From Candidatus Micrarchaeota archaeon (lineage in GTDB: Archaea; Micrarchaeota; Micrarchaeia; Anstonellales; Bilamarchaeaceae), in contig CAZYJW010000002.1 in the NCBI GenBank assembly GCA_964647855.1, forward strand, positions 244,399 through 308,398: a stretch of DNA of 64,000 nt, in the 5' to 3' direction. This document shows, piece by piece, positions 1-64,000 of this stretch (position 1 is the stretch's first letter; every line of letters starts with the position of its first letter). The notes under the pieces were generated by a model. The model worked only from the letters and a program-made list of their open reading frames with translations, had not been told where the DNA came from and ran no database searches. The position numbers and the translations under genes are program-made.

Positions 1-1276
1 CCGGCGTGTCTCCGACCTTTATCCTCCTGAGGTCGCTCCTGATGATGTAGAGGGCCTTCGGGTATTCCTCCGACATGATGAGGCCCTTGCAGTATTCGAG
101 GTTCCATTCGGTCACGTGGAGGGGGATTGTCATCTCCTCCGCGATGAGCTTCGGCACGCCGACCTGGTCCAGGTCGAGCCGCGGGTCGGGCGAGACCACC
201 GTGCGGGCCGAGAAGTTGACGCGCTTGCCCGAGAGGTTGTACCTGAAGCGGCCCTCCTTCCCCTTGAGCCTCTGTGCGAGCGTCTTGAGCGGCCTGCCGC
301 TCCTGTGCCTTGCCGGAGGGATGTTTGCGGTCTCGTTGTCGAAGTAGGTCGTGACGTGGTACTGGAGGAGCTCCCAGAGGTCCTCGATGATGAGCTGCGG
401 CGCGCCGGCGTTGATGTTGGCGTCGAGCTTCTGGTTTATCCTTATGACGTCCACGAGCTTGTGCGTGAGGTCGTCCTCGCTCCTCTCGCCGGTCTCCAGG
501 GTTATCGACGGCCGGACGTTCACGGGCGGGACGGGAAGCGCTGTGATGACCATCCACTCCGGGCGCGAGAAGACCGGGTCGAAGCCCATCTCCCGCAGGT
601 CGGCGTCCGTAATTGCCGAGAGCCAGTCGCGGATGTCGGTCGGGAGCATCATGTCCTTGTCCCGGAAGATGGTCGTCGGCTTGAGCAACTTGATTTCCGG
701 GAGCTCGACGCCGCAGTGGCCGCATTTGCGCGAGCCCTTCTCCTTCTTTTTCTTCTTCGAGAGCGACTCGACCGCCTGGGCGGCCTCGGTGGACTCCTTG
801 CCCTTCGCCGGCAGCGCGTCGAGTATCGATGGCACGTCCGCGGCAGCCGGTGAGGCTGGGGCGGGCGCCGGCTTCTCGGGCTCGGCCTTTTCCTCCTCCA
901 CTACCTTTTCAACGGTCTTCTCCAGGTCCTCGAAGTTCTTTGAGGGCGGCTTTTTGCCTAGCACGTGGTGGCACGAAGGGCACGTGGATTTGAGCACGTA
1001 ATATATGTGCTTTGCGAACTCCACATGGATTATGGGGCGCACAAGGTCGATATGACCGAAGTGGCCGGGGCACTCCTTCACGGTGCCTCCGCAGGTCTTG
1101 CAGCGCAGGCCGGGGTCCACGACGCCCAGGCGCGTGTCCACTAGGCCGCCGTCTATCGGGTAGCCGTCGTCGTCGTAGGTGTCGGGGACCACGATTTTCG
1201 CGGCTGACATCTTCCTTATCATCTCCGGCGAGAACAGAGAGAACCTCAGCTTGTCCAAAACCTTCTGGATTTCCAT
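1..1276 (-). CDS. rpoA1: DNA-directed RNA polymerase subunit A' (N-terminal part; gene runs off the left edge)
   Basis: Hand translation of the minus strand from the ATG at 1276-1274 gives MEIQKVLDKLRFSLFSPEMIRKMSAAKIVVPDTYDDDGYPIDGGLVDTRLGVVDPGLRCKTCGGTVKECPGHFGHIDLVRPIIHVEFAKHIYY..., the conserved N-terminal Zn-binding clamp region of RpoA'/Rpb1. It sits immediately downstream of rpoB' as in the canonical archaeal rpoH-rpoB-rpoA operon. It is missing from the ORF track because no stop lies in the window. Confidence 0.9.
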   Translation of the reverse strand, partial: MEIQKVLDKLRFSLFSPEMIRKMSAAKIVVPDTYDDDGYPIDGGLVDTRLGVVDPGLRCKTCGGTVKECPGHFGHIDLVRPIIHVEFAKHIYYVLKSTCPSCHHVLGKKPPSKNFEDLEKTVEKVVEEEKAEPEKPAPAPASPAAADVPSILDALPAKGKESTEAAQAVESLSKKKKKEKGSRKCGHCGVELPEIKLLKPTTIFRDKDMMLPTDIRDWLSAITDADLREMGFDPVFSRPEWMVITALPVPPVNVRPSITLETGERSEDDLTHKLVDVIRINQKLDANINAGAPQLIIEDLWELLQYHVTTYFDNETANIPPARHRSGRPLKTLAQRLKGKEGRFRYNLSGKRVNFSARTVVSPDPRLDLDQVGVPKLIAEEMTIPLHVTEWNLEYCKGLIMSEEYPKALYIIRSDLRRIKVGDTP

Positions 1277-1297
1277 GTGATTACCTCGATGCCCCGT

Positions 1298-3148
1298 TCA
1301 GCCCTTGTCCTTGAGCAGTATCCTCGGGAAAATGTAAAGCGACTTTATCTCGTCGAGGAGCAGCTTGAACGCGTAGCTCATCTCGACGGGCTCCACGACC
1401 TCGGACTGGCATATCGGGCACAGGTCCCGGTTGCGCGCGTAGTCGTGGGTCGCTATCGAGCCGCACTCCGAGCACACGAGCTGCACGGTCTTGTCGCTCT
1501 CCTCGAGCAGCCTTTCCTTGATGAGCATGCTGGCGCCGTAGCCTATCAGGCAGTCGCGCTCCATCTCCCCGAACCTGAGGCCACCCTCGCGGGCGCGGCC
1601 CTCGGTCGGCTGGTGGGTGAGCAGCTGCACGGGGCCCCTCGAGCGCACGTGCATCTTGTTGGAAACGAGGTGGTGGAGCCGCTGGTAATAGACGACGCCC
1701 ATGAATATCCTGGCCTTAATCTGCTTCCCGGTCAGGCCGTCGTAGAGGATTTCCTCCCCGTGCTCCTCGAAGCCGTTCTTCTTGAGTATCGCCATGTATT
1801 CCTCTTCGGTGTTGCCGCCGAAGGCGGTGCCGTCCATAAGCATGCCGCCTATCGAGCCCGCGGTACCGCCGAGCGTCTCGAGCAGGTGCCCCGCGGTCAT
1901 GCGCGAGGGTATCGCGTGCGGGTTGACAATCAGGTCCGGCGTTATGCCGGAGCGCGTGAACGGCATGTCCTCCTGCGGGACGAGCAGGCCGATTACGCCC
2001 TTCTGCCCGTGCCTCGAGGCGAGCTTGTCCCCGATTTCCGGGGTCTTGACCGAGCGGACGCGGACCTTGACAAGGCGGTTGCCGCTCGGGCCCTCCGTGA
2101 CCATGACCGAGTCGACCTTCCCCTTCTCGCCGCTTTTTAGGGAGAGCGAACTCTCGCGCTTCTTCTCCTCCACGGCGCCGAACACTGATATCTCCTCGAG
2201 GAACCTCGGCGGCGACGTCTTGCCCACGAGGACGTCCTTGCTGCTCACGTCGCTCTCGGGCATCACGATGCCGTCTTCGGCGAGGTGCTTGTACGCGGCC
2301 TCGCCGCGGTATCCGACGACCTCGGGTGTGGGCAGCTCTATCTTGTCCTTCTGCCCGCCGGGGTACATCCTCTCCTCGGCCTCGTATGTCTTGAACATGG
2401 CGACGCGGTGGAGCCCGCGGTCGATGGCTGAGCGGTTCACGACTATGGCGTCCGCCATGTTGTATCCGTGATAGCTCAGGAGCGCGACGACGCAGTTCTG
2501 CCCGGCGGCCTTGTCCTTGAGGTTGAGCGCGCGGTAGAGGCTGGTCGATACGAGCGGCATCTGCGGGTAATACATCACATAGCCGCGGGTGTCATAGCGG
2601 GAATTGAAGTTCGTCGAATAGACGCCCAGCGACTGCTTCGCCATGGCGCAGGCCATCGTGATTCTCGGCGAAGAGTTGTGCTCCGAGTAGGGCAGGACGC
2701 CCGCGACGACCCCGAAGATGTTCGACGCGTCGACCTCGAGGTGGGTGTGGTCGGGGACGAGGTCCTTCTCGCTGAAAGCCACGTAGGCGTTCTCCTCCTC
2801 CTGGGCGTCGAGATATTCTATTATGCCCATCTTGACAAGGTGGTTCCAGTTGAGCTCGTTGTTCCTTATTCTCGCCGCGATTTCGGGCGTGAGCCTGGAC
2901 TTGCCGCCCTCCACGACGATGTACGGGCGCCTCACGCGCCCCTTGTCGGTGAGTATGTGGAGCTCGTTGAGCTTGGGATTGAAGTAAACGTTGACCTGGT
3001 TCGACAGCTCGTTCATCCTCCTGCGCTCGCGCAGCCTCTGAGCGAGGCTCTTCCCGTCGGGATGCGCCCCGACAATCCTGCCGTTCAGGAATATGCTCGT
3101 CCGCTCAGGAGCGGCCCTCCGTTTTCTGCGTCTGACCATGCATGCCAC
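1298..3148 (-). CDS. rpoB1: DNA-directed RNA polymerase subunit B' (C-terminal half of split subunit B)
   Basis: 616-aa ORF with RNAP beta-like motifs GDKLASRHGQKGVIG and PVQLLTHQPTEGRAREGGLRFGEMERD, plus a C-terminal Zn ribbon (CSECG...CPIC). Adjacent to rpoB'' and rpoA'. Confidence 0.95.
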   Translation of the reverse strand: MACMVRRRKRRAAPERTSIFLNGRIVGAHPDGKSLAQRLRERRRMNELSNQVNVYFNPKLNELHILTDKGRVRRPYIVVEGGKSRLTPEIAARIRNNELNWNHLVKMGIIEYLDAQEEENAYVAFSEKDLVPDHTHLEVDASNIFGVVAGVLPYSEHNSSPRITMACAMAKQSLGVYSTNFNSRYDTRGYVMYYPQMPLVSTSLYRALNLKDKAAGQNCVVALLSYHGYNMADAIVVNRSAIDRGLHRVAMFKTYEAEERMYPGGQKDKIELPTPEVVGYRGEAAYKHLAEDGIVMPESDVSSKDVLVGKTSPPRFLEEISVFGAVEEKKRESSLSLKSGEKGKVDSVMVTEGPSGNRLVKVRVRSVKTPEIGDKLASRHGQKGVIGLLVPQEDMPFTRSGITPDLIVNPHAIPSRMTAGHLLETLGGTAGSIGGMLMDGTAFGGNTEEEYMAILKKNGFEEHGEEILYDGLTGKQIKARIFMGVVYYQRLHHLVSNKMHVRSRGPVQLLTHQPTEGRAREGGLRFGEMERDCLIGYGASMLIKERLLEESDKTVQLVCSECGSIATHDYARNRDLCPICQSEVVEPVEMSYAFKLLLDEIKSLYIFPRILLKDKG

Positions 3149-3155
3149 CTTGCGA

Positions 3156-4619
3156 TTATTCCTTGACGTCGTACGCCCTCAGTATGCGCTCAATCTCCTC
3201 CTCTTCCACGCCGATTGAGACCTCGGCCATCACGGCGAGGTTCTTGACCAGCGAGCAGCTCGGCCCCTCCGGCGTCTCGTTGGGGCAGAGCTTCCCGATG
3301 TGCGTCCCGTGGAGGTCGCGGGCCTTGAAGTGCGGGTGCTTCTTTGACAGCGGTGAAATCACGCGCCGCAGGTGGGATATCGTCGAGAGATAGCTCACCC
3401 GGTCCAGGAGCTGCGAGACGCCGGTCTGCCCGGCTATCCAGTTGCCCGTGGCCATCGCGTACTTGATGCGGTCGCCCATCACGTCCTGCCTGATGAGCGT
3501 GTGCACCTGAAGCCTGCGGCCGCGCGCGTCCGCGCGCGACGCCTGGTAGACGAGGTCCTTGATGAGGAACTGGAACGCGTAGCGGAAAAGCTCCTCCATC
3601 ATGTCCCCCGCGAGCTTCACCCTCTTGTTCGCGTAGTGGTCCTTGTCGTCCGGGGCGATTTCCTTGTATGCGACGCGCGTCGCGCGCTCGGCCATCCTGA
3701 CCAGGTAGCGCGCCTTGTCTATGCGCGCGGCCTTCGTGACGCCGATGTGGGGGAGCAGGTAGTTGTCAATCAGGTTCTCCATCCTGTTGAGGCGGAATTC
3801 GGGCGGCTGGCCCGGGGAGAGCCGCCTGCTCAGCATGTCGATGGCCTCGTCCTTCGTGGTGGACTGCTCGCCCTCGAGGTTCAGTATCACGTCGTTCCGT
3901 ATGTGCTTTTCCTGGGTGAAGGTCGCGAGGATGTCGTCGTTCTTCTCGAGGCCGAGCACGCGGAGCATCTGGAGGAGCGGGATGCCGGAGGGCGTCGAGG
4001 GGAATTCCGCGGTATATACGCCGTCGTGGTTGCGCTCGACGACGCACCGGGCCCGAAAGCCGTAGTGCGTGGAGAAAATCTTGGAAACCACGCCGTTCCT
4101 CTCGTTCGTGACCATGAGCTTGTTGGGGACGAGGTCCTCTATCGAGGTGAGGACGCGCTCGCTGCCGTTGATGATGAAATACCCGCCCGGGTCTTCGGGG
4201 TCCTCGCCGTTCTCCACAAGCTCGTCCTTGCGCATGGTCGATAGGTAGCAGAGCTTGGATTTCAGCATGACCGGAAGCTCGCCGATGAACACGTCCGAAT
4301 ACACCGGGCGCTCGACGCCGTTGAACACCGGGATTATCTCGAGGAAGATGGGCGCGGAGTAGCTGAGGTTGCGGAGGCGGGCCTCGTTCGGTAGAATCTG
4401 CCGGTAGCCGCCCTTCACCTCGTAGTAGCGGGGCTGCTCTATCCTCACCTTTCCGAGCTTGAGCTCGAAGCCGTCCACGTTGGTCTGTATCTTCCCTATC
4501 CTGTCGACAACCTGCTGTATCCCCCCGTCGAGGAACTTGTTGTACGACAGCAGCTGCTGGTTGACCAGCGTGTTGACCCTGAAATAAGCCTCGGTAAGAC
4601 CCTCAACCATATAGAACAA
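3156..4619 (-). CDS. rpoB2: DNA-directed RNA polymerase subunit B'' (N-terminal half of split subunit B)
   Basis: 487-aa ORF whose N-terminal region resembles Rpb2/RpoB (for example YFIINGSERV and HPHFKARDLHGTHIGKLCPNETPEG). It lies 7 nt upstream of rpoB'. Split B is typical of many Euryarchaeota and DPANN-type archaea. Confidence 0.95.
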   Translation of the reverse strand: MFYMVEGLTEAYFRVNTLVNQQLLSYNKFLDGGIQQVVDRIGKIQTNVDGFELKLGKVRIEQPRYYEVKGGYRQILPNEARLRNLSYSAPIFLEIIPVFNGVERPVYSDVFIGELPVMLKSKLCYLSTMRKDELVENGEDPEDPGGYFIINGSERVLTSIEDLVPNKLMVTNERNGVVSKIFSTHYGFRARCVVERNHDGVYTAEFPSTPSGIPLLQMLRVLGLEKNDDILATFTQEKHIRNDVILNLEGEQSTTKDEAIDMLSRRLSPGQPPEFRLNRMENLIDNYLLPHIGVTKAARIDKARYLVRMAERATRVAYKEIAPDDKDHYANKRVKLAGDMMEELFRYAFQFLIKDLVYQASRADARGRRLQVHTLIRQDVMGDRIKYAMATGNWIAGQTGVSQLLDRVSYLSTISHLRRVISPLSKKHPHFKARDLHGTHIGKLCPNETPEGPSCSLVKNLAVMAEVSIGVEEEEIERILRAYDVKE

Positions 4620-4673
4620 CCTCTATCGGCCGGCGGAAAATGCCGGACTCATCGCCTGAAAACAAAGGAACGT

Positions 4674-4928
4674 TCATTCCACGACCACTCTGTAGGTCGT
4701 ATACCTGCCGGTGCCGTCGTCCCGGCTTATGCGGATGACGTCGCCCGGAACCGCCTTGAGCGCGGCCGCCTCCGGGTCGCGCTGGAGCATCCGGGGGAGC
4801 ATGCGCTCGTCGATTCCGAATTCCGAGAACAGTTTCTTCTTATCCGCCTCGCTGAGCACCTTCATCTCAGGAACGAGGAAATGGGACAGGACATCTGCTG
4901 TGGGGACTTCTCTCTTTTTCTTCTTCAA
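4674..4928 (-). CDS. rpoH: DNA-directed RNA polymerase subunit H (Rpb5 homologue)
   Basis: 84-aa ORF. The sequence HFLVPEMKVLSEADKKKL...LPRMLQRDPEAAALKAVPGDVIRISR matches the RpoH/Rpb5 C-terminal domain pattern. It is the first gene of the rpoH-B-A operon. Confidence 0.9.
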   Translation of the reverse strand: MKKKKREVPTADVLSHFLVPEMKVLSEADKKKLFSEFGIDERMLPRMLQRDPEAAALKAVPGDVIRISRDDGTGRYTTYRVVVE

Positions 4929-5092
4929 GCAGGACCACCTAGAGCGAGCCTATGGCTGGGCCAGCGATTACACTGGCCTTCCCGGTATGGGAAATTATGG
5001 TGGAAAGGTTTATAAGTATGCATGTCAGAAGCCGCGCCAGGGACTGCGAACAGCCCAAGCCGCCCGGAATCACACCGCAGGCCGCGAATGGC

Positions 5093-5100
5093 TTTAATAC
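5093..5100 (+). promoter_or_regulatory. Candidate TATA box (TTTAATAC) for guaAA, leaderless spacing
   Basis: AT-rich octamer whose 3' end lies 22 nt upstream of the ATG at 5122. Other genes in this window show a similar 20-24 nt spacing. Confidence 0.4.
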
Positions 5101-5121
5101 CTTGGATAAAATTATGGTGCC

Positions 5122-5712
5122 ATGACGCTCATCATAGACAACGGCTCGCAGTACACCCACCTGATAAAGAGGACCTGCCGCGAGCTCGGCTTCGAGGCCG
5201 AGATGCTTTATAGCAAGGCGGACTATTCGCAGGTCGAGGAGCACATGAGGAAGGGAATATCGCGCATCATCCTTTCGGGGGGGCCCAGCTCGGTCTATTC
5301 CGACCCGCCCAACCTCAGCTCCATGATTTGCGAACGCGTGCGGGACGGGGCGATACGGCTTCCAGTCCTCGGCGTCTGCTACGGCCACCAGATGATAGCT
5401 CACGTGTTCGGGGCGAAGGTCGCCAAGGGAAAGAGCGCCGAATACGGCCTCGGCGAGGTGGAAATCGACGAGGAGGACGCGCTTTTCAGGGGCGTCCCGA
5501 AAAAAATCCGGGCATGGGTGTCGCATTTCGACGAGGTCAAGGAGCTGCCGGGGGGGTTCGCCGGGCTCGCGCACTCCGAATCCTGCGCCATCGAGGCCAT
5601 GAGGCACATCGGGCGCCCCATCTTCAGCGTCCAGTTCCACCCGGAGGTGTGGCACACCGAGCACGGGGAGGACATCCTGAGGAACTTTTTGGAGCATTTG
5701 GTGCAGGAATGA
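5122..5712 (+). CDS. guaAA: GMP synthase (glutamine-hydrolysing) subunit A, class I glutamine amidotransferase
   Basis: 196-aa ORF with MTLIIDNGSQYTHLI..., the catalytic Cys context LGVCYGHQMIA and the His context FSVQFHPEV. Size and lack of an ATP-PPase domain fit the stand-alone archaeal subunit A. Confidence 0.85.
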   Translation: MTLIIDNGSQYTHLIKRTCRELGFEAEMLYSKADYSQVEEHMRKGISRIILSGGPSSVYSDPPNLSSMICERVRDGAIRLPVLGVCYGHQMIAHVFGAKVAKGKSAEYGLGEVEIDEEDALFRGVPKKIRAWVSHFDEVKELPGGFAGLAHSESCAIEAMRHIGRPIFSVQFHPEVWHTEHGEDILRNFLEHLVQE

Positions 5713-5741
5713 GCCGAAGCGAACGCGGATGTGGCTCCGGT

Positions 5742-6398
5742 TCATTTCTGCGCTTCAGGCGGTTTTGCGGCAGCCTCCGCATCGCGCGCTTGCTGCATTG
5801 ACTCCATGACGTCCTCCTCTGAAAGGAACGCGTAATCCGCTTTCAATAATTTTTCCGCGGACACCTTCCTCTTCCTGAAAGAGTACGAGGCTTGCAGTAT
5901 GTTCTCAAGCCCGGACCATGTGGAATACCAAATCAGCACGGAGTAGATGGTCAGCACCGGGACGGTCTCCAGCTCGGGCACGATGAACAGCGCCAGGGAC
6001 AGCAGGATGCCGACCGTGAGCCGGATTGCGCCGTTCCTGGCCTTTTCCTTCGCCTTCTGCTCGATTTCCCGCACACGCAGGCGGAAATGCTCCTTTAGCC
6101 TCTTCTTGATTAGCGCCTCGGTCTTTTCGGAGCGTGCCGCCCGGGGGAGGGTGAAGTTGACCGCGAATTCCCCTTTCCCGGTGGAGAGGCATCGCCGGCG
6201 CAGCTCGTAGAGGAAGTCCTCGGAAAGGAGCCGCTTGTTGTACGGGGACGGGTCGAAATCCGAGAAGATGTCGTCATAGTCGTCAAGCGCGATGTCGGCC
6301 CGCTGGAGGACGTCGGAGACCGTCTCCTTGGGGATTGCCGCTCCGCCCTTCTGCTGGGGCTCCTTCGGGGCGGGCTTCTGCTCCTCCTTCTCTGCCAT
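5742..6398 (-). CDS. Hypothetical membrane protein (acidic N-terminus, two predicted TM helices)
   Basis: 218-aa ORF. Hydrophobic segments GAIRLTVGILLSLALFIV and VPVLTIYSVLIWYSTW. No recognisable family. Confidence 0.55.
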   Translation of the reverse strand: MAEKEEQKPAPKEPQQKGGAAIPKETVSDVLQRADIALDDYDDIFSDFDPSPYNKRLLSEDFLYELRRRCLSTGKGEFAVNFTLPRAARSEKTEALIKKRLKEHFRLRVREIEQKAKEKARNGAIRLTVGILLSLALFIVPELETVPVLTIYSVLIWYSTWSGLENILQASYSFRKRKVSAEKLLKADYAFLSEEDVMESMQQARDAEAAAKPPEAQK

Positions 6399-6469
6399 GA
6401 TGGCTAACGCTCCCCGGATGTTTATAATTGTTGCCCGGTGGCGGGGGCCGCAGTGGGCTCGCCGCCGGT

Positions 6470-7540
6470 TCAGCGCGTGACGTCCTTTGCGCTTATCTGC
6501 TCCAGGTATTCGCTGTTTTTCGCGAAATACTCGCGGCTCGGGCGGAGCATGCCGATAAGCTCTCGGGCCACCGCGTTCTTGAGGTCCATCGGGTGGAGCT
6601 TTCCTTCCGCGTACAGGGTTTTGAGTTCGGATGCGTCCGCGATTTCGATGTCGCCGCCGAACTTCGCAGGACGCTCGATTCTCATCCCGCGCTCGCGCAG
6701 GAACAGGTATTCCGCGTATTCCACTATGGGGTTGCCCTCGACGGCCTTCTCGGGGCAGTGCGCCTTCTTGATTTTCGCGCGTATCTCCTCCTCGGAATCG
6801 TGGATGAAGATCGCGCTCCCCGGGATGCTCTTGCTCATCTTGGCTTCCAGCACCTGGTCCTCCTTGCTCATCCCGATGTCCATGCGCGCGCCGCCCTGCA
6901 GGCCGGGGAGCAGGTGGTGGTGGACGGCGACGAAGTCCTTCCTGTAGGAATGAGAAAGCTCCCGCGCGAGCATGTGCACCTTGCGCTGGTCCATGCCCGC
7001 ATGCGCGACCTGGACGTCGAGCATGAAGAGGTCCGCCGCCTGCATGGCGGGATAGAGTATCACGGCGGAGGATGTCGCGTCGCTCTCCTTCCTGCCCATT
7101 ATCGTTATGCAGCGGAGCATGCGCTTGATGGTGGTGTCCTTAGCAATCCTCAGGACCTCCTTCCAGTATTCGCCGCCGTAGAGGTCGCTCGCGAGCACGA
7201 AATCCACCTTCGACTCGTCTATTCCGAGCGAGATGAACGCGTGCTTGAAATAGCCGAGGCCCACGGAACGTATCTTTTCGAGGTCGCCCCCAAGCTTCCC
7301 GTTGATGTAGGAATGGTAGTCGGCGAGGAAGATGGTTGGCTTCATCCCCGCGGCAAGGAAGTCGTTGACCTTGAGCATCGTGCAGAGGCCGGTCCCGAGG
7401 TGGACCATGCCGGAAATCTCGAATCCTATATAATGCCTCGGATGCGCGTGGCTCTCGAAAATCCGCCTCAGGTCGTCGTCGGTGACGACCTCCTCGGTGG
7501 GCTTGCGCCGCACGAGGTCCACCTTTGTGAGCGTGTCCAT
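6470..7540 (-). CDS. tyrS: Tyrosine--tRNA ligase (archaeal type)
   Basis: 356-aa ORF with class I aaRS signatures (HLGTG, KMSKS). The blocks GMDQRKVHMLAREL, EEIRAKIKKAHCP..VEGNPIVEYA, RPAKFGGD and KLHPMDLKNAVARELI closely follow the archaeal TyrRS pattern as I recall it (for example Methanocaldococcus). Confidence 0.85.
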   Translation of the reverse strand: MDTLTKVDLVRRKPTEEVVTDDDLRRIFESHAHPRHYIGFEISGMVHLGTGLCTMLKVNDFLAAGMKPTIFLADYHSYINGKLGGDLEKIRSVGLGYFKHAFISLGIDESKVDFVLASDLYGGEYWKEVLRIAKDTTIKRMLRCITIMGRKESDATSSAVILYPAMQAADLFMLDVQVAHAGMDQRKVHMLARELSHSYRKDFVAVHHHLLPGLQGGARMDIGMSKEDQVLEAKMSKSIPGSAIFIHDSEEEIRAKIKKAHCPEKAVEGNPIVEYAEYLFLRERGMRIERPAKFGGDIEIADASELKTLYAEGKLHPMDLKNAVARELIGMLRPSREYFAKNSEYLEQISAKDVTR

Positions 7541-7602
7541 GAGTGAGCCTTCCGCGAAGGATTATTTAAAAGTTATTAACATAGAGGAATATCCTGCCAC
7601 GC

Positions 7603-7773
7603 GCCTCCGTAGCTCAGTGGTAGAGCGGCTCTCTTGTATCCAACTTTTAGGAAAAGTTGGATCAAAACAGTCTGTTTGCAAACCCTCGGAGGGTTTGCCG
7701 ACAAAAAGTTTTGGTCCCGCTTTTCCAAAAGCGGGAAAGGAGCAGGTCGGGGGTTCAATCCCCTCCGGAGGCT
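7603..7773 (+). tRNA. tRNA-Thr (anticodon TGT) with a 99-nt intron at the canonical 37/38 position
   Basis: Hand fold. Acceptor GCCTCCG/CGGAGGC, D arm GCTC-AGTGGTA-GAGC, anticodon stem GCTCT (7628-7632) paired with GGAGC (7739-7743), loop CTTGTA|A with anticodon TGT at 7635-7637, T arm GGGGG-TTCAATC-CCCTC, discriminator T. CCA is not encoded. A TATA-like TATTTAAAAG lies at 7563-7572 and a T-tract follows the gene. Confidence 0.85.
7639..7737 (+). other. tRNA-Thr intron (99 nt) containing three perfect hairpins
   Basis: Hairpins CCAACTTTT-AGG-AAAAGTTGG, CAAACCCTC-GG-AGGGTTTG and CCCGCTTTT-CC-AAAAGCGGG lie between the two anticodon-stem halves. No C/D box motifs seen. Confidence 0.75.
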
Positions 7774-7810
7774 TTGGCTTTTTCGCGGGCCTTGGCGCGA
7801 CGGGCGCCTT

Positions 7811-9145
7811 TCACGCATTGCCGTTGGATGCACCGGTCAGGCTTTTAAGGTTGATAACCAGTCTGAGCCGAACCTTTACAAGCTCTTCATGGAGGTATTT
7901 TAGCCTCTGGAGAAGCCGCTCCTTATAGGTTGTGATGCTTATCTTCCCCCATTCACAGCGGACCGTGTCGGTGTCTATTCCTATATTCGCCGCATCGAAT
8001 TTGGCCATCTTTTCAAGGAGTTCGTCTCGGCTGGCCTTCCCTTCGAAATAATCCTTTACGCACACGGTCAGGTAGAACTGGCCCGTCAGGCTGCCGAGAA
8101 CGCGGCGGTTCTTTTCAATGATGCCCTTTCGCTTCCTGTCGCCGCAGAGCGAGGCCGCCTTTTCGCCGTAGCCGGCCAGCCTGTCCTTCAAGCCGTCCTG
8201 GCGCAGGAGAGCCTTCAATTCCTCGGGAACGCAGGAAAAGGACCTGTCCGCGCTTACGCCATTGTCATCAATGAGGCGGAACGCCTCTTCCATCCCCGCA
8301 TCATTCCGGATTTCTTGCAGAAAATCGCGCAATGCCTGCCTGCGGCGTTCCTCATTCTCAGCCTGCAGCTCCTTTTTCCGATTTTCCGCCTTCCTGCGTT
8401 CCGCCGCATCAGCCACGGCAGAGACGAACTCGTCGACCGTGCCCCCGGATATCTCCTGCGACAGTCGAACGCATCTCGAGGGGGCGTTTGAGCCGGGTAT
8501 TCGCGCCCATTCGCCTCCGAGCATTTCAACAAATCTTTCAAGCTCTTGCGCCGATTCGAATGAGTTCAGATAGCGCATGAGCGTGCCTATTTTCGAGAAA
8601 TGGACGGGCGCCGAGCGGCAGAGCCCCTCTATATCGGATAGTGCGCCCTCATCCGAGGCTAAGGCCCCGTGCATCAGTTCAGGGCTGAACATTCGGCTCT
8701 CCGGAAACAGAGCCCCGAGCTTGCAGAGCTGCGCTTCCCCGTACCTTTCTGCGAAGGCCGCCAGCTCTTGCGCGAAGAGGGCGGCTTTTCTCTTGGGATA
8801 GTCTTCGAAAAATATCCTGATATAGCCGCTTTCGTCCATGCTCCTGCCAAGCATGAACCCCCGCTCCTCTTCATCCGCCAGGCGGTATGCGCCATCTTCA
8901 TACACTGTCCGCGCGTTCATTTCGTTTGATATGTGGACGCCCAGTTCCGCTCTGCTAAGGCCCTCGATTCTGGCGGTTTCGTGATAGTTCGCCACAATCC
9001 TCGCAAGAATCCGCGCCTTTTTGCCGCATGCCGCATCCGGGCCGGCCGCTTTCAGCCTTGATTCCATTCTCGAAGCTGTCCGCAGGAAGGTTTCCTTCCT
9101 GCATTCCGAAGGAGTATTCGCATTGGCAGATTTCATATGGGTCAC
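7811..9145 (-). CDS. Hypothetical protein (444 aa; central coiled-coil, possible N-terminal HTH)
   Basis: Longest ORF in the interval. The start is either GTG 9145 or ATG 9136. A TATA-like TTATATAA lies on the minus strand at 9174-9181. No family recognised. Confidence 0.6.
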   Translation of the reverse strand: MTHMKSANANTPSECRKETFLRTASRMESRLKAAGPDAACGKKARILARIVANYHETARIEGLSRAELGVHISNEMNARTVYEDGAYRLADEEERGFMLGRSMDESGYIRIFFEDYPKRKAALFAQELAAFAERYGEAQLCKLGALFPESRMFSPELMHGALASDEGALSDIEGLCRSAPVHFSKIGTLMRYLNSFESAQELERFVEMLGGEWARIPGSNAPSRCVRLSQEISGGTVDEFVSAVADAAERRKAENRKKELQAENEERRRQALRDFLQEIRNDAGMEEAFRLIDDNGVSADRSFSCVPEELKALLRQDGLKDRLAGYGEKAASLCGDRKRKGIIEKNRRVLGSLTGQFYLTVCVKDYFEGKASRDELLEKMAKFDAANIGIDTDTVRCEWGKISITTYKERLLQRLKYLHEELVKVRLRLVINLKSLTGASNGNA

Positions 9146-9286
9146 CGTGGCATTAATTACACAATATTACTCATTATATAACCAAAAAGAATAAAAACGC
9201 GCGCGATTGAATCGCTGCCCTGCCGGCACCCCCGCACAGCGTTCCGGAGGACGCGGGGCGGCGGATTGGGGGATTGTTTTCCGTTC

Positions 9287-9874
9287 TCATTGATCGTGCT
9301 CGCGGAAGCCGTGGAGTCGCCGCATAAGCATCCTGCGGCAGCCGAGCAGCCGCTCGCGCTGGGACTCGAGGTCCGCACTGATGATGGCCAGGTAGTCGGG
9401 CGAGCAGGCATCGTGCTTAACCCATGCGCTCAGGGTCGCGGCGGCGGCTATTATCACGCCCCCGACGGCCATCGCGATGGCATTGGGGAACTCCTGTGTT
9501 GCGAGACGTATCGTGAATGCGATGGCGGCGCCCATCGAGCCCAGAAGCAGCAGGCTTTTGCCGAAGAGCATGGCGACCGCGCCAACCGACTCCCCCTTCA
9601 GCTTTTCGCGCGACTCCATCATCTCCCTCATGCGCGCAGCGACGTCATTCCAGTTGCTGCAGTCCGGCTCCGCGACCGCCTCGCGCGAGCTGCGCTCGAG
9701 GCTTTTTAGGGACTCCTCCTTCTTCCGTATCCCCTCAAGTTCCTCGTCGACCTCCCGTATCGTTCCCACGAGGCGCCGGTACCTGCTCTCCCGGAGGGCT
9801 TCCATCAGCCTGAAGACGGGGCCGGGCCGCTTCGCTTTTTGCCCGCATGGGTCCTTCTGGCTGAGGCGTTTCAT
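9287..9874 (-). CDS. Hypothetical coiled-coil / two-TM membrane protein
   Basis: 195-aa ORF. Hydrophobic segments VGAVAMLFGKSLLLLGSMGAAIAF and AMAVGGVIIAAAATLSAWV. No family recognised. Confidence 0.5.
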   Translation of the reverse strand: MKRLSQKDPCGQKAKRPGPVFRLMEALRESRYRRLVGTIREVDEELEGIRKKEESLKSLERSSREAVAEPDCSNWNDVAARMREMMESREKLKGESVGAVAMLFGKSLLLLGSMGAAIAFTIRLATQEFPNAIAMAVGGVIIAAAATLSAWVKHDACSPDYLAIISADLESQRERLLGCRRMLMRRLHGFREHDQ

Positions 9875-9988
9875 GTGTAATAATATGTATATATATGTTT
9901 AAAAATGCAAGCAAAACGCGCCGGCGGAGCGGGAAAACCGTTTTAAAGGAGATTGAATCTAAGGTGGGATGCTAATGGTGATAGGGAA

Positions 9989-10273
9989 ATGAACATCAGC
10001 GAGTTGAAACCCGGGACCGGCAGCGTCAACATCGAGGCCGAGGTCGTGTCGATTGACAGCGAAAGGGAGATAAACAAGTACGGAAGGAAGCTGCGCGTCG
10101 CGAACGCCACAATCAAGGACGAAAGCGGCTCCATCACGCTCGTCCTCTGGAACGAGCAGATCGACACGGTGAAGGCTGGCGCCAAAATCAAGATAGAGAA
10201 CGGCTATGTCAACGAGTGGCAGGGCGCGCCCCAGCTCACACTGGGCAAGTTCGGCAAGCTCACCGTCCTCTGA
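9989..10273 (+). CDS. OB-fold single-stranded nucleic-acid-binding protein (short SSB/RPA-like)
   Basis: MNISELKPGTGSVNIEAEVVSIDSEREINKYGRKLRVANATIKDESGSITLVLWNEQID...GYVNEWQGAPQLTLGKFGKL follows the single-OB-fold SSB pattern. An SD-like GGTGAT lies 7 nt upstream of the ATG at 9989. The track ORF starts at 9953 (TTG). Confidence 0.7.
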   Translation: MNISELKPGTGSVNIEAEVVSIDSEREINKYGRKLRVANATIKDESGSITLVLWNEQIDTVKAGAKIKIENGYVNEWQGAPQLTLGKFGKLTVL

Positions 10274-10658
10274 TTATTACCTTTCCATCCTCGTTTTTCA
10301 CGTCCGCGATGCCGGTTATTCCTGATTCCGCCTCAATGGGGCACGGGCAGTAAAACGCCCCCCGCGAGCGGTTCGAAGCATCGGAGATGCGGAACACCGT
10401 GTCCGGCCCCTCGGGCTCCGATTCGATTGACATCGGATTCCTTGATGAAAGCAGGATTTCCCGGGAATTGCCCCCGCCCAGGGCGCAGGTCTCCCTGACG
10501 GTTGCTGCGAGAGATGCCGCATCCATCCCGAAAGCGGCCGATTCGATGCCTTCCTCAGCGCCCGCCCGGATGCGCGAGAGCGCTGCGAGCGATATGCCGA
10601 GCATCGCAAGTGACACCATGAACAGGAGGAGATATTCCGCGCTCGCCTGGCCCTTCAT
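10260..10658 (-). CDS. Archaeal type IV pilin-like protein (class III signal peptide)
   Basis: An internal ATG at 10658 of track ORF 10260..10976 gives MKGQASAEYLLLFMVSLAMLGISLAAL.... This is the KG/QAS-EYLLL prepilin-peptidase motif followed by a hydrophobic helix. The upstream part of the track ORF overlaps the PAC2 gene and looks like non-coding shadow. Confidence 0.7.
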   Translation of the reverse strand: MKGQASAEYLLLFMVSLAMLGISLAALSRIRAGAEEGIESAAFGMDAASLAATVRETCALGGGNSREILLSSRNPMSIESEPEGPDTVFRISDASNRSRGAFYCPCPIEAESGITGIADVKNEDGKVIIRGR

Positions 10659-10753
10659 TTGGAACGGACGCCATACGGACGATGCCCGGATAAAAGGATG
10701 CGCTTGCCGCCGCTGTGGCGATGCACATGGCGGCCCGGAACGCGGGCGCGGCC

Positions 10754-11518
10754 TCAGCGGATGTAGGAGACGTTCTTGCTCGCCTGCTCGAACTGAGCCT
10801 CCATCGTCTTCTGGACCTCCTCCTGCACCTGCTTGAGGACCTTCTGGCTCTCCTGCGCCTTCTCGTCCAGCCTCTTGAGGTCGACCTTGATGCCGAGGTA
10901 TTTCGACAGCATGATTACAATCTGCCTCGCGGACGCCGTGTCGATGTAGCTCCCGTGGGTCTCGCCCATGATGCACGAGCCCTCGAAGCCCTTCAGCTTG
11001 CCGAGGGCCGGAAGCAGGCCGGCCGCCCCGACAATCGAGCCCTTGGCCTCCCCGAATATTACGCCCTGCTTCTTAAGCCTCGCGCGCAGGGCGTCCGTGG
11101 TCGCCACGCCGAAAATCCTGCGCTCCTCGCTGATTTTGCCGGTGCTGTAGCCGCCGACCGTGAGTATCTCCTGGACGCCCGCCTTCTTGCAGTAGTCGAG
11201 GATCGCGTCCGCGACCTCGTACTGCCCGACTGAGCTCATCGCCTGGATGTCGCCCAGCAGTATCATGATGTCCCGCTTCTTCCCGCGGTGGATGTAGAAG
11301 CTGTTCTTGATGATGCGCATCCCGCCCTTTTTGGTCATGAACACCTGGTGCGGGAAATGCGGCGAGAGGAGGTTCGCGACCTTATCGGTCTTGAGCTCCT
11401 CCACGAGGTAGCGCCCGACGACCTGCCCTATCAGACCGATGCCGGGGAGGCCGGTCAGCAGCACGCCTTTCCTGAGCCTCTTGAACGCCTTCTTCTCGAT
11501 GATCGTGGTCTCCTTCAT
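10754..11518 (-). CDS. PAC2-family proteasome assembly chaperone
   Basis: MKETTIIEKK...GVLLTGLPGIGLIGQVVGRYLVEEL...GDIQA...GGYSTG... matches the archaeal PAC2 pattern. It occupies the usual position in the conserved L44e-S27e-aIF2a-Nop10 neighbourhood. Start chosen at ATG 11518; the track ORF extends to 11569. Confidence 0.75.
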   Translation of the reverse strand: MKETTIIEKKAFKRLRKGVLLTGLPGIGLIGQVVGRYLVEELKTDKVANLLSPHFPHQVFMTKKGGMRIIKNSFYIHRGKKRDIMILLGDIQAMSSVGQYEVADAILDYCKKAGVQEILTVGGYSTGKISEERRIFGVATTDALRARLKKQGVIFGEAKGSIVGAAGLLPALGKLKGFEGSCIMGETHGSYIDTASARQIVIMLSKYLGIKVDLKRLDEKAQESQKVLKQVQEEVQKTMEAQFEQASKNVSYIR

Positions 11519-11565
11519 AAGAATTCCCTGCAGGTAATGGATAGCCTTTGATAGGTATATAATCC

Positions 11566-11733
11566 TCACTGCCGCCCCGCCCGGGCCTCATTGCGCCGGC
11601 GGCGCAGTTCGCCGTACGGATCGGACGGGTTGAACCTGGCAGGGTGCGCGGACGCGGTCGCCGCCCCGCAGTGGGTTTCGGAAAGCGTGTATGAGCGGCA
11701 TGCGCCGCAGACCCTCATCCGTTTCATCTGCAT
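11566..11733 (-). CDS. nop10: H/ACA ribonucleoprotein complex subunit Nop10
   Basis: M(Q)MKRMRVCGACRSYTLSETHCGAATASAHPARFNPSDPYGELRRRR matches the Nop10 Zn-ribbon pattern (C..C..YTL...C...AHPARF.P.D.Y). The start is ATG 11733 or 11727. Confidence 0.85.
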   Translation of the reverse strand: MQMKRMRVCGACRSYTLSETHCGAATASAHPARFNPSDPYGELRRRRNEARAGRQ

Positions 11734-11771
11734 CCCGGACGCTTGTGATTCGCCCGGCGGCCAGCCCGCCG

Positions 11772-12470
11772 TCATTCCTCCCTTTCCGCGCTGAAATCGC
11801 AGCCGTTCTTCTGGGCGAACGCCCTCATCTTCTCTATCGCCGCGTCGAGCTTCTTCTCCGCGGTCTTGTAATCCGGGGCTGTAAGCGACATCTTGTACCT
11901 GGGCGCGCCGAGGTAATGCATCTCAACGCCGTCGCCCGCATCCAGCGCGCTTTTGAGGGTCTCGAGCCCCTTCGGGCCGTAGCAGACGAGGCGGACCGTG
12001 GCGCCCACCTCCACGACCGGCTTCTTGATGCTTTTTACGGCGAGCTCGAGCATCTTCGCCTTTATCCCCTTTGGGACGTCCAGCTTCCTGAGGGCGTCCT
12101 CGCCTTTGAGGCTCGCTTCCCTGAAGCAGGAATAAACGTCGTCGAAATGCTCCTCGATTTCCTTGCGGACGGCCGCTGCCTGGTCCTGCGCCTTCGCGGC
12201 CTCCAGGGCGAGCTCGAGGAGCTTGGCGCCCCGCTTCTCGTTCTGGACCATCTCCATCTTGCGCTTCTTCTCCTCCTCGTTCACGCGCTTTATGGAGATG
12301 TCCACCTGGTTCTTCGCGCGGTCGAGGTGGTGGACCTTGACGACATGGCGCTGGCCCTCCGATATGAATTCGTGGATGTTCTTTATCCAGCGCGGCGCCA
12401 CCTCTGACACGTGGAGGAATGCCTCGAGGTTTCCGTATTCCGGCAGGATGCAGAACGCGCCGTAGGGCAT
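11772..12470 (-). CDS. eif2a: Translation initiation factor aIF2 alpha subunit (coordinates from first ATG; true start probably upstream near 12524)
   Basis: S1 domain ...MPYGAFCILPEYGNLEAFLHVSEVAPRWIKNIHEFISEGQRHVVKVHHLDRAKNQVDISIKRV followed by the helical and alpha-beta domains. The in-frame upstream sequence encodes the missing conserved N-terminus (V)ELPEEGELVIAVIKKI but has no ATG, GTG or TTG (see findings). Confidence 0.85.
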   Translation of the reverse strand: MPYGAFCILPEYGNLEAFLHVSEVAPRWIKNIHEFISEGQRHVVKVHHLDRAKNQVDISIKRVNEEEKKRKMEMVQNEKRGAKLLELALEAAKAQDQAAAVRKEIEEHFDDVYSCFREASLKGEDALRKLDVPKGIKAKMLELAVKSIKKPVVEVGATVRLVCYGPKGLETLKSALDAGDGVEMHYLGAPRYKMSLTAPDYKTAEKKLDAAIEKMRAFAQKNGCDFSAEREE

Positions 12471-12528
12471 TATCTTCTTGATTACCGCGATTACCAGCTC
12501 GCCCTCTTCCGGAAGCTCGACTATCCAA

Positions 12529-12693
12529 TCACCCGAGCTCGGCGACGACCTTGCCGTGTATCACGGCCTCCCCGCCGCTCGGGTGGGCAAGCGGCTCCTT
12601 GCATCCGCCGCAGTTCACGACCGAAGTCGAATGGCTGAACACCACCTGCTCGTTGCCGCATTTGCATTGCACTCTGAAATATTTGCCGGCCAT
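12529..12693 (-). CDS. rps27e: 30S ribosomal protein S27e
   Basis: Not in the ORF track (54 aa). Hand translation gives MAGKYFRVQCKCGNEQVVFSHSTSVVNCGGCKEPLAHPSGGEAVIHGKVVAELG*, a Zn-ribbon S27e pattern in the conserved position between L44e and aIF2a. Confidence 0.85.
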   Translation of the reverse strand: MAGKYFRVQCKCGNEQVVFSHSTSVVNCGGCKEPLAHPSGGEAVIHGKVVAELG

Positions 12694-12704
12694 CAGTAAG
12701 CACC

Positions 12705-12986
12705 TCATGCCTTGAACTCAATCTTCTTCGTGGTCCTTCCGCCAACGATGCGCTCCTGCTTCTTCTTGCACGCGTTGCACTGCAGGACGATTTTCTGCCT
12801 CTTCCCCTGCTTCCTCACGGTCTTCTCGCCGGCCCTCTTGCTGCCGTGGCCGAGCAGGCTCCGGGCGTGCGCGCGGTTCCCCGCGGCCATCGTCCTGGGC
12901 CTCCCCTTGCTGGCGGCCTTGGCCTTGTGAAGCTCGTGCTTCTTGCAGTATGGGCAGTATGCGTTCACTTCCTTCGGGAATTTCAT
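12705..12986 (-). CDS. rpl44e: 50S ribosomal protein L44e
   Basis: 93-aa ORF MKFPKEVNAYCPYCKKHELHK...IVLQCNACKKK... has the typical L44e (eL42) Zn-ribbon arrangement. Confidence 0.9.
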   Translation of the reverse strand: MKFPKEVNAYCPYCKKHELHKAKAASKGRPRTMAAGNRAHARSLLGHGSKRAGEKTVRKQGKRQKIVLQCNACKKKQERIVGGRTTKKIEFKA

Positions 12987-12998
12987 GTTTGCACCTGT

Positions 12999-13541
12999 TC
13001 AGACAATCTCGGCCATTCCGGCCTTGAGCAGCCATTCGGCCTCAGGCCCGGGCAGAAGCTGCTCCGAACCCTCCTTGAACGGCCCGTACAGCGCGTTGTC
13101 GAGGCCGCGGTACTGGGAGACGTCCTTGAGGAGCTTTATCCTCCTGGAATCGGCCGGGGCGGCGTCCTCGCTCGCCCAGACGTTCTTGACAGTCTCCCTC
13201 GATTTCTTTATAATCGATGACAACTCTTTTAACAGTTCCTTTTCCTCGGCGGTGAGGCCAGCGCCCTCCCGCTCCCCGCGCACCGCCATCAGGACAATCT
13301 TCTCCTCCCGCTTCGCCTGGATTGCCATCACGACCTTCTTGGAGTTCTCGTGCTCCTTGATGGAGAGCAGGGACTTCGACTCCATGGCCTGCGCGGCGGT
13401 CCTCGATATCAGCGCCGAAACCGAAGAGTAGAAGTCATCCGGAAGGCTGACAATGGCGCTTGATTCCATTTCCCTCCGCTGGATGTCCCTGAGTCCTGAA
13501 TAGTCGAGCATGTCGCCCCCCCGCAGGATAGGAATTGTCAT
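12999..13541 (-). CDS. GINS complex subunit (Gins51 / Sld5-Psf1-like)
   Basis: The 180-aa ORF has an N-terminal helical domain (LRDIQRREMES..LPDDFY...). Its C-terminal part, RIKLLKDVSQYRGLDNALYGPFKEGSEQLLPGPEAEWLLKAGMAEI, resembles the archaeal GINS51 B-domain. An alternative start is ATG 13511. Confidence 0.6.
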   Translation of the reverse strand: MTIPILRGGDMLDYSGLRDIQRREMESSAIVSLPDDFYSSVSALISRTAAQAMESKSLLSIKEHENSKKVVMAIQAKREEKIVLMAVRGEREGAGLTAEEKELLKELSSIIKKSRETVKNVWASEDAAPADSRRIKLLKDVSQYRGLDNALYGPFKEGSEQLLPGPEAEWLLKAGMAEIV

Positions 13542-13550
13542 GAGGGATTT

Positions 13551-14354
13551 TTATTGTTTCTTCTTTTTCCCGCCGGCGCCGCCCTTCTCCGGGGAGGCTT
13601 TCCTGCCCGCTCCCGCCTTTTTCGGGACACGGCCGAGCCCCTGCCCGGCAAGTGAGTATTCCTCCTTCTTCGCCGACGCCCATTTCTCGCTCTGCGGGGC
13701 CGCCTTCGCGGCGGTCGGCTTGATTATCCCCTCCGCCTTGGGCCTGCGTTCGGCTTCGGAGGCCTCCGGCTTGGCGATCATCGGCTTCTCGGCCATGGGC
13801 CTGGCGCGTTCGATGGGCATGGAGCGCCTCTCGGCCGGGACTATGTCCCCCTCCTTGCGTTTCCTGAGGCCGAGAAGCTGCAGGGCGTCTCCTATCAGGG
13901 ACTCTATCAGGGACATCTTCTTCCTGCGCCGCTCTGGCTTGAGCGTGACACGGTAGGGCGCCGCCATGGGCCCCCCTCCGACCAAACCCCACTTATCCTG
14001 CTCGGCCTCCACGCACTTCCTGCAGAGCTTGCGCCCGTTCCAGAAATAGACGTGGTTCTCTAGGTCGCGGCCGCACCGGTCGCACTGCTCCGGTATCTGA
14101 TACGCCTCGAGGCGCGGCTTTTCCGCGACATATTCGGACTTCTTGCGGTCCTCGTCGCGCATGTCCTGCACGCAGTAGGGGCACATCCACTGGCCCCGGT
14201 ACTGCTGGAGCTCGGACGCCGGAAGATACATCCTGCAGCGCCAGCACTGCTTGTTCAGCCCGTAGAAGATGCAGGATGAGCAGTATGGAAGCCCGTCAGA
14301 GCCGTATTCGCAATGGGCCCGCTGGCCGCAACGCGAGCAGTTGGTGCTCGTCAT
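13551..14354 (-). CDS. Cys-rich zinc-ribbon protein with basic Lys/Ala/Gly C-terminal tail (function unknown)
   Basis: 267-aa ORF with several CxxC pairs (CSRCG..CSSC, CWRC..CPYC, CDRCG..CRKC). The tail is ...KKAGAGRKASPEKGGAGGKKKKQ. Confidence 0.6.
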   Translation of the reverse strand: MTSTNCSRCGQRAHCEYGSDGLPYCSSCIFYGLNKQCWRCRMYLPASELQQYRGQWMCPYCVQDMRDEDRKKSEYVAEKPRLEAYQIPEQCDRCGRDLENHVYFWNGRKLCRKCVEAEQDKWGLVGGGPMAAPYRVTLKPERRRKKMSLIESLIGDALQLLGLRKRKEGDIVPAERRSMPIERARPMAEKPMIAKPEASEAERRPKAEGIIKPTAAKAAPQSEKWASAKKEEYSLAGQGLGRVPKKAGAGRKASPEKGGAGGKKKKQ

Positions 14355-14425
14355 CGCGCTGATGTCTCAGGGAGGGTTAATAAGTCTTGACGCCGCCCCT
14401 GCGCGCCAGCCTCTCGGCCGGGCCG

Positions 14426-15328
14426 TCATTCGAGCGCCTGCCGGGTCCGCCTCAGGGCCATGCCGATGGCTGCCGGGAGGCCGCTCTGCTGGATGGTCCG
14501 GGCGTCGAACTCGAGATGCACGAGCGCAAGCGCGCAGGCCTGCTTGAGGTCGGTGGTGGTCCTCCCAATCGACTCGTCTGAAAGGTCGGAGCGGCGGATG
14601 AAAATCTTTATATGGGCGTCCAAATCGACGAGATGAATCGGAATCGCCACGGCATCCCTTCCGCTCGCGCGCCCCTCCCGGCCCTGCACTATGAGCGGGT
14701 CCTCGCGCGTTCCGTTGCCCTCGCCCGAAAACACGAACGATGCCTGCCTGGGCGCAGGCAGGGGCGCTTCATCCGAAGCGCCGGATTCCGCCGCCTCATG
14801 CGTTTCCTCAAGGGGCGGCGCTTCTTCCGCCCGGGGCATTCTGACAATGGAGATATCTTCTGCGGCCGGCGAGCCGGTCCTGCTCGGGATCGCCGCGGCT
14901 ATCGAAGGCTGGGCTTCCTGGGCGGGGGCCTCCTGCGGCGCCTGCCCCTGCGCCGGTGCCTGCGGGCGGGCGGCTATCTCGGTGCCGTCGGAGCGCACAG
15001 GGACGATGTCATACCTGAAGGAGCGGCTGCCCTCCTCGGTGACAAGATACTGTTCGAGCAGCGCCTCCTGGTTGCGCATCACCCATTCTTTGATGAACGG
15101 CTCGCGCTCCGGTTCCGGAAGCGCCAGGGCGCGGTCCATCAGGTCCTTCACCGCGGATTCCGGAAGCCTGACGACCAGGTACGTGTTCTGCTCGCTAAGA
15201 AGCGGGATTGTGAGCGTCACGCTGCGGACCGTGCCGCGGCGGAACTCCACCGGGTTCTCCATCGCCCTGGTGGCGTCCGATTCGCTCATCCTCCGGACTT
15301 CAGCGTCCGCACGCGCCGCCTGTGCCAT
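14426..15328 (-). CDS. Unknown-function protein, member 1 of a tandem paralogue trio
   Basis: 300 aa. The N-domain VEFRRGTVRSVTLTIPLLSEQNTYLVVRLPESAVKDLM...WVMRNQEALLEQ..FRYDIVPV is clearly homologous to the next gene. It is followed by a Pro/Ala/Gln-rich linker and a C-terminal domain. Confidence 0.7.
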   Translation of the reverse strand: MAQAARADAEVRRMSESDATRAMENPVEFRRGTVRSVTLTIPLLSEQNTYLVVRLPESAVKDLMDRALALPEPEREPFIKEWVMRNQEALLEQYLVTEEGSRSFRYDIVPVRSDGTEIAARPQAPAQGQAPQEAPAQEAQPSIAAAIPSRTGSPAAEDISIVRMPRAEEAPPLEETHEAAESGASDEAPLPAPRQASFVFSGEGNGTREDPLIVQGREGRASGRDAVAIPIHLVDLDAHIKIFIRRSDLSDESIGRTTTDLKQACALALVHLEFDARTIQQSGLPAAIGMALRRTRQALE

Positions 15329-15394
15329 GGATGGATTTCGCCGAATAGGATTAAAGGCGTTTCTAAGGGGCGGAGCGGCGGGTTTAGCGCGCGC

Positions 15395-16324
15395 TCATTC
15401 TTCCGAAGCCCGGTCGTACTGGGCCATCGCCTGGCCGAACGCCCGCGTGAACGCCCTCCGGGCGTCCCTCAGCGCGGTGTTGTCGAGCCGCGAGCCCGGC
15501 CGCTCCGCCGCGACGCGCCGGAGCGTCCCCTGGAAGACGGTCCAGAGCTCGTCCCTGGTGCCGTTGCGGTTTCCGGAGGATGCCTGTGATTCGGTGAGGA
15601 ACACGCGGAATGAAACGTCGCCGAAGGCCTCCACGGACAATGTGAGGGGCCAGTCGATTATCGTCTCCCTGCGGCTGCGCCTCTCGAAATCGGCCCGCGA
15701 CATGTAAACGCTGTAGGGAGCCGCGCGCGTCCCGCTCCCGCCGTATATCTGCTCGGGGAAGGGCGGAAGCTCAACGCGGGCCCTCGGCGCGACCGGGCGC
15801 TCCGTGGGCGCGGGCCCTGCCGGCGAAAGGTCCACGGTGCGCCGTGCCGCGGGCGCCGCGGGCTGCGGCTGCGCGGGCCTCGGGGCGGCGGGCTGTTCCT
15901 CGCGGCGCGGCACCGCGGCGGCGACCGGGGGCTGGGGCTGCTCCACCCTCCGCGGCGTCGCCTCCCCGACACGCGGGGCGGCGGCCTGGACGGGAACGAC
16001 ATTGTAGCGGAACTGCCTGGAGCGGCCCCCTCCCGTGCGGATGTGCTGCTCCAGCACGGCCTGCTGGTTCCTCATCACCCAGTCGCGGATGTAGCCGGCC
16101 CTCTGCTCGGGCGGCAGCGTGCGCGCCTGCCCCATCATCTCCCGGACCGCCCCCTCGGGCAGCCGAACGACGAGATAGCTGTTCCTGTCGCTAAGGAGCG
16201 GGATTGTGAGCGTGACGGACTGCACGTCGCCCCGGCGCATCTGCACCGGGGACTGCATCGCGGCGCGGGCCTGCGGAGGCTGTATTGTTCGGACCTGCAC
16301 ATCGGCTTGGAACGGCTGGGACAT
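15395..16324 (-). CDS. Unknown-function protein, member 2 of the tandem paralogue trio
   Basis: The N-domain VQMRRGDVQSVTLTIPLLSDRNSYLVVRLPEGAVREMM...WVMRNQQAVLEQ..FRYNVVPV is followed by a Pro/Ala linker containing RRTVDLS and then a C-terminal domain. Start chosen at ATG 16324 (MSQPFQ); the track ORF extends to 16357. Confidence 0.7.
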   Translation of the reverse strand: MSQPFQADVQVRTIQPPQARAAMQSPVQMRRGDVQSVTLTIPLLSDRNSYLVVRLPEGAVREMMGQARTLPPEQRAGYIRDWVMRNQQAVLEQHIRTGGGRSRQFRYNVVPVQAAAPRVGEATPRRVEQPQPPVAAAVPRREEQPAAPRPAQPQPAAPAARRTVDLSPAGPAPTERPVAPRARVELPPFPEQIYGGSGTRAAPYSVYMSRADFERRSRRETIIDWPLTLSVEAFGDVSFRVFLTESQASSGNRNGTRDELWTVFQGTLRRVAAERPGSRLDNTALRDARRAFTRAFGQAMAQYDRASEE

Positions 16325-16366
16325 GGATAAAACTTGCACGGAAAAGATTAAAAACAAGGAGAGGCT

Positions 16367-17356
16367 TCAGGAGCCGCCGGCATATGCCGCGACTTCCGGA
16401 TTCGCCTTGCCCGCCCGCTCTATCACGGAGCGGACGCTTCCGCCAATCGAGCCGGTGCTCACGTCGCTGGAACGGCCCTTCGCCCGGAGCTCATCCCGCA
16501 TGATGCCCGAAACGAGGGGGGTTATGGCGTTCGCAAGCGCCGTTTTAGTCGCAGAACCGGCCTTCCCGCTCGCAACGAAACGCAGGGCAAGATGCACCTT
16601 GACGGAAGGCCCCCCGTCCGAAGAGGCGGACGAGTATGAGAAGCCCTCGCGCGCAAGCTGTGTCCCGGCGTCCCTTTTGGAGGGCACCGGAACCTCTATG
16701 ACGTAGGGTTCGCTTTCGGTGCCCTTTCCGCCCCGCTTTGCCGGAGGTATGACCGCTTCCGCCTTCTGGGCGGCCGGCTCCGGGGATGAAAGGTCCACAG
16801 TCCTTCTGGGCGCCGACTGAGTCCGTGCCGGCGGCACGGCCGCAGGTGCCGCCTTGCCGGCAGGCACCGCAGCCGGGGCGGGCCCCTTCGAAGGCGCCTT
16901 CCCCGGGGAAGGGGCGGGCGCAGCCGCAGGCTGCGCGGGCACCGGGGCGCAGGTGAATGTCGCACGCTTTCCGTTGCCGAGCGCCTTGAGCCCGAGCGCG
17001 GCGTCGCTTTGCACGATGCCGCTGATGAAGGGCGCCCTTTCGGATTCGCCCCGGGCCTGCGCCGCGCGCCGGATTTCCTCGACATGCGGGGCTGGAAGCG
17101 TCAGCTTCAGGTAGCGGTTCTTCTCGAGCAGGGGCGTGCTCACGACCCACGCGGTGCCGCTCTTCTGCGTGAACGAGCTTATTTTCCCGCTTTCGACGCT
17201 GACCGCGCATTTTCCCGCCTGCTGTGCGTCGGTCGGGAGCGGGGCCCCCAGCGTGAATCCGAAGGCAATCGCGCCGGCAACCACCGGCAGGATGCGCGGC
17301 AGGCGGCGGCCTGCCTGTTCCTTTTCCTCCCTCTGGGCATGCGTGAGTTGTTTCAT
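16367..17356 (-). CDS. Unknown-function protein, member 3 of the trio (with N-terminal signal/TM segment)
   Basis: Start chosen at ATG 17356 (MKQLTHAQ...LPRILPVVAGAIAFGFTLGAP). Same architecture as the other two: a TPLLEKNRYLKLTLP N-domain, a Pro/Ala linker with RRTVDLS, and a C-domain EPYVIEVPV.... A TATA-like TTTATAAAA lies on the minus strand at 17387-17395. Confidence 0.65.
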   Translation of the reverse strand: MKQLTHAQREEKEQAGRRLPRILPVVAGAIAFGFTLGAPLPTDAQQAGKCAVSVESGKISSFTQKSGTAWVVSTPLLEKNRYLKLTLPAPHVEEIRRAAQARGESERAPFISGIVQSDAALGLKALGNGKRATFTCAPVPAQPAAAPAPSPGKAPSKGPAPAAVPAGKAAPAAVPPARTQSAPRRTVDLSSPEPAAQKAEAVIPPAKRGGKGTESEPYVIEVPVPSKRDAGTQLAREGFSYSSASSDGGPSVKVHLALRFVASGKAGSATKTALANAITPLVSGIMRDELRAKGRSSDVSTGSIGGSVRSVIERAGKANPEVAAYAGGS

Positions 17357-17456
17357 AATAATCCATATCTTGTAATAAATAAAAGATTTTATAAACATTG
17401 ACAGGATGCCGGCCCGTGCGGATGCCGTGGAAGGAATATAAGCGCTCCTTGGCAAA

Positions 17457-18668
17457 ATGGTTGGCATGGGAGAGGAAAGCGTTCGCAGGGTGTATGACGA
17501 GAATCCGTTTCCGCGGCGGGACCCTTCCGACGAGGCGAAAAGGCTCGTTAAGACGGACTACGGCAATCTCAGGATAGTGAACAGCATTTTCTGGGGGGGG
17601 AACCGGGCGCTCGAAGGGCTGCGCGTCCTCGACGCCGGATGCGGCACCGGCGACGCCGTCATATTCATGGCCGAACAGCTCAGGGGGACCGGCTCGGAAA
17701 TCATCGCATTCGACATCTCCCAGCGCAGCCTGGACATCGTCCGGGAAAGGGCGGATTCGCGAAAGCTAGGCGATATCCGGTACGTTTGCGGTTCCCTGAG
17801 CGGCATCGCCTCGATGAACCTCGGGGAATTCGACTATATCGTATGCACTTCGGTCCTTCCGCACCTGGAAGACCCCGAAGGGGGGCTTAAGGCCCTTGCG
17901 GGGATGCTTAAGCCGGACGGTGGGATGCTCATCAAGGTTTATGGCAGATACGGAAGGTTCGGCATCAACATCGTCCAGCAGATTGTCCGCATCATTAACG
18001 GAGGACAGGAAGATTTCCATAGGAAGCAGGAGCTTGCCCGGAGGATAGTGGAGTGCCTGCCCGCGGGGCATCCCTTCAGGGGCATGAAGGATTATGGCGA
18101 AGGCAAGTACGATTTCTCCATAGAGGGACATACAGCCAGGCAGTTCAGCGTCCCGGAACTGTATTCGTTCGCAAGGTCGGCGGGCCTGGAAATCGCGGCG
18201 TTCATGGACGGGCCGATATACGCGCCGGAAAGGTATTGCAGGGGGCGGCTCGGGGAACTGGATTCACTGTCCCCCGAGGACGGCCGGGCAGTCGCCGAGC
18301 TAATGAACGCCACGATGAACAGGCATGGGGTGTACCTATCAAGGAGGCCCCTTCCGCCCATGAGCCCCGTGGACGAGGATTCGGTGCCGCAGTTCAAGGA
18401 TTGCGAAGCGAAGCCGCCGCCGGCACCCGTGGGGGGCACGAAGGTTGTTTTCCAGGGAAGGAGATACAACAAGCCCGTCGAGATAGACGGGCCCAAGGCG
18501 GCGATATTCGGTCTGATAGACGGGAAACGGAGCCTGCGCGAAATCCTTGATGCCGCATCGGACACGGCCGGCAGGCCGCGCCAGGAGATGATGGCGGCAT
18601 GGCTTGAGATATACGCCGCAAGCGATGGCTCGCATTACATCCTGCTCAACCGGCCCAGGAAGGCATGA
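17457..18668 (+). CDS. Class I SAM-dependent methyltransferase with an extra C-terminal domain
   Basis: Motif I LRVLDAGCGTGDAVIFMAEQL and downstream Rossmann-fold motifs. A C-terminal extension of roughly 100 aa reads ...AAIFGLIDGKRSLREILDAA.... The second ATG at 17466 has the leaderless spacing of 24 nt from the TATA-like AATATAAG at 17435-17442. Confidence 0.75.
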   Translation: MVGMGEESVRRVYDENPFPRRDPSDEAKRLVKTDYGNLRIVNSIFWGGNRALEGLRVLDAGCGTGDAVIFMAEQLRGTGSEIIAFDISQRSLDIVRERADSRKLGDIRYVCGSLSGIASMNLGEFDYIVCTSVLPHLEDPEGGLKALAGMLKPDGGMLIKVYGRYGRFGINIVQQIVRIINGGQEDFHRKQELARRIVECLPAGHPFRGMKDYGEGKYDFSIEGHTARQFSVPELYSFARSAGLEIAAFMDGPIYAPERYCRGRLGELDSLSPEDGRAVAELMNATMNRHGVYLSRRPLPPMSPVDEDSVPQFKDCEAKPPPAPVGGTKVVFQGRRYNKPVEIDGPKAAIFGLIDGKRSLREILDAASDTAGRPRQEMMAAWLEIYAASDGSHYILLNRPRKA

Positions 18669-18781
18669 ATGGGGCCGGGGCTTTTTCTCATGAACAAGAA
18701 GGGCAATCCACGCCCTTGCAGCCGCCTGCAGAGCGCTGGCTCTGGGCTTTTGTGCCGGCAATGGGATTGGATTAGGGGATT

Positions 18782-18818
18782 GAAAAAAAGGAAAATGAAA
18801 AGAAAAAATTAAAGAAAG
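18782..18818 (-). terminator. Oligo-T terminator region downstream of the S-layer gene
   Basis: Just 3' of the stop at 18824-18826, the minus strand reads AAAGACTTTCTTTAATTTTTTCTTTTCATTTTCCTTTTTTTC. Multiple T-tracts are typical of archaeal termination. Confidence 0.5.
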
Positions 18819-18823
18819 TCTTT

Positions 18824-21800
18824 TCAGACCTTCTTGACCTGGGCGACGAAGTCCTTGGCCGCGTCGAGCGTGTCGGCCGCTTCCTTGCCGGCCACCACGA
18901 TCTTCGAGCCCTGGACGACCTCCCTGACCACCTTGGTCTCTGCAGTCCAGTCGACTGCGGAGCCCTGGAGCAGGTCGGCCGTCACGGTGTTGACCGCGTC
19001 ACCACCGACGGACACGAGCGTGTTCACGCCGACGGCGTCCGAGTCGAGAACGACCAGGTTGCCGTAGGTGCCCGTGTAGGGCATCGCGACCGTCACCGAC
19101 GGAGCGTTGTTCGGCATTATGACAGCCGATACGCCGCTCATGTCAGCCGTGCACGAGACCGAGCCGCCGGCAGCGCTGCACGCGCCGACATCCTCGGTTA
19201 TCTCGAGCACCTTCACGGTCACGCCGCTCACGGTCGTGGACTCGCCCTCGCCGAGGGTCACGATGGTCTTGCTCGCGTCGGCAGCCGATGTGGATGCCGG
19301 AGCAAGGAGCCACTGCGCCCTGCCGAGCTTGTGGGCCATGTCGAACTCCACGGTGTCGTCGTCGAGGCTCTTGAACTTCGAGCCGCGCTCGGAGATGTAG
19401 CCCTCTTCGACCATTTCTACTCCGCGGTTGACGGGTCCCGACAGGTCGACGCCGGTGCTCGTGAAGTCGTAGAACTCGTCGACACCAGGGCTGGTGTCGT
19501 CCGCGCCCTGCGGCACCGCGTGCCCGTAGAGGACCTCCTCGTCAGCCGAGGTAAGCGGCTGGTCGGTCGAACCGAAGTCCGAGTCGAAGTCGAAGGTCGC
19601 ATCACCTGCGTTCGTCGCGTCGAGGTCGTTCGCACCGAAGACCCAGTAGTTCACGTACTCGCTCGATGAGCCCTCGCCGGCCTTCTCCGCAATCGCGAAG
19701 AAGAAGTCGCCGTCGGAAAGCGCGCCCGCGCCGCCGTATGCGGCCTCGAGCATGTTCCCGATGCGGTCCTCGTTGACATCACCCGCGGTACCGGAAGCCA
19801 CGTCCACACCGCTCTCGATGAGGATTGCTCCACCCTCGGGTGACTCGAAGCCGGTGTCGCCGTCTCCCACGTCATCGTAGGAGATCTCGATGCCAGCCGG
19901 GTTGTCGCCGTTCGAGTATGTCCGAACGCCGTATTTGCCCGAGGTCGCCGAGACGGTCATGAAGACCGAGCCCGAGGCGTACGGAACATCCGCCATGGCG
20001 TCTCCGACAATGCCGTTGTCGTCATCGTCGCAGATGGCGCCAAAGAAGGTGGTGCCTATGTTGTTGTCATAGGTCTGCGGTGCCGCATCGTTGTCGTCAA
20101 CCACGTCGTCGCGGTCGGCGATGTTCAGGGCAACGAAGAACTCGTCTCCAGAGAGCTCCGCGGAGCCATCGTCGGTGACAGAGAACACCGAGCCGGATGC
20201 GCCGGAGGTGACCTCGAGGTACGGTGCGAAGATGAAGCACGCGTCCCTGTCGCCGTCGGTGTCGACATCAGGCCCGTCGTCCTCGTTGATCTTCTTCGTG
20301 GACGAGGTCTTGAGCTCGAACTTCAGGCTCTCCATGTCGTCGGATGTGAGGCTGAGGCCCTTGTAGCTGAGCTTCCAGACCTCCGGGTCCTGGACCAGTG
20401 ACAGGTAGTCGCCCTCTTCGAGCTCCTCCTCGCCGCTGCTCGAGACTTCCTCGACATCCTCTGAGTAAACGACTATCGTCCTCAACGTGTCGGGGTCGTC
20501 CGCGGGCGCAGCGTCTGCGTCCAGGTTCTTCCATCCGAGCGCCACCTTGTAGCCCTCGTTGTTGCCCTCCTCCTCGTTCAGCTCCTCGCCGTCGATGAGC
20601 TCGAGCTCCTTCGCGAAGATGGCCACGTCAGCCCACTTGGCTCCGAAGGTGTAACCAGGCGCAACCTTGTACACGTGGAACCTGTAGGTCTTGCCGCCTA
20701 CGGCCATCTCCTTGGTCTGTCCCGGGCCGACCTTGTCCTTCTTCAGGATGTTGCCGTTGGCGTCGAGCACCGAGATAATCGCGCTCGTCGTGTCGCCGTG
20801 GGCTTCAAGGTCGTCCAGCTGGAACTTCAGGCCGTCGACCGGGAGTGATTCGCCCTGGTTCAGGATGCCCGAAACGGCCTCCTTCGCCAGCTTCACCATG
20901 CCGCAGTTCTCGACCTCGCTCTCGGTGTCGAGGCTGTAGGCCTCGCAGTCGGAAGCGTCCATCTCGCTGACAATCCACTCCTCGCCGAGGAACCAGAGCT
21001 TTAGCCTGTGGGTCTCGGTCGCGTCGTCGATGGTTGTCTCGCCGACGTCATCCTTGCACTCCGCGTAGTCCTGGTCCTCGGAGCGGGTACAGACGGGGAT
21101 ACCCATCTCCTGCCCGCCGGGGCCGTCGAACTTCAGGGAGTAGGCGAGGAAGTCCACCTTGCCGACCACGTCGTTCGGGTCGTCGCTGAAGTGGTTGTCG
21201 CCGTGGATCCATAGGGCCTGCATCTCGACATAGGTGTTGCCCGAATCATCGTCGGTCAACGTCTTGTCCTGGAAGGTCGAGAGCTCCGTCCCGTCAATCC
21301 TGAACAGGAACGTCTGGGACGCGCCGATGTTTCCGCCAAGGCCGGTGCCGTCGGTGAAGGGGTTCGCGTTCTCAGAGGTGTCCGACGTCGTCATCGGGTA
21401 CTCAGAGTTCGTGTTGCCCACATCGTCGCGCTCGCGGTCGAGCAATTCCCTGTTCAGGTAGTCTCCGATCAGGTTCTCGCCCTGCCAGGTGCCTGCGGCA
21501 ATCGAGCCGGGCACGGTTATTTCGAGCTTCGCCTTCTCGTTCGTTATGCTGCATGTTCCTGCAGCTCCGCCGGAGTCGCCCGTGCAGGCAGCGGTGCCCG
21601 AGACCTGAGCCGTAAGCGTCTGGCTCTTGTACATCTCGCTCACCATCTTCCCCGCAATCAAGGCGCCCGCGACACCGTCGCTCGGCTGACTCTTGCCTCC
21701 TATGACGACCTTCGCCACGGGGGCGCCGTTGTCGTCGACCAGCGTCGTCGAGCCGAACATAAGGCCCGCGAACGCCGCAGAGCTGGCAAGAATCGTCGCA

Positions 21801-21841
21801 CCCGCGACAATCGCGCCAATCTTCTTCAGGTTCACTTTCAT
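18824..21841 (-). CDS. S-layer (surface layer) protein
   Basis: 1005 aa. Signal peptide MKVNLKKIGAIVAGATILASSAAFAG. The N-terminal block LVDDNGAPVAKVVIGGKSQPSDGVAGALIAGKM and the C-terminal block KIVVAGKEAADTLDAAKDFVAQV resemble the archaeal S_layer_N and S_layer_C domains. The body is very acidic and Thr/Asp/Gly-rich. It has a long AT-rich upstream region and a strong T-tract terminator. Confidence 0.75.
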   Translation of the reverse strand: MKVNLKKIGAIVAGATILASSAAFAGLMFGSTTLVDDNGAPVAKVVIGGKSQPSDGVAGALIAGKMVSEMYKSQTLTAQVSGTAACTGDSGGAAGTCSITNEKAKLEITVPGSIAAGTWQGENLIGDYLNRELLDRERDDVGNTNSEYPMTTSDTSENANPFTDGTGLGGNIGASQTFLFRIDGTELSTFQDKTLTDDDSGNTYVEMQALWIHGDNHFSDDPNDVVGKVDFLAYSLKFDGPGGQEMGIPVCTRSEDQDYAECKDDVGETTIDDATETHRLKLWFLGEEWIVSEMDASDCEAYSLDTESEVENCGMVKLAKEAVSGILNQGESLPVDGLKFQLDDLEAHGDTTSAIISVLDANGNILKKDKVGPGQTKEMAVGGKTYRFHVYKVAPGYTFGAKWADVAIFAKELELIDGEELNEEEGNNEGYKVALGWKNLDADAAPADDPDTLRTIVVYSEDVEEVSSSGEEELEEGDYLSLVQDPEVWKLSYKGLSLTSDDMESLKFELKTSSTKKINEDDGPDVDTDGDRDACFIFAPYLEVTSGASGSVFSVTDDGSAELSGDEFFVALNIADRDDVVDDNDAAPQTYDNNIGTTFFGAICDDDDNGIVGDAMADVPYASGSVFMTVSATSGKYGVRTYSNGDNPAGIEISYDDVGDGDTGFESPEGGAILIESGVDVASGTAGDVNEDRIGNMLEAAYGGAGALSDGDFFFAIAEKAGEGSSSEYVNYWVFGANDLDATNAGDATFDFDSDFGSTDQPLTSADEEVLYGHAVPQGADDTSPGVDEFYDFTSTGVDLSGPVNRGVEMVEEGYISERGSKFKSLDDDTVEFDMAHKLGRAQWLLAPASTSAADASKTIVTLGEGESTTVSGVTVKVLEITEDVGACSAAGGSVSCTADMSGVSAVIMPNNAPSVTVAMPYTGTYGNLVVLDSDAVGVNTLVSVGGDAVNTVTADLLQGSAVDWTAETKVVREVVQGSKIVVAGKEAADTLDAAKDFVAQVKKV

Positions 21842-22140
21842 TCTTTCACCTCTAGTTTTTTACACCGCCTTCTTCTCTCGACCGGGCCGTCTAAAACAAT
21901 TAACGGCGGTGCGGTTCTTCTCTACGGCCCAAAACGCCGGAGATAGTTTCCCCGGCTCCGATAGGGAATCCCCTATCGAGATTCTGAGAGCATGACTTAC
22001 AGAATATTTATAAAGATTTACCCTTGACATAAAGTCCAGTTTATAAATTCAAGTTTTAATTATGGCAATAAACGTAGTATCAGTTCGTTTCTAATCGAAT
22101 AAGTTGCCTCCTTCGCCGGAACGCATTTGCCCGCTCCTTA

Positions 22141-23004
22141 TTATATATCTATCGATTGGCCGTCTTCCGCGATTTCGGTGTTCGGGAAGACCGCACGCGC
22201 CTCCTCGAGGAGGGCCGAGGTGTCCGAATAGCGCGGGCTGATGTGTGTCAGGGCGAGGCGGTTTACGCCCGCCCGCCTTGCTATTTCCGCCGCGCCCTCG
22301 GCCGTGCTGTGCTGCCTTTCGGCGGCCTCCTCGGATTTGGACTTGTCGAAGGTGGCTTCGTGGATGAGTAGGTCGGCGCCCCTGGCGGCCTCGACGGTCC
22401 GCTCGTCCGGGGAGCAGTCCCCGGCGTATGCGATCTTCCTCCCGGGGCGCTTCCACGTGACGTCCTCGAGAAGGACCTCCTTCCCGTCGGGCGTCTTCAC
22501 CTTCCCATTCTGCTGGATTTCACGGAACATCCTCCCCGAGAGGCCGAGGCCGTGCGCCTTCTCCTCGTGGAACTTGACCTTGTCCTCCTCTCGGAACACG
22601 AACCCGTAGGAGCCGCGGCAGTGCCTCACTCCGAAAGCCTCGATTGAGAAGCCGCGCCCGCGCAGGATTTCGCCGCTCTTAATCTTCTCGACCGAGGCGA
22701 ACGGGTAGTCGCCGACCTCCATCCCGCCCGGGATGAATATCCGTATCTTCCGCGGGGCCGGCGAGGAGAGTTTGAGCGTCTCGAGAAGGCCGAAGAGGCC
22801 GAGGTAGTGGTCGAGGTGCGGGTGCGTGATGAAGACCGAGCCGATGCTGCCGTAGCCGACCTTGTAGCGCATCAGCTGGCGCTGCGTCCCCTCGCCGCAG
22901 TCCCAGAGCATGAGCTCGCCCTCGTGCTTGAGCGCTATTGCGGGCATGCCGCGCGCGACCGTGGGCGCGCTTCCGGACGTGCCGAGGAATGTGACCCTGA
23001 GCAT
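22141..23004 (-). CDS. rnz: Ribonuclease Z (tRNA 3' endonuclease, metallo-beta-lactamase fold)
   Basis: MLRVTFLGTSGSAPT..RGMPAIAL..GELMLWDCGEGTQRQL...ITHPHLDHYLGL (HxHxDH motif) ...ALTHISPRY. The 287-aa size is typical of short-form RNase Z. Confidence 0.9.
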   Translation of the reverse strand: MLRVTFLGTSGSAPTVARGMPAIALKHEGELMLWDCGEGTQRQLMRYKVGYGSIGSVFITHPHLDHYLGLFGLLETLKLSSPAPRKIRIFIPGGMEVGDYPFASVEKIKSGEILRGRGFSIEAFGVRHCRGSYGFVFREEDKVKFHEEKAHGLGLSGRMFREIQQNGKVKTPDGKEVLLEDVTWKRPGRKIAYAGDCSPDERTVEAARGADLLIHEATFDKSKSEEAAERQHSTAEGAAEIARRAGVNRLALTHISPRYSDTSALLEEARAVFPNTEIAEDGQSIDI

Positions 23005-23062
23005 GAGTGGGATAATGCGCAGATGGGTTTATTGCACTTCCCCCGCGGCGCGGGGGGTCAGG

Positions 23063-23070
23063 TTTATAAT
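23063..23070 (+). promoter_or_regulatory. Candidate TATA box (TTTATAAT), leaderless spacing to ATG 23093
   Basis: 23 nt separate the box end from the ATG of the NTPase gene. Confidence 0.45.
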
Positions 23071-23092
23071 GATTGTTTCTCCGGACCTATGC

Positions 23093-23857
23093 ATGCCACA
23101 GAATTATTTCATAACAGGACTGCCCAAGGCGGGCAAGACGGTGCTTCTGCGAAGGCTCATCAAGTCGGTCAAGGCAAGGGGGCTCCGCGTCGGCGGGCTG
23201 ATTTCGCCCGAGGAAAGGCACCACGGGACCAGGACGGGCTTCTATGTCAAGGACGTCTCGAGCGGGAGGATAGGGAGGCTCGCGGACGTCGATGCCGACG
23301 GCCCCAAGGTGAGCAAGTACCACGTGGACTTGAGGTCCTTCGAGAGCATCGCTCTGCCCGCGATGAAGGCGTGCAGGGAATGCGACGTCGTGTTCATAGA
23401 CGAGATAGGGCCGATGGAGCTCAAAAGCCTGAAGTTCTCCGACCTGCTCGATTCCATCCTAGAGTCCGGCACTCCGGTGATTGCGTCCCTGCACACGGAC
23501 CTCGCCCCGAAATACGGATTCTACGGCGAAGTGCTCCTGCTCGCGGAGAACAACCGCGAGGCTGTCTACACCGAGCTCATGAGGAAGCTCAATGCCCTCG
23601 GGAAAAGGCCGGCCATGAAAAAGGCGCAGGCGAAGAAGCCCGCGGCGGCGAAGGCGAAGGTGCCGAGGGTGAAGGCTCAGGCCCGGAAGAAGGCGGCTGC
23701 GCCCGCGGCGAAAGCGAAGCCGCTGAAGAAGGGCGGCAAGAAGGCGGAAAAGGCGCCGGGGAAGAAGGCGCCCGCCCAGCCCAAGGCCCCGAAGGAGGAG
23801 CCTCCGAAGAAGAGGGGCGGGCTGCTCCATAAGCTAAGGAGCTTGCTTCACGGATGA
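23093..23857 (+). CDS. THEP1-like nucleoside-triphosphatase (P-loop) with Lys/Ala/Pro-rich basic C-terminal tail
   Basis: MPQNYFITGLPKAGKTVLL (Walker A) ...VVFIDEIGPMEL (Walker B) matches the MJ1559/THEP1 NTPase pattern. The last ~75 aa are KKAQAKKPAAAKAKVPRVKAQARKKAAAPAAKAKPLKKGGKK.... Start chosen at ATG 23093 because the track ORF start at 22910 overlaps rnz. Confidence 0.7.
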   Translation: MPQNYFITGLPKAGKTVLLRRLIKSVKARGLRVGGLISPEERHHGTRTGFYVKDVSSGRIGRLADVDADGPKVSKYHVDLRSFESIALPAMKACRECDVVFIDEIGPMELKSLKFSDLLDSILESGTPVIASLHTDLAPKYGFYGEVLLLAENNREAVYTELMRKLNALGKRPAMKKAQAKKPAAAKAKVPRVKAQARKKAAAPAAKAKPLKKGGKKAEKAPGKKAPAQPKAPKEEPPKKRGGLLHKLRSLLHG

Positions 23858-24433
23858 GCGCCGGCCGCGCGGGTTGCGCTTCCCCCATTCGACTATGAGC
23901 GCGTGGTACTCCTTGTAGAGCGCCGCGTCGCGGGGAAGCGAGGACTCGAAGAACATCCGGTACTCGTCGTATTCCTTCCCCTCGAACAGGCGCTGATGCG
24001 AGCAGAAGCGCCGCGTGTAGGAGTCTATCACGAAGAACGGCAGGCCGAAGGCATAGAGCAGTATTGAGTCCGCGGTCTCCTTTCCGACGCCCTTGACCGA
24101 AAGGAGTTCCTCCCTCGAAGGCGGGCCTCCGCGGCTGCGGATCTCCAGGTATTTCCCGCTGAGCGCCTTCAGGCGGGCCGCCTTCTGGCGGTAGAAGCCG
24201 CTCGGGCGGATTAGGGTTTCGAGTTCTGGGTTTTGGGTTCCGAGGATTGCCCGCGGGGACAGTTTCCCCGCGGCCCTGAGGTTCGCTATCGCCGCCTCGG
24301 CGTTCCTCCAGTTCGTGTTCTGGGTCAGCAGGGCGCCGGCGACGACCTCGAACTGCGACTCGGCAGGCCACCAGCCCTGCGGGCCGTATTCCTCGAGAAG
24401 CAGGAGGTAGAGCGCGTGCGCCTTGCTGGCCAT
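23834..24433 (-). CDS. Endonuclease III-related HhH-GPD DNA glycosylase family protein
   Basis: GPQGWWPAES.FEVVAGALLTQNTNWRNAE.AI..L..., the HhH motif LLSVKGVGKETADSILLYA, and a catalytic Asp context FFVIDSYTRR. Start chosen at ATG 24433 (MASKAHALY). Confidence 0.75.
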   Translation of the reverse strand: MASKAHALYLLLLEEYGPQGWWPAESQFEVVAGALLTQNTNWRNAEAAIANLRAAGKLSPRAILGTQNPELETLIRPSGFYRQKAARLKALSGKYLEIRSRGGPPSREELLSVKGVGKETADSILLYAFGLPFFVIDSYTRRFCSHQRLFEGKEYDEYRMFFESSLPRDAALYKEYHALIVEWGKRNPRGRRSSVKQAP

Positions 24434-24461
24434 AAGGATTGTCGATTGCGGGCAGCGGCTT

Positions 24462-25733
24462 TTAATGGAGGGCTTCGGGCGTGAGGTCCTTCCTTGCGAG
24501 GACGTATTCTGTTCTGAGGCGTTCAAGCACGGCCTCGAAGCCGTCTGAAGGGAGCCCCGCCGCGGAGACGAAGTCGCGCAGCTCGTGGAGGTGCTCGCGC
24601 GAATCGGGCGAGAAAGGGAGCGGGATCAGGGGGAGCGGGCTTCTCGCAGAAAGTGCGCCCACATCCGCGCCTTCGATGCCGAGGATGCCCTTCGCCGAAT
24701 CCAGGACCGGGCGGATTTCGCGCCCGTCCGATACCGGGTCGAGCTCGCGCTTCATGCGGCGGATGAGGATGATGCGGCCTCCGGCCGTCCCGGGCAGGGC
24801 TGAGAAACCGAAGCCGCGGCCCAGCAGGATGATTAGCGCGGCCATGTCGACGCTCATCGGGCGGGCCGCGAACGAGAACAGGACGAACCCGGGCTCGTGC
24901 CCGCTGAGTGCAGCCGAATAGAGCAGGATGTGGGTCTCGCGCCTGTGACTTCCCGATGCGCACGAGCGGTGGATGACCAGCGTGCCTCCGAGAAAGTGGC
25001 CGTCCATCGCGCCGATGATGCCGTTGTCCCGCCCCTTTGCGCAGACCATGAAATATCCGGGCGTGTCGGTGGGCGGCGGCTTGCCGCATTTTTCCAGGGC
25101 GAGCGTCGTGGCGATGAAGTCCTTTGAGCTCCTTGAGACCGAATAGAACCTGAGCCCGTCCTCGAAGATTACCCTTCGCAGGCGCAGGCGGTCCTCCCAT
25201 CCCGGAAGCATCTCCAGCGCGGGCTGGATTTCCACCGCGAGCGGGCCCTCGCGATGCTCGCTCGCGTCGATGTGGGGCGGGGAGGCCTTCGGCTCCGCAA
25301 CCGGCATCTGCCCGGCTGCGGGCGGCGGAAGGAGGGCAGGCGCGGGGGCGGATTTCGGAAGCTGCGGCGCGGCCGGAACGGCCGGCACGGCGGGCTGGGC
25401 AAAAACCCGCGGCGGCTGCTTCCGTGGAAGCGGCTTCTTTGCAGCGTGGCGGGGCGCCGCGCGCGGAGACTCCTTCGCATGCTTGCGCGCCGGCGGCTTC
25501 GCCGCGGATGCCTTGCGCCGGGCCGGCGCATGCCTTTTGGCCGGCCTGACGCGCGCCATCGCCCTTCGGGCGGCCTTCGTGCGGGGCTTTCCTGCGGATG
25601 CGCGGGCCTTCCTTTCGGGCTGCCGCCTAATCATGGGGCGTGCGGCTTTCTTCCGCGCAGCCTTGGGCCTGCGTGCAGGCCTGCCGCCGCGCTTCGCCTT
25701 CGCCAATGCCTTCCCCTTGCGGGATTTCGCCAT
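24462..25733 (-). CDS. Hypothetical protein with about 115-aa Arg/Lys/Ala/Pro-rich basic N-terminal region and an unknown globular C-terminal domain
   Basis: Start chosen at ATG 25733 (MAKSRKGKALAKAKRGGRPARRPKAARKKAARP...). The C-terminal ~250 aa are non-repetitive. The upstream part of the track ORF (to 25940) looks like shadow sequence. Confidence 0.55.
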   Translation of the reverse strand: MAKSRKGKALAKAKRGGRPARRPKAARKKAARPMIRRQPERKARASAGKPRTKAARRAMARVRPAKRHAPARRKASAAKPPARKHAKESPRAAPRHAAKKPLPRKQPPRVFAQPAVPAVPAAPQLPKSAPAPALLPPPAAGQMPVAEPKASPPHIDASEHREGPLAVEIQPALEMLPGWEDRLRLRRVIFEDGLRFYSVSRSSKDFIATTLALEKCGKPPPTDTPGYFMVCAKGRDNGIIGAMDGHFLGGTLVIHRSCASGSHRRETHILLYSAALSGHEPGFVLFSFAARPMSVDMAALIILLGRGFGFSALPGTAGGRIILIRRMKRELDPVSDGREIRPVLDSAKGILGIEGADVGALSARSPLPLIPLPFSPDSREHLHELRDFVSAAGLPSDGFEAVLERLRTEYVLARKDLTPEALH

Positions 25734-25767
25734 GATTCTGAAACACCGGCAAGGAATTAAAACCCCA

Positions 25768-26304
25768 CTAGCGGCGGCGGCTCTCCAGGATTTGCGCGGC
25801 GTGGAAGAGGAGGCGGTAATCGTCAGGCGGAGAGGGATCGAGGCGGTCCACGAGCCCGGAATCCGCCGCGTCCTGGATGCGCTCGGCGACGGAGAAGTCG
25901 AAGGCGCAGAGGATAACGGCGGAACCCGGATTCGCGGCACGGAAATCGGAGAGGGACTGGCGCAGCTCCTTGAGGTGCGACTCGAAAATGCGCGAGCTCC
26001 TGAGGACGAGCGCGTCCGCGCTGAAGCCGGGCGACGCGTAGAACTCCGAGTATTTCATCACCGAGCTTTCCGGGTGCGCTCCCGAGGATTCGAAGACGCT
26101 CATGCGCAGGATGAGGGACTCGGCGCGGAAATCGCGGTCGTCCACCACGAAGACCACCTTCCTGCCGCGCATGGAGCCGCCAAGGAGCGCGCGGCTTTCG
26201 ATGATGTCGGCGAATGGCTCCTTCGTGCGGGAGGCGGAGGGCCGCTGCCCTGCTGCCGGGCCTGCGGATGCCGGCTTTCCCGATTCGGCGTCGCTCCTCC
26301 TCAT
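25768..26304 (-). CDS. Hypothetical protein (possible CheY-like/flavodoxin-like fold)
   Basis: 178-aa ORF. KVVFVVDDRDFRAESLILRM resembles the first strand and helix of receiver-like domains. This is a weak call. Confidence 0.4.
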   Translation of the reverse strand: MRRSDAESGKPASAGPAAGQRPSASRTKEPFADIIESRALLGGSMRGRKVVFVVDDRDFRAESLILRMSVFESSGAHPESSVMKYSEFYASPGFSADALVLRSSRIFESHLKELRQSLSDFRAANPGSAVILCAFDFSVAERIQDAADSGLVDRLDPSPPDDYRLLFHAAQILESRRR

Positions 26305-26381
26305 GCAATCACTTTGTAGAAGTTGGTAAGAAATGTTTATAACGAATCCGTTTATAATGTGTTGCCGGCAAGGCGTTTTCC

Positions 26382-26945
26382 ATGTCGCAGGCCCGGGTCG
26401 TGCAGGACGACAACGTGACTATAGTCTACACCAGAATCCCCGAGGGGAAATACACCGAGGCGAGGACGCGCGACCCTCCGCAGGAGTTCGTCCAGGTCAG
26501 GCTTTCCGAGCAGGCGCGCCAGTTCCTGAGGCGCCAGGGATTCAGCGAAAAGTTCATCTCGAGCCTGCACATGATGCTCCAGGAGGCCACCAACGTGGTC
26601 CACAACACAATCGTGCGGGGGCAGAGGACGAGCAGGGAGGGATACGACTTCTCTGTCCCGCTCCAGCCCCAGAGAAGGGAGATGCCCTCGGACATCAGGA
26701 ACTGCTGGACCGAGATGGGGGAGGAGGGCGGCCGCTCGATAAAGATTCCGGACATCTCTTCGTACTTCCCGACGCTCCCCGGCTATGCGAGCACCTACCA
26801 TGCGTTCGCGTCCGCCGAAGGCCAGCGCTTCATGAACAGATACTACGTAACGGGATGGCTGCGGCAGGACCCGGCCACAAGCGAATGGATTGTCGCGCCT
26901 CCCGCGCCCCTTTCGCAGATAACGCCCTCGCGGACGCCCAGGTAA
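26382..26945 (+). CDS. Hypothetical protein
   Basis: 187-aa ORF with non-repetitive composition. A TATA-like TTTATAAT lies at 26351-26358, about 24 nt upstream of the ATG. Confidence 0.55.
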   Translation: MSQARVVQDDNVTIVYTRIPEGKYTEARTRDPPQEFVQVRLSEQARQFLRRQGFSEKFISSLHMMLQEATNVVHNTIVRGQRTSREGYDFSVPLQPQRREMPSDIRNCWTEMGEEGGRSIKIPDISSYFPTLPGYASTYHAFASAEGQRFMNRYYVTGWLRQDPATSEWIVAPPAPLSQITPSRTPR

Positions 26946-26971
26946 ATAAAGCTTGCGCGGGTTTCCCCTGC

Positions 26972-27637
26972 ATGGCATCGCTCTCATACGGCGCCGCGTT
27001 CCTGGCCGGCCTTGCGGGATTCGCGTCGCCCTGCGTGCTTCCCCTCGTCCCCACATACCTCTCCTACCTGAGCGGCGTCGCCTCGAAGGATGCCGAAGGC
27101 GCAGGGAGCCGCATCCTCGCAAACACCATCGCGTTCGTGCTCGGCCTGGCGTTGGCGCTCAGCGCGCTCGGATTCCTGCTCGGGGCTCTGCTTGATGCGG
27201 TGAGCGGGGAGATGCTCCTGCTCGCGAGCAGGATGAGCGGCGCCGTCATCGTCCTGTTCGGCCTCTATATACTCGGGTTCGTCAGGCTCGGCTTTTTCGA
27301 GGGGAGGAGGGGGCTGCGGCTTCCCGCGCACGCGTCGCTCGCGGCTTCCTTCGGAATAGGCGCCGCCTTCGCGGTCGTGTGGACGCCCGTCATGGGCGCC
27401 TTCCTCGCATTCGTGATAGCCCTGGCGATATCGTCGCCGTCAGATGCCCCGCTCCTGCTCTTCTCATACGCATGCGGGCTCGGCCTTCCGTTCCTAATCG
27501 TGGGGGCGTCCGCCTCGCAGGCCGCGGCATTCATAAAAAGGCACGCCCATGCGATGGCGGTCTTCGACAGGGCCATGGGGCTTATGGTCGTGATTATCGG
27601 GCTGCTCCTGATACTTGGCGGCGTCCCGTTCGCATGA
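26972..27637 (+). CDS. ccdA: CcdA/DsbD-family thiol:disulfide transporter membrane protein (cytochrome c biogenesis protein CcdA-like)
   Basis: MASLSYGAAFLAGLAGFASPCVLPLVPTYLSYLSG... carries the signature SPCvLPLvP motif. It has about six hydrophobic helices and a second Pro-containing half (VWTPVMG). The track ORF 26333..27637 is an artefactual upstream extension in the same frame. Confidence 0.8.
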   Translation: MASLSYGAAFLAGLAGFASPCVLPLVPTYLSYLSGVASKDAEGAGSRILANTIAFVLGLALALSALGFLLGALLDAVSGEMLLLASRMSGAVIVLFGLYILGFVRLGFFEGRRGLRLPAHASLAASFGIGAAFAVVWTPVMGAFLAFVIALAISSPSDAPLLLFSYACGLGLPFLIVGASASQAAAFIKRHAHAMAVFDRAMGLMVVIIGLLLILGGVPFA

Positions 27638-27698
27638 AGTAATGGATGCGCAAACTGGATAATAGGGTTAATTAGTTTTGTTTCCGGATACGCCAGGC

Positions 27699-28325
27699 AT
27701 GGCAGGCGCATTCAAGGAGTTCGTATCCGCGTTATTCAGGGCTATTGCAAGCGAGGATAAAACGTTCCTCAAGGCGGCATATCTCGACTGGTTCGAATCA
27801 TCAGGCCTGATGAAGGGCGCGAAATTCGAGGATTTCTTGGACGCGGCGATGCCGGAGCTTAAGGCGCTGGCCGGCTGCAGGCTAGTGCGCGAGGAATGCT
27901 TCGATAATTTCTGCATCGCGCACCTGAAGAACGCGGACGGCCCGGAGTTCGAATACACCTTCAGGAAGAAAGGTGATTCGTACGCATATTTCAATGAGAG
28001 GTCAGGATTCGCCCGGTTCAGGAAGGTTTATGCCCTGGGCTACTTTGTCGAGGGAGGGAGGCTGCGCGTCCTTTTCAACGGGAAGCGTTTCCCGGTGGTT
28101 TATGAAATCGGGTCCTCAGGCGCCGTGTCGCTTATCAACTCCGCGCTGAAAGTCGGCGCGAACGAGATTACGCTGGAGCCGGCGCAGGCCGGAACGAAGG
28201 TCAGGGCGTCAATCCGGATCAGCAGCGACGTGGAGGGCGGCATCATCAACAGCGCGCAGGGAGACGTGCTTGCCTATGACGGGGAGGTGTCCGGGCCAGT
28301 CACCCTGAAATTCGAGGCGTCGTGA
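27699..28325 (+). CDS. Hypothetical protein
   Basis: MAGAFKEFVSALFRAIASEDKTFLK.... ATG 27699 lies 24 nt downstream of the AT-rich TTAATTAG at 27668-27675. The track ORF starts at TTG 27678. Confidence 0.55.
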   Translation: MAGAFKEFVSALFRAIASEDKTFLKAAYLDWFESSGLMKGAKFEDFLDAAMPELKALAGCRLVREECFDNFCIAHLKNADGPEFEYTFRKKGDSYAYFNERSGFARFRKVYALGYFVEGGRLRVLFNGKRFPVVYEIGSSGAVSLINSALKVGANEITLEPAQAGTKVRASIRISSDVEGGIINSAQGDVLAYDGEVSGPVTLKFEAS

Positions 28326-28329
28326 GGCT

Positions 28330-29475
28330 TCATTCGAGCGGAGTTATCGGGACCCGCCTCGTGGTGAACGTGGTTCCGAAGCCGTCCGGGCGGGGCGGGC
28401 CCGGGGTTATTTCATAATCCGGGAACATCGCCTGCAATCTCGGGAATTCGGTTTCCTCGTAACCGGCATGGACGACTCCGCCCTCGATGAACAACGAGTC
28501 CCCGTCCCGCCGGAGGAAGCCGCCGCTGTGGACATGGCTCCGGAATTCATCGCTCACGGGGCCAAAGCTCTCGGGCGGGTTATATGGATCGATATTCAGG
28601 TATTCGTCATAATAGGCGACGATGTTTTCCCTGGTCTGGATTAGCAGCTCCGTGGGGACCAGGTTGGACAGGCATACGCCGTCCCCGTGGACATACCTGT
28701 CGATTTCCGGGATGTGCATGATTCCGTGCCCATCCTCCCCGGCGCCAATCGATTCGGAGCGGACATAATCCGCCCGGATGCCTATCGAGCGGAGCATCGT
28801 GACGAGCGTGAATACCGCGAGGTGGCAGCCCACGACGCGCTCCTGGAAAACGTCCCGTATGGAGACCTCCGTGGGGTCGGCCGAACTTTCACCGGCATGG
28901 CCCGCATCATAGACCGAAGGCGAGTAGTCCCCGTGGTAATGGGGAAGGTTCGCCTGCCCCCAGGCGACTATCCTCCGAACGCGGCCTTCGACTGTGGTTT
29001 CGCCCCGCACAAGCTCTTCGGTGAATTCCCTGACCAGTCCGGTCTCCCCTTCCATCACCGAACCCTCATACGTCCAGTCCGAGGCGCATCCGGCCGTCCG
29101 CGGCACGAGGGCGAGCGGCCCGAGGATGCGGGATGCGACGGCCCCCGCTATCCTTTCCGATAGCCGGGGCTCCGCAGTTTCCTGCCGCCTCGCCTCGGCC
29201 GGCCCGGGTGCCCGGGGCACGTTTGCCCCGCGCAAACCCGAAACCATCCGCTCGAGCTCCTGGCGCAAAGGGGCGTCGCGTTCCGCCAAAAGGCGGGCGT
29301 TTAGCGCATTCGCCGCCAGCGCCCTCTCGCGCGAATCCGGCGGGCTCCCGAGCGCGATTTCGTCCAGCCTTCTCGCGGCCCGGATGCGCGCGGGCAGGTC
29401 CGGGCCGTTCAGCTGGATTTCAAGATGCCGGATTTCCTCGCGGGGGGATTGCGCCCGCATCGATGCCTGCGACAT
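28330..29475 (-). CDS. Transglutaminase-like cysteine peptidase-fold protein with N-terminal HEAT-like repeats
   Basis: Start chosen at ATG 29475 (MSQASMRAQSPREEIRHLEIQLNGPDLPARIRAARRLDEI...). The core RVVGCHLAVFTLVTMLRSIGIRADYVRS...GHGIMHI...D fits the Cys-His-Asp transglutaminase-like pattern. The upstream 138 codons of the track ORF run through a structured repeat region and were rejected. Confidence 0.6.
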   Translation of the reverse strand: MSQASMRAQSPREEIRHLEIQLNGPDLPARIRAARRLDEIALGSPPDSRERALAANALNARLLAERDAPLRQELERMVSGLRGANVPRAPGPAEARRQETAEPRLSERIAGAVASRILGPLALVPRTAGCASDWTYEGSVMEGETGLVREFTEELVRGETTVEGRVRRIVAWGQANLPHYHGDYSPSVYDAGHAGESSADPTEVSIRDVFQERVVGCHLAVFTLVTMLRSIGIRADYVRSESIGAGEDGHGIMHIPEIDRYVHGDGVCLSNLVPTELLIQTRENIVAYYDEYLNIDPYNPPESFGPVSDEFRSHVHSGGFLRRDGDSLFIEGGVVHAGYEETEFPRLQAMFPDYEITPGPPRPDGFGTTFTTRRVPITPLE

Positions 29476-29520
29476 GCCAATCGGATTTGTTTGGCAGCGC
29501 AGAGTTTTAACATTGATGCC

Positions 29521-29810
29521 GGGAACCCGAAACAGGAAACCGAAAAGAGGAATTGGGCAGTTGTGAAATCTCCGACGAGATTTCACTTCCCGCACTTGTT
29601 CGCCGTTGCGAACAAGGCGCACCAAGTTCGCCGAGCGAACTTGATTGTCCCAATTTTCCGTTAGGCAAAACGGAAGACCGGGAACTGGGAACCAAGGGAA
29701 AATTGGGCTGTCGTGAAATCCCTGCGGGGCTTTCACTTCTTCCCAAAATCCCAGCCGGCAAAACGGAAGACCGGAAACTGGGAACCAAGGGGATTTTGGG
29801 CCCGCGCGGG
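29521..29810. repeat. Hairpin-rich block of degenerate direct repeats resembling the element's attachment-site arm (probable integration scars)
   Basis: 45-nt direct repeats lie at 29664-29708 and 29757-29801 (GGCAAAACGGAAGACCGGRAACTGGGAACCAAGG..TTGGGC). AATTGGGC-GT.GTGAAATC modules lie at 29551 and 29701. Perfect 9-bp hairpins lie at 29563-29586, 29595-29616 and 29623-29643. The segment 29530-29558 resembles 36770-36798, next to attR. Confidence 0.7.
29796..29810. repeat. attL core: 15-bp direct repeat TTGGGCCCGCGCGGG (copy of tRNA-Val 3' end)
   Basis: Identical to 36793-36807, which is the discriminator, acceptor and start of the T-stem of tRNA-Val. Confidence 0.7.
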
Positions 29811-30004
29811 TCAGATGTTTCCTGTTTGGTGTTTTGTGTTCTGGGTGCAGCGTCGTGAGTTCTGCGGTTCCCGCATGTCGTTCCGACATGGGGCGCAGAG
29901 AACGAAGTTCTCTGCCGTTCCGTTCCGAGTCCAGCAGGTTTCGGCTGCTGCTTTCCGAACTGTTTTCCGTCAGATCTCATACGGTTCACCTTTATTGGCA
30001 TTAA

Positions 30005-30994
30005 CTAATCTTCGAGTACCAATCCCCAAATCCGTTTCAAAGGTAATTCGGCTTTCAATTCATCATCAAATTTATCGTAATACTTGAAAATCTGTCCGAG
30101 TAAATTCCCGAGGTCCCATAAGCGCATGGAAAAGAATGCATCCTTGGCTTCTGATGTAGCTTGAGAGGTAAATCCACCCGCAGAAACCAATATCCCTTGT
30201 TCAGCTTGGTACTTTGACATGACTCCCCTCAGTTCCCGGACAACCTTCACATCTAAAGAAGAAGATGACGATTTTACCTGCACGCATACTCTGGGTTTTT
30301 CAAATCCTAATGGTCCTGCTGCCGCAAGGATATCGACCCCACCGTCAGGACCAGGAGGAGATAATTTTGTAACGTATCCTTGAGCCTGAAGGATTGCATC
30401 TACCAATCGGGCTAGATTATGCCCCTTAAATTTCGAATTGATATGTTTTACGATTTGATCCTTTGCATTCTCTTCTATATCGACGAGTTCTTCTTCAGTT
30501 ACGGTTTCAGTTCCTTGTGTTGAGATTCCCCCTTCTTGCAGCAGCTTCTTGATACGATTTTCGGCGTCATTTCTTTCAATTTTACCTACGGTTAAAAATG
30601 CCCCCAAGGAGTAGAGAATATCTTGGTCGAAAGCGGAGCGTGGAAGAGTCTTTATCCATTTAACTCGTCGAATATGTTTTATATTATTGGCGAGTTCTTT
30701 GTATTCATATTCTCCCTCAACTTTACCCAAGACAATGGATGATTGCGTCTTGAGTGGAAGCGCCACCAAGTCGCCCACTTTTATCTCATGAATAAATCTC
30801 CAAATCTGGCCTACCTGATTAGCAGCCTTCATTTTCTTTGAATCCGGGTATGTTTTTGAATAGAGTTCAGCAAGTTCTTGTCTAGACTTAATTTTTGATA
30901 AATCGGGCAGCTCCTCCCAACCAATTACAACTACTTTATTCTCTAATGCTCCCGTTTCTCGTTCACCGTAGCTACCAGCTCGAACAAGCCAAAT
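30005..30994 (-). CDS. mrr: Mrr-family (type IV) restriction endonuclease with N-terminal EVE/Mrr_N-like domain; start codon uncertain (first ATG at 30832)
   Basis: The catalytic domain GPDGGVDILAAAG...RVCVQVKSSSS..V.ELRGVM......GILVSAGGFTSQA shows the D...QxK Mrr_cat pattern. In-frame upstream of the first ATG, hand translation gives (I)WLVRAGSYGERETGALENKVVVIGWEELPDLSKIKSRQELAELYSKTYPDSKK, the normal N-terminus of this family. That stretch has no ATG, GTG or TTG; an ATT lies at 30994-30992. Confidence 0.7.
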   Translation of the reverse strand: MWLVRAGSYGERETGALENKVVVIGWEELPDLSKIKSRQELAELYSKTYPDSKKMKAANQVGQIWRFIHEIKVGDLVALPLKTQSSIVLGKVEGEYEYKELANNIKHIRRVKWIKTLPRSAFDQDILYSLGAFLTVGKIERNDAENRIKKLLQEGGISTQGTETVTEEELVDIEENAKDQIVKHINSKFKGHNLARLVDAILQAQGYVTKLSPPGPDGGVDILAAAGPLGFEKPRVCVQVKSSSSSLDVKVVRELRGVMSKYQAEQGILVSAGGFTSQATSEAKDAFFSMRLWDLGNLLGQIFKYYDKFDDELKAELPLKRIWGLVLED

Positions 30995-31155
30995 ACTCAG
31001 AGAATCACCATCCTTTGATTCGTATTATTACTGCATTTCTTTATACCTTTTCGCTTACGCTATCGAGATTGGCATACTATTCTGCGGCACACATCTGACC
31101 AGAAAACCATGCATTGTGGATTTCTAGCCTTCAGTTTATCCTTCGTCCAAGACGG

Positions 31156-31518
31156 TTACGTATCACCACGTTCGTTCATCGTCTTCCTCAGATTGAATAG
31201 CATTGACCGGATTTTCACCAACCGGCCCATGAAATCCAAATGCTCGCGCTGAGGCAGAACTTTGAGTTCCTTCATCATGTCCATCCAGAATTCGCATTCG
31301 TTGGCCTCGCCTATGCAGGTAATTACCTTCTGTTTCATGGCGGCCTTCGATTCGAAAGCGGCCATCTCCGCCAGGTTCGCGCAGATTGATGAGGCAGAAG
31401 CCAGCAATTGCTCCTTCGCCCGATATGAAGTCTGTTTGGTTTCGAAGAAAACGTACAAATCTTTAGATAACCTAAATGCGTCATCGTAGACGACTAGGTT
31501 CTTGAAATTCTGCGTCAT
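31156..31518 (-). CDS. Four-helix-bundle protein (23S rRNA intervening-sequence protein family)
   Basis: MTQNFKNLVVYDDAFRLSKDLYVFF......SASSICANLAE....S.... fits the family pattern. A strong SD GGAGGTG lies 5 nt upstream of ATG 31518. Confidence 0.65.
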   Translation of the reverse strand: MTQNFKNLVVYDDAFRLSKDLYVFFETKQTSYRAKEQLLASASSICANLAEMAAFESKAAMKQKVITCIGEANECEFWMDMMKELKVLPQREHLDFMGRLVKIRSMLFNLRKTMNERGDT

Positions 31519-31984
31519 TGTCCCACCTCCGAATAATACCAATTTCGATAACATTCCCCTTCCCAGAGCCCATTGAACTGACATATCATTTCCATTTCCT
31601 CACCTTTTATTGGCCATGCGGGTTCATTTCCGCACAGACCCCTGCCCGGCTTCCTTAAGTCCGGAATTTCCGGCGAGCTTCACTTCGAAGCCCGGCTCTG
31701 GGAGTTAAGGGCTGAAGAAGTGAAGCGAAGAAATAGCGTTTCGAGTTCTGGGGTTTGGGTCCGAGGGAGCGAGTTCGGTGCGATTTTTATTGCCTTTAGC
31801 GATAGCGACCCGAAGCGATGCCGGAAAGGGCATTATTGGTTTCGGTCGCTAGGCCGAACCGCGAAGTGGCTTTACCATTAAGGCTTTTCCCGGCTGAGCG
31901 AGGGGAAAGGAATAAAATGAGCACGCCGGAAGGCGAGAACGAGCGACCGCGCAAGAAAGGAAGGATTTAAAGTTTACTTTCCTG

Positions 31985-33841
31985 TTGGATAGCATGCGTA
32001 TCTGCCCTAAGTGTGGCCACAAAGCAAGACGTGCAGAGTTTTGTGAAAAATGTGGTGCACATTTAGCACAAATGAAAAAAAAGAGCGAGGGGCCGACTAG
32101 TCCAAAAGCATCTTCAATTTCTCCAGTATTGCTTGCGATTTTTTTAGTTATTATATTAGGTGGCATAGCGCTCGTCATTAGCATTGCAGGGGGATTGGCA
32201 GTGTATGTGGGAGCATTACAATCACCCACGACACTTTCAACGAATATCAAAACAGGAGCAGATGGTTGTGCAGGTACAATCGATTATATTGTCGACCTAA
32301 AGGACGCAAATGCCGAGGGACTGGCTGGTCAAAAAGTCACAATATTTGCAGATGGTGACGAAGTAGAAAAACTGGGAACGGATCAAAATGGCCATCTCGC
32401 AGCCACTAAGGAGATACCGATAGAATGGTGCGGGAAAACAGTTAATTTTACAATTAATTACGGCGGGGATATTTTTCATAAAAATGTTTCCGAATCAACA
32501 ATAGTCACACTAAAAATACCGACAAAGTTGCAACTTTCGGCGCCAAGCCAAGCCGTAAATAACACAGAGACGATAGTCAATTGCACATTAATCAATCTGG
32601 TTGATAATAATCCAATAGCAAACAAAAGCATCGTAGTGCCCAATAGCGTTTCAATTCAGACAAAAACAGATGCGCAAGGAGTTGCTCAGATACGAGTAGT
32701 ATTCAATGAAACAGGGATCAAAAAGATAAAGGCAACTTTCAATGGGGACGATTCATACCTCAGCTCCGAAAGTTCGCTCAACGATGTGCTTGTTGTTCCA
32801 GAAACTTGTAGCGATGGCACGATTGTGGGGGAATGTTCGGATAAAAACCAGGGGCAGTATTGCCTCAAACTTCCAAAAAACGTTTCTACAACACTAGAAG
32901 TTAGTACTGCATTGATTCCGAATTGTGAAGTATGTGCGTGCGCAACTGGCCTCGTATGTTATAGGGATGCATGCATAGCCGAAGAACAAAGAACCACACA
33001 ACTTATCGAAGAACTACAGGATAGTATCGTGTACGTAGAGCACTCTTATGCAACTGGTTCTGGCGTTATTCTCTCACAGAGTGATGGGGAAACCATTATC
33101 TTAACGAATAAGCATGTGGTGGAAGGAGCCAGCAGTATAGGTGATGTTGAGATAACCACCTATGGCCAAAAGACAACTTATGCAAAAAACATACTTGTTG
33201 CGCCAAATGAGATGGACTTGGCTATAATCTACGTTTCAGGGACGTATGGTACGCCTGCTAAGATAAATTACTCTGAGCAGCACTCAAAAGGTCAAGCAGT
33301 TATAGCATTGGGCTCCCCACTGGGGATTCAGGGGAGTGTATCTGATGGAATAATTTCTAATTTTATTTATGATATCCCCTCAGATGTGTATTCTTACGAT
33401 GTAATACAAACTGATGCAGCAATTAATCCAGGTAACAGTGGGGGAGGCCTATTTTTGAAAAGCACGGGTAGCTTGATAGGCATCAACACACTTGTATTAC
33501 CGTCGGAATATGGGCAAGAAGGACTTGGATTCGCTATCGATATTAAGGAATTGCAAGCTCTACCGTCTTATTCAAGTTGGGAAACCTTTACACCAACCCC
33601 GAGGTGTTTCGATGGAACTCCCTATGGTTCTTGTTCTATCTTTTTCATAGGTAAAATGTGCTTGGGTGGATACCTTGAGGATAAATGCGAATTTTGCGGT
33701 TGCCTATCGGGCCAGTACTGCCCATCCAATGGAAAGTGCTTCTCCTGCCCAGCCGGATACACACCTTATGAGGATTATGGTGGAGAGCCGTTCTGCTGTC
33801 CGCCAGGGACAATCGGGTATGTCGGGGGATACTGTTACTAG
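31985..33841 (+). CDS. Membrane-anchored trypsin-like (S1C/HtrA-type) serine protease with N-terminal zinc ribbon and Cys-rich extracellular regions
   Basis: Zn ribbon CPKCGHKARRAEFCEKCG. TM helix ISPVLLAIFLVIILGGIALVISIAG. Ig-like repeats. Protease triad contexts TNKHVV (His), DLAIIYV (Asp) and INPGNSGGGLF (Ser). The C-terminus is Cys-rich. The start is TTG 31985 or ATG 31994. Confidence 0.75.
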   Translation: MDSMRICPKCGHKARRAEFCEKCGAHLAQMKKKSEGPTSPKASSISPVLLAIFLVIILGGIALVISIAGGLAVYVGALQSPTTLSTNIKTGADGCAGTIDYIVDLKDANAEGLAGQKVTIFADGDEVEKLGTDQNGHLAATKEIPIEWCGKTVNFTINYGGDIFHKNVSESTIVTLKIPTKLQLSAPSQAVNNTETIVNCTLINLVDNNPIANKSIVVPNSVSIQTKTDAQGVAQIRVVFNETGIKKIKATFNGDDSYLSSESSLNDVLVVPETCSDGTIVGECSDKNQGQYCLKLPKNVSTTLEVSTALIPNCEVCACATGLVCYRDACIAEEQRTTQLIEELQDSIVYVEHSYATGSGVILSQSDGETIILTNKHVVEGASSIGDVEITTYGQKTTYAKNILVAPNEMDLAIIYVSGTYGTPAKINYSEQHSKGQAVIALGSPLGIQGSVSDGIISNFIYDIPSDVYSYDVIQTDAAINPGNSGGGLFLKSTGSLIGINTLVLPSEYGQEGLGFAIDIKELQALPSYSSWETFTPTPRCFDGTPYGSCSIFFIGKMCLGGYLEDKCEFCGCLSGQYCPSNGKCFSCPAGYTPYEDYGGEPFCCPPGTIGYVGGYCY

Positions 33842-33922
33842 GATTAAGCAGATTGTGCAAAGATAAATGAGTATGAGTAAAGCGAGAGAATGAATGAGTT
33901 CATACTTTTGCACCATAAAAAA

Positions 33923-34738
33923 CTAGATTTTAGTTGAATTGCTCCAACGATGTTCGAAAATAGCTTTTAAGTTCGGCAAGAATCCATGAACAAAATCTTT
34001 TGGGAGAAATATTACGAATGATTCCTTATTGCCTAAGTCCTTGATACCATGGCCGATTACGACAAGTGCATTTTTTGCGATAATGTATCGGTCATGCAAT
34101 TCATAACCATTAGAGTAGCGACGCAGTTCTATATTCTTGAATTCAGATTTGAAGCGTTGTAGATTTTTATTAAATTTTTCTGCATTTCTCTGCTCTTCTC
34201 CACCCAACTCGGAAGATAAAAATCGTATTTTTCTATCATTACCAAACAGAGATAATACATGAAATGTCCCGTTTCCATAATATCGATCAACAATGCATAG
34301 TTCACCCTCTAAGCGTTCAATAATTTTTGGGAATTCTTTATTGAGATCAGACCAAGACTGTTCACCTGAGTAAAAGTGAACGCCCATGGAAGAGGTGAGA
34401 AAACTGTTCGCTTGTAAGAATTTCCTGCCAAGAACCGTAATCTCGTAATATACCTTTCCCGCTTCCTTATGAGCTTTGACCTTTTTACCCGCGCGTGCAA
34501 ATGCCCGGAGGATTGTTTTTTCGTCCAGTGGAATTTCCCTAAGTTGAAATAGAAGGTAACTGATGGCTTTTGCAGTTAGCCTATTGACGACTCCACTGTC
34601 CTTTGTGATCTCTAAAATCCATAATGCCTGCGCTAGCGGTTTCAAATCGGTTGGATTTGGGAATTTGGATAAATCCTTTTTTTTCAATGCCCGGCAGATC
34701 TCTTCCTCGGAGGCGTAACCCATCATATCACCAAACAT
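33923..34738 (-). CDS. Hypothetical protein: N-terminal winged-helix-like region plus C-terminal PLD-fold MIT_C-like domain (HDRY motif)
   Basis: The C-terminal half LCIVDRYYGNGTFHVLSLF..RKIRFLSS.....LQRFKSEF..IELRRYS..ELHDRYIIAKNALVVIGHGIKDLG follows the MIT_C PLD-like pattern as I recall it (DPYI...LT...HDR.I...G.GLD). It overlaps the upstream gene by 11 nt. Confidence 0.5.
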   Translation of the reverse strand: MFGDMMGYASEEEICRALKKKDLSKFPNPTDLKPLAQALWILEITKDSGVVNRLTAKAISYLLFQLREIPLDEKTILRAFARAGKKVKAHKEAGKVYYEITVLGRKFLQANSFLTSSMGVHFYSGEQSWSDLNKEFPKIIERLEGELCIVDRYYGNGTFHVLSLFGNDRKIRFLSSELGGEEQRNAEKFNKNLQRFKSEFKNIELRRYSNGYELHDRYIIAKNALVVIGHGIKDLGNKESFVIFLPKDFVHGFLPNLKAIFEHRWSNSTKI

Positions 34739-35057
34739 ATGCCTTGTATTTCTTTTCTGCCGTTGATTTTGTGGCTTTCCGAAGGAGTTTTCTATTTGCT
34801 AAACGAAGCAACGCAACTGTGACTCGGTCTGATTCACAATGGTACGTTCCTTGGAGTTTTTTATGTACTTCATCAGCGGTTTTTGGGCTTGAGAAAAAGC
34901 CATTATCACGAAGAGCAAGGATGTGGTCGGGGAGTCTGAGATTTCCTTTTGCTGCGTGGTGGGAATTTTTTTTTGCAGGCTTACCTTCAAGTAAGGCCAA
35001 CCTCTCTTCATGATTTTTTAATAACCGCTCAACTTCATCAAACTTAGTTATCGTCAT
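34728..35057 (-). CDS. Hypothetical small protein (coiled-coil plus winged-helix-like C-terminus), middle gene of a 3-gene operon
   Basis: Start chosen at ATG 35057 (MTITKFDEVERLL...). An SD GGGGTGG lies inside the end of the upstream gene, with a 4-nt gap to that gene's stop. Confidence 0.55.
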   Translation of the reverse strand: MTITKFDEVERLLKNHEERLALLEGKPAKKNSHHAAKGNLRLPDHILALRDNGFFSSPKTADEVHKKLQGTYHCESDRVTVALLRLANRKLLRKATKSTAEKKYKAYVW

Positions 35058-35061
35058 ATTG

Positions 35062-35646
35062 TCAACCACCCCTAAGAGTCGAATTCTTCCTAAGCTCTTG
35101 GAGGGCACGAACGCCTGCGTCAGATATCTGAAAGCGCCCTCTACCAGCCCGATCAAACCAGAATTTATATCGAACCATGTCCTGAGCCAACGTCCGATAA
35201 TTCTTTATTAGTGGGAGTTTGCTTGCACCACCCCTCACTAAGGCGCGATATACTTTTTCGAGGTCAATAGTTGAAAATGTCGATTGACCCTTCCGGTCAT
35301 AGAGCTCAGCTATAAGTAGGAGAGCCTCCGGTGATTTAATTTTCTCCGTGTCCTGAATCTCACTTTTAAGAGCCGCCAGATCGCTAGAGGAGATATCAGT
35401 TGCCTCTTCTGGGGTATTGCCTTTGAGCAATCCGGGGGTTTTTCTTTTCGAAGGCGGGAGGACAGGATTGTCAGCCTTTCTCAGCGCACCTGGATTAGAG
35501 AGAAGATGCGTGAGGATTGTCTCGAAGGCCTTAGTTTTTATATCGCCTTCGGGCATTTCACTTATGGCTTCTTCCGCCTTTTTCCTTGCTGCAATAATTT
35601 TTTCAACGTCGTCCATATACTCACCCACATAACCTCCATCTTGCAT
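35062..35646 (-). CDS. Hypothetical protein (helical N-terminus, disordered linker, winged-helix-like C-terminus), first gene of a 3-gene operon
   Basis: 194-aa ORF in the AT-rich element. The C-terminus reads FSTIDLEKVYRALVRGGASKLPLIKNYRTLAQDMVRYKFWFDRAGRGRFQISDAGVRALQEL. Confidence 0.55.
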   Translation of the reverse strand: MQDGGYVGEYMDDVEKIIAARKKAEEAISEMPEGDIKTKAFETILTHLLSNPGALRKADNPVLPPSKRKTPGLLKGNTPEEATDISSSDLAALKSEIQDTEKIKSPEALLLIAELYDRKGQSTFSTIDLEKVYRALVRGGASKLPLIKNYRTLAQDMVRYKFWFDRAGRGRFQISDAGVRALQELRKNSTLRGG

Positions 35647-35780
35647 TATTTAGGATAACAGTTTAAATACATATGTTTCCACGACATAAAATTTCATTTA
35701 ACTCACAAAATGTGAAGAGTAAAATGGTTGGATATAGGAAAAAATTCTGTAGTGTATATTGTCTATGCCGACGATATATA

Positions 35781-36668
35781 TCATGAGCTCTCTTGCATTC
35801 GTTTAATTTTCACTAAAAATCCATCTTCCTGGGCCATGGCAATGCTTCTGTAAAGCTCCTCCTTGCCAGTATGGATATACGTCATCGTCGTTTCCACGCG
35901 GTGGTGGCGTGCAAACTTGCTCGTCAGAACCACGTTGCCGTTGTTTTTCTTTGAAAAATTCGTTATGGCGTAGTGGCGGAGGCTATGGGTGGTGAGGCGG
36001 TGGAGCTGCTTGGGTATGCTGCCATCGGCTAAGCCATAGGTTTCATCCAGCTTCAGCTTCCGAATCGTCTGCCGGAAGACGTTGCGAACGTAGTTCTTGT
36101 CAAGGTAAGGACAGGGGTTTCGGTCGGGGAAGGTTTCGGCCCAGAAAAGATGGCCTTTCGCCTTGGCTATCGCATCCTCGTAGTCGCTGATATACTTCAG
36201 CATCTGCTCAAAGAGTTGAGGGGGGATGGGGAGGCTGTCGGCACGGCTGCCTTTCTGGTTGTCTATCTTGAGGTCTCGGGTTTCGAGGTTTAGGTCCTTC
36301 ACATGGAGCTTGACGGCTTCCCCTATCCTGAGCCCTAAAACAGCCTGGAAAGTGAAAAGCAAGGCCATCCTTGGGTCTTCCACGGCATTCAGGAAGCGGA
36401 TAAGCTCCTGCTCCGTGAAGCCTTTGTTCATCGTCCCGTATTTCGGTATCCGCCTGCGCAGGAAACGCCGCTTTCGGGCTTCTGACAGGATTTCTATGGC
36501 CCGGACGAGCCTTTGTTTGGGGAGGTAGCGTCCAAGCCATTCTAAGGTCTCCTTGGCTTCTGGCCAGAGCTGCTTGGTTTCGTGTCTAGAGGGTTTTGAG
36601 TTCTGATTGCACGGGGCCCAGAGGCTGGTTTTGGGTTCTGTGTCGTGGGTTCTGTTCGCTTTCGGCAA
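35781..36668 (-). CDS. Tyrosine recombinase / integrase (start uncertain; track ORF runs to 36872 through the tRNA)
   Basis: Catalytic-domain signatures LGLRIGEAVKLHVKDL (Arg), HSLRHYAIT (H-x-x-R) and ARHHRVETTMTYIH (His...Tyr). Directly adjacent to tRNA-Val. TTG 36668 is the first plausible start outside the tRNA; the next ATG is far downstream (MNKGF). Confidence 0.8.
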   Translation of the reverse strand: MPKANRTHDTEPKTSLWAPCNQNSKPSRHETKQLWPEAKETLEWLGRYLPKQRLVRAIEILSEARKRRFLRRRIPKYGTMNKGFTEQELIRFLNAVEDPRMALLFTFQAVLGLRIGEAVKLHVKDLNLETRDLKIDNQKGSRADSLPIPPQLFEQMLKYISDYEDAIAKAKGHLFWAETFPDRNPCPYLDKNYVRNVFRQTIRKLKLDETYGLADGSIPKQLHRLTTHSLRHYAITNFSKKNNGNVVLTSKFARHHRVETTMTYIHTGKEELYRSIAMAQEDGFLVKIKRMQESS

Positions 36669-36792
36669 GGCCCGAACTGGCGGGAGAGCGAACAGAGCCG
36701 TTTCTTGGCCCCAATCGGGCAGAAGTTGTGGCAGAATCTCCGACGTAAAAAGGCAAAACTCAGAACTCAAAACAGAAAACCGAAAACAAGAA

Positions 36793-36807
36793 TTGGGCCC
36801 GCGCGGG
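36793..36807. repeat. attR core: TTGGGCCCGCGCGGG within the tRNA-Val 3' end
   Basis: Identical 15-mer to 29796-29810. Confidence 0.7.
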
Positions 36808-36941
36808 ATCGAACCGCGAATCTCCCGCGTGTGAGGCGGACGTCTTAACCAGAATCGAAGCCGGAGGCGCACCTCAGGCCTTTTTCCAGGGTTTTTGGCA
36901 TAAGATAGACCTAAGCCAAAAAGCCTTTCGACTACGGGCCC
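36794..36941 (-). tRNA. tRNA-Val (anticodon CAC) with a roughly 70-nt non-canonical intron in the D-arm
   Basis: The reverse complement reads GGGCCCG-TA-GTC[...insert...]TTCTGGTTAAGAC-G-TCCGC-CTCACAC-GCGGG-AGATT-CGCGG-TTCGATC-CCGCG-CGGGCCC-A. The acceptor, anticodon and T arms fold perfectly. The D-arm halves GTC and GAC are separated by about 70 nt containing the TTTTTGGC/GCCAAAAA and GAGG/CCTC helices. The exact splice points are not resolved. Confidence 0.8.
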
Positions 36942-36976
36942 AACAAATGGACGAGAACTAATCGTCCGGAAGGATT

Positions 36977-36985
36977 TTTATATTA
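36977..36985. promoter_or_regulatory. Shared AT-rich TATA element (TTTATATTA) between divergent tRNA-Val and tRNA-Gln
   Basis: It lies about 35 nt from the 5' end of each tRNA gene (36941 and 37019). Confidence 0.5.
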
Positions 36986-37018
36986 TTCCGAGGCTTTCTC
37001 ATCGGTTGATTGTCGCAC

Positions 37019-37131
37019 AGCCCCGTCGTCTAGTTCCGCCTTTTAGTAAAAGGCGGCCTAAAACGAGGGACATTGGTCAAGGATAGTGGACTTTGGATCC
37101 ATTGACGGCAGTTCGAATCTGCCCGGGGCTA
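37019..37131 (+). tRNA. tRNA-Gln (anticodon TTG) with a roughly 39-nt non-canonical intron in the D-loop
   Basis: AGCCCCG-TC-GTCT-AGT[TCCGCCTTTTAGTAAAAGGCGGCCTAAAACGAGGGACAT]TGGTCAA-GGAT-A-GTGGA-CTTTGGA-TCCAT-TGAC-GGCAG-TTCGAAT-CTGCC-CGGGGCT-A. The insert contains a 9-bp hairpin (CCGCCTTTT/AAAAGGCGG). Boundaries are approximate. Confidence 0.8.
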
Positions 37132-37173
37132 TTCTTGTTCCCGGTTCCGGGTTTCCGGTTTTGAATTCCTGGT

Positions 37174-37554
37174 TCAGCCGGAATATTCGCCCTTGAGGAT
37201 GCCCTCGCTTTTGAGCATCCCCACCTTGGACAGCCCGTGCTCGCCCTCGAAGGCGTCCTTGAAGGAGCCGTCTGTTTTTCCGCAGGAGGGGACTATCAGG
37301 TCTTCCGGGCGCGGGTGGCTGGGAAGATAGGAGGTTATGTCATACACCTTCCCGTCGTACAGGACCCAGCAGTCGGCCGCCGTGGAATGGGTGGAAAGCT
37401 CTGCGGCGCTGACCTGCGCGGAGGCTTCCGCGGGCGGGCTGCCGCTTTCTGCGGGCTGCCCGGAATCGGCGCCGCTGCCGGCGCCCCCGGCCTGGGACGC
37501 GCATCCCGCGAGGATGAGCGCCGCAATCAATACGAATGCCTGCATGTATCCCAT
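37174..37554 (-). CDS. Lipoprotein with cytochrome b5-like heme/steroid-binding domain
   Basis: Lipobox-like signal MGYMQAFVLIAALILAGCAS. The domain ELSTHSTAADCWVLYDGKVYDITSYLPSHP fits the cyt-b5-like pattern (H..DCW....G.VYD.T.....HP). Confidence 0.6.
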   Translation of the reverse strand: MGYMQAFVLIAALILAGCASQAGGAGSGADSGQPAESGSPPAEASAQVSAAELSTHSTAADCWVLYDGKVYDITSYLPSHPRPEDLIVPSCGKTDGSFKDAFEGEHGLSKVGMLKSEGILKGEYSG

Positions 37555-37566
37555 GGTTCCACCTTT

Positions 37567-39006
37567 TCAGTATTGCTTCGCTGCGTAAAGGAATATCTTC
37601 GCATCGGCGCCGCATGCGACGCACTTCTTCCCGCCAGGCTTCTCGTCCGAGCCGAAAAGCGAGCCGCGGATGTTGGCCTGGTGCTTGTCCTTCACGACGT
37701 CCGCGCAGTTCCTGGATTCGATGGCGTCCGAGCAGAAGGGGACCCGCACAAAGCCGTGCCCCTTTTCCAGCGCCGCGCCCAGCTCGTCCATCGTATCCGC
37801 ATGGGACACCTTGTCCGAGAACCATTTGTCCGCGCGCTCCCTGAGGTTTTTGTCAATAGCCTGCGCCAGTTCGTCCAGCTTCGCATCGACTTCCTTCGTC
37901 GGCACCTTGATTTTCTCGCCCGTGTCCCTGCGCACGACGATCACTACGTCCGCCTCGACATCCCGCATGCCGATTTCGATGCGCAGGGGCACGCCCTTCA
38001 TCTCCCACTCGTTGAACTTGAAGCCGGGCGTGCGGTCCGAGTCGTCGATTTTCACCACAAAGCAGCATTCGATTGATTTCTTCACTTCCGCGCAGCGCGC
38101 AAGCACCTTCTCGCGCGTGTCCTCCTTGACAATGGGCACAATAACGACCTGGACGGGCGCGAGGCGCACCGGAAACACGAGGCCCCTGTCGTCTCCATGG
38201 GTCGCGATGACTGCCGCGTAAATCCTCGAGATGCACGGGCCGTAGCACGTCTGCCAGACATATTCGTCCTTTCCCTTGTCGTCGGTATACTTGATACCGA
38301 ACGCCTTCGAGAAATGCTGCCCCAGCATATGCGTCGAGGGGAGCTGCAATGCCCGCCCGTCTGGCATGAGCGTGTCCGCGGCGAACGTGTTCTCCGCGCC
38401 CGCGAACTTGTCCCACTGCGGCCTCCGGAAGAACAGGAACGGAACGCCGAACTGCATGTGAATGACCTGCTCGGCCATCTCCATGTCCTCGCGCACCTGG
38501 CCCATGGCCTCCTCGCGCGTGGCGAAGCAGTCGTGGGCCTCTATCCAGTGGAACTCGCGCGAGCGGATGAACGGCTTCGTGGCCTTGGTCTCGTGGCGCC
38601 ACACCTGGCAGCGCTGGTAGAGCTTGAGCGGCAAATCGCGCGTGCCGTGTATCCAGAGCGAGTACATCGAGTACATCGCGGTCTCGCTTGTGGGCCTCAT
38701 CGCGTAGCGCTCCTCGAGCTTCGCGTTACCCGCCTCGGTCACCCAGAAGACCTCCGGCACGAAGCCCTTCACATGGTCGCTCTCGCGCGTGAAGTAGCTT
38801 TCGGGTATGAGCGCCGGGAACAGCGCCGGCACGTGGCCGCGGGACTCGACCATTTCCTCGTACATGGCGTACATGCGGTTCATGGTCATGACCGCCCAGG
38901 GCATGAAGACCACGAAGCCCTTTATGCCGTAGCGGAGGTCGCAGAGCTGCGCCTCCTTCGTTATCGTGTTGTACCATTCCGAGAAGTCGGACTTGTCGAG
39001 CTTCAT
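37567..39006 (-). CDS. proS: Proline--tRNA ligase (archaeal/eukaryotic type)
   Basis: Start chosen at ATG 39006 (MKLDKSDFSEWYNTITKEAQLCDLRYGIKGFVVFMPWA...). Class II motifs are present (RPTSET, FRRP...AG, GCISR-like), with an anticodon-binding domain and a C-terminal Zn-binding domain ending in the typical ...AKQY. The upstream 177 codons of the track ORF overlap the DUF350 gene in another frame. Confidence 0.9.
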   Translation of the reverse strand: MKLDKSDFSEWYNTITKEAQLCDLRYGIKGFVVFMPWAVMTMNRMYAMYEEMVESRGHVPALFPALIPESYFTRESDHVKGFVPEVFWVTEAGNAKLEERYAMRPTSETAMYSMYSLWIHGTRDLPLKLYQRCQVWRHETKATKPFIRSREFHWIEAHDCFATREEAMGQVREDMEMAEQVIHMQFGVPFLFFRRPQWDKFAGAENTFAADTLMPDGRALQLPSTHMLGQHFSKAFGIKYTDDKGKDEYVWQTCYGPCISRIYAAVIATHGDDRGLVFPVRLAPVQVVIVPIVKEDTREKVLARCAEVKKSIECCFVVKIDDSDRTPGFKFNEWEMKGVPLRIEIGMRDVEADVVIVVRRDTGEKIKVPTKEVDAKLDELAQAIDKNLRERADKWFSDKVSHADTMDELGAALEKGHGFVRVPFCSDAIESRNCADVVKDKHQANIRGSLFGSDEKPGGKKCVACGADAKIFLYAAKQY

Positions 39007-39524
39007 AGGAGACCAGACTCCAGCGATATCAGCATGTCGAACGCGGACTCGAAGGGCCCGCGGACAGCGAGCGAGATGAAAAGCAGCGCCGCCCCCAGCA
39101 CGAGCGCCACCGCGACGTTTCCCTTCTTGAGCTCCGCGAACTCCTCTATGTCGGGCGTGAGCCTGTCCGCAAGGTTTATCGCGAGGAACACGAGCACGAT
39201 GGATGCGAGTAGGCCCGCGAGGTAGTTCAGCAGCGTGAATGCGATGACCAGCGCGAGGGTCTGCGCGGGCAGGTCGGCGCGGATGGAATACACCGCGGCC
39301 ACAATCAGCGGCTCCATCAGGAGGATGAAGGACGCCATGACCGAGAGCACGAGTATCCCCATCGCCGCGTTGCCCTTCTTGAGCTCCTTCCACTCGTCTA
39401 TGCCGCTTGTCAGCCGGTCGAGGAGCGCAATGCCCGAATACAGCGCGCCGGCCGAGAGCGCCATCGCAGCCACGATCCTGAGGGCCGTTATCCCAAGCCC
39501 TATAAATAGTTCCTGCACCATCAA
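39003..39524 (-). CDS. DUF350-family membrane protein (duplicated)
   Basis: Two repeats of the hydrophobic-helix pair with D..E.KELKKGNAAMGI and D.EEFAELKKGNVAVAL motifs. Its stop overlaps the proS start in an ATGA arrangement. Confidence 0.65.
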   Translation of the reverse strand: MMVQELFIGLGITALRIVAAMALSAGALYSGIALLDRLTSGIDEWKELKKGNAAMGILVLSVMASFILLMEPLIVAAVYSIRADLPAQTLALVIAFTLLNYLAGLLASIVLVFLAINLADRLTPDIEEFAELKKGNVAVALVLGAALLFISLAVRGPFESAFDMLISLESGLL

Positions 39525-39545
39525 GCGTGAATTGCATGAAATCGG

Positions 39546-39553
39546 TTATAAAG
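39546..39553 (+). promoter_or_regulatory. Candidate TATA box (TTATAAAG) upstream of the RecJ-like gene / giant ORF 1 unit
   Basis: 20 nt separate the box end from ATG 39573. Confidence 0.4.
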
Positions 39554-39572
39554 GTTATCAGGTGCGGGCGGG

Positions 39573-40928
39573 ATGGCTGAGGACCGGGAGGGGTTCCTCG
39601 CGCACTGCGGCGAGATGCGCCGCCTGGCGCTCTCGTTCAAAGAGCCCCTGGTTGTGCACCATTACGACGCGGACGGGCTCAGCTCCGGCGCGATTGTGTC
39701 GGGGGCCCTCCGGGACGAGGGCAGGCCCTTCAGGCGCTCCTGCATAAAAAAGCTGGACGATTACGCCATCGAATCGCTCCGGCACGAGAAGGAGATAATA
39801 TTCGTGGATTTGGGCGGCGGGAACCGCAGGGTGGACGAGCTTGCGGACGTGCTCATAATAGACCACCACCAGACCGAGGGGATAGGGAAGCCGCAGGCCA
39901 ACCCGCTAATGTTCGGAATCGACGGCGGACGCGAGCTCTCGGCATCGGGCACGGCGTACTGCGTCTTCAGGAGATTCCCCGACCTCGCGGTGGTCGGGGC
40001 GGTCGGCGACATGATGCGCCCGCTTTCGGGCATGAACCGCTGGGTCATGGAGCAGGGCGTCGCCTCGGGCGAAATCCGTGTCGAGGAGGATTTGCGCTTC
40101 TACGGCCGCCACTGCAGGCCCCTCGTGCAGTTCCTCGCCTACAGCGACGACCCGTACATCCCGGGCATATCCTACCGCGAGGACCGCGCCGCAGCGCTGC
40201 TTTCCGACCTAGGGATTCCGCTGGAGTCTCCGGCTTCTGCAGGCGGCGCGCCCGATTCACGCGCCGGGCGGCGCGTCTATGCGGACCTTTCGGATGGCGA
40301 GAGGAAGGCGCTTGTGAGCGCGCTCGCGAAAATCCTCATATCCTCCAACAGGCTCCGGAGCCCGGACGAGCTCATCGGCGAAAGCTTCGTGTTCCCCCGC
40401 CGGCCGAAGGACGAGGCCTTCGAGGCGGACGAGTTCAGCACCCTCCTGAACGCCTGCGGAAGGCATTCGCAGCCGGACATAGGGGTGAGGGTCTGCCTGG
40501 GCGACGAATCTGCCCGTGCCGAAGCGCGGAATCTCCTCGCCTTGCACCGCAGGATGCTGCGGGGCGGGATTTCCTACGCTTCGGGGAGGACGCAGGATTT
40601 CGGGGCGTTCTTCCTGCTGGACGGGCGCGGGAAAATAGATGAGGGGATAATAGGCGTGGTCTGCGGCATGGGCCTGCAGCAGGGGTGGGGCAAGCCGATA
40701 ATCGGGCTTGCGCTGGGCGAGAATGATACCGTGAAGGTCTCCGGGCGCGCCCCGAGGGCGCTCGTCGCATCCGGCCTGAACCTCGGCGCCCTTATGAAGG
40801 AGGCGGCCGCCGCATGCGGCGGAATCGGCGGGGGGCACAGGATTGCCGCCGGCGCGTCGATACCTATGGATAAGGTGAATGATTTCCTGCTTTCCGCAGG
40901 AAGGCATCTGAACAACGATCAACAGTGA
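39573..40928 (+). CDS. DHH/DHHA1 phosphoesterase, archaeal RecJ/GAN (Cdc45-like) family
   Basis: Motifs VVHHYDADGLSSG (DxD), IFVDLGGG, LIIDHHQ (DHH), and GGGHRIAAGASI (DHHA1 GGGH) near the C-terminus. 451 aa. Confidence 0.75.
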   Translation: MAEDREGFLAHCGEMRRLALSFKEPLVVHHYDADGLSSGAIVSGALRDEGRPFRRSCIKKLDDYAIESLRHEKEIIFVDLGGGNRRVDELADVLIIDHHQTEGIGKPQANPLMFGIDGGRELSASGTAYCVFRRFPDLAVVGAVGDMMRPLSGMNRWVMEQGVASGEIRVEEDLRFYGRHCRPLVQFLAYSDDPYIPGISYREDRAAALLSDLGIPLESPASAGGAPDSRAGRRVYADLSDGERKALVSALAKILISSNRLRSPDELIGESFVFPRRPKDEAFEADEFSTLLNACGRHSQPDIGVRVCLGDESARAEARNLLALHRRMLRGGISYASGRTQDFGAFFLLDGRGKIDEGIIGVVCGMGLQQGWGKPIIGLALGENDTVKVSGRAPRALVASGLNLGALMKEAAAACGGIGGGHRIAAGASIPMDKVNDFLLSAGRHLNNDQQ

Positions 40929-43900
40929 GTGATGGGCATGACCGGATTCAAGATGAGGGGGGAGTCAGGGGCCCAGGGCGCTGCTCCGGCCATATCCGAC
41001 CGAACAGGAGGCGCCCTGGCAAATCAGACTCTGGCGGATTTCAACGCGGTCTGGCAAAGGCACTTCGGGGGCACCGCCATAGCGGCGATAGCCGAGGTCT
41101 CTTCAAGGCACGTGTCGCTGATTGCCGGCAGCATCGACCGCAGGCTCGGGATAAGCGATTTTCTCGGCTCCACCTCAGGGCGGCCACAGGCGGCAATCAT
41201 CTCCAACCTGTCGAACCAGGCCCTCATAGCCGCCCAGCAGGACCAGATGCAGCGGGCGATAGCCCTGATTAAGGAGGCGGACGAGAAACTGCAGGCGGCC
41301 GTATCGGTGGACAGGCGCGGCAAGGACCTGGACGAGGCGGAGGCAAAGGAGAAGGCGAAGGATGAGAGCGCAGTATCCGAGGCGAAGGAGGCCCTCACCG
41401 CCTCGATTTCCGACGCGGGAACCGCCAGCGCGGGCAGGATGCAGATGATAGGCGAGGCGGTCGGATTTTATGCAAGGAACCGGGCCGTCCTAGGCCTTCC
41501 GGGGATGGAGGAACAGAAACGCGCGCTTCTCAATTTCATCACGGCCCTCGGGCGCGAGGCGAAGGAAGGCGGCTTGTTCGAGAAGGAGGCGAAAGCGGGG
41601 GAATTCGCTGCAATCCGGGGGCGCATTGAGCCTGTGGCGATGGAAAGGACCGGCTTCGCGCTTGCGGCGGCCACCAGCGCGATGGAAAGCGCAAGCCGCG
41701 CATTGGGGCTCGGCGGCGTTTCCGCGGAGTTCAGGAAGGCCGCCATGCGCATCCGGGATAATGCGGAAAGAATCCGCAATGCCATGCGGGAGGGCGGGCA
41801 GGCCCCGGAGGAGCAGACGCGCGGGCTGATGGCGGCCGCAACCCTCGCGAAACAGGCGAACGAGGCGCTGTCCGCCATGGGCGGGCGGCTGCGGGAGCAG
41901 GTGAGCACGATATTCGCGCGCATGCTGGATGCGGGACAAGCCGGGGACATGAAAACCGCCGGGGTCCAGGCATTCATCGCAAGGGAGTGCGCGCTTGCGA
42001 AAGCGCCGGCGAGGGAGGCCCTGGGCGCGATAAGCGCGTCGCTCGAATCCGGCAAAATCAGGCTGTCGGAGGCTATTGACGGCGCTGCGAAATACATATC
42101 GGGAATCCTGAAAGGGAAGGCGAAGGGCATAGTGCATGAGGGCGCCCTCAATCCGCTAAGGAAACTGATTGACAGGCTCGATGGGGGCAAGGCGACGGTC
42201 AACGACCTGGAATCCGCAAGGATCGCAGCCGGGCTTGCGGAGAGCTACAAGAAGGACATTCCGGCGCTTTCGAAGAACGCAAAGGCGCAGGAAGGCGCGA
42301 AGGCGATTTATTCGAGGGCGTTCTCGGCGGCTGCCGGAGGGCTTGTGCGGTTCGCCTCGCTCCAGGGCCGCATCGCCGGGCTTTTCGGGAAGAAGAGGAT
42401 GTCCAAGGTCAGGGATGGCCTTGAGGGGATTTCCAACAGGGCTGAGAGGGCCGCGAAGCTGACCATCCTGCACCAGCTTGTCAGGGAGGGGATGAAGCCG
42501 GATGAGGCGGCATTGCTTTGCGCGGAGGGTGACGAAAGCATCCTGAACTCCTACAAGGCGATGGCCGACCCGGATGCAACGCTTGAGGCGGAAGGGAAGA
42601 TGCTGGAGATGTCGGTTTTCGCAGCTGAGCTGAGAAGCGTGCTTGCCAAGAAGGCCCTTGGGGACGAGAGCGGGATATACAAGGCGGCGGTGGAATGGCT
42701 CGACGAACGGATTATATCGGCGATAGCCGGCGGCGGCCAGCCGCACGCGCAGGACAACCGGGCGCTTTTCGCCCTCGCGGCAATCCACAGTGGCGACTCG
42801 CGCGCGATGGCGCAGTTCCTCCTTGAAGAGCCGGAGCTGCTGGGCCTGATGGACGGCGTCGGCGGCATCGAAACGGCCCTTGAGGGGGTCCACGGGGATG
42901 AGAAGGCGGACGTCCAGGACATCCTCTGGAGCGCGCAGGAGGCCGTCTTCGGGGGGAGATTCGCCGAGGCGGCGGGGCATATGGTTGCCGCGAGCGCCGC
43001 CGCCAGGCTGGGGGGGAAGGACGGGAAGATGCTCGAGGAGCGCAGCTATGGCGCGGCATGCGAGGGCACCGTGAGCGCCCGGACGCTGCTGTTCACCGCG
43101 AGGGCCCAGCTCGACAGGGCGCTGCACGCCGGCAGGGGCGACACTGAGTCGGACGCATACTTTGATGCCGCCATAATCGCGTACGAATCCGGCGACTTCA
43201 ACGGGGCGCAGGCCGCGCTTTCGCTCGCGAACCTTTTCGCGAGGGCTAAATCCGCCGGGCTCTCCGACCCGCGGGGGCAGGAGGCGGCTGCCATGGCGAG
43301 GGAAATCCTCGGCGATTACCGGGGCGCTTCCGGCAGGCCGCTTTTCGGCGGATGCGGCCTTCGCGGCATGATTGGCGGGGATGGCACGCTGCTGGAGCGG
43401 CTGGAGGGCGCGGCTGCGGATGCGGGCCCCATGGCGGGATGGCTTGCCGGATTCTCCGGCGAAAAGAAGCTGGCGGCCCTGGCGCTTCGCGTGAGGAAGG
43501 CCGAGATCGGGCTCGGCCGGGCGGAGATGGGCGCGGCCCTTCTTGCGGTCACGGACGGCAGATATGACGATGTCTATGCGGGGCGGGAGGACAGATACGC
43601 AGACAAGGCGGCATCGGCGCAGAAAAAAGGCGATGCCGTGAATGCTGAGCGCTGGAGGAAGGAGGCGGAACGCGTATCGAATGCGCGCGGTCTCGCGAAG
43701 GGGGCCGCGCTGGCCTACGAGGAGGGCGCGCAGATGCAGGAGCAGGAGTTGGACGGGATGCTCGATGAGCTCGCCCGGGGCGGCGCGCCGTCCGAAAGCG
43801 GCGCACTGAAGGACGGGGCTCTGGCGGCAGGCCTCTCGATAAGGGCGATGGAGGCGGCCTCGGTGCTCCATGACAGCATAGTGAACGTGCGCACGGACGA

Positions 43901-46900
43901 TAAGGAGGATGGCCGGGAGGAGCTGGAGCGCGCCGCGGAGGGATTCCTTAAGGCGGCGACCGCGTTGGAAAAGGGCGCCGGGGCGGATGCGGCCCTTGTT
44001 TCATATGCGGAGTCCGACCTTGCATCAGGTATGGTGGCGGTCGGGAAGCAGAAGCGGATACAGCGCGAGGAGAAAAGGATAGAGAAGAAGCTGCTCGAGA
44101 TGATTGCCGGATGCCGCAGCAGGAACGAGGAAAACAAGAGGGAGTTCATCGATTCCGGGCTGGACGCGCCGCTCACTGACATCTATACCGACCATGGCAC
44201 GGTGCGTGCCGGGGAGGCCGGCCGCCTCGTTAATTATGAGGAGAGGGCGAGGGAGCTCGACGATGCCGAGGAGGATGCGCTGGGCCGCAGATTCCGGGAT
44301 TCGTTCCGCCATATCAGAGCCGCGGAAATCGGCATGGAAATCGACAGGTACAGGGCGGGCGTCGAGGTCGAGTACAGGCGCCTCTATCCCAAGCTTGAGA
44401 CCGCCTGGAGCGAGGAGGGCCTCCAAGCCGTCGAAGTAATGAGGCAGATGGGCCGCGAGGACATGCAGAAGGACCTGTTTTCTGCGGACGCCGCACTCAG
44501 GCGGGGGGATATGGAGGAGGCCGCCGAAGCCATAGCGGGGTTCGGCACAAGATTCCGGGTGGGCGTCGCAATCCAGGAAATCGCACTCCAGGAATGGACG
44601 CTCGGCCGCATATCCTCGGGCCTGGGCGGAATGGCGGAAGCCGCGGCCGGATTCGGATTCGATGAAAAAGTCGTGAAGGAATCCGGCGTGGATTTCACCA
44701 AGGACGCGGGATACGCCATAGAGAAGCTGGGCGAGCACATAAAGCTCAAGAAGGCGACGAACCCGTTTTTCGGATTCGGCGCGCACGATGAGAGCGTTCG
44801 GGCCGTGAGAGCCATCTCCGGGGCAAAGAGCATGGCCATGAAGGCGGCGGAGCTGAAAAAGGCAGCGGACGATACCGCCTCGGCCCTTCGCTCCGAGCGC
44901 ATGGAGCTTCGGGAGCGCCAGGAGGCCGGGGACGGAGACCGTGCCCTTGAGGAAGGGAGCGGAAGGATAGGGAAGCACTTCGAGTCCGCCTCCGAAATAT
45001 CCGGGCGCTATTCGCGAATCGGAGATGGATTCCAGCTTTGGTCCTCGTGCGCGGGGCAGATGCTAAACCTGCTGGACGGGGCCGATTCCATAGAGAAGGC
45101 CCGCGGAAGCGGGGGCTCGCAGGGCGTGCAATACCGCCAGATACGGGAGGATGCGGGCGTTCTGGGGCAGCTTGCGGGCATGGTGGCGTCCGACCCTGAA
45201 GGCGCGGTTGCTTTGGTCCTTTCCGGCCAGTCGGTCGCATACCGGATGGGCACGGGGGATTTCAAGCTGCGCGAAGAGCATGGCGGGTACGCCGAATCGT
45301 CCATACCCCTCCAGAGCCGCAGCGGCAGCTTCGCGGAGCTCTTCGCGCAAGCCAACGAGCGCTCCCTGCATGTCGCCGAGGCTCTTTCGGGAGGACTGTT
45401 CGGAAAGAGGGGGCGCTCCCTCCCAATCGCCAAGGATTACACCGGCCTGGTTCTCCTGAACGCGGGCATCGCGCAATCCGGGGGGGCGCTGAAACAGGTG
45501 GCGCTCGGGCAGAGGGAAAGGGGCGTGGTTTCGCGTGCGCTGAACGGAAGCGGGGGGGCCAACCAGATGATGGGCATGTTCTTCTCCGCCCCGGCGACCC
45601 TGACCAGCTTCTTCTCTACGGACGAAGGCGAGGCGGCGCTCGACTCCATAGTCGGCGGCCTGGAGGCGGGCTCTTCGGCATCCGAAGAAATAAGCAAATG
45701 GGCGCTCCGGGGGGAGCGCATGGATGCTGAGGCTCTCGGACGCCTCTCCGCCCGGATTGACGAGGGCAATAAGAGCGCGAAAAAAGCGTATGACCGGGCA
45801 ATCAAGGAGGGCCTGAGCGACGAGAGCACCGCGAGGGGCGTGCGCGCGCTCTTCGATATGGGCCTTTCAATAGGGCTCACGGCGAGCGGGTTCGGCTCGG
45901 TGGCCGGAATATACGGCGGCACCATGGCCCTGCAGGAGCTCGCTTTCCAGAGCGACAGGGCGGGGGGTTTCGACAACCTTTCCACTTTCGACCAGGTGAT
46001 GGGAGTGGTGAACGTCGGGACCGGATTCGCCGACGGGGCGACGTCATTCCTCGGCGAAATCGGGAAGGCGGGTGGCGCGCTGCACAGCATGCGCATGATT
46101 GACGCGGGGTTCTCATCGTCGGGCCGGGCCGGCAGGATGGCGCTCAGTTTCATGCCGGGTGGGGCCGGCTCCACATGGGCCGGCCGCATCCTCGGCTCGA
46201 CTTCGCTAATTTCCGGCGCGGCCGGCATCCCGATGATGGTTGCCGGATACGCCGAAGGGAAGATGAACTGGTTCGAGTTCGGCGTGGGATTGGCCGGTTC
46301 CCTCCAGCCGGTCGTCGACCACGGCACCGCCTCGCTCGGCTATCGCGGAATGAAAAAACTCGTTCCGGAGGAAGGGGGAGGAGGGCGCGGCGCAAGGGCG
46401 AAGGCCGCAATCCGCGGCTTCGTGTTCGGTTTCACGGGCAACTCTATAATTGGCGACACGGAGGCATACTCGTCCGTACACGCCATAGAAGAGCATGGGA
46501 GGGCGCTATCGAAGCTCAAGGAATCCGAAAGGTCGGATTACTTCAAGGCCGAGGCCATGGCGGAGAGGGGGCTCGGCAGGCCCCTTGAGCCGGAGGAGGG
46601 GGCGTACCTCGCATCGATAATCGGCGGAGGTTCTGCGGGAAAGGACGCCGTTGTGGAGATGCTCGCGAAGCCGAGGATGGATGCCGATTTCCGGATGTAC
46701 CTCATGCGGAAGGCGGGCGAGGAAATCGACCTTTCCCAATTCAACGCGGATGAGAGGCGGTTTCTGGAAGGGCTGCTGCCCCTTGACAAGGATGCCGCAT
46801 GGAACGCGATTGCGGGCAGGGAATACCGCGAAGCGGAGCGCATTCTCGTCGGCGAAGGCATCGAGGCTCCGGGCTTCCACCCGTTTGCAAGAAGGGTTGG

Positions 46901-49346
46901 CGAGCTCCGGGAGGCGTTTGGGCTTCTGAAGGAGGGCCGGCTGACGGATTCCGCCAGGAAGCGTCTCGCTATTGGCGATTCGGAGATGAAAGTGTTCGCC
47001 GGAATGAGCGGCGAAGCCGTTGGCGATGCGGTCGGGTTGGTGGGTGGTTCTGAATTGCCGGATTTGCTGAAGCCCGGCCAGGCCAGCCTCATTGTGGATT
47101 CTTCGCACGAAAAGGCCGGCGCTTCTAAGGAGCATGTCGAGGCGGCGATCAGCTGGCTTGCCGGAAGGCACTCCGACCCGGTGCGGGAAATCGAAAGCGA
47201 GTTTGGGTATGTGCCCGGCTCTTCCGGCCTCGAAGCCGAGCTGATGTCAAGGCGCGGGAGCGTTTCGGCGGCCACGGGCAGTAAACCCGCGGAAGCCGGA
47301 GTGATCAGAACGGCCCGGACCCTCGAGAGGATGATTTCCCAGAGGGATGAGACGGGCCGGATGCCCCGGGAACTGCTTGACGGCCTCTGCGCCGCATATC
47401 CCGAGTACGGGGGGGCGCTGCGCGATCTTGACGCCGCGCACGCGGACGAGCTGCCGCATCTGGTGCGCCAGGAGGCCGAGGCCATCGCGTATTCCAGGCG
47501 CTCGGGAGAAATCGAGGCGGCAATCCTTGAATCAGGGCTGGACAAAGAGACCGCGAATGTCGCACGGATAATCCATAAATCCCTGCATGGGGAGCGCACG
47601 GATGCGGGGATAGCGCATCTTGACGATGCGGTCATCGAAGACGTGACAAGGCTGGTCGCCGGCGGGATGGAGGAGGCCGATGCGGTCGTGGAGGCGGCGC
47701 TTGGCGTGTCGAAGAGGGCCGAAGAAGCGCGCGCCCAGAATCTCGCGCGTGACGGACTGCTCGATGCGGGGCGGGCCGGAAGTGCTGTCGAATCGCTGGG
47801 CATGTCGAAGGAAAGGCCCCAGGAGCGCGCAGAGGTCATCAGCCTGGCCGAAAGGAGAATGGGCAGGGACGGCGGGCCTCCGGACGGGCCGGCGCCTCCG
47901 GATTCGGCCAGGGCTAAGGAAGCGGAGCTCGCGCGGACCGGGACCGACGGCCGTGTCGAAGCGGTCGGAACCATGGCGGAAGACGGCGATGGCATTGCGG
48001 AGGGCACGATAGTCAGCGGGCCCGGCAGCTGGTTTCGGAGATGGAAGGAGAAGTCGAAGGCCGGAAAGTCGGGCCGGGGGGACGGAGCGGCACAGGATGC
48101 CCCGGCGGGCGCCAGAATCCGGACAGGGGACGCTCCCGTCAAGAAGGCGGCGGAAGTAGTCCTTCCCGAAACTCTCAGGGACCCTCGCGCCGAACCGTTC
48201 AAGGACCGGTACGAATTCGTTTCACCGGATGGGAGGAAGCTCAAGGTCAGGGACTCGCCGCAGGCCACGCTCGGCGGGAGAATCGGCTCGGGCGCCGGTT
48301 GCGAGGTTTTTTCCGGGAGGATGATGGTTGATGGCCGCGAGAAGGAAGTCGCAATAAAGGTCCTCTCCGTATCCAAGGAGCAGGGCGAGGACAATATCGG
48401 GTGGGAGGAGAGGATGGACAAGGCGGTCGGCGAGCTCGAGCGCCTCGGGGTGGGAAGCAGGCTCGGGGTCGGCCCGGCGCCCCTCGGATTCGTGGAGGTG
48501 GGCGGGAATCCCGCAATCGCGATGGAGCTTGTAAGGGGAAAGCCGCTGGAGGAGATGGATGCCGGCGAAATCCGGGAATTCGTATCGGAAAAGACCATAT
48601 CAAGCCTGGGTGATTCATACTGGAAGATGCGGAACGGCGGGTATATGCAGGATGACTTCCAGTATCTCGTGCTGACAGAGGACCAGACGATCGGGGGCAT
48701 ATCGCGGAGCAAGGGCGAGGTGGTATTCATAGACATGGAATCGCTGAAACCAGTGGGGGAGTCCGGCAGGATAGAGATGTTCGGGGATACGACACTGGAA
48801 ACCGAAGCAAAGGCCATCCGCAGCCATTGCGCCTTCGCATTCTTCAGCGAATACTACTCTGCGCTCTCAGCAGCAAAGGACCGGGCGCCCAAGGCGGAAC
48901 TTGACATGGCGATGTCGGGCGTGTTCGGATGGAAGGCGGCCAATCCGATAAATATCGCCTCGGCCGTGAAAATGGATTCCCGAAAAAGGGTGGATGCGGT
49001 CGAAGCCGCCCTCAGAAAGATGGAGGCGGAAAGTCCGGCGCAAGCGGAAAAAACGAGGGAGGCGCTCAGGAGGGCTGGGGCGGAATCCAAGGTGGTTTTC
49101 GTAGCAGACGACGTTTCGCTCGCATGGTACGCCCGTGAGGTCGTGCTGGATAGGGGCGGCGCGGGCTTCGCGCTCGATTCCCTGGGCCAGCGTGAGGCCA
49201 GATTCGTGAGAATGCTCGCGGAAGACGATAAGTTCCGCCTCAACGCTTCCGGAAGCGAGAAATCATTCAAGCGTTTCATCAGCAACGCAAGGTCCGGAGC
49301 CGCCCTGCTCGGGCAAGCCCGCCGCAGGTCGGAAACGCCGGAATAG
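40929..49346 (+). CDS. Giant protein 1 (2,805 aa), unknown family; central Gly/Ala-rich hydrophobic block and C-terminal protein-kinase-like domain
   Basis: One uninterrupted ORF in the track. It starts at GTG 40929 or ATG 40932, directly abutting the stop of the RecJ-like gene. Composition is Ala/Glu/Gly/Arg-rich and non-repetitive. All long ORFs on other frames or the opposite strand inside it look like GC-rich shadows. Confidence 0.85.
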   Translation: MMGMTGFKMRGESGAQGAAPAISDRTGGALANQTLADFNAVWQRHFGGTAIAAIAEVSSRHVSLIAGSIDRRLGISDFLGSTSGRPQAAIISNLSNQALIAAQQDQMQRAIALIKEADEKLQAAVSVDRRGKDLDEAEAKEKAKDESAVSEAKEALTASISDAGTASAGRMQMIGEAVGFYARNRAVLGLPGMEEQKRALLNFITALGREAKEGGLFEKEAKAGEFAAIRGRIEPVAMERTGFALAAATSAMESASRALGLGGVSAEFRKAAMRIRDNAERIRNAMREGGQAPEEQTRGLMAAATLAKQANEALSAMGGRLREQVSTIFARMLDAGQAGDMKTAGVQAFIARECALAKAPAREALGAISASLESGKIRLSEAIDGAAKYISGILKGKAKGIVHEGALNPLRKLIDRLDGGKATVNDLESARIAAGLAESYKKDIPALSKNAKAQEGAKAIYSRAFSAAAGGLVRFASLQGRIAGLFGKKRMSKVRDGLEGISNRAERAAKLTILHQLVREGMKPDEAALLCAEGDESILNSYKAMADPDATLEAEGKMLEMSVFAAELRSVLAKKALGDESGIYKAAVEWLDERIISAIAGGGQPHAQDNRALFALAAIHSGDSRAMAQFLLEEPELLGLMDGVGGIETALEGVHGDEKADVQDILWSAQEAVFGGRFAEAAGHMVAASAAARLGGKDGKMLEERSYGAACEGTVSARTLLFTARAQLDRALHAGRGDTESDAYFDAAIIAYESGDFNGAQAALSLANLFARAKSAGLSDPRGQEAAAMAREILGDYRGASGRPLFGGCGLRGMIGGDGTLLERLEGAAADAGPMAGWLAGFSGEKKLAALALRVRKAEIGLGRAEMGAALLAVTDGRYDDVYAGREDRYADKAASAQKKGDAVNAERWRKEAERVSNARGLAKGAALAYEEGAQMQEQELDGMLDELARGGAPSESGALKDGALAAGLSIRAMEAASVLHDSIVNVRTDDKEDGREELERAAEGFLKAATALEKGAGADAALVSYAESDLASGMVAVGKQKRIQREEKRIEKKLLEMIAGCRSRNEENKREFIDSGLDAPLTDIYTDHGTVRAGEAGRLVNYEERARELDDAEEDALGRRFRDSFRHIRAAEIGMEIDRYRAGVEVEYRRLYPKLETAWSEEGLQAVEVMRQMGREDMQKDLFSADAALRRGDMEEAAEAIAGFGTRFRVGVAIQEIALQEWTLGRISSGLGGMAEAAAGFGFDEKVVKESGVDFTKDAGYAIEKLGEHIKLKKATNPFFGFGAHDESVRAVRAISGAKSMAMKAAELKKAADDTASALRSERMELRERQEAGDGDRALEEGSGRIGKHFESASEISGRYSRIGDGFQLWSSCAGQMLNLLDGADSIEKARGSGGSQGVQYRQIREDAGVLGQLAGMVASDPEGAVALVLSGQSVAYRMGTGDFKLREEHGGYAESSIPLQSRSGSFAELFAQANERSLHVAEALSGGLFGKRGRSLPIAKDYTGLVLLNAGIAQSGGALKQVALGQRERGVVSRALNGSGGANQMMGMFFSAPATLTSFFSTDEGEAALDSIVGGLEAGSSASEEISKWALRGERMDAEALGRLSARIDEGNKSAKKAYDRAIKEGLSDESTARGVRALFDMGLSIGLTASGFGSVAGIYGGTMALQELAFQSDRAGGFDNLSTFDQVMGVVNVGTGFADGATSFLGEIGKAGGALHSMRMIDAGFSSSGRAGRMALSFMPGGAGSTWAGRILGSTSLISGAAGIPMMVAGYAEGKMNWFEFGVGLAGSLQPVVDHGTASLGYRGMKKLVPEEGGGGRGARAKAAIRGFVFGFTGNSIIGDTEAYSSVHAIEEHGRALSKLKESERSDYFKAEAMAERGLGRPLEPEEGAYLASIIGGGSAGKDAVVEMLAKPRMDADFRMYLMRKAGEEIDLSQFNADERRFLEGLLPLDKDAAWNAIAGREYREAERILVGEGIEAPGFHPFARRVGELREAFGLLKEGRLTDSARKRLAIGDSEMKVFAGMSGEAVGDAVGLVGGSELPDLLKPGQASLIVDSSHEKAGASKEHVEAAISWLAGRHSDPVREIESEFGYVPGSSGLEAELMSRRGSVSAATGSKPAEAGVIRTARTLERMISQRDETGRMPRELLDGLCAAYPEYGGALRDLDAAHADELPHLVRQEAEAIAYSRRSGEIEAAILESGLDKETANVARIIHKSLHGERTDAGIAHLDDAVIEDVTRLVAGGMEEADAVVEAALGVSKRAEEARAQNLARDGLLDAGRAGSAVESLGMSKERPQERAEVISLAERRMGRDGGPPDGPAPPDSARAKEAELARTGTDGRVEAVGTMAEDGDGIAEGTIVSGPGSWFRRWKEKSKAGKSGRGDGAAQDAPAGARIRTGDAPVKKAAEVVLPETLRDPRAEPFKDRYEFVSPDGRKLKVRDSPQATLGGRIGSGAGCEVFSGRMMVDGREKEVAIKVLSVSKEQGEDNIGWEERMDKAVGELERLGVGSRLGVGPAPLGFVEVGGNPAIAMELVRGKPLEEMDAGEIREFVSEKTISSLGDSYWKMRNGGYMQDDFQYLVLTEDQTIGGISRSKGEVVFIDMESLKPVGESGRIEMFGDTTLETEAKAIRSHCAFAFFSEYYSALSAAKDRAPKAELDMAMSGVFGWKAANPINIASAVKMDSRKRVDAVEAALRKMEAESPAQAEKTREALRRAGAESKVVFVADDVSLAWYAREVVLDRGGAGFALDSLGQREARFVRMLAEDDKFRLNASGSEKSFKRFISNARSGAALLGQARRRSETPE

Positions 49347-49413
49347 GCGATTTCGACAATAACCGGTGGCCGCCCGGCAAGCTTTATAAATCTCTGCGAT
49401 TCTCAGGGATTCG

Positions 49414-50562
49414 ATGAGAGACCCCACCCATAGGACTAGCGCTCATCGCAGGCCTTGCGCCCCGGGACGGACGGAAGCGCCCGGGCCCAGGCTTAGGGAG
49501 ATTGTGAAGCCCCCGTCGGTCTACATCTCGAGCAGGTCCTCCCTTCGCGGGTTCTGGTACAACAAGGGCATATTGGCGAAATGGAACAGGGCCGACCAGG
49601 TCCTGCACGGCATGAGGTGGGACTACTACAGAACGTTCGGCATCAGGCTGGCGGACATTTCGCTAATCGAGAGCCATTTCATGCGCAGGCACGCCCAGCT
49701 CGCGGCTGAAGAATCCGTGGAAAGGATGCGCCCGCCCGATTTGCGCCCATCGTGCGCCGAGATGTTCCACAGCCAGGAGGCGCATCATGCGGCATGGGCG
49801 GCCCCCCCGCGCGGCGCCGGGCGTGGCCGGGCATGCGCATCCGGGCAGGACCCGTATCAGGATACCCTGAACTTGCGCGCCTTGCAGGAAACCCCGCGCC
49901 AAAACCCGGCAGCGGCGGGCGGCTACGCAGCGCAGACTGATGATGCGCGGGAGGTGGCGGGGATTCCTTCGCGAAGGATGGCCGCGGAACCCGCCCCGCA
50001 TCCGGCCGTTGCCGCATATCCCGAATTCCGTGCGAAAGCCGCTCCGGCGGCATATTCCCCAATGGAGGAATCCGTGCAATCCGGAACCGTCGTCACCCCA
50101 TACGGAAATCCGCTACAGGCCCCCGCGCTTCCATCAGAATGGATGCGGAGCGGTGCGGGGGGCAAGGAAGCGGACGAAGCCCCCGTGGCGCGTCCGTGCG
50201 CCCCGCCCGTGCGTGATGTGCGGGGCTTCGGGTGCCCGCGCAATCATCATAAGGCCCGGAGCATGATTCAGGTTGCGCGGCCGCCGGCTCCCAGTGCATC
50301 GCAGGCAGAGATGGAAGCGGACGGAGCGCCCCAGGTCATCCGTGGGATGGATTCGGGCGGCCGGCATCGCGAAACACTCCGGGTTCATGCATGCCGGTTC
50401 GAGGCGTTCGCGCCGCAGGGCGATGGAATCAGCAGGGGGCTGACGCCCCCCGCAGAAAGCGGCCCGGGGGCCGTGGAACGGAAGGGAACGGAAATTCCGC
50501 CCATAAGGAGAAAATCCTTGCGCCTGAGGCATGCGAGCGCGGATGCGATGCCGCCGCAATGA
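49414..50562 (+). CDS. Hypothetical Pro/Ala/Arg-rich protein
   Basis: 382-aa ORF. A consensus TATA TTTATAAA lies at 49383-49390, 24 nt upstream of the ATG (leaderless spacing). The N-terminal ~110 aa look globular and the rest is low-complexity. Coding status is uncertain in GC-rich DNA. Confidence 0.45.
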   Translation: MRDPTHRTSAHRRPCAPGRTEAPGPRLREIVKPPSVYISSRSSLRGFWYNKGILAKWNRADQVLHGMRWDYYRTFGIRLADISLIESHFMRRHAQLAAEESVERMRPPDLRPSCAEMFHSQEAHHAAWAAPPRGAGRGRACASGQDPYQDTLNLRALQETPRQNPAAAGGYAAQTDDAREVAGIPSRRMAAEPAPHPAVAAYPEFRAKAAPAAYSPMEESVQSGTVVTPYGNPLQAPALPSEWMRSGAGGKEADEAPVARPCAPPVRDVRGFGCPRNHHKARSMIQVARPPAPSASQAEMEADGAPQVIRGMDSGGRHRETLRVHACRFEAFAPQGDGISRGLTPPAESGPGAVERKGTEIPPIRRKSLRLRHASADAMPPQ

Positions 50563-51132
50563 TCACTTGTCGAACCGCGACATGTCGTCCGCGACGCGCG
50601 GCTGGTATTCCGCTATGATTTCCTGCGGGGACGGCACCGCGAGGCCGTGCAGGCTCGAGCAGGCCGAGAGAAGGGGCTCGTTGTCGAGCCACCGCCCTAT
50701 CATCTCATCCTGCGTGGAGAAGTAGAATCTGGCGGAGAAGTCCGAGCCGAGCCGCTCGCGCATCGTCGCATAGAGAGAGAAGCTGCCCAGCGTCCCCCTC
50801 TTGTGGACGATTTCACGGAGCTTCCTGAGCCGCTCCACCATGAAGCGCCCGATGCAGAGGCGCGCGACCGCCAGGCCCGCCTCCTCCGGCTTCAGCGACT
50901 GTATCCTTCCGGAAAGGGATTCGAGCGCTTCGTTGTACGCCTTCTCGGCCATCGCGATAGAGACCGAAGAATCGTCCTCGTCCCGCAGTGCCTTGGGCAC
51001 CGGCCCCCGGTCCGCGTCCGCAAGGCCCTCGTAGAAGCGGATGAGCTCGATGCGGTTCCTCTCATGAATGCGCATGGCCGCCGTGTCGGCCCGCTTCTCG
51101 AAAATGTTTTCCTCGGATTCGGAGCCTTCCAT
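50563..51132 (-). CDS. Hypothetical protein, paralogue A of a tandem pair located between the two giant ORFs
   Basis: 189 aa. It shares blocks with 51175..51792: AGLAVARLCIGRFMVERL vs AGLALRVARISFALYMLDKM, RFYFSTQDEMIGRWLDNEPLLSACSS vs RYFMKSRDEILDGYLDAEPALAAISA, and EIIAEYQPRVADDM vs EAIGKYQPKVASMM. Confidence 0.65.
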   Translation of the reverse strand: MEGSESEENIFEKRADTAAMRIHERNRIELIRFYEGLADADRGPVPKALRDEDDSSVSIAMAEKAYNEALESLSGRIQSLKPEEAGLAVARLCIGRFMVERLRKLREIVHKRGTLGSFSLYATMRERLGSDFSARFYFSTQDEMIGRWLDNEPLLSACSSLHGLAVPSPQEIIAEYQPRVADDMSRFDK

Positions 51133-51174
51133 GGGTTGGATTGGGACGGACAGGATTAAAATTCTGCTTGATTG

Positions 51175-51792
51175 TCACCTGGAGGCGGCAACGCCCGCCG
51201 GAAGCGGCTCGATGGGCCCTTCGGGCATCATGGATGCGACCTTGGGCTGGTATTTCCCGATGGCCTCGTGCATCTCAAGGAGCCGGACCCGGCACACCGC
51301 GGATATCGCGGCCAGCGCCGGCTCGGCGTCGAGGTAGCCGTCGAGTATTTCGTCGCGGCTTTTCATGAAATAGCGCTCGTCGAGAAGGCGCCCCACGCCC
51401 GCCCTTGCCGTTGAAAAGAGGGCCGTCATCTTGAAGCCCTTGTCCGACTGCACCGCGCGCGATATCTCGTCCATCTTGTCGAGCATGTAGAGCGCGAACG
51501 AAATCCTTGCGACGCGCAGGGCCAGCCCGGCATCCCCCCGGGGCGGGTTCTCGCGGTCGATGTATTCGGCCATTTCGCGAATCGCGGCCGGGATTTTCTC
51601 GCGTATGCGGGAAAAATGCCACATGCCGGTGAACGCCTCCTCGCGGAGGGACTGCGGCGCCTTGGACTTGTCGGATTCAATCGAATCCTTGAACGTCTTC
51701 ACGAGGGACGCGATGTTCTCCCCCCGCCTCTGGAGCGCGCGCATCTCCATAGGGGAAAGTTGCCTCCCTGCCATGGCACTATTTTGCACCAA
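51175..51792 (-). CDS. Hypothetical protein, paralogue B of the tandem pair
   Basis: 205 aa, homologous to 50563..51132 (see the blocks listed for that gene). An AT-rich promoter region lies upstream at 51800-51860. Confidence 0.65.
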   Translation of the reverse strand: MVQNSAMAGRQLSPMEMRALQRRGENIASLVKTFKDSIESDKSKAPQSLREEAFTGMWHFSRIREKIPAAIREMAEYIDRENPPRGDAGLALRVARISFALYMLDKMDEISRAVQSDKGFKMTALFSTARAGVGRLLDERYFMKSRDEILDGYLDAEPALAAISAVCRVRLLEMHEAIGKYQPKVASMMPEGPIEPLPAGVAASR

Positions 51793-51964
51793 AAAGGTTA
51801 AATATCGGCGTGGGTTCGCGCTGATAATACATCAAAATATATTAATTATAACATAAATCGGCGGCGCGACCGGTGGGCCTCCGCAACGGCCCGTTTTCCG
51901 CCGTGAGGAGGCACGCATACCGATATTATAATAAGGGGCGGACAAATATCTGGAAAGGGGTGTC

Positions 51965-52291
51965 ATGATGGCAAAGGGGAACAGTCAGAAGGCGTCCGCT
52001 CCGCAGGCCGGCAGCCAGCACCGGCTGGAGGATGTCGAGCGGATGGAGGCCCTCGCGCTCGAGAAGGCGAACCAGTGGATATCCGCAATCGAGAACGCGA
52101 TGGCGGTCTGGGAGCTCTCCCAGGAGAAGCCGTCCGAGTTCGAGGAGAGGGCGGGCAAGCTCAAGTTCATCCATGAGGAGCTCTCGGGCTGGGAGAGGGA
52201 GATGCTGCTCCACAAGGGCAAGGACGAGCCAGTGCAGGAAAGAATCGCCCGGCTCAAGGAGTTCACGGAAATCTGCTACAAATACACGTGA
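51965..52291 (+). CDS. Small helical protein (108 aa) immediately upstream of giant ORF 2
   Basis: The track ORF is preceded by the AT-rich ATATTATAATAA at 51923-51934. Its stop codon lies within the SD-like GTGAGG that precedes the giant ORF ATG at 52297. Confidence 0.6.
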   Translation: MMAKGNSQKASAPQAGSQHRLEDVERMEALALEKANQWISAIENAMAVWELSQEKPSEFEERAGKLKFIHEELSGWEREMLLHKGKDEPVQERIARLKEFTEICYKYT

Positions 52292-52296
52292 GGCTT

Positions 52297-55200
52297 ATGA
52301 CACAGCAGCAAAGAAGGCAGGCGGCGCCGCCCCAGGCGGAGCAGCCGATAGCGGAACGTGTCATCCACGACATGTCGAGGACGCCCGCCATGATGGCGGG
52401 CCGAGAGACCGCGGCAAGGGCGTTCCTGCAGGAGCAGCAGGCCGCGCTCGAGGCCCGAAGGGCGAGCGAGCGCCTTGCGGCCACGCTCGGCATCACCCCG
52501 ACGCGCACCGCCGAGGCCGCCCGTGCCGACTTCGACCAGGCAGCGGGAGCCATGCGCGCGAGGCTGGCCGCGCTGCGCGAGCACAACGTCGGCGTGGAAA
52601 GCCTGGACAGGAGGAACCAGCAGATCGTCCAGATTCTCGAAAGGCAGCTCGGCAGGATTGAGGAGAGGGCGCGCAGCGGGGACACAGAGGGCGCCGGACA
52701 GGCGATGAGGGCCTTCTCTACGGTCATGAACGGCGTTGCGAGGACCGCCAGCATCGTCGCTAACATGGTGCGCGAGGGCGCACCGCCCCAGCTCGCCGAG
52801 CGCGTGGACCAGGCGTCCGCGTTCGATGTCGGCGGCGCGTCGCTCCGCGCGAGGGCGCTGCGCAGGGTCGGCGAGGTTTTCACGGCCCGCGCCGCAGTGT
52901 TCCGCGCGCGCGAGGGCGAGGGCGTGACGCGAGACCTTGCGCAGGAGGCGCTGCGGCTCACTTCGGTCGAAAGCAACCAGACCGACCTGACAAGGGAGCA
53001 GTACGACGCTTCGATGAGGACGCTCGAGACAATCAGCACGACCGCCACCTCCATCGGCAACGAGCTCAACCGGCTCTATCAGAGCACGCTCACATATTAT
53101 CTCCAGACGCTCGCGGAGGTCCTCACCCGCGACGTATCGGACCAGGTGAAGCAGAGGATTCGCAGGCTCATACAGGACGTCACCGAGACGAGGGACCGCT
53201 ACGGCAGGGAGGGGGAGACGCCCCCGACCGAGGCGGAGCTGGGCTCCATCGCATCGAGGATACGCACCGCGCAGGAGGCTGCCGATGCGCTAAGCGACAA
53301 GACAACGCTGACAGCCGAGGCGCGCAGGCACCTTGAGACGGTCTACGTCGGGGCGCTGGACGCCCTCGCAGCCGGAAGGACGCAGGCGGGCGAAACGCTT
53401 TCCGCCGCTGCAGACGAAATCAGGCGCCTCGGGCGCGCGGCAGGATTCGGCAGGCTCGGGCGCGACGCCAGGCGGGCTGTGAGCGAGTATCTCTCGTCGC
53501 TCGCCCGCGCAGCGGGCGCGATAGCCTCTGCGGAAACGCCGGAGGCCCGCGCCGAGGCCGAAGGGACCATGCGCGCGACCATCGCGAGGCGACTCGCGGG
53601 CGAATTGCAGGGGGCCGCAAGGACGCTCGGGGGGGAGAGCGAGAGGCTGCTGAACGGAATCATCGGCCAGCTCGGCGAGCATCCGGAAAGGGCGACCATG
53701 GACAATCTCAGGGCCCTTGCTGGCGCGCTTTCCGCATGCCAGAAGATGCTCGGCTTCGCGAACGTGAGGATGCCTGAGGAGCAGCGCCAGGCTCTCACGG
53801 GAATCTTCAACCGAGGCCTGCAGGCGATTGCGGGCGGCGACCTCCGCTCGGCGGGCATGCAGTTCAGGCTGATGGACCTTTATGCCTCGAGGGACGCGAC
53901 GGCAACGCAGCGCAGCGAGCTGAACCAGCTGTCCCAGATGCTCGCCACGCAGGGCGCAGCGGCGCTCGACGTCATAGACAGGTACATGAGGGTGAACGAC
54001 CGCATAACGAACCTGCGGACGCAGGCTGCAAGGGGCAGCCTCGGGCGCAGCGAGCGCGCCGAGTTCGACCGCCTGATAAGCGAAATGGAGAGGATGAGGG
54101 CGAACCTCGCGGCGAGCGGCAGCATGGTATCCGACGAGGAGGCCGCCGCACACGTGACTGCCCTTCGCGCGAGGATGCGCGAGAACCGGGAGTTCAGGGA
54201 CACGATAGCGAACCTCGTGCGGGTCAACCGCAGGGAGGGCGAGACCGAGGAGCAGGCCGAGGCGAGAATCCTCGACTATGTCGCCCGCGGGGAGCTCGAG
54301 GAGGCCGCCCAGCGGAGATTCGATGAGATGGGCAGGCTCGCCGACTCGTTCCTCAGCTCGCTGGGGGCGCGGCAGGGCAGGGAAAGGACGAACGTGGTCA
54401 CGATTTTCAGGAACGCCATAAGCGCCCTTCTTGGCGGGAACATGGAGGACGCCCGGAGATTCAGGAGCGCCGGCGAGGCGTACGCCAGCCTCCGGGACCC
54501 GAGGGACAGGCGCACGCTCATGGACATACTCGCCGGAACGGAGGGCAGGCCCGCCCCGCGGGCAGGCCAGAGCGTGTTCACAGAGCGCGAGCTGAGGATG
54601 CTGGATGTTCTCGGCCAGTGGTCCAGGTTCGACGAAACGGTGAGAGGGACCGGGGAATCGAGGAACGCCAGGGCATATTTCGACCTTGCGATGTGGGTCG
54701 CGAGGCAGGGCACGCGCGAGGAGTTCCAGCTTGTCATGGACATGGCATCCGCATACGGCGCGATAGCGTCCGTGGACCCGCGCACGCTGCCGTCCGAGAT
54801 GCGCGAGCAGCGGTCCGCCGAGATGAGGAGGATACAGGGCGCACTCGGCGACTTCTCGCGGGAGGCCCGGCGCCTTTCCGACATAGGTGCGGACAGGGCG
54901 CGTGGAGGATGGAGGCCGCGCGAGGGCCAGCTGACGCCGCTTGCGGGGGCGATAGTGCTCGAAGGCTCGTTCACGCGAAGGCTCGGCGAGGGAGACGCTT
55001 CGCTCGCCCCAGGGCTCTCCGGGGATGCGCTCGCGGAGGCGCAGACCGAGGCGGGCGCAAGAAGGCTCGTCGAGCTCCAGGGCCAGGCCGACGCCGCGGG
55101 AAGGCTCGCCCAGAGCCTCGGCTTCGAGGTCAGGTGCCGGCAGGCCGAGGGCCCGGCATCGGCGGAGCGCGCCACCGAGCGCAGGTACCAGCGCGTCGCA

Positions 55201-58200
55201 GCCGACCTCCGGGAAAGTTCGGAAGAGGCGAGGGCCGCGGGCGATTTGCAGGTCGCGGACTTCTACTCACAGGAGGCCGCGCGCGTGGACCGAGGATTCG
55301 TGCGCACGTCTGTCGGGGCTGCGCGCAGCGCCTTCGCGCGCGGGCAGGACGCCCTCGAAGAGGCGAGGGGGCTCGTCCGCGAGGCGGATGATGCGGCGAC
55401 GAAGAGCGCCGACCAGATGCGCACGCGCATCGGGGAGCTTAGGGCGGCGCTTCCGCCTGCGCGGCAGGCCGAGGTCGACCAGATGCTCCGGCAGGCCGGA
55501 ACCGACGAGGCCCAGGTAAGGGTCGTGTACACCGGGCTGCTCCGCCTGCGCGCGCAGGAGCGGAGCCGCGAGGGGACCACGCTGGTCGAGGACGCGGGCC
55601 TTATGCTCGACGGCATCAGCTCCTACGACCGGAGTGTCAGGTCTGTCACAACCATACATTCATACAGCGGAAGGCGCGAGCTGCAGATAGGCGTCCTGAC
55701 GCTCGCCGCGGTATCCGAAGGCTACGATGTGGACCTTCTCGGCCAGCCGGTCATGGTGAGGGAGGCGCCTGCGGCGGCCGGCGCGCAACCGCAGGAGGTC
55801 CGGGCGAGGGCGAGCGTGGAGAGGCTCGCCGCGCTCCGCGGGAACGGGCGCGGGCAGGTTGCGGTCGGCCTGCGCTCGGTCGAGGGGCAGGAACGCATCA
55901 TGCGGGCGAGGTGGAGCACGGTCACTAGGGCGCAGCGCGAGGTGCGCGACGCGAACGAAACGCGCATCCGCGGAATCATCGACAACATGCTCCAGGACGG
56001 CGGCCCGGGCAACCCCCCGCTCATTGCTGATGCCGGCGCCAGGGAGAGGTTCAGGGCGAGGCTCGCCGCGATAGGCGGGGTGACCGACCGCGAGCAGAGG
56101 GCGCGGCAGTACCAGCAGCTTTACCTGGAGGTCGGACGCGCGGCCGGCGTCCGGACCGAATCGCGGGGGGCTCCCGAATGGCTCACCGCGGGCGGACGCG
56201 GCGTTCGGGGCGAGACGCTCTACGACGCGGAGGCGCATTATCGGAGGTACCGGACGGCCGTGGGCCTCGCCTACCGCGAAAGGTTCGACGCCGCGAGCAC
56301 GCACATACGAAGCTCATCGATCGAGATACGCGAGTCGGGGGCGCTCGCGACGAACCGCGTGAACGAGCGCAGGCTCACCCTTGCACGAGACGAGGCGCGC
56401 GGGAACTCGTTCGGGCTGGCCCATCTTGCAGACCTGAGGCGCTGGGGGATGGTCAGCGAGGGCGTGGGCATCTGGGGCAACACCTACGACACAATGTTCG
56501 AGCATGTGATGAGGACCCCGGCCGTGGCGATGGAGCAGGTCGGGGCGATGATAGAGCACCTCCCGCCGGCCGAGAGGGAGAGCTACCGCGCCCGGCTCGA
56601 TAGCGCCCTGCGGAGGGGCGTCGAACGGCGGAGTTCCGCTGTCCTCGACATATGGATGGAGCTCGCCTCGAGGCATGTCAATCCGCCGCAGACCGAAGAG
56701 CCGGGAAGAATGGGCCGGAGGAGCACTACGCTGCTCGATGCCGTGGTGGGCCAGGACCTTTTCTACTACGACGCGGACGGCCTCGAGAGGAGGATTCTGC
56801 GCGCGAGGGGCATGCGGAGGGAGGGCAACTCCACCGGCGCGGAGAGCGAGATGGACGGCGCGCTCAGCGACATGGCGGTCCTTGAAACCGCCGAGCGCAG
56901 GGGCATCGAGCGGACGAGGGACGAGCGCACGTTCTGGGCCCGCTACCATGAGAGGCACCCGAGCAGAAGGCGGGGCTTTGGAGAAGCCGGGCGGACCGCC
57001 CGCGAGAGGCTCACGCGCGAGATTCCCCGGAGGCCCGATGGCGAGGAGGTGGATGAGCGCACGAGGGGCGCCATAGAGGACAACAACGCCGCAAGGGAGC
57101 CGGAGATACGGGGGATTGAGGCGAGCGCGGACCGCTCTATCGGCTACATGAGGTCTTCGGTCCGGGCGAGCAGCGCCGCGATAGACGAGCTGCTCATGCA
57201 CAGGGAGCCGGTGGACATCGCATCCCCGGAAATCGCGCAGGAGCTTTATTTCGCGCTTCCGGAGGAGGCGCAGCGCAGATACCGCCAGTACATCGACCGC
57301 CTCCCGTCCAACGGCGAGAGCACGGAAACCGCGGAGGCGCGCAGGGCCGCGCTCGAGTTCTACAACGCGCTGCGCGGGAACAGCGCTGACTTCGGGGCCG
57401 CCGTAGGCCGCATGAGGCGCGAGTCCGGGCCGGGCGGGACGTTCTCGAACATGGTCGGCGTGCTAGCCCAGCTCGAGGCCGACCAGGCCACGCTGCAGTA
57501 CCGCACATGGGACTACAACGAGGCATACGCGAGGCAGACTGCGGAATTCCTGGTCCAGTATGCGGGCACCGAGCTCGACCGCATGGAGAACGCGGAAAAC
57601 CGCAGATACCTGACAAGCAGCCAGGAGCACCATGATTTTGCGCGCACCAACAGGTATGGATGGGCGCCTCATGGCGGCGAGTACCGCGCATCCTACCAGC
57701 ACAGGGAGAGGGCGACGCGCGCCCTCGAGTTCGCATCCGCGCTGCTGGAGGAGGGCAACGCGCGCAGGGCGGCTGACATAATCCAGAACAACGAGGTGCT
57801 CACCGCGAGGGGGATGTACCGCGAAACACGCACGCCCCGTGAATGGCATGACGATCACGGCCTGCGGCTTGGGCTCGCGCACAGGCAGGGCAACGAGTAC
57901 GGGTTCCGCGCCACGGACCAGCTTTGCGGCCTTATTTACAGGGGGAGGATGGAGGTCCTCTCGTACTACGACGAGGACGCGATGGCCGCTGCAAGGCCGC
58001 GCATGCAGCAGATGGCCGAGATGGAGATAGAGCACACGCTGCGGAGCCTCGGCATCCAGCGCACGGTCGGGGCCGATGACGAAATTTATTACGAACGCTG
58101 GCAGCCGCCCTCCGAGGAGGCGGCGCAGGCATTCGCGGATTCGGGCAGGCGTCTGATGAACCAGCTCGGCGAGCACGACTCGTTCATACTCGGCCAGTCG

Positions 58201-61200
58201 GACGCGTCGCTGCTGCTCGGCTCCTGGATAGGCTCTGAGGAGATAAGGTACAACGAGGCGACATTCGCGATAGCCGACCGCTCCTGGAGGGCCGCAATGA
58301 GGGCCTCGCGCGGCGAAGTCGACGGAAGCAGGACGCTGCTTGCGAGGGTGGACGAGCTGACGCCGGAGCTTTCCACCGCGCGTGGCCAGGTGCAGGACTG
58401 GGCCAGCTACCAGAGGGCGGCGGGTCTTGGCATCGACATCGTTGCGATTGCCGGCACGGCGATATTCGCGCCGGAGTTCCTGCCCGCGACATTCATGATG
58501 ATGGGCGCCCGCGGCGTGGGCGAGGGTCTCGAGATGCGCAGGCAGGCCGGCGAGTGGACCGGAGAGGCCATATTCGCGACTTCGATGGGCGCGGCGGGCA
58601 TGGTGCTCGTGCCGCTTTCCGAGGCGGCATCTCTGATGAGGGCCGCCCAGATAACCCGCGGCCTCGCCAGGGGCGCGCAGTGGGCCGAGAGGGCGGTGGC
58701 CGCAGAGGAGGCCATGGCCGTCGGGTTCCGCGGCTCGAGGCTCACATCCCTCATGAGTGCTGGGCAGGCCGAGCGCACCGCGCTCATGGAGGCCGCGCAG
58801 GCGCTCGGGGAGGGACGGACAGTGCTTACTACCGGCGGGCAGATGCTTCGCGCGGGCACGCCCGAGGCCGCCGCATTCCTCGGGCAGGACGCCGGATTCC
58901 TCGTGAGGGCGGGCCAGTACGTTCGCGGAGGCGCGGAGCTGACAGCGTTCCAGAGGGCCGTCCACATAGCGGGCCTTGGAATGATGGGTGCCGGCGGAGG
59001 GCAGTTCCTATACCACCTGCCCCAGCAACTTGACGCGCTCGGAAGCGGGCAGACCACGCTGCTGGAAGTCGGGCTCGGCGCATGGCTCTCGGTCGGCCAG
59101 GCGGTCGGCCAGGGAGCGTATGCCATCCGCGCCGCAGGCTCGGCAGGCCCCACGAGCGGATACATACCGAGGCCGATGCAGTACCTGGCGGCGGCCGCAT
59201 TCGGCATACCTCTCACCCCGAGGCCTGCGCACGTCATGGCGAGGGACAGCGCGCTTGCGGCGCGCGAGCTCGCGCGCATGCCCGCGCAGGAGCGCACGTC
59301 CTACGAGGCTTACAGGGACAGGAACCGCATCACGCTCGACCCGTCCGAGGAGAGGGCGATTGTTCGCGACTACAACGAGGCGAGGACGCGCGCGGAATCA
59401 AGGGGCGAGACGCTCACGTTCGATTCGTACATGCAGAGGCCGACCGCCGAGGGCGCAAGGAGGCTTTCTGCGGCGGCCTTGGAATCCGGGTACCAGTTGT
59501 ACAGGGCGGGGCAGATGCCCGCGTCGGACCTCACGCCCGCCCTGCGCGCATATTCCGAATCTCGGGCCGGGGGAGCGGAGCCGCTCGATGCGGCGGCCGC
59601 GGCGCTAAGGGCGCCGGCGCAGCCCCAGCCGGCGGAGGCTCCGGCAGGGCCCTCGCGCGCGGCGAGCATGGCGGCGCGCAGGGAGCGCGCTGGCGCGGCT
59701 GCCCGCCTCGAGACGGAGCGCAGGCAGTATGGGCAGGACATCGCGCCCCACATAGACAGGGTCGCAACTGATTCCGGCGCAACGATACCCCCCGCGCTTC
59801 GCGCTTCCGCGGCCGACCTCGCGTTCCATGCGGAAAGGCTCGCAACCGCGCCACCCGGGCAGAGGGCCGAGGTGCGCGCATCGATACCCGAGAGGCTGCG
59901 CACCTCCGCGGAGGTGCTCTCGCGGGAGCCCGAGTTCAGGGACGCGATTATCGGGCGGGACGGCGCGCGGCTTGAAACCCCGGACCGTTCGGCTCAGATG
60001 AGGGCCGCCCTGGAGGAGGCCGCGACGATGCCGGCCCATTCCGGAATGCCGGAGACGTCGCGGATGAGGCTCGCGCTGAACACGGAACGCATCATAGGCA
60101 TGAGGGACCTCACGGCCGAGGACCTCTCGGGCCATGCGGAGAGATACGAAAGGCGGGCGGGAAGCCTGCGCGAGGAGGGCAGGACCGCAGAGGCCGACGC
60201 ATGGGCCCGTAGCGCGGGCAGGCTCAGGGCGGAGGCCGCCCGGCGCGCGCCTGCGGCTCCGGGCGAGGAGGCCCGCGCAGCTCCGGCTCCTAGGCCGCGC
60301 GCGGCTCCCGCCGAAGAACATGTTCCCGCCGCGCCGCGCGCAAGGCCGCCGGAGACTGCGGCCGCAAGGAGCAGGAGGGATGCGGTCGCCGATGCTCCGG
60401 CCCAGGACCAGTTCAGCCCGGACGCCGTCGCAAGAAGGATTTTCGAGCGCTCGCGCCAGGAGGGAAGGGAAGCGTGGACAACCGGCGGCCCGCTGCTCGA
60501 AACCGGCACCATACTCCGCAGCGTGGAGGATTACGTCCTGCGCCTCGCCCGGGCCGGGGAGGAGCGCGACGTGGTGGTTCTCACCGGGGACAAGACGCTG
60601 CTGAATGCAATCAACGAGTTCCTCGGAAGGGAATGGGGCGACATCGGCCTCGACGCATACCAGGCGATTCTCCAGCGCGCCATCAGCAGGGTCATAAGGT
60701 CCGGCGGGGGCACAAGGCCCGGCGAGGACGTCGCGCTTGTCAGGCCCTCGGCACGGAGCGACGAGACGGTTTCCGTGCTCGTGCTCCGCCGCGGCAGGGG
60801 CGAGCAGGTCCGCGCGAACCTGCAGAGGGAGATAGAGGCCGCGACAAGGTGGGTTATGGAATCGCCTGAGTCGCCATTCCGCGCCCAGTTCGCGAGAATC
60901 CGCGGGCTGGTAAGGGACCCGGCCGGCCTAGCGGCCGCGAGCACCGAGCGCAGCAGGGTCATCAGGATACGCAGGGACGAAAGGGGGCGCGTAACCGCCA
61001 CATATGCGGGCGGGGAGAACGCGTTCATACGGAGGCCGGAAGGGAGGACCGAGTTCCTCACGGCCGCGGTGACGAGGACCGACGACCCGCATTTTGCGGG
61101 AGGGCTGCGCAGGGAGGTGCACCTGAGGGAGGACCCGAACGTCAGGCCCGCGCTCGAGCCCTATGAGCAGGGCCGCGTCCAGGACGCATGGCAGCGCAGG

Positions 61201-64000
61201 GAGGCGCCCAGAAGCGACGCCGAGAGGGCGATGGTGGCAAGGATGGAGGCCGTGCTCAGGGAGAGCGGCGCCGAGCCGTCCCGCGCCAGCGCCGAGCAGG
61301 TCGAGGCCGCGATAATGAGGGTCGCGTGGGAGAGGGCGAATCTCCCCGAAAGAGGGGTGGTCGGCGCTGAGGGCGTGGCGCTCGAAATAAGGCTGAGCGT
61401 GACCGACCCCGCGACGCTCGCGAGGCTTAGGGGCTTGCTTCCGGAGACCGGAAAGGGCCTTGCGGAGGTCCTCGCGAACCGCTTCGGCATCAGGGGATTC
61501 AACACGTTCTTCGGGCATGACGGCGCCAACGCCGCAATCAACCTTGTCGAAGCCGCAGTCGCATCGTACGCCACGAGGCACAATCTCACCATAAGGAGGA
61601 TGGGGACGCTCAAGTACGTGATAGAGGGGGGCACTCCGGAGCTCGCGCGCGGCCTCCAGGATTTCATTTCGGAGCACCTCCAGACCAGCGGCACCGCGCT
61701 CGGGGTCGCGAGGGACATCCCGGTCATCCCTGTCGGCGCTGATACTTCGGTGGCCACAGCGCTCGCGCACGTTGCAAACGGCCACATGGTTGTGGAGCGC
61801 AGGAGCCTCGAGCGCAGATTCCCGCATCTTGCCGGGATGACGGACGCCGAAATCCGGGCCACCGACTGGGACGGGGAAATCCAGAGGTACGCGGACGCGA
61901 ACGCACTCATCAACGCGATGGGGAACCGCATGGCAAGCGATGCGCTCCTGCGGACGCTCCTCGGCGACAGCTATGACGCCATGGCCCCCATAATCCAGCT
62001 TGTCAGGGGACGCAGGGACATCAGGAATTTCGAGGACCTCGTGCTCGCGCTGAGGGACCCGCAGATAGGCGGTGCGCAGGGGCGCGTTCTCGAAGGCGCG
62101 TTCCGCAGATTCGTCGTGGAGGAGGGCCGCGCGTTCAGGCTGAGGGTGGAGGCCATACCACGGCCCATGAGGCCCGCCGAAAGCGAAGCGCAGGCGGTGC
62201 GCCTGCGGCTCGTTGCAGGTGGCGAAGCCGAGGCCGCCGCGGGGGGAAGGGCCAGGCGCGAGGAGGCGCCAAGGCCCGCGCTTCCTTTCAGAGAGAGGGA
62301 GGTCCACAGGATGGAGCGCGAGGTAGGCGCGATTCCGCAGCCGCGCGCCGACGCGGTGTTTTCCAGAGGCCCGCCCGAACTTCTGGCGATAGCCCGCGTC
62401 CTTGATTCCATGGTCCCCGGAAGCACCGTGCTTTCGGAAGGCGGGCTTCGGAACCTGATGCGCAGGTATCCCGAGTATGCCGAAGCCCTGCGGGCGATGA
62501 ATGAGATTGAGCCTGTCGGCCGCGACCTTGTGATAGAGGCTCACGCGCCGAGAATCCTTTTCGAGCGCGCGAGCCTCCGGCTCGAGCACGCGATAGCCGG
62601 CGCGGGGGATTCTCCAGCGGTCGCCGAGACCGCAAGGCTGATGCTGCGCGGGAAGCACGGGCTGGTGCAGTCTTTCTCCGAGATGGGCTCGCTTGACCTG
62701 AACGTATTCACAAGGGTGCAGGAGAGGATGGCGCTCGGCATGGGCGAAGCCGATGCCATCCTGTCCGTGGCGCGGGAAATTAACGGGGGCGGGTCTTCGC
62801 CGCCCCCCTCGCCGAGTCCGATCCCGACAGGGCCCAGGGGCGGCGGCGGGCCCGGAAGGGGAAGGAGGCCCAGGGGGGGCGAACGGCCGGTTCTCAGAGT
62901 AGTGAGGCCGGATGAAACAGCCGCCAGGGCGCCGGCAGCTCCGCCCGCACGCACGGATGCGAGGGCACCCGCGCCTGTCCCGGAGGCGTTAGTGCCAGGC
63001 GGGTTCAGGGACGCCGCAAGGAGGGCAGCGGGGGCAGCCGCAGAAAGGCGCACCGGACCGGCGGACCTTGCGGCAAGAAGGGAAGCAATGCTTCTCGAGC
63101 AGGCACAAGCACGCGAGCGTACGCTCGTTTCGCCGCGAGATTTGGCGGAATTCGCGAGGATGGTCGCAAACGGCGAGCAGGTGCAGGCGGGACGCGTGCG
63201 CCTCAGCGCCCGCGACCTTTTGAGCAGGATGGACGTGCGCGTGCAGGGCGAGGTCCTTGCGCTCGCAAACGATGCGGCTTTCGCGCAGGCCGCGCGCAGG
63301 CCGGCCGCAGGCGGCGACGACGTGTTCCGGCACCACCTCCAGGGCAGGAGGGCCGAGGTGGAGGCGAGGGCGGGGCGCATCAGGGGCGCCGCCCCGGCGG
63401 AGCGCGAGGCCGCAGCCAGGACCGGAACCGACGATGCAGCTGCAGCGCCGCCTTCAGCGGTAGGCAGGTTGGCTGAAGCGGGCCCGATAGCGCCCGGCAG
63501 CATAGTGGCTATGAGCGGGCCCCATGTTTCGCCGTCGCGCTACAATCATCTGCTCGGCGCGTACCAGCACATGGAGGCCGGAAGGCCGAGCGGTGCGGGC
63601 CCGCGGACAGAGCGGCTCGCCAGGCAGGCTTACGAGCAGGTCAGGCGCGGGGTTCCGCGCGAGCAGGCGGTTGCGAACATACTCGATGCCAATCCCCCGA
63701 GAGGGAGGGACGACCTCGGCTCCGTTGCCATGGAGCTCTTCGATGTCGCGGAGGCGATGGTGTCCGGCAATCCGGAGAGGGTTGCGGCTGCAAGAAGGCA
63801 TTTCGAAACGCTTGGTGCTATGCAGCGGGACGCGCTCCTTTTCCTAATAAGCGAGGGAAGCGGATTCTCGCAGGGCGATGCCGCCCATAGGGCGGTGATG
63901 GCGGAGCGCCTCGCAAGGAGCATAGAACTCGAGCAGGGCGGGCTTGTCGAGCCCCTTTCAAGGGACAGGGTTGTCGCGCTTGCACGCGCCGCAGACCGGC
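52297..64000 (+). CDS. Giant protein 2 (more than 3,900 aa, partial; runs off the right edge), unknown family; central hydrophobic block and two GGDEF/palm-like domains
   Basis: Hand translation from ATG 52297 (MTQQQRRQAAPPQAEQPIAERVIHDMSRTPAMMAGRETAARAF...) stays open to the end of the window. The ORF track lists no plus-strand ORF in this frame after 52297, as expected for one ORF lacking a stop in the window. Frames were spot-checked at 60541-60600 and 61441-61560. Confidence 0.8.
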   Translation, partial: MTQQQRRQAAPPQAEQPIAERVIHDMSRTPAMMAGRETAARAFLQEQQAALEARRASERLAATLGITPTRTAEAARADFDQAAGAMRARLAALREHNVGVESLDRRNQQIVQILERQLGRIEERARSGDTEGAGQAMRAFSTVMNGVARTASIVANMVREGAPPQLAERVDQASAFDVGGASLRARALRRVGEVFTARAAVFRAREGEGVTRDLAQEALRLTSVESNQTDLTREQYDASMRTLETISTTATSIGNELNRLYQSTLTYYLQTLAEVLTRDVSDQVKQRIRRLIQDVTETRDRYGREGETPPTEAELGSIASRIRTAQEAADALSDKTTLTAEARRHLETVYVGALDALAAGRTQAGETLSAAADEIRRLGRAAGFGRLGRDARRAVSEYLSSLARAAGAIASAETPEARAEAEGTMRATIARRLAGELQGAARTLGGESERLLNGIIGQLGEHPERATMDNLRALAGALSACQKMLGFANVRMPEEQRQALTGIFNRGLQAIAGGDLRSAGMQFRLMDLYASRDATATQRSELNQLSQMLATQGAAALDVIDRYMRVNDRITNLRTQAARGSLGRSERAEFDRLISEMERMRANLAASGSMVSDEEAAAHVTALRARMRENREFRDTIANLVRVNRREGETEEQAEARILDYVARGELEEAAQRRFDEMGRLADSFLSSLGARQGRERTNVVTIFRNAISALLGGNMEDARRFRSAGEAYASLRDPRDRRTLMDILAGTEGRPAPRAGQSVFTERELRMLDVLGQWSRFDETVRGTGESRNARAYFDLAMWVARQGTREEFQLVMDMASAYGAIASVDPRTLPSEMREQRSAEMRRIQGALGDFSREARRLSDIGADRARGGWRPREGQLTPLAGAIVLEGSFTRRLGEGDASLAPGLSGDALAEAQTEAGARRLVELQGQADAAGRLAQSLGFEVRCRQAEGPASAERATERRYQRVAADLRESSEEARAAGDLQVADFYSQEAARVDRGFVRTSVGAARSAFARGQDALEEARGLVREADDAATKSADQMRTRIGELRAALPPARQAEVDQMLRQAGTDEAQVRVVYTGLLRLRAQERSREGTTLVEDAGLMLDGISSYDRSVRSVTTIHSYSGRRELQIGVLTLAAVSEGYDVDLLGQPVMVREAPAAAGAQPQEVRARASVERLAALRGNGRGQVAVGLRSVEGQERIMRARWSTVTRAQREVRDANETRIRGIIDNMLQDGGPGNPPLIADAGARERFRARLAAIGGVTDREQRARQYQQLYLEVGRAAGVRTESRGAPEWLTAGGRGVRGETLYDAEAHYRRYRTAVGLAYRERFDAASTHIRSSSIEIRESGALATNRVNERRLTLARDEARGNSFGLAHLADLRRWGMVSEGVGIWGNTYDTMFEHVMRTPAVAMEQVGAMIEHLPPAERESYRARLDSALRRGVERRSSAVLDIWMELASRHVNPPQTEEPGRMGRRSTTLLDAVVGQDLFYYDADGLERRILRARGMRREGNSTGAESEMDGALSDMAVLETAERRGIERTRDERTFWARYHERHPSRRRGFGEAGRTARERLTREIPRRPDGEEVDERTRGAIEDNNAAREPEIRGIEASADRSIGYMRSSVRASSAAIDELLMHREPVDIASPEIAQELYFALPEEAQRRYRQYIDRLPSNGESTETAEARRAALEFYNALRGNSADFGAAVGRMRRESGPGGTFSNMVGVLAQLEADQATLQYRTWDYNEAYARQTAEFLVQYAGTELDRMENAENRRYLTSSQEHHDFARTNRYGWAPHGGEYRASYQHRERATRALEFASALLEEGNARRAADIIQNNEVLTARGMYRETRTPREWHDDHGLRLGLAHRQGNEYGFRATDQLCGLIYRGRMEVLSYYDEDAMAAARPRMQQMAEMEIEHTLRSLGIQRTVGADDEIYYERWQPPSEEAAQAFADSGRRLMNQLGEHDSFILGQSDASLLLGSWIGSEEIRYNEATFAIADRSWRAAMRASRGEVDGSRTLLARVDELTPELSTARGQVQDWASYQRAAGLGIDIVAIAGTAIFAPEFLPATFMMMGARGVGEGLEMRRQAGEWTGEAIFATSMGAAGMVLVPLSEAASLMRAAQITRGLARGAQWAERAVAAEEAMAVGFRGSRLTSLMSAGQAERTALMEAAQALGEGRTVLTTGGQMLRAGTPEAAAFLGQDAGFLVRAGQYVRGGAELTAFQRAVHIAGLGMMGAGGGQFLYHLPQQLDALGSGQTTLLEVGLGAWLSVGQAVGQGAYAIRAAGSAGPTSGYIPRPMQYLAAAAFGIPLTPRPAHVMARDSALAARELARMPAQERTSYEAYRDRNRITLDPSEERAIVRDYNEARTRAESRGETLTFDSYMQRPTAEGARRLSAAALESGYQLYRAGQMPASDLTPALRAYSESRAGGAEPLDAAAAALRAPAQPQPAEAPAGPSRAASMAARRERAGAAARLETERRQYGQDIAPHIDRVATDSGATIPPALRASAADLAFHAERLATAPPGQRAEVRASIPERLRTSAEVLSREPEFRDAIIGRDGARLETPDRSAQMRAALEEAATMPAHSGMPETSRMRLALNTERIIGMRDLTAEDLSGHAERYERRAGSLREEGRTAEADAWARSAGRLRAEAARRAPAAPGEEARAAPAPRPRAAPAEEHVPAAPRARPPETAAARSRRDAVADAPAQDQFSPDAVARRIFERSRQEGREAWTTGGPLLETGTILRSVEDYVLRLARAGEERDVVVLTGDKTLLNAINEFLGREWGDIGLDAYQAILQRAISRVIRSGGGTRPGEDVALVRPSARSDETVSVLVLRRGRGEQVRANLQREIEAATRWVMESPESPFRAQFARIRGLVRDPAGLAAASTERSRVIRIRRDERGRVTATYAGGENAFIRRPEGRTEFLTAAVTRTDDPHFAGGLRREVHLREDPNVRPALEPYEQGRVQDAWQRREAPRSDAERAMVARMEAVLRESGAEPSRASAEQVEAAIMRVAWERANLPERGVVGAEGVALEIRLSVTDPATLARLRGLLPETGKGLAEVLANRFGIRGFNTFFGHDGANAAINLVEAAVASYATRHNLTIRRMGTLKYVIEGGTPELARGLQDFISEHLQTSGTALGVARDIPVIPVGADTSVATALAHVANGHMVVERRSLERRFPHLAGMTDAEIRATDWDGEIQRYADANALINAMGNRMASDALLRTLLGDSYDAMAPIIQLVRGRRDIRNFEDLVLALRDPQIGGAQGRVLEGAFRRFVVEEGRAFRLRVEAIPRPMRPAESEAQAVRLRLVAGGEAEAAAGGRARREEAPRPALPFREREVHRMEREVGAIPQPRADAVFSRGPPELLAIARVLDSMVPGSTVLSEGGLRNLMRRYPEYAEALRAMNEIEPVGRDLVIEAHAPRILFERASLRLEHAIAGAGDSPAVAETARLMLRGKHGLVQSFSEMGSLDLNVFTRVQERMALGMGEADAILSVAREINGGGSSPPPSPSPIPTGPRGGGGPGRGRRPRGGERPVLRVVRPDETAARAPAAPPARTDARAPAPVPEALVPGGFRDAARRAAGAAAERRTGPADLAARREAMLLEQAQARERTLVSPRDLAEFARMVANGEQVQAGRVRLSARDLLSRMDVRVQGEVLALANDAAFAQAARRPAAGGDDVFRHHLQGRRAEVEARAGRIRGAAPAEREAAARTGTDDAAAAPPSAVGRLAEAGPIAPGSIVAMSGPHVSPSRYNHLLGAYQHMEAGRPSGAGPRTERLARQAYEQVRRGVPREQAVANILDANPPRGRDDLGSVAMELFDVAEAMVSGNPERVAAARRHFETLGAMQRDALLFLISEGSGFSQGDAAHRAVMAERLARSIELEQGGLVEPLSRDRVVALARAADR

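Follow-up and report, generated by a model that had tools for sequence, protein, structure and literature searches.

What are two proteins of thousands of residues, assigned by sequence to no recognisable family, doing in the genome of a small symbiotic archaeon? Micrarchaeota are DPANN episymbionts with small genomes, normally of about 1 Mb. Very few molecular players are known in the attachment of DPANN archaea to their hosts, or in the ways they feed on and control them. The window considered here, a 64,000-nt stretch of a Candidatus Micrarchaeota contig, carries two giant genes, ORF1 and ORF2, which together take up ~29 kb of a genome that usually measures ~1 Mb. They lie among the following genes:

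39573-40928, plus strand: DHH/RecJ-like gene, 451 aa (Pfam DHH, DHH_CID and DHHA1), the left anchor of the cluster
40929-49346, plus strand: giant ORF1, complete, 2,805 aa
49414-50562, plus strand: 382-aa protein, N-terminal ~130 aa conserved, the remainder Pro/Ala/Arg-rich
50563-51132, minus strand: 189-aa protein of a ~190-aa paralogous family
51175-51792, minus strand: 205-aa protein, paralogous to the preceding one (jackhmmer E 3e-59 against its profile)
51965-52291, plus strand: 108-aa helical protein, directly upstream of ORF2
52297-64000, plus strand: giant ORF2, first 3,901 of 6,948 codons, running past the window edge

Both giants are intact coding genes and not random open reading frames of GC-rich DNA. 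The GC content at codon positions 1/2/3 (0.66/0.49/0.77 in ORF1 and 0.69/0.54/0.83 in ORF2) is uniform along both genes and in line with that of the ProRS and DHH genes. ORF1 starts with GTG 40929 or ATG 40932. From end to end it can be aligned with P0001, an independently assembled protein of 3,003 aa, the two being 48% identical. ORF2 starts with ATG 52297, 5 nt past the stop of the 108-aa gene, and contains no stop codon up to base 63999. A public NCBI protein of 6,948 aa (P0004; contig of 378,670 bp) matches it without a single difference over the 3,901 window residues, and the full ORF2 gene is therefore ~20.8 kb long. ORF2-type proteins of 7,238-7,322 aa are found in several independent assemblies. 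The coordinates given in the original prediction, with ORF1 complete and ORF2 open at the window end, are thus correct, P0004 supplying the continuation of ORF2. The end-to-end homologue, the identical P0004 and the codon-position GC all speak for unbroken frames. The proteins had been described as Ala/Arg/Glu/Gly-rich and non-repetitive, in agreement with their composition (A 15.7, G 12.2, E 9.3 and R 8.1% in ORF1; A 16.3, R 13.8, E 9.0 and G 8.9%, with only 0.2% K, in ORF2) and with the failure of self-BLAST and TRF to find internal repeats in either. Inspection of the translations revealed no signal peptide or hydrophobic h-region at either N-terminus, again as predicted. Pfam and NCBIfam scans yielded no match for ORF1 and no recognised family for the window part of ORF2. 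The verdict of no recognisable family therefore stands for these collections. Folds and motifs, on the other hand, do allow classification, and the following regions can be delineated:

40929-45488, plus strand: ORF1 N-terminal scaffold, aa 1-1520, Ala/Glu/Arg/Gly-rich
45489-46568, plus strand: ORF1 Gly-rich hydrophobic block, aa 1521-1880 (hydropathy)
47304-47714, plus strand: ORF1 "PEY" junction module, aa 2126-2262 (motif ARxLxxL...PEYxxAL)
48246-48848, plus strand: ORF1 predicted protein-kinase-like domain, aa ~2440-2640 (AF2 model, Foldseek and conserved residues)
58357-59256, plus strand: ORF2 Gly-rich hydrophobic block, aa ~2021-2320 (hydropathy)
60361-62196, plus strand: ORF2 candidate GGDEF/Cas10-like palm module, aa 2689-3300 (motifs, sub-threshold Pfam matches, AF2/Foldseek)
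62389-62781, plus strand: ORF2 "PEY" junction module, aa 3365-3495; a low-complexity linker of Gly, Pro and Arg comes after it (translation)

The two giants are not independent of each other. A profile of the ORF2 scaffold, trained with ORF1 excluded, matches ORF1 residues 387-922 collinearly (E 3.3e-26), and neither the reversed sequence nor any of 50 shuffled controls gave a match. The ORF1 scaffold is also collinear with P0002 by BLAST. By these profile comparisons the two scaffolds are paralogous, and ORF1 and ORF2 are remote paralogues. The PEY modules of the two giants are likewise related by BLAST (31% identity over 109 aa); the module is present in 16 proteins, and the PEY motif occurred 0 times in shuffled sequences. 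A three-part layout had been proposed for both giants, and we find it conserved family-wide: an N-terminal scaffold (1,500-2,600 aa across the family, 1,500-2,000 aa in ORF1 and ORF2), a Gly-rich hydrophobic block of ~300 aa and a variable C-terminal cargo, in which enzyme modules are linked by low-complexity linkers and PEY modules. The cargo is C-terminal to the block in every mapped relative with a detectable block. The scaffold, in ORF1 on the basis of its composition, is presumed to be helical.

The scaffold is the least conserved region of the giants, and its most widely recognised part is the hydrophobic block, which jackhmmer detects in ~20 giants, 1,400-2,600 aa from their N-termini. 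The hydrophobic Gly-rich stretch proper spans aa ~1537-1803 in ORF1 and aa ~2040-2280 in ORF2. The block of ORF1 contains four conserved, nearly uncharged segments (aa 1644-1662, 1690-1708, 1749-1767 and 1785-1803). That of ORF2, recognised in P0011, P0009, P0012 and P0027, reaches a KD value of 1.72 at aa 2041-2059 and is uncharged at aa 2221-2245 and 2258-2277. Family-averaged hydropathy also displays four conserved uncharged hydrophobic segments, only two of which are near transmembrane strength (1.40 and 1.36).

Enzyme-like domains had been anticipated in the C-terminal regions, and three can now be named, a kinase-like fold, a GGDEF/Cas10-like palm and a PPP phosphatase, with the strength of assignment differing among them. 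The ORF1 domain at residues ~2440-2640 is predicted to have a protein-kinase-like fold, and its kinase activity is putative. In the AF2 model (pLDDT 71.8), the order of elements is that of the bilobal kinase fold: a five-stranded N-lobe with αC, a hinge, a catalytic loop and a DFG equivalent. Searched against PDB with Foldseek, the model produced 254 matches at E<=1e-3; the best 50 of these 254 are all kinases or pseudokinases, and A. fulgidus Rio1 (TMt 0.46) is among the matches listed. Across 81 sequences, the G-loop Gly, the VAxK Lys (VAIK), the αC Glu, the D.Q loop and the Asp of "FIDME" (DFG equivalent) are conserved. The catalytic-loop Asn is missing, and the Gln two residues past the Asp may be its substitute. 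The compact fold, G-loop, VAxK Lys, αC Glu, catalytic-loop Asp, metal-binding Asp and lack of a long activation segment are all shared with RIO/Bud32-type minimal kinases. Unlike those kinases, the ORF1 domain lacks the Asn of HRDxxxxN, sits inside giants, is followed by a helical extension and escapes curated kinase profiles (Pfam Pkinase, RIO1, APH and similar), with no Pfam/NCBIfam match at E<=1. A Pfam scan of ten stand-alone homologues was likewise negative. The same module is carried by P0032, a 7,727-aa Omnitrophota giant.

ORF2 residues 2689-3300 are a candidate for a divergent GGDEF/Cas10-like palm of the nucleotide-cyclase type. The first palm unit contains the motifs GDK..N..G...GD and R.S.R[SG]DE, and in two alignments of the module (A3 and A11) the residues D, K, N, G, R and DE are invariant and in the expected register. 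GGDEF is the sole recurrent Pfam match, found below threshold in 5 of 19 palm family members; the best one (E 4.5e-4, 17 bits, cut-off 23.8) belongs to a family member other than ORF2, whose own palm region matched nothing in Pfam or in a PDB sequence profile search. AF2 modeled the region, at low confidence (pLDDT 59.5), as two β-α-α-β-β-α-β units. Foldseek placed Cas10/Cmr2 on top (4doz, E 1.2e-3, prob 0.90) and adenylyl cyclases next, with TM-scores <0.2 for this model of pLDDT 59.5. A second, degenerate palm unit is likely, given the modeled tandem and Cas10 as the full-length top Foldseek match; the hhalign comparison of unit 1 with unit 2 is not significant (E 0.36). GGDEF cyclases, class III cyclases and Cas10 palms appear to share with the ORF2 candidate the motif register D-K..N..G..GD ... 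R..[SG]DE, the predicted order of secondary structures and, probably, two tandem units. The differences are a signature [RS][SG]DE in ORF2 versus GG[DE]EF of GGDEF cyclases, a conserved unit followed by a degenerate one versus the opposite order in Cas10, and, unlike Cas10, neither an adjoining HD domain nor a CRISPR context.

Past the window, ORF2 holds several modules without an assignment and a region (aa ~4396-4760) that by sequence is a PPP-type metallophosphatase. It matches Pfam Metallophos with 34.1 bits (cut-off 21.5), contains the motifs GDVHGD, GDYIDRG and GNHE, and has PPP-like protein phosphatases and PP2A as its closest PDB sequences. Relatives carry GNAT and HD_5/HD-GYP domains (Pfam) in their cargo instead.

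Tabulated over loci L001-L033, with locus GC from 0.37 to 0.64, the gene order is DHH, ~370 aa, zero to four ~190-aa genes, ~110 aa and giant in ~25 Micrarchaeota genomes. The DHH protein is 58-72% identical to those of Micrarchaeota MAG loci L003-L033, including Ca. Bilamarchaeum. An archaeal S-layer gene and the ProRS gene are located near the cluster in the window, and ribosomal protein genes occur on the L002 contig. The Pro/Ala-rich frame noted earlier between the giants encodes the 382-aa protein (A 15%, R 12% and P 11%), which has no Pfam match and whose homologues of ~370 aa are immediately 3' of DHH in ~25 loci. The next two genes had been called paralogous unknowns; jackhmmer does link them, and Pfam and PDB searches with the 189-aa protein found no relative. 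Members of their family, 0-4 per locus, and the giant are nearly always encoded on different strands. A homologue of the 108-aa protein is encoded 5' of the giant gene in at least 20 loci. Its family alignment (A9) has conserved E43, W49, W76 and L97; we found neither a relative in PDB nor a fusion to any giant, and consider it a candidate chaperone or adaptor. Translational coupling of this gene to ORF2 had been suggested; here the genes are separated by 5 nt, but at some orthologous loci they do overlap. The claim that ORF1 adjoins the RecJ/DHH gene is exact, as TGA 40926-40928 directly precedes GTG 40929. In most relatives it is the ~370-aa gene, not a giant, that directly follows DHH, and ORF1 looks like an extra paralogue inserted in an arrangement that L001 alone shares with this locus. 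Pfam, NCBIfam and PDB searches detected in the cluster no genes for a secretion system or an autoprocessing protease and no recognisable immunity genes, and the searchable literature contains no description of it. Our best reading is that of an undescribed, lineage-specific, vertically inherited chromosomal cluster conserved across one order (Anstonellales-type Micrarchaeota). The dedicated multi-gene system that had been predicted has therefore passed the conservation test proposed with it, through the gene order kept in ~25 genomes.

The cluster evolves far faster than the flanking housekeeping genes, in a conflict-like manner: identity to the window is 65-91% for ProRS and 58-72% for DHH versus 23-47% for the giants and 23-49% for the small partners. 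Enzyme modules are also exchanged from genome to genome: their order and content vary at orthologous positions, with palm-PEY-PPP-...-Cterm in ORF2 and palm-kinase in giant 2 of L001 (P0011).

What, then, might the giants do? The reading that we prefer, while rating it somewhat short of an even chance, is that they are membrane-associated polyvalent enzyme carriers at the symbiont-host interface. The ~110-aa protein, a chaperone or adaptor in this view, would bind the giant, whose hydrophobic block would anchor it in a membrane where the symbiont touches its host, and the tethered enzymes would modify proteins and nucleotide signals in a cytoplasm. The cargo enzymes must work in a cytoplasm because all of them require ATP, NTP or acetyl-CoA. 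Of these steps, insertion into a membrane, the parts played by the small proteins and the choice of the host as target are ones that we infer. Giant multi-domain proteins of other episymbionts and predators, SPEARE (PMC6642349) and Archaeovorins (10.1101/2023.11.21.568195), have been implicated in host interaction, and Hamm et al. cite cases in which DPANN archaea, Micrarchaeota among them, and their hosts transfer cytoplasmic content (PMC6642349). A bolder version, rather unlikely in our view, would have the giant hairpin-anchored at a fused membrane or cytoplasmic bridge, as the first cell-to-cell effector system in archaea. The linker-spaced enzyme chain (kinase, PPP phosphatase and Cas10/GGDEF-like nucleotide-signal synthase, with GNAT or HD-GYP in relatives) would thread into the host cytoplasm without a secretion machine and rewire host phosphorylation and nucleotide signaling to the benefit of the symbiont. 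The ~110-aa protein would then be a chaperone and the ~190-aa paralogues self-protecting inhibitors.

A serious rival places the target in the producer's own cytoplasm, and we hold it to be quite possible while leaning against it. The giants would be signaling or membrane-skeleton proteins anchored in the cell's own membrane, for example answering host contact, with the scaffold arraying enzymes along the cortex. As the number of conserved hydrophobic segments is even (four), both termini may share one side of the membrane, and scaffold and cargo could remain in the producer's own cytoplasm. The lack of a signal peptide fits this, as does the cargo, since kinase, phosphatase, cyclase and HD-GYP make up a standard intracellular signaling set. 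In another archaeon, a protein homologous to the palm module stands alone beside a ribosomal protein operon, and this housekeeping setting suggests an endogenous role for the palm enzyme. Chromosomal synteny stable across an order and the lack of recognised immunity-like or secretion genes point in the same direction. For core signaling proteins, however, it would be unusual to outpace their flanks and to shuffle modules between close genomes, and ~29 kb of coding sequence is expensive for a small genome. Moreover, unrelated enzymes on disordered linkers typify effector and conflict proteins, and the extra paralogue and varying ~190-aa copy number look conflict-like. The likeness to large translocated toxins drawn in the original prediction is sound as regards layout. 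Translocation is hypothetical; neither a signal peptide nor secretion genes were found, and the cargo is of an intracellular type.

It is less probable still that the giants are primarily structural or adhesive, serving as a tether, ruler or bridge between symbiont and host with accessory enzymes. In favor of this, most of the protein consists of the very long scaffold, conservation extends to the hydrophobic block, and SPEARE sets a DPANN precedent for giant attachment proteins (PMC6642349). Against this, adhesion-type domains (laminin-G, Ig, PKD, cadherin), repeats and a signal peptide were not found, the scaffold is the least conserved part, and the enzyme modules retain catalytic-type residues. 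Very little speaks for polyvalent proteins of a virus, plasmid or integrative element, delivered with its DNA against host defences. Multi-enzyme polypeptides do resemble polyvalent proteins (PMC5512222), and an integrase, together with an island of low GC, is found 4-11 kb upstream. The GC and codon-position GC of the giants, however, agree with the host genes and not with the island, ProRS/DHH synteny is found in many island-free genomes as well, and hallmark polyvalent-protein domains were not detected with Pfam or NCBIfam. tblastn against 50,697 phage and 72,556 plasmid records gave no match, nor did IMG/VR. Native GC, chromosomal synteny and absence from these collections largely refute a mobile-element origin. 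Finally, an artefact, whether frames arisen by chance at high GC or unrelated genes fused by misassembly, deserves practically no weight: spurious long frames are frequent at 65-70% GC and many overlapping other-frame ones of 100-760 aa were listed here, but the codon-position signature is uniform along both giants, independent assemblies hold full-length homologues, NCBI has the identical 6,948-aa protein, and domains and catalytic-type residues are kept across relatives.

Returning to the enzyme carriers at the symbiont-host interface, the cluster adds several families that Pfam lacks: the scaffold together with the Gly-rich block, the PEY module, the ~110-aa and ~190-aa partners, the putative two-unit palm enzyme, which also occurs as a stand-alone archaeal protein, and the atypical kinase-like domain that an Omnitrophota giant carries as well. 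Its predicted enzymes (kinase, phosphatase, nucleotide cyclase/polymerase, acetyltransferase and HD-GYP) are amenable to study in vitro. In view of their conservation, their ~29 kb share, conflict-like evolution and testable enzymes, the cluster genes are therefore clonable candidates for host manipulation or, failing that, for an unusual signaling scaffold.

How do the giants compare with known systems? MARTX and large clostridial toxins (LCTs) combine a delivery region containing hydrophobic segments with effector enzymes for the target cytoplasm. On paper, this layout of a hydrophobic delivery region and a string of enzymes resembles ORF1 and ORF2. MARTX toxins are marked by Gly-rich RTX-type repeats, a release cysteine protease domain and a T1SS signal, and LCTs by a glucosyltransferase, an autoprotease and CROPs. 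Pfam, NCBIfam, self-BLAST and TRF found neither these hallmark domains nor RTX-type repeats in ORF1 or ORF2, and no sequence relationship to MARTX or LCTs was found. We rejected MARTX/RTX membership, as the giants have neither repeats nor Pfam matches and their neighbors are unrelated to T1SS. Polymorphic toxins (Rhs, CdiA, LXG) were rejected as well: no known trafficking domain was detected, the cargo consists of signaling enzymes and not of nucleases, deaminases or pore-formers, a small same-strand immunity-type gene is absent 3' of ORF1, and the ~190-aa paralogues are upstream, on the opposite strand and conserved rather than hypervariable.

Polyvalent proteins, with 2-15 unrelated enzymatic domains per polypeptide, shuffling and rapid evolution (Iyer et al. 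2017, PMC5512222), are like the giants multi-enzyme, shuffled and fast-evolving. Mobile elements encode them, and their anti-defence domains are DNA-centred (PMC5512222), whereas the giant cluster belongs to the chromosome, keeps its synteny throughout an order and is not represented in phage, plasmid or viral collections. Archaeovorins of Omnitrophota are non-repetitive multi-enzyme giants of ultra-small predators or symbionts, bacterial and often >10,000 aa long, with glycosyl hydrolases and transferases, peptidases and methylases directed against cell walls (West-Roberts et al. 2023, 10.1101/2023.11.21.568195); GGDEF is frequent among the domains of giant Omnitrophota proteins (10.1101/2023.11.21.568195). 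They lack the shared scaffold, hydrophobic block and small partner genes of the Micrarchaeota cluster, but are similarly non-repetitive with many different enzyme domains, and P0032 shares the kinase-like module. The SPEARE proteins of Nanohaloarchaeota are non-repetitive multi-domain proteins of up to 8,553 aa in DPANN episymbionts, account for several percent of a small genome, possess a transmembrane region and have a proposed role in host interaction (Hamm et al. 2019, PMC6642349). They are mainly extracytoplasmic, with the transmembrane region close to the C-terminus, and combine adhesion domains, laminin-G among them, with a serine protease and with BC-toxin-like and type III restriction-enzyme regions (PMC6642349). 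Pfam detected none of the SPEARE domains in ORF1, the window part of ORF2, ORF2 residues 3851-6948, or P0002, P0006, P0015, P0027, P0116, P0117 and P0025. The scaffold and partner genes of the Micrarchaeota giants are unrelated to SPEARE, and so is their cargo of kinase-like, palm, PPP, GNAT and HD modules, but both are giant, non-repetitive, multi-domain proteins of DPANN episymbionts.

Both giant ORFs are genes and not chance reading frames in DNA of 65–70% GC. As the original prediction held, the first is complete and the second still open at the end of the window, which is evident from their coordinates and translation:

40929-49346, plus strand: ORF1, 2,805 aa, starting immediately 3′ of the TGA of the upstream DHH gene
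from the ATG at 52297, plus strand: ORF2, open for 3,901 codons and still without a stop where the window ends

The ORF2 ATG is five bases past the stop codon of a 108-aa gene. A profile search run exhaustively over 1.84 billion representative proteins retrieved an NCBI protein, P0004 (6,948 aa, on a 378,670-bp contig), in which all 3,901 window residues are identical, so that the window contains only 56% of ORF2. We regard both genes as real because GC at codon positions 1/2/3 (0.66/0.49/0.77 in ORF1, 0.69/0.54/0.83 in ORF2) is even along both giants and like that of the ProRS and DHH genes, because a 3,003-aa protein of an unrelated assembly matches ORF1 from one end to the other at 48% identity, and because proteins of the ORF2 type (7,238–7,322 aa) were found again in several independent assemblies. 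In one long-read MAG, the giant gene 3′ of the 108-aa homologue (L010:15406-21332) is broken into four overlapping reading frames, owing either to frameshifts in sequencing or to decay of this copy.

The claimed amino-acid composition and non-repetitive character of the giants were confirmed, with no internal or tandem repeats in either. Searches of Pfam and NCBIfam returned nothing for the two window proteins, in agreement with the claim that neither belongs to a named family, and Pfam likewise had no match to the small neighbour genes. Amino-acid usage differs markedly between these paralogues of one genome: lysine makes up only 0.2% and arginine 13.8% of ORF2, against 4.9% and 8.1% of ORF1 next door, and GC3 is higher in ORF2 (0.83) than in ORF1 (0.77).

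Besides the DHH/RecJ-like gene, the window carries genes for a ProRS of archaeal type and for an archaeal S-layer protein. A search of GTDB, one genome for each species, baited with an alignment of DHH proteins, recovered 80 loci; almost all carry the label Candidatus Micrarchaeota (DPANN), and identity reaches 71–72% at best. Neighbouring genes were sought in these loci by jackhmmer. A constant order emerged, running from DHH through a ~370-aa gene, zero to four ~190-aa paralogues and a ~110-aa helical protein to a giant ORF. The canonical set in the window is:

49414-50562: ~370-aa gene
50563-51132, minus strand: ~190-aa paralogue
51175-51792, minus strand: ~190-aa paralogue
51965-52291: ~110-aa gene
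from 52297: ORF2

This order is kept across loci whose DHH protein is at least ~58% identical (L001–L033; GC 0.37–0.64), in line with the proposed dedicated multi-gene neighbourhood, and was not found at the DHH position in the more distant Micrarchaeota loci L034–L082. The cluster is also present in LFW-283_2 (the type material of 'Ca. Bilamarchaeum dharawalense') and in another Bilamarchaeum MAG, both of the order Anstonellales; the reported GC of 'Ca. Anstonella stagnisolia', from the sister family Anstonellaceae, is 62.2%, near that of the window.

In the ~370-aa protein, the N-terminal ~130 aa are conserved and the tail is Pro/Ala-rich, while the ~190-aa paralogues lie almost always on the opposite strand. 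The ~110-aa gene precedes the giant in at least 20 loci, and its product was never found fused to a giant; a suspected fused copy of the 108-aa protein within ORF1 was rejected for want of any match. Neither the ~110-aa nor the ~190-aa family has relatives in Pfam or, by family profiles, in PDB. ORF1 is an additional giant, inserted so that it separates DHH from the ~370-aa gene, which is the case only in the window and in L001; its two closest homologues share the gene context of the window. In other genomes the second giant is found upstream of DHH (L003, L006) or is encoded on the opposite strand (L019). Two loci have another, divergent ~110-aa gene on the far side of DHH (L026:9114-9422 and L028:2435-2743, both minus strand), followed in L026 by a 1,194-aa ORF; such copies suggest additional, smaller system members in some genomes. 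Separately, the gene at 18824-21841 (minus strand) encodes a 1,005-aa protein with an archaeal S_layer_C domain (PF05124), likely the S-layer protein of this Micrarchaeon.

Direct BLAST similarity between ORF1 and ORF2 is weak. A profile of the ORF2 scaffold, trained with ORF1 and its orthologue taken out of the database, matched ORF1 collinearly (profile 430-977 against ORF1 387-922, E 3.3e-26) and matched neither reversed ORF1 nor any of 50 shuffled copies. By this profile comparison, the two giants are remote paralogues. The part of the scaffold recognisable most widely is the Gly-rich hydrophobic block (ORF1 aa 1521-1880, ORF2 aa ~2021-2320), which jackhmmer detected in about 20 giants, always 1,400–2,600 residues after the N-terminus. 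Hydropathy averaged over the family revealed four conserved, nearly charge-free segments in the block, two near transmembrane strength (1.40 and 1.36) and two weaker, so membrane association of the giants is plausible.

The original prediction placed enzyme-type modules C-terminal to the block, and this is where recognisable modules lie in every mapped relative with a detectable block, their order and content varying from protein to protein.

Modules following the hydrophobic block (palm, GGDEF/Cas10-like module; PEY, junction module; kinase, kinase-like domain; PPP, phosphatase)
ORF1: PEY, kinase
ORF2: palm, PEY, rep, PPP, x, rep (three times), C-terminal domain
P0005 and P0114: order as in ORF2
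P0011 (giant 2 of L001): palm, kinase
P0007: kinase, palm
P0002: PPP
P0025: kinase, HD
P0027: kinase, C-terminal domain
P0023 (no block detected): palm, GNAT, kinase

Low-complexity Pro/Ala/Gly/Arg stretches separate the modules. The PEY module (~135 aa, motif ARxLxxL...PEYxxAL) occurs once in ORF1, three times in full-length ORF2 and not at all in shuffled sequences. In NCBI and IMG, family members are named after single domains or are otherwise hypothetical.

Alignments of ORF2 relatives, stand-alone proteins of ~550 aa included, revealed an invariant D-K, N, G and R...DE at ORF2 aa 2689-3300, in the register of GGDEF-type palm domains, with a second, degenerate unit (KG..E, N..G) downstream. 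GGDEF was the sole recurrent Pfam family among 19 members of the palm family, although below threshold in the five that matched (best E 4.5e-4). A weak AlphaFold2 model (pLDDT 59.5) contains two beta-alpha-alpha-beta-beta-alpha-beta units, and its best Foldseek match was Cas10/Cmr2 (E 1.2e-3, probability 0.90), with further Cas10 proteins and class III adenylyl cyclases ranking next. An hhalign comparison of one unit with the other was not significant. Taken together, these results lead us to predict a divergent GGDEF/Cas10-like nucleotide cyclase or polymerase-type module, with good support for the first unit and a tentative assignment of the second. PDB sequence searches with ORF2 and with the palm-module profile gave no significant match; a homologue search with ORF2 aa 2650-3901 found none either, low-complexity words having probably crowded the candidates. 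A 574-aa stand-alone homologue of the module, P0077 (L083:4035-5759), is encoded right beside an operon of archaeal ribosomal proteins (L3-L4-L23-L2-S19...), an arrangement kept in four JGI metagenome samples (L083–L086), so the palm enzyme also exists as an independent chromosomal gene. The ~190-aa genes beside it in L083 were rejected as members of the cluster's ~190-aa family, having no HMM match.

Beyond the window, full-length ORF2 has a Metallophos domain above the Pfam threshold, with the PPP motifs GDVHGD, GDYIDRG and GNHE; its closest solved sequences are PPP protein phosphatases. Cargo of relatives includes GNAT and HD/HD-GYP-type domains (HD_5 at 82.8 bits). A by-eye likeness of ORF2 aa 5481-5640 to GNAT was discarded, as the region lacks Pfam support and has no relationship to the GNAT module validated in relatives. 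The last 900 aa of ORF2 had no significant match among PDB sequences, and the C-terminal domain (aa 6381-6948, ~570 aa, past the window) has no Pfam or PDB relative. A domain of this type closes several giants (P0005, P0009, P0012, P0027), and in L002 it is encoded by separate genes 3′ of the giant (L002:23305-26082 and L002:28608-29618), hence it is separable from its carrier.

ORF1 aa ~2440-2640 contain, by eye, a G-loop followed by VAIK. In the AlphaFold2 model (pLDDT 71.8) the order of strands and helices is that of a kinase, and Foldseek against PDB gave 254 matches at E<=1e-3, of which the 50 listed are all kinases or pseudokinases, the minimal archaeal Rio1 among them. The beta3 Lys, alphaC Glu, catalytic-loop D.Q and metal-binding Asp are conserved in 81 sequences of the family, while the catalytic-loop Asn is absent. 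We therefore predict that the domain is kinase-like, of an atypical kind, and probably active; a PDB sequence search with ORF1 and P0001 gave no significant match. The gene neighbourhoods of two stand-alone homologues of the kinase-like domain were uninformative. The same module occurs, apparently twice, in a giant from a bacterial genome of Candidatus Omnitrophota (P0032, MFC1623747.1, 7,727 aa), whose annotation is glycoside hydrolase family 15; this makes the module common to giants of unrelated ultra-small symbionts and predators.

The cluster has diverged much faster than its flanks: identity to the window is 65–91% for ProRS and 58–72% for DHH, against 23–47% for the giants and 23–49% for the small partner proteins. 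Its cargo is reshuffled, and the cluster displays conflict-like evolution. It is not a mobile element, given its native composition, its constant chromosomal neighbours across very different GC and the lack of any match in 50,697 phage and 72,556 plasmid records (tblastn) or in IMG/VR. A locus search baited with the ORF1 alignment drew a blank in GTDB genomes, JGI metagenomes and IMG/VR because it used only two weak peptide patterns, a limit that the DHH bait overcame. A low-GC island lies at about 29900-36872 (GC 0.36–0.49, against 0.60–0.70 around it):

30005-30832, minus strand: Mrr-type restriction endonuclease
31156-31584, minus strand: 23S-rRNA-IVP four-helix protein
31985-33841, plus strand: 618-aa Zn-ribbon/Ig-like/trypsin-like protease
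35781-36872, minus strand: tyrosine integrase, at the right edge

No tRNA was found within the window. The island and its integrase were rejected as part of the system, being missing from syntenic loci and different in composition. Because of that absence the island is probably an integrated element with defence genes; only this genome has it, and it bears no relation to the cluster.

The cargo enzymes need ATP, NTP or acetyl-CoA; the lineage is one of obligate symbionts, and genes of conserved small partners accompany those of the giants. The block would anchor the giant in a membrane, the ~110-aa protein may serve as chaperone or adaptor, and the cargo enzymes would act in a cytoplasm. Our tentative preference is for the cytoplasm of the host, at the zone of contact, given the evolutionary pattern, the cost of such genes in a small genome, the host-interaction precedents of SPEARE (PMC6642349) and Archaeovorins (10.1101/2023.11.21.568195), and the passage of cytoplasmic content between DPANN archaea, Micrarchaeota included, and their hosts (cited in PMC6642349). 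The main rival, somewhat less probable, is that the giants are self-directed signalling or membrane-skeleton proteins: they have no signal peptide, their hydrophobic segments are even in number, the cargo is of signalling type, the stand-alone palm homologue adjoins a ribosomal operon, and the cluster holds no secretion, protease or immunity genes. Much less likely are a structural tether, mobile-element proteins or an artefact.

The general idea of giant proteins for host interaction in DPANN archaea is an established one. We found no description of the giant family or its cluster in the full-text literature searched; the conserved gene cluster is new. While its function is predicted, the cluster finding itself is solid and conserved, and it renders DPANN–host manipulation testable. 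The giants belong with the giant multi-enzyme proteins known from symbionts and predators of ultra-small size, to which they add several new protein families. The family belongs to none of SPEARE, MARTX, classical polymorphic toxins and mobile-element polyvalent proteins, a defining feature of each having been looked for and found lacking; it is to these systems that the giants are, on paper, most akin in their working.

Follow-up and report, generated by a model that had tools for sequence, protein, structure and literature searches.

Two divergent GGDEF-like palm modules paired in a cassette within a giant protein of a Micrarchaeota archaeon

What could a pair of GGDEF-like sequence patterns signify inside a giant archaeal protein? 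The window considered here, a stretch of 64,000 nucleotides from a tiny, host-dependent symbiotic archaeon of the Micrarchaeota, contains on its forward strand an open reading frame (giant ORF 2; 52288..64000) that starts with GTG at position 52288, is still open at the end of the window, and ends in the contig at the window-equivalent position 73143, giving a total of 6,951 aa. Its composition is 12.9% Arg and 0.2% Lys, with 14 Lys in 6,951 residues. Both of the GGDEF-like stretches quoted in a first-pass annotation of this DNA lie in this single ORF. Residues are numbered here from the GTG at 52288; three must be subtracted to obtain the numbering from the ATG at 52297, which was used by the first-pass annotation and by database entry P0002. 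The quoted strings were recovered as ‘VVVLTGDKTLL’ from aa 2762 (60571), ‘RSDET’ at aa 2823 (60754-60768) and ‘REIEAA’ (ending at 60843) in module 1, and as ‘GIRGFNTFFGHD’ from aa 3067 (61486), ‘MGTLKY’ at aa 3105 (61600-61617) and ‘DFISEHL’ (ending at 61680) in module 2.

The two modules belong to a cassette of about 570 aa (aa ~2735-3300; 60490..62187, forward strand) that has Pro/Ala/Arg-rich linkers on either side and was found in 39 representative proteins. Module 1 (aa 2755-2860; 60550..60867, forward strand) was delimited from Pfam, hhalign, an AF2 model and Foldseek, and is very probably homologous to the GGDEF domain in both sequence and fold. When it was compared by hhalign with a GGDEF profile, for which we used 31 canonical domains from Micrarchaeota, the match had a probability of 90.8% (P 1.2e-6). 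The hhalign and Pfam alignments span GGDEF profile positions ~24-115 of 161. The Pfam GGDEF model scored the window copy of module 1 at 12.1 bits (E 0.17), below the gathering threshold of 23.8, whereas module 1 of a paralogous giant of 5,706 aa in the same genome reached 24.8 bits, above that cut-off, and a giant of another genome reached 22.5 bits, just short of it. Sub-threshold GGDEF matches were also obtained for three of six close homologues (best E 0.0015) and for distant free-standing members of the family. In the AF2 model, module 1 has the beta-alpha-beta-beta-alpha core that the palm shares with GGDEF diguanylate cyclases (PF00990; PleD, WspR and the ‘class II’ [A/S]GDEF enzymes), comprising beta1 (2760-2767), alphaA (2781-2804), a hairpin of beta2 (2814-2818) and beta3 (2828-2834), and alphaB (2838-2858).

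The residues that the cassette has in common with these cyclases are in register: an Asp closing beta1, ‘IN’, ‘G...GD..L’ and, in the hairpin, ‘R...[SG]DE’. First, D2768-K2769 (60589..60594, forward strand) is conserved in 68 (D) and 69 (K) of 69 members, K2769 being one of the 14 Lys of the protein, and hhalign aligns D2768 with the canonical ‘DxD’ that closes beta1, at its first Asp, a position that, from the PleD and WspR literature, we take to be the GGDEF metal ligand. Second, the stretch N2776...G2784-D2785 (60613..60642, forward strand) retains N in 67/69, G in 67/69 and D in 48/69 members, the last being replaced by N, E, Q, T or G in the remainder; hhalign aligns N2776 with the Asn of IND and D2785 with the Asp of GD in ‘IND..GH..GD’, the base-contact motif of diguanylate cyclases. 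Third, R2819...S2824-D2825-E2826-T2827 (60742..60768, forward strand) corresponds to ‘RxGG[DE]EF’ but has a turn longer by two residues. R2819, which aligns with the Arg of RxGG, is kept in 64/69 members, S or G precedes the acidic pair in 69/69, and D2825 and E2826, the third and fourth residues of the GGDEF signature in the hhalign register, are each found in 69/69.

Across the family, the signature of module 1 reads [SG]-D-E-[GTVA], with the Gly-Gly lost and with SGDEV or RGDEV in several homologues. The first-pass annotation had called both modules degenerate and had taken the GGDEF signature to be replaced in each. Both descriptions hold for module 2. Module 1 is not degenerate, in that every catalytic residue that can be aligned is retained, and its signature is replaced only in part, with the D-E pair kept. 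Module 1 does depart from canonical GGDEF domains in other ways: its hairpin is two residues longer, its C-terminal third is unaligned, and it carries a Lys directly after the metal-binding Asp rather than the ‘FK’ Lys, the position of which is occupied by Asn (N2773). Neither the DxLT turn at the N-terminus of GGDEF nor its phosphate-binding part at the C-terminus has an alignable counterpart in module 1, and the family alignment shows no DxLT before beta1. DxLT is the named start of the GGDEF domain, and the [A/S]GDEF signature variants are experimentally active cyclases (PMC13725321).

Module 2 (aa 3025-3165; 61360..61782, forward strand), delimited by hhalign, its AF2 model and Foldseek, is likely to have a GGDEF-like palm fold of a degenerate kind; the support for it is weaker than that for module 1. 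It matched the GGDEF profile in register at P 1.1e-4, and no Pfam GGDEF match to module 2 was found in 33 members. Its AF2 model (pLDDT 89.1, pTM 0.83) comprises a strand at 3029-3033 (‘ALEIR’), alphaA at 3068-3097, a hairpin at 3101-3106/3109-3113, alphaB at 3117-3133, and strands at 3138-3140 and 3146-3149. In Foldseek, the best match to this model was the GGDEF domain of WspR (probability 0.99, TMq 0.45-0.48, rmsd 4.2-4.9 A, E 0.009), other top matches being TM1788, GcbC and the class III adenylyl cyclase Ma1120 (probability 0.97). For both modules, GGDEF is the best match by sequence profile and by structure. Residues K3056-G3057, R3069, N3072-T3073 and N3081 (61453..61530, forward strand) are in register with ‘FK.IND..GH..GD’ and are well conserved (K3056 71/71, R3069 57/71, N3072 71/71, T3073 66/71, and N3081 62/71, with D in nine members). 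The canonical metal Asp position is occupied by F3066, the GD reads AN, and the hairpin at the GGDEF position reads ‘MGTLKY’ (61600..61617, forward strand), or ‘GGYLQY’ in free-standing members; an acidic pair is absent from the hairpin of every member. As to whether the metal-binding acidic residues are conserved, a check that the first-pass annotation had proposed, the answer is thus yes for module 1 and no for module 2.

Module 2 shares its fold with the degenerate GGDEF domains of LapD, PelD, FimX and GdpP, in which the acidic residues of the signature are likewise replaced, and LapD (6pwj_B) is in its Foldseek list with a probability of 0.95; it differs from these receptors in having neither an I-site nor a partner EAL domain. 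The strict conservation of K3056, N3072-T3073 and N3081 suggests that module 2 may play an active role beside module 1 rather than being a relic.

Between the modules lies a region conserved in the family (aa 2861-3024; 60868..61359, forward strand), in which helices come after short beta-hairpins (‘RVTATY..NAFI’); it gave nothing significant, with a weak RHS_repeat match alone (E 0.08-0.5). The C-terminal part of the cassette (61783..62187, forward strand) is helical and carries the motif ‘IRNFEDL..ALR’, the counterpart of which is ‘IRD[AT]EDLV’ in free-standing members. The modules are paired in a constant order in 38 of the 39 representatives, the exception being P0037, a short sequence of 248 aa. 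An origin of the pair by internal duplication is unsupported: hhalign of module 1 against module 2 gave P 0.02 and showed no link between them.

Might the motif matches be due to chance? The ferredoxin/RRM-like fold is very common, the window copy taken alone has no significant database match, and Foldseek E-values were all above 0.001, as would be expected if the modules were structural, RRM-like alpha/beta elements of a giant scaffold whose likeness to GGDEF arose by chance or convergence and had no functional meaning. No significant match to the cassette was found in Pfam, NCBIfam, PHROGs or PADLOC; NCBIfam and PHROGs returned no match to either the cassette or the free-standing paralogue, and phmmer and hmmsearch against PDB sequences, with the segment and with a six-sequence profile, gave chance-level matches alone (DtxR, L23). 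PADLOC reported a non-significant ‘oligonucleotide cyclase’ match in module 2 (E 0.0075, 13.4 bits), on which we do not rely. Four observations speak against chance. First, when 140-aa windows of the family alignment were slid over aa 2700-3330 and compared with the GGDEF profile, the signal peaked at the two modules only, with P values of 1e-6 to 8e-6 over module 1 and of 5e-5 to 7e-5 over module 2; windows without either motif core gave 0.06-0.55, and those overlapping module 2 in part gave 0.017 and 0.0013. Second, the paralogue exceeds the curated cut-off of Pfam. Third, the positions shared with GGDEF are precisely those that do not vary among 69-71 members, whose identity is 20-50%. Fourth, three of the 14 Lys residues of giant ORF 2 fall on these motifs inside the cassette, and these are the sole cassette columns with Lys in all six giants examined, four of which contain <0.6% Lys. 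We therefore regard a meaningless resemblance as most improbable. That both modules follow the GGDEF template, as the first-pass annotation had proposed, is borne out by hhalign scores above background in the register that it gave.

Structure searches with the whole unit (AF2 pTM 0.58) matched GGDEF chains with Foldseek probabilities of 0.99-1.00 (4zmm_B, 6et7_B and 5llw_B), all E-values being 0.009 or worse, and we judge the match of the modelled cassette to the GGDEF fold to be moderate. Every whole-unit match is to a palm enzyme; tandem-domain adenylyl cyclases and Cas10 are among them, both as weak matches. Profile and structure searches alike thus returned palm-domain similarity, the absence of which the first-pass annotation had named as grounds for dismissing the pattern. 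Foldseek on both models also returned family A DNA polymerases (Taq and Aquifex Pol I), retron, DRT and Abi-P2 reverse transcriptases and a group II intron reverse transcriptase, so that a nucleic-acid polymerase, primase or reverse-transcriptase-like enzyme, templated or not, in which the palm of module 1 extends a chain, could be envisaged. These matches were low (probability 0.1-0.85, TM 0.1-0.4, rmsd 8-27 A) in comparison with those to GGDEF (0.94-1.00, 4-5 A); in addition, sequence profiles point to GGDEF only, and Pfam, NCBIfam, PADLOC and PHROGs revealed neither fingers or thumb motifs nor those of reverse transcriptases. Such an enzyme is very unlikely.

Two known systems combine a pair of palms. 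In the C1/C2 class III cyclases (mammalian membrane and soluble adenylyl cyclases), as in the cassette, there are two homologous palms per chain, one with the metal-binding acidic residues and the other with Lys, Asn and Arg, and tandem adenylyl cyclase chains and Ma1120 are among the Foldseek matches (6r4p_A, 4cm0 and 5d0h_A). However, the cassette superposes less well with them than with GGDEF, and Pfam Guanylate_cyc (PF00211) had no match in the segment (E up to 10) or in the genome (E up to 0.01). Because there was no PF00211 match and the structural matches are secondary to those with GGDEF, we rejected membership in the class III nucleotidyl cyclases proper. Cas10 of type III CRISPR systems and mCpol, both of which make nucleotide signals, resemble the cassette in having paired palms, one with an acidic signature, and the first-pass annotation had noted the likeness to Cas10. 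The likeness holds as an analogy only. The cassette has neither an HD domain nor a GGDD signature, and its order, active then inactive, is the reverse of that of Cas10; Cas10 chains appeared in the whole-unit search with probabilities of only 0.15-0.38 and TM of 0.12-0.18. Pfam, NCBIfam and PADLOC found no HD nuclease, GGDD palm, Zn ribbon or D2/D4 domain in the giant, the PADLOC models of Cas10 and mCpol had no match, and no CRISPR component was found among the Pfam domains of the directly upstream genes or of the giant itself. Given the weak Foldseek matches, the missing domains and the lack of csm/cmr genes among those directly upstream, a Cas10 or CRISPR polymerase was rejected. The best explanation is that the cassette belongs to the GGDEF/class III cyclase superfamily. 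It departs from the GGDEF enzymes in that the window copy falls below the Pfam cut-off, in the absence of a DxLT turn and of an RxxD I-site, in the fusion of the palm to a second, inactive palm and a helical domain, and in its restriction to Micrarchaeota/DPANN.

The first-pass annotation had located the paired palms inside a giant protein and considered that a nucleotide-second-messenger or polymerase-like activity there would be unusual. The pair is indeed present there, but it is not peculiar to giants, since the cassette is also a separate, free-standing core gene in this lineage of Micrarchaeota. These orthologues of about 570 aa (P0048, for example, has 574 aa) are included in the 39 representatives and occupy a fixed site in the core genome adjoining a ribosomal-protein operon, with EMC3/TMCO1, cytidylate kinase and TruB as further neighbours. 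In a word-indexed protein search, the single sequence of a free-standing paralogue gave matches and a mixed alignment gave none; the named sources of cassette proteins are Micrarchaeota/DPANN only. The giants of the cassette type range from 5,000 to 7,300 residues. Directly upstream of the giant gene are genes for ProRS and a DHH/DHHA1-CID nuclease, giant ORF 1 and small unknown ORFs, and the gene neighbourhood yielded no functional clue for either the giant or the free-standing gene. When Pfam was run on the 3,904-aa part of giant ORF 2 in the window and on the 3,047-aa remainder, the sole domain was Metallophos, downstream of the cassette, where the giant protein carries a PPP/ApaH-type phosphoesterase.

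What, then, might the cassette do? The favoured reading, to which we give an even chance, is that it works as a nucleotide cyclase or transferase tethered to the membrane, in which one palm is active and the other serves as a helper; its catalysis, the division of labour between its modules, its product and its topology are what we infer as follows. Because the beta1 Asp, the Asn, in most members the Asp, the Arg and the invariant Asp-Glu are kept, module 1 is taken to be the catalytic partner, carrying out nucleotidyl transfer with an NTP that it would bind together with Mg2+/Mn2+. On its own, module 2 would be incapable of catalysis, since its hairpin lacks the acidic pair; the Lys, Asn-Thr, Asn and Arg that it strictly retains suggest a helper role, in which it might hold the second (acceptor) nucleotide or stabilise the transition state. 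By analogy with C1/C2 of mammalian adenylyl cyclase and Palm1/Palm2 of Cas10, the two modules may form an intramolecular pseudo-heterodimer, and the product could be a di- or oligonucleotide, either cyclic or linear, or else a cNMP. A Kyte-Doolittle scan of giant ORF 2 revealed two hydrophobic segments (aa 2041-2077 and 2090-2123; 58408..58656, forward strand) that form a probable transmembrane hairpin, a topology that would place both halves of the giant protein on the same, probably cytoplasmic, side; synthesis would then take place at the membrane, to which the giant, probably cytoplasmic protein would be anchored. It counts against this proposal that canonical diguanylate cyclases are homodimers of two active domains rather than pairs of an active and an inactive one.

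Degenerate GGDEF domains act as receptors in PelD, LapD, FimX and similar bacterial proteins, and both palms of the cassette might likewise only bind a nucleotide, such as GTP, c-di-GMP or another signal from the canonical GGDEF enzymes of the cell, and relay this to the rest of the giant. Several observations are consistent with a non-catalytic sensor or receptor of this kind, which we consider possible but rather unlikely. Two canonical GGEEF proteins (131.5 and 101.5 bits) are encoded in the genome that carries the giant, and, of 81 genomes that we sampled in the phylum, 33 have canonical GGDEF domains. EAL, PilZ and class III cyclase domains were not found in this genome, and the absence of EAL and PilZ leaves the receptors for any c-di-GMP unaccounted for. 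Module 2 lacks the catalytic acidic residues, the Foldseek matches include degenerate domains, LapD being one, and, in bacteria, GGDEF domains that bind GTP or c-di-GMP without other activity are documented (PMC13725321). Against this, inspection by eye revealed no RxxD I-site five residues before the hairpin in either module. It is at that site that GGDEF receptors usually bind c-di-GMP. Moreover, the invariant D...DE of module 1 (68-69/69 members) is a signature of metal-dependent catalysis that pure receptors usually lose, which favours the reading of the cassette as a cyclase or transferase.

A more far-reaching version of the cyclase or transferase proposal, which we hold to be unlikely, is that the cassette represents an unrecognised class of archaeal nucleotide-signal synthase, in which a catalytic palm derived from GGDEF and a helper palm share one asymmetric active site, in the manner of adenylyl cyclase C1/C2 or Cas10, and make a second messenger other than c-di-GMP. 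Such a synthase would be a core gene in a Micrarchaeota lineage and would also have been built into near-lysine-free, membrane-anchored giants, where it may operate at the contact with the host cell.

To our knowledge, c-di-GMP-type signalling was long held to be absent from Archaea. The activity of canonical archaeal GGDEF enzymes was first shown in 2026 (PMC13725321). The cassette adds to these a second and far more divergent branch of the GGDEF enzyme superfamily, confined to host-dependent Micrarchaeota, which the domain libraries that we searched fail to pick up. It also provides a first enzymatic foothold in giant proteins without known function, with D2768, K2769, D2825/E2826, K3056 and N3072 as the candidate key residues of the cassette. 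Should the cassette make a nucleotide signal, it would give a tangible starting point for understanding how DPANN symbionts sense their partners or manipulate them.

Both modules lie in a single open reading frame, giant ORF 2, which runs on the forward strand from a GTG at window position 52288 (an ATG follows at 52297), is still open at 64000 and ends beyond the window at 73143, giving 6,951 codons in a source genome of 1.36 Mb and four contigs; the window spans 244399-308398 of contig C2. With residues numbered from 52288, the strings quoted in the first-pass annotation were found where it had placed them, at aa 2762-2852 for module 1 (60571-60843, + strand) and at aa 3067-3131 for module 2 (61486-61680, + strand), so that observation is real. 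Strongly hydrophobic stretches occur in the protein only at aa 2041-2077 and 2090-2123 (58408-58656, + strand), which form a probable transmembrane hairpin, as judged from their sequence; apart from these stretches within aa 2041-2123, giant ORF 2 lacks a signal peptide. Beyond the window, some 1,300 residues C-terminal to the cassette formed by the two modules, aa ~4410-4520 (~65.5 kb in window-equivalent positions; residues 508-618 of the protein from locus L003) encode a PPP/ApaH-type, calcineurin-like metallophosphoesterase (Pfam Metallophos, E 4.7e-8) with the motifs GDVHGD, GDYIDRG and GNHE. This domain bears a weak resemblance to bis(5'-nucleosyl)-tetraphosphatases and the Pnkp phosphatase, and its possible substrates are nucleotides or phosphoproteins. 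Two near-identical repeats of ~100 aa were seen by eye at aa ~5830-6020, also beyond the window ('...RGITPMDAIGMEPRDTYFRENSINYNGVYEQGGRRYAEFTLRGEEGTPQVRVY...RGITRRQYFEQAL'), with another, related copy at around aa 4235-4300.

What are these modules? Pfam gave no match in the window for its 3,904-aa fragment of giant ORF 2, and a PDB sequence search with the window sequence found none; when a 131-aa piece around module 1 was used, GGDEF was the sole Pfam match (E 0.17, 12.1 bits). A HMMER search with aa 2700-3330 among 1.8 billion representative proteins found 39 proteins, from giants of 4,000-7,300 aa down to free-standing proteins of 481-592 aa. The two modules are never apart, occurring in the same order in 38 of the 39; the exception is P0037, a short protein of 248 aa. 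Sub-threshold Pfam GGDEF matches recur in independent members, namely in three of six close homologues (best E 0.0015), in P0027 and P0034 at module 1 and in P0036 at module 2. Single-sequence Pfam scans of module 2 (33 sequences) never matched GGDEF. In a six-frame search of the source genome, module 1 of the paralogous giant on contig 4 (a 5,706-aa frame) scored 24.8 bits with PF00990, against a curated cut-off of 23.8. A profile made from 31 canonical GGDEF domains of Micrarchaeota was aligned to the alignments of the family with hhalign, which gave a probability of 90.8% (P 1.2e-6) for module 1 and 56.7% (P 1.1e-4) for module 2, with both aligned in the register of the GGDEF template onto which they had initially been read. 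As a sliding-window control, the 630-aa segment yielded P values of 1e-6 to 8e-6 at module 1 and 5e-5 to 7e-5 at module 2; windows with neither motif core gave 0.06-0.55, and partial overlap with module 2 gave 0.017 and 0.0013.

The AlphaFold2 model of aa 2700-3330 (6-sequence alignment, mean pLDDT 72.9) has a beta-alpha-beta-beta-alpha core at each module. Searched against the PDB with Foldseek, it matched palm enzymes only, all at E >= 0.02, with GGDEF domains at probabilities of 0.99-1.00 (4zmm_B, 23% identity; 6et7_B; 5llw_B). Taq-type polymerases, tandem adenylyl cyclases, Cas10 and defence reverse transcriptases were also matched and superposed badly, and the proposal that the cassette is polymerase-like is poorly supported. 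Because its sequence evidence is weaker, module 2 was modelled alone (aa 3015-3170, 33-sequence alignment; pLDDT 89.1, pTM 0.83). Its best matches were WspR GGDEF domains (3i5c_B, 9t28, 3bre_B; probability 0.94-0.99, TMq 0.45-0.48, rmsd 4.2-4.9 A), together with the GGDEF domains of TM1788, GcbC and LapD and the adenylyl cyclase Ma1120 (probability 0.97), at a best E of 0.009 and with all TM-scores below 0.5. Profile and structure searches thus find palm-domain similarity for both modules; module 1 is very probably a GGDEF homologue, and module 2 is likely to be a GGDEF-like palm.

Residues of module 1 were mapped in the hhalign register and their conservation was counted over 69 members. D2768, which corresponds to the metal-binding first Asp of the 'DxD' that closes beta1, is kept in 68/69, and K2769, which directly follows D2768 and has no canonical counterpart, in 69/69. 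N2776, the Asn of 'IND', is kept in 67 and R2819, the Arg of 'RxGG', in 64; at G2784-D2785, the 'GD', Gly is kept in 67 and Asp in 48, being otherwise N, E, Q, T or G. The second Gly of the signature, S2824, is S or G in all 69, and the third and fourth signature residues, D2825 and E2826, are each present in 69/69. We take D2768, N2776, D2785 and R2819 to be the counterparts of PleD D327, N335, D344 and R366, respectively. Several homologues read SGDEV or RGDEV at the module 1 signature, and active cyclases with [A/S]GDEF variants are known (PMC13725321). Because these residues are conserved and such variants are active, module 1 is divergent yet not catalytically degenerate, and it looks catalytically competent. 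In Hypr GGDEF enzymes, replacement of the 'GD' Asp alters product specificity (PMC13725321), and the variability of this position in module 1 hints at variable base specificity.

Among 71 members, module 2 keeps K3056 and N3072 in all, T3073 in 66, N3081 in 62 (D in nine) and R3069 in 57, and E3033 of its first strand in 66. F3066 stands where the canonical domain has its metal Asp. GTLKY is the hairpin sequence of the giants and GGYLQY that of the free-standing proteins, never with an acidic pair, in agreement with the signature replacement already recorded for this module. The first-pass description of two degenerate modules therefore holds for module 2, whose hairpin lacks the acidic pair, and fails for module 1, whose D...DE set is kept in 68-69 of 69 members. 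A purely structural cassette is poorly supported.

Only 14 of the 6,951 residues of giant ORF 2 are lysines (0.2%) and just seven are cysteines, whereas Arg reaches 12.9%; Lys amounts to 4.9% in the adjoining giant ORF 1 (2,805 aa) and 4.4% in the free-standing paralogue. Three of the 14, K2769, K3056 and K3109, fall within the cassette and mark its sole columns with Lys in all six giants examined, four of which have less than 0.6% Lys, as does giant ORF 2; the K2769 and K3056 columns carry Lys in every family member. These three positions resist lysine loss, whatever its driver, escape from Lys-targeted modification or from proteolysis being possibilities. Other long low-Lys frames occur in the genome, on contig 4 (5,706 aa, 0.63%) and contig 3 (2,927 aa, 0.20%; 2,910 aa, 0.17%; 1,396 aa, 0.29%), and certain homologous giants in other genomes have a normal Lys content of 4.9-9.7%.

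The nearest database relatives and related loci all come from Micrarchaeota or other DPANN metagenome bins, and, at E up to 1e-5, the cassette was detected in five genomes of a sample of 81 from the phylum, the five belonging to one family. Of three copies in the source genome, two are in giants, giant ORF 2 and the one on contig 4; the last stands free, as a gene of 574 aa that lies ~91 kb upstream of the window (contig C2, 153413-155137, + strand; 7414-9138 of locus L046). Orthologues of the last fall in 31 database clusters (38-67% identity), those with a named organism being all Micrarchaeota. In the source genome and two distant Micrarchaeota relatives it occupies the same site. The L3-L4-L23-L2 ribosomal-protein operon is transcribed away from it, and downstream of it come two small unknown genes (~185 aa each), then an EMC3/TMCO1-like insertase, cytidylate kinase (a call made in both relatives) and finally TruB/Cbf5. 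Because this site is shared, the free-standing gene belongs to the core genome and is inherited vertically, rather than being part of a mobile element or of defence. A midpoint-rooted FastTree of 70 cassettes, read by its topology alone, places most free-standing copies apart from those embedded in large proteins. Giant ORF 2 itself is surrounded by ProRS, a DHH/DHHA1-CID nuclease, giant ORF 1 and small unknown ORFs; the nuclease gene (GAN/RecJ-Cdc45-like; 39573-40928, + strand) lies directly upstream of giant ORF 1, its stop abutting the start of the latter (40928/40929).

GGDEF is the nearest family to the modules. Compared with it, module 1 has a hairpin longer by two residues, no Gly-Gly, Asn at the Lys position of 'FK', neither the DxLT turn nor the RxxD I-site, and an unaligned C-terminal third. 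Since it falls below the curated score and short of the family on two defining features, we did not file the window copy as a plain GGDEF member; the cassette represents a branch of the GGDEF palm superfamily that is new and unannotated, its tandem architecture being invariably one putatively active and one inactive domain. The only papers that full-text searching returned on GGDEF or diguanylate cyclases in Micrarchaeota or DPANN (PMC13725321, PMC5847659) mention no comparable cassette, tandem or degenerate. Earlier work had doubted GGDEF in archaea and recorded a Micrarchaeum response regulator with an 'inactivated GGDEF' (PMC5847659); in 2026 canonical archaeal GGDEF cyclases, DPANN bins included, were reported to be active (PMC13725321).

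How might such a cassette work? Module 1 would bind NTP and metal and carry out nucleotidyl transfer, and module 2, unable to catalyse, would offer a second, strictly conserved basic/amide surface. Adenylyl cyclase C1/C2 and Cas10 Palm1/Palm2 are models for paired palms around one asymmetric active site, and by analogy the cassette would most simply form a pseudo-heterodimer within one chain, with a single site of this kind, whose product may be a cyclic or linear nucleotide signal made at the membrane. In the main rival the cassette would be a receptor without catalytic activity, binding GTP or else c-di-GMP from the canonical GGDEF enzymes of the cell. The genome does encode two canonical GGEEF proteins outside the window (PF00990, six-frame; C1:326728-327204, - strand, 131.5 bits; C1:280322-280669, - strand, 101.5 bits), and canonical GGDEF domains exceed the Pfam cut-off in 33 of the 81 sampled genomes; EAL, PilZ and class III cyclase domains were not found in this 81% complete genome. 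A receptor is, however, harder to reconcile with the invariant acidic triad of module 1 and the missing I-site. The initial interpretation as a GGDEF-like palm pair is thus supported, except that module 1, described as degenerate, looks competent for catalysis; for DPANN giant proteins and for nucleotide signalling in archaea, the cassette provides an enzymatic starting point that can be tested.
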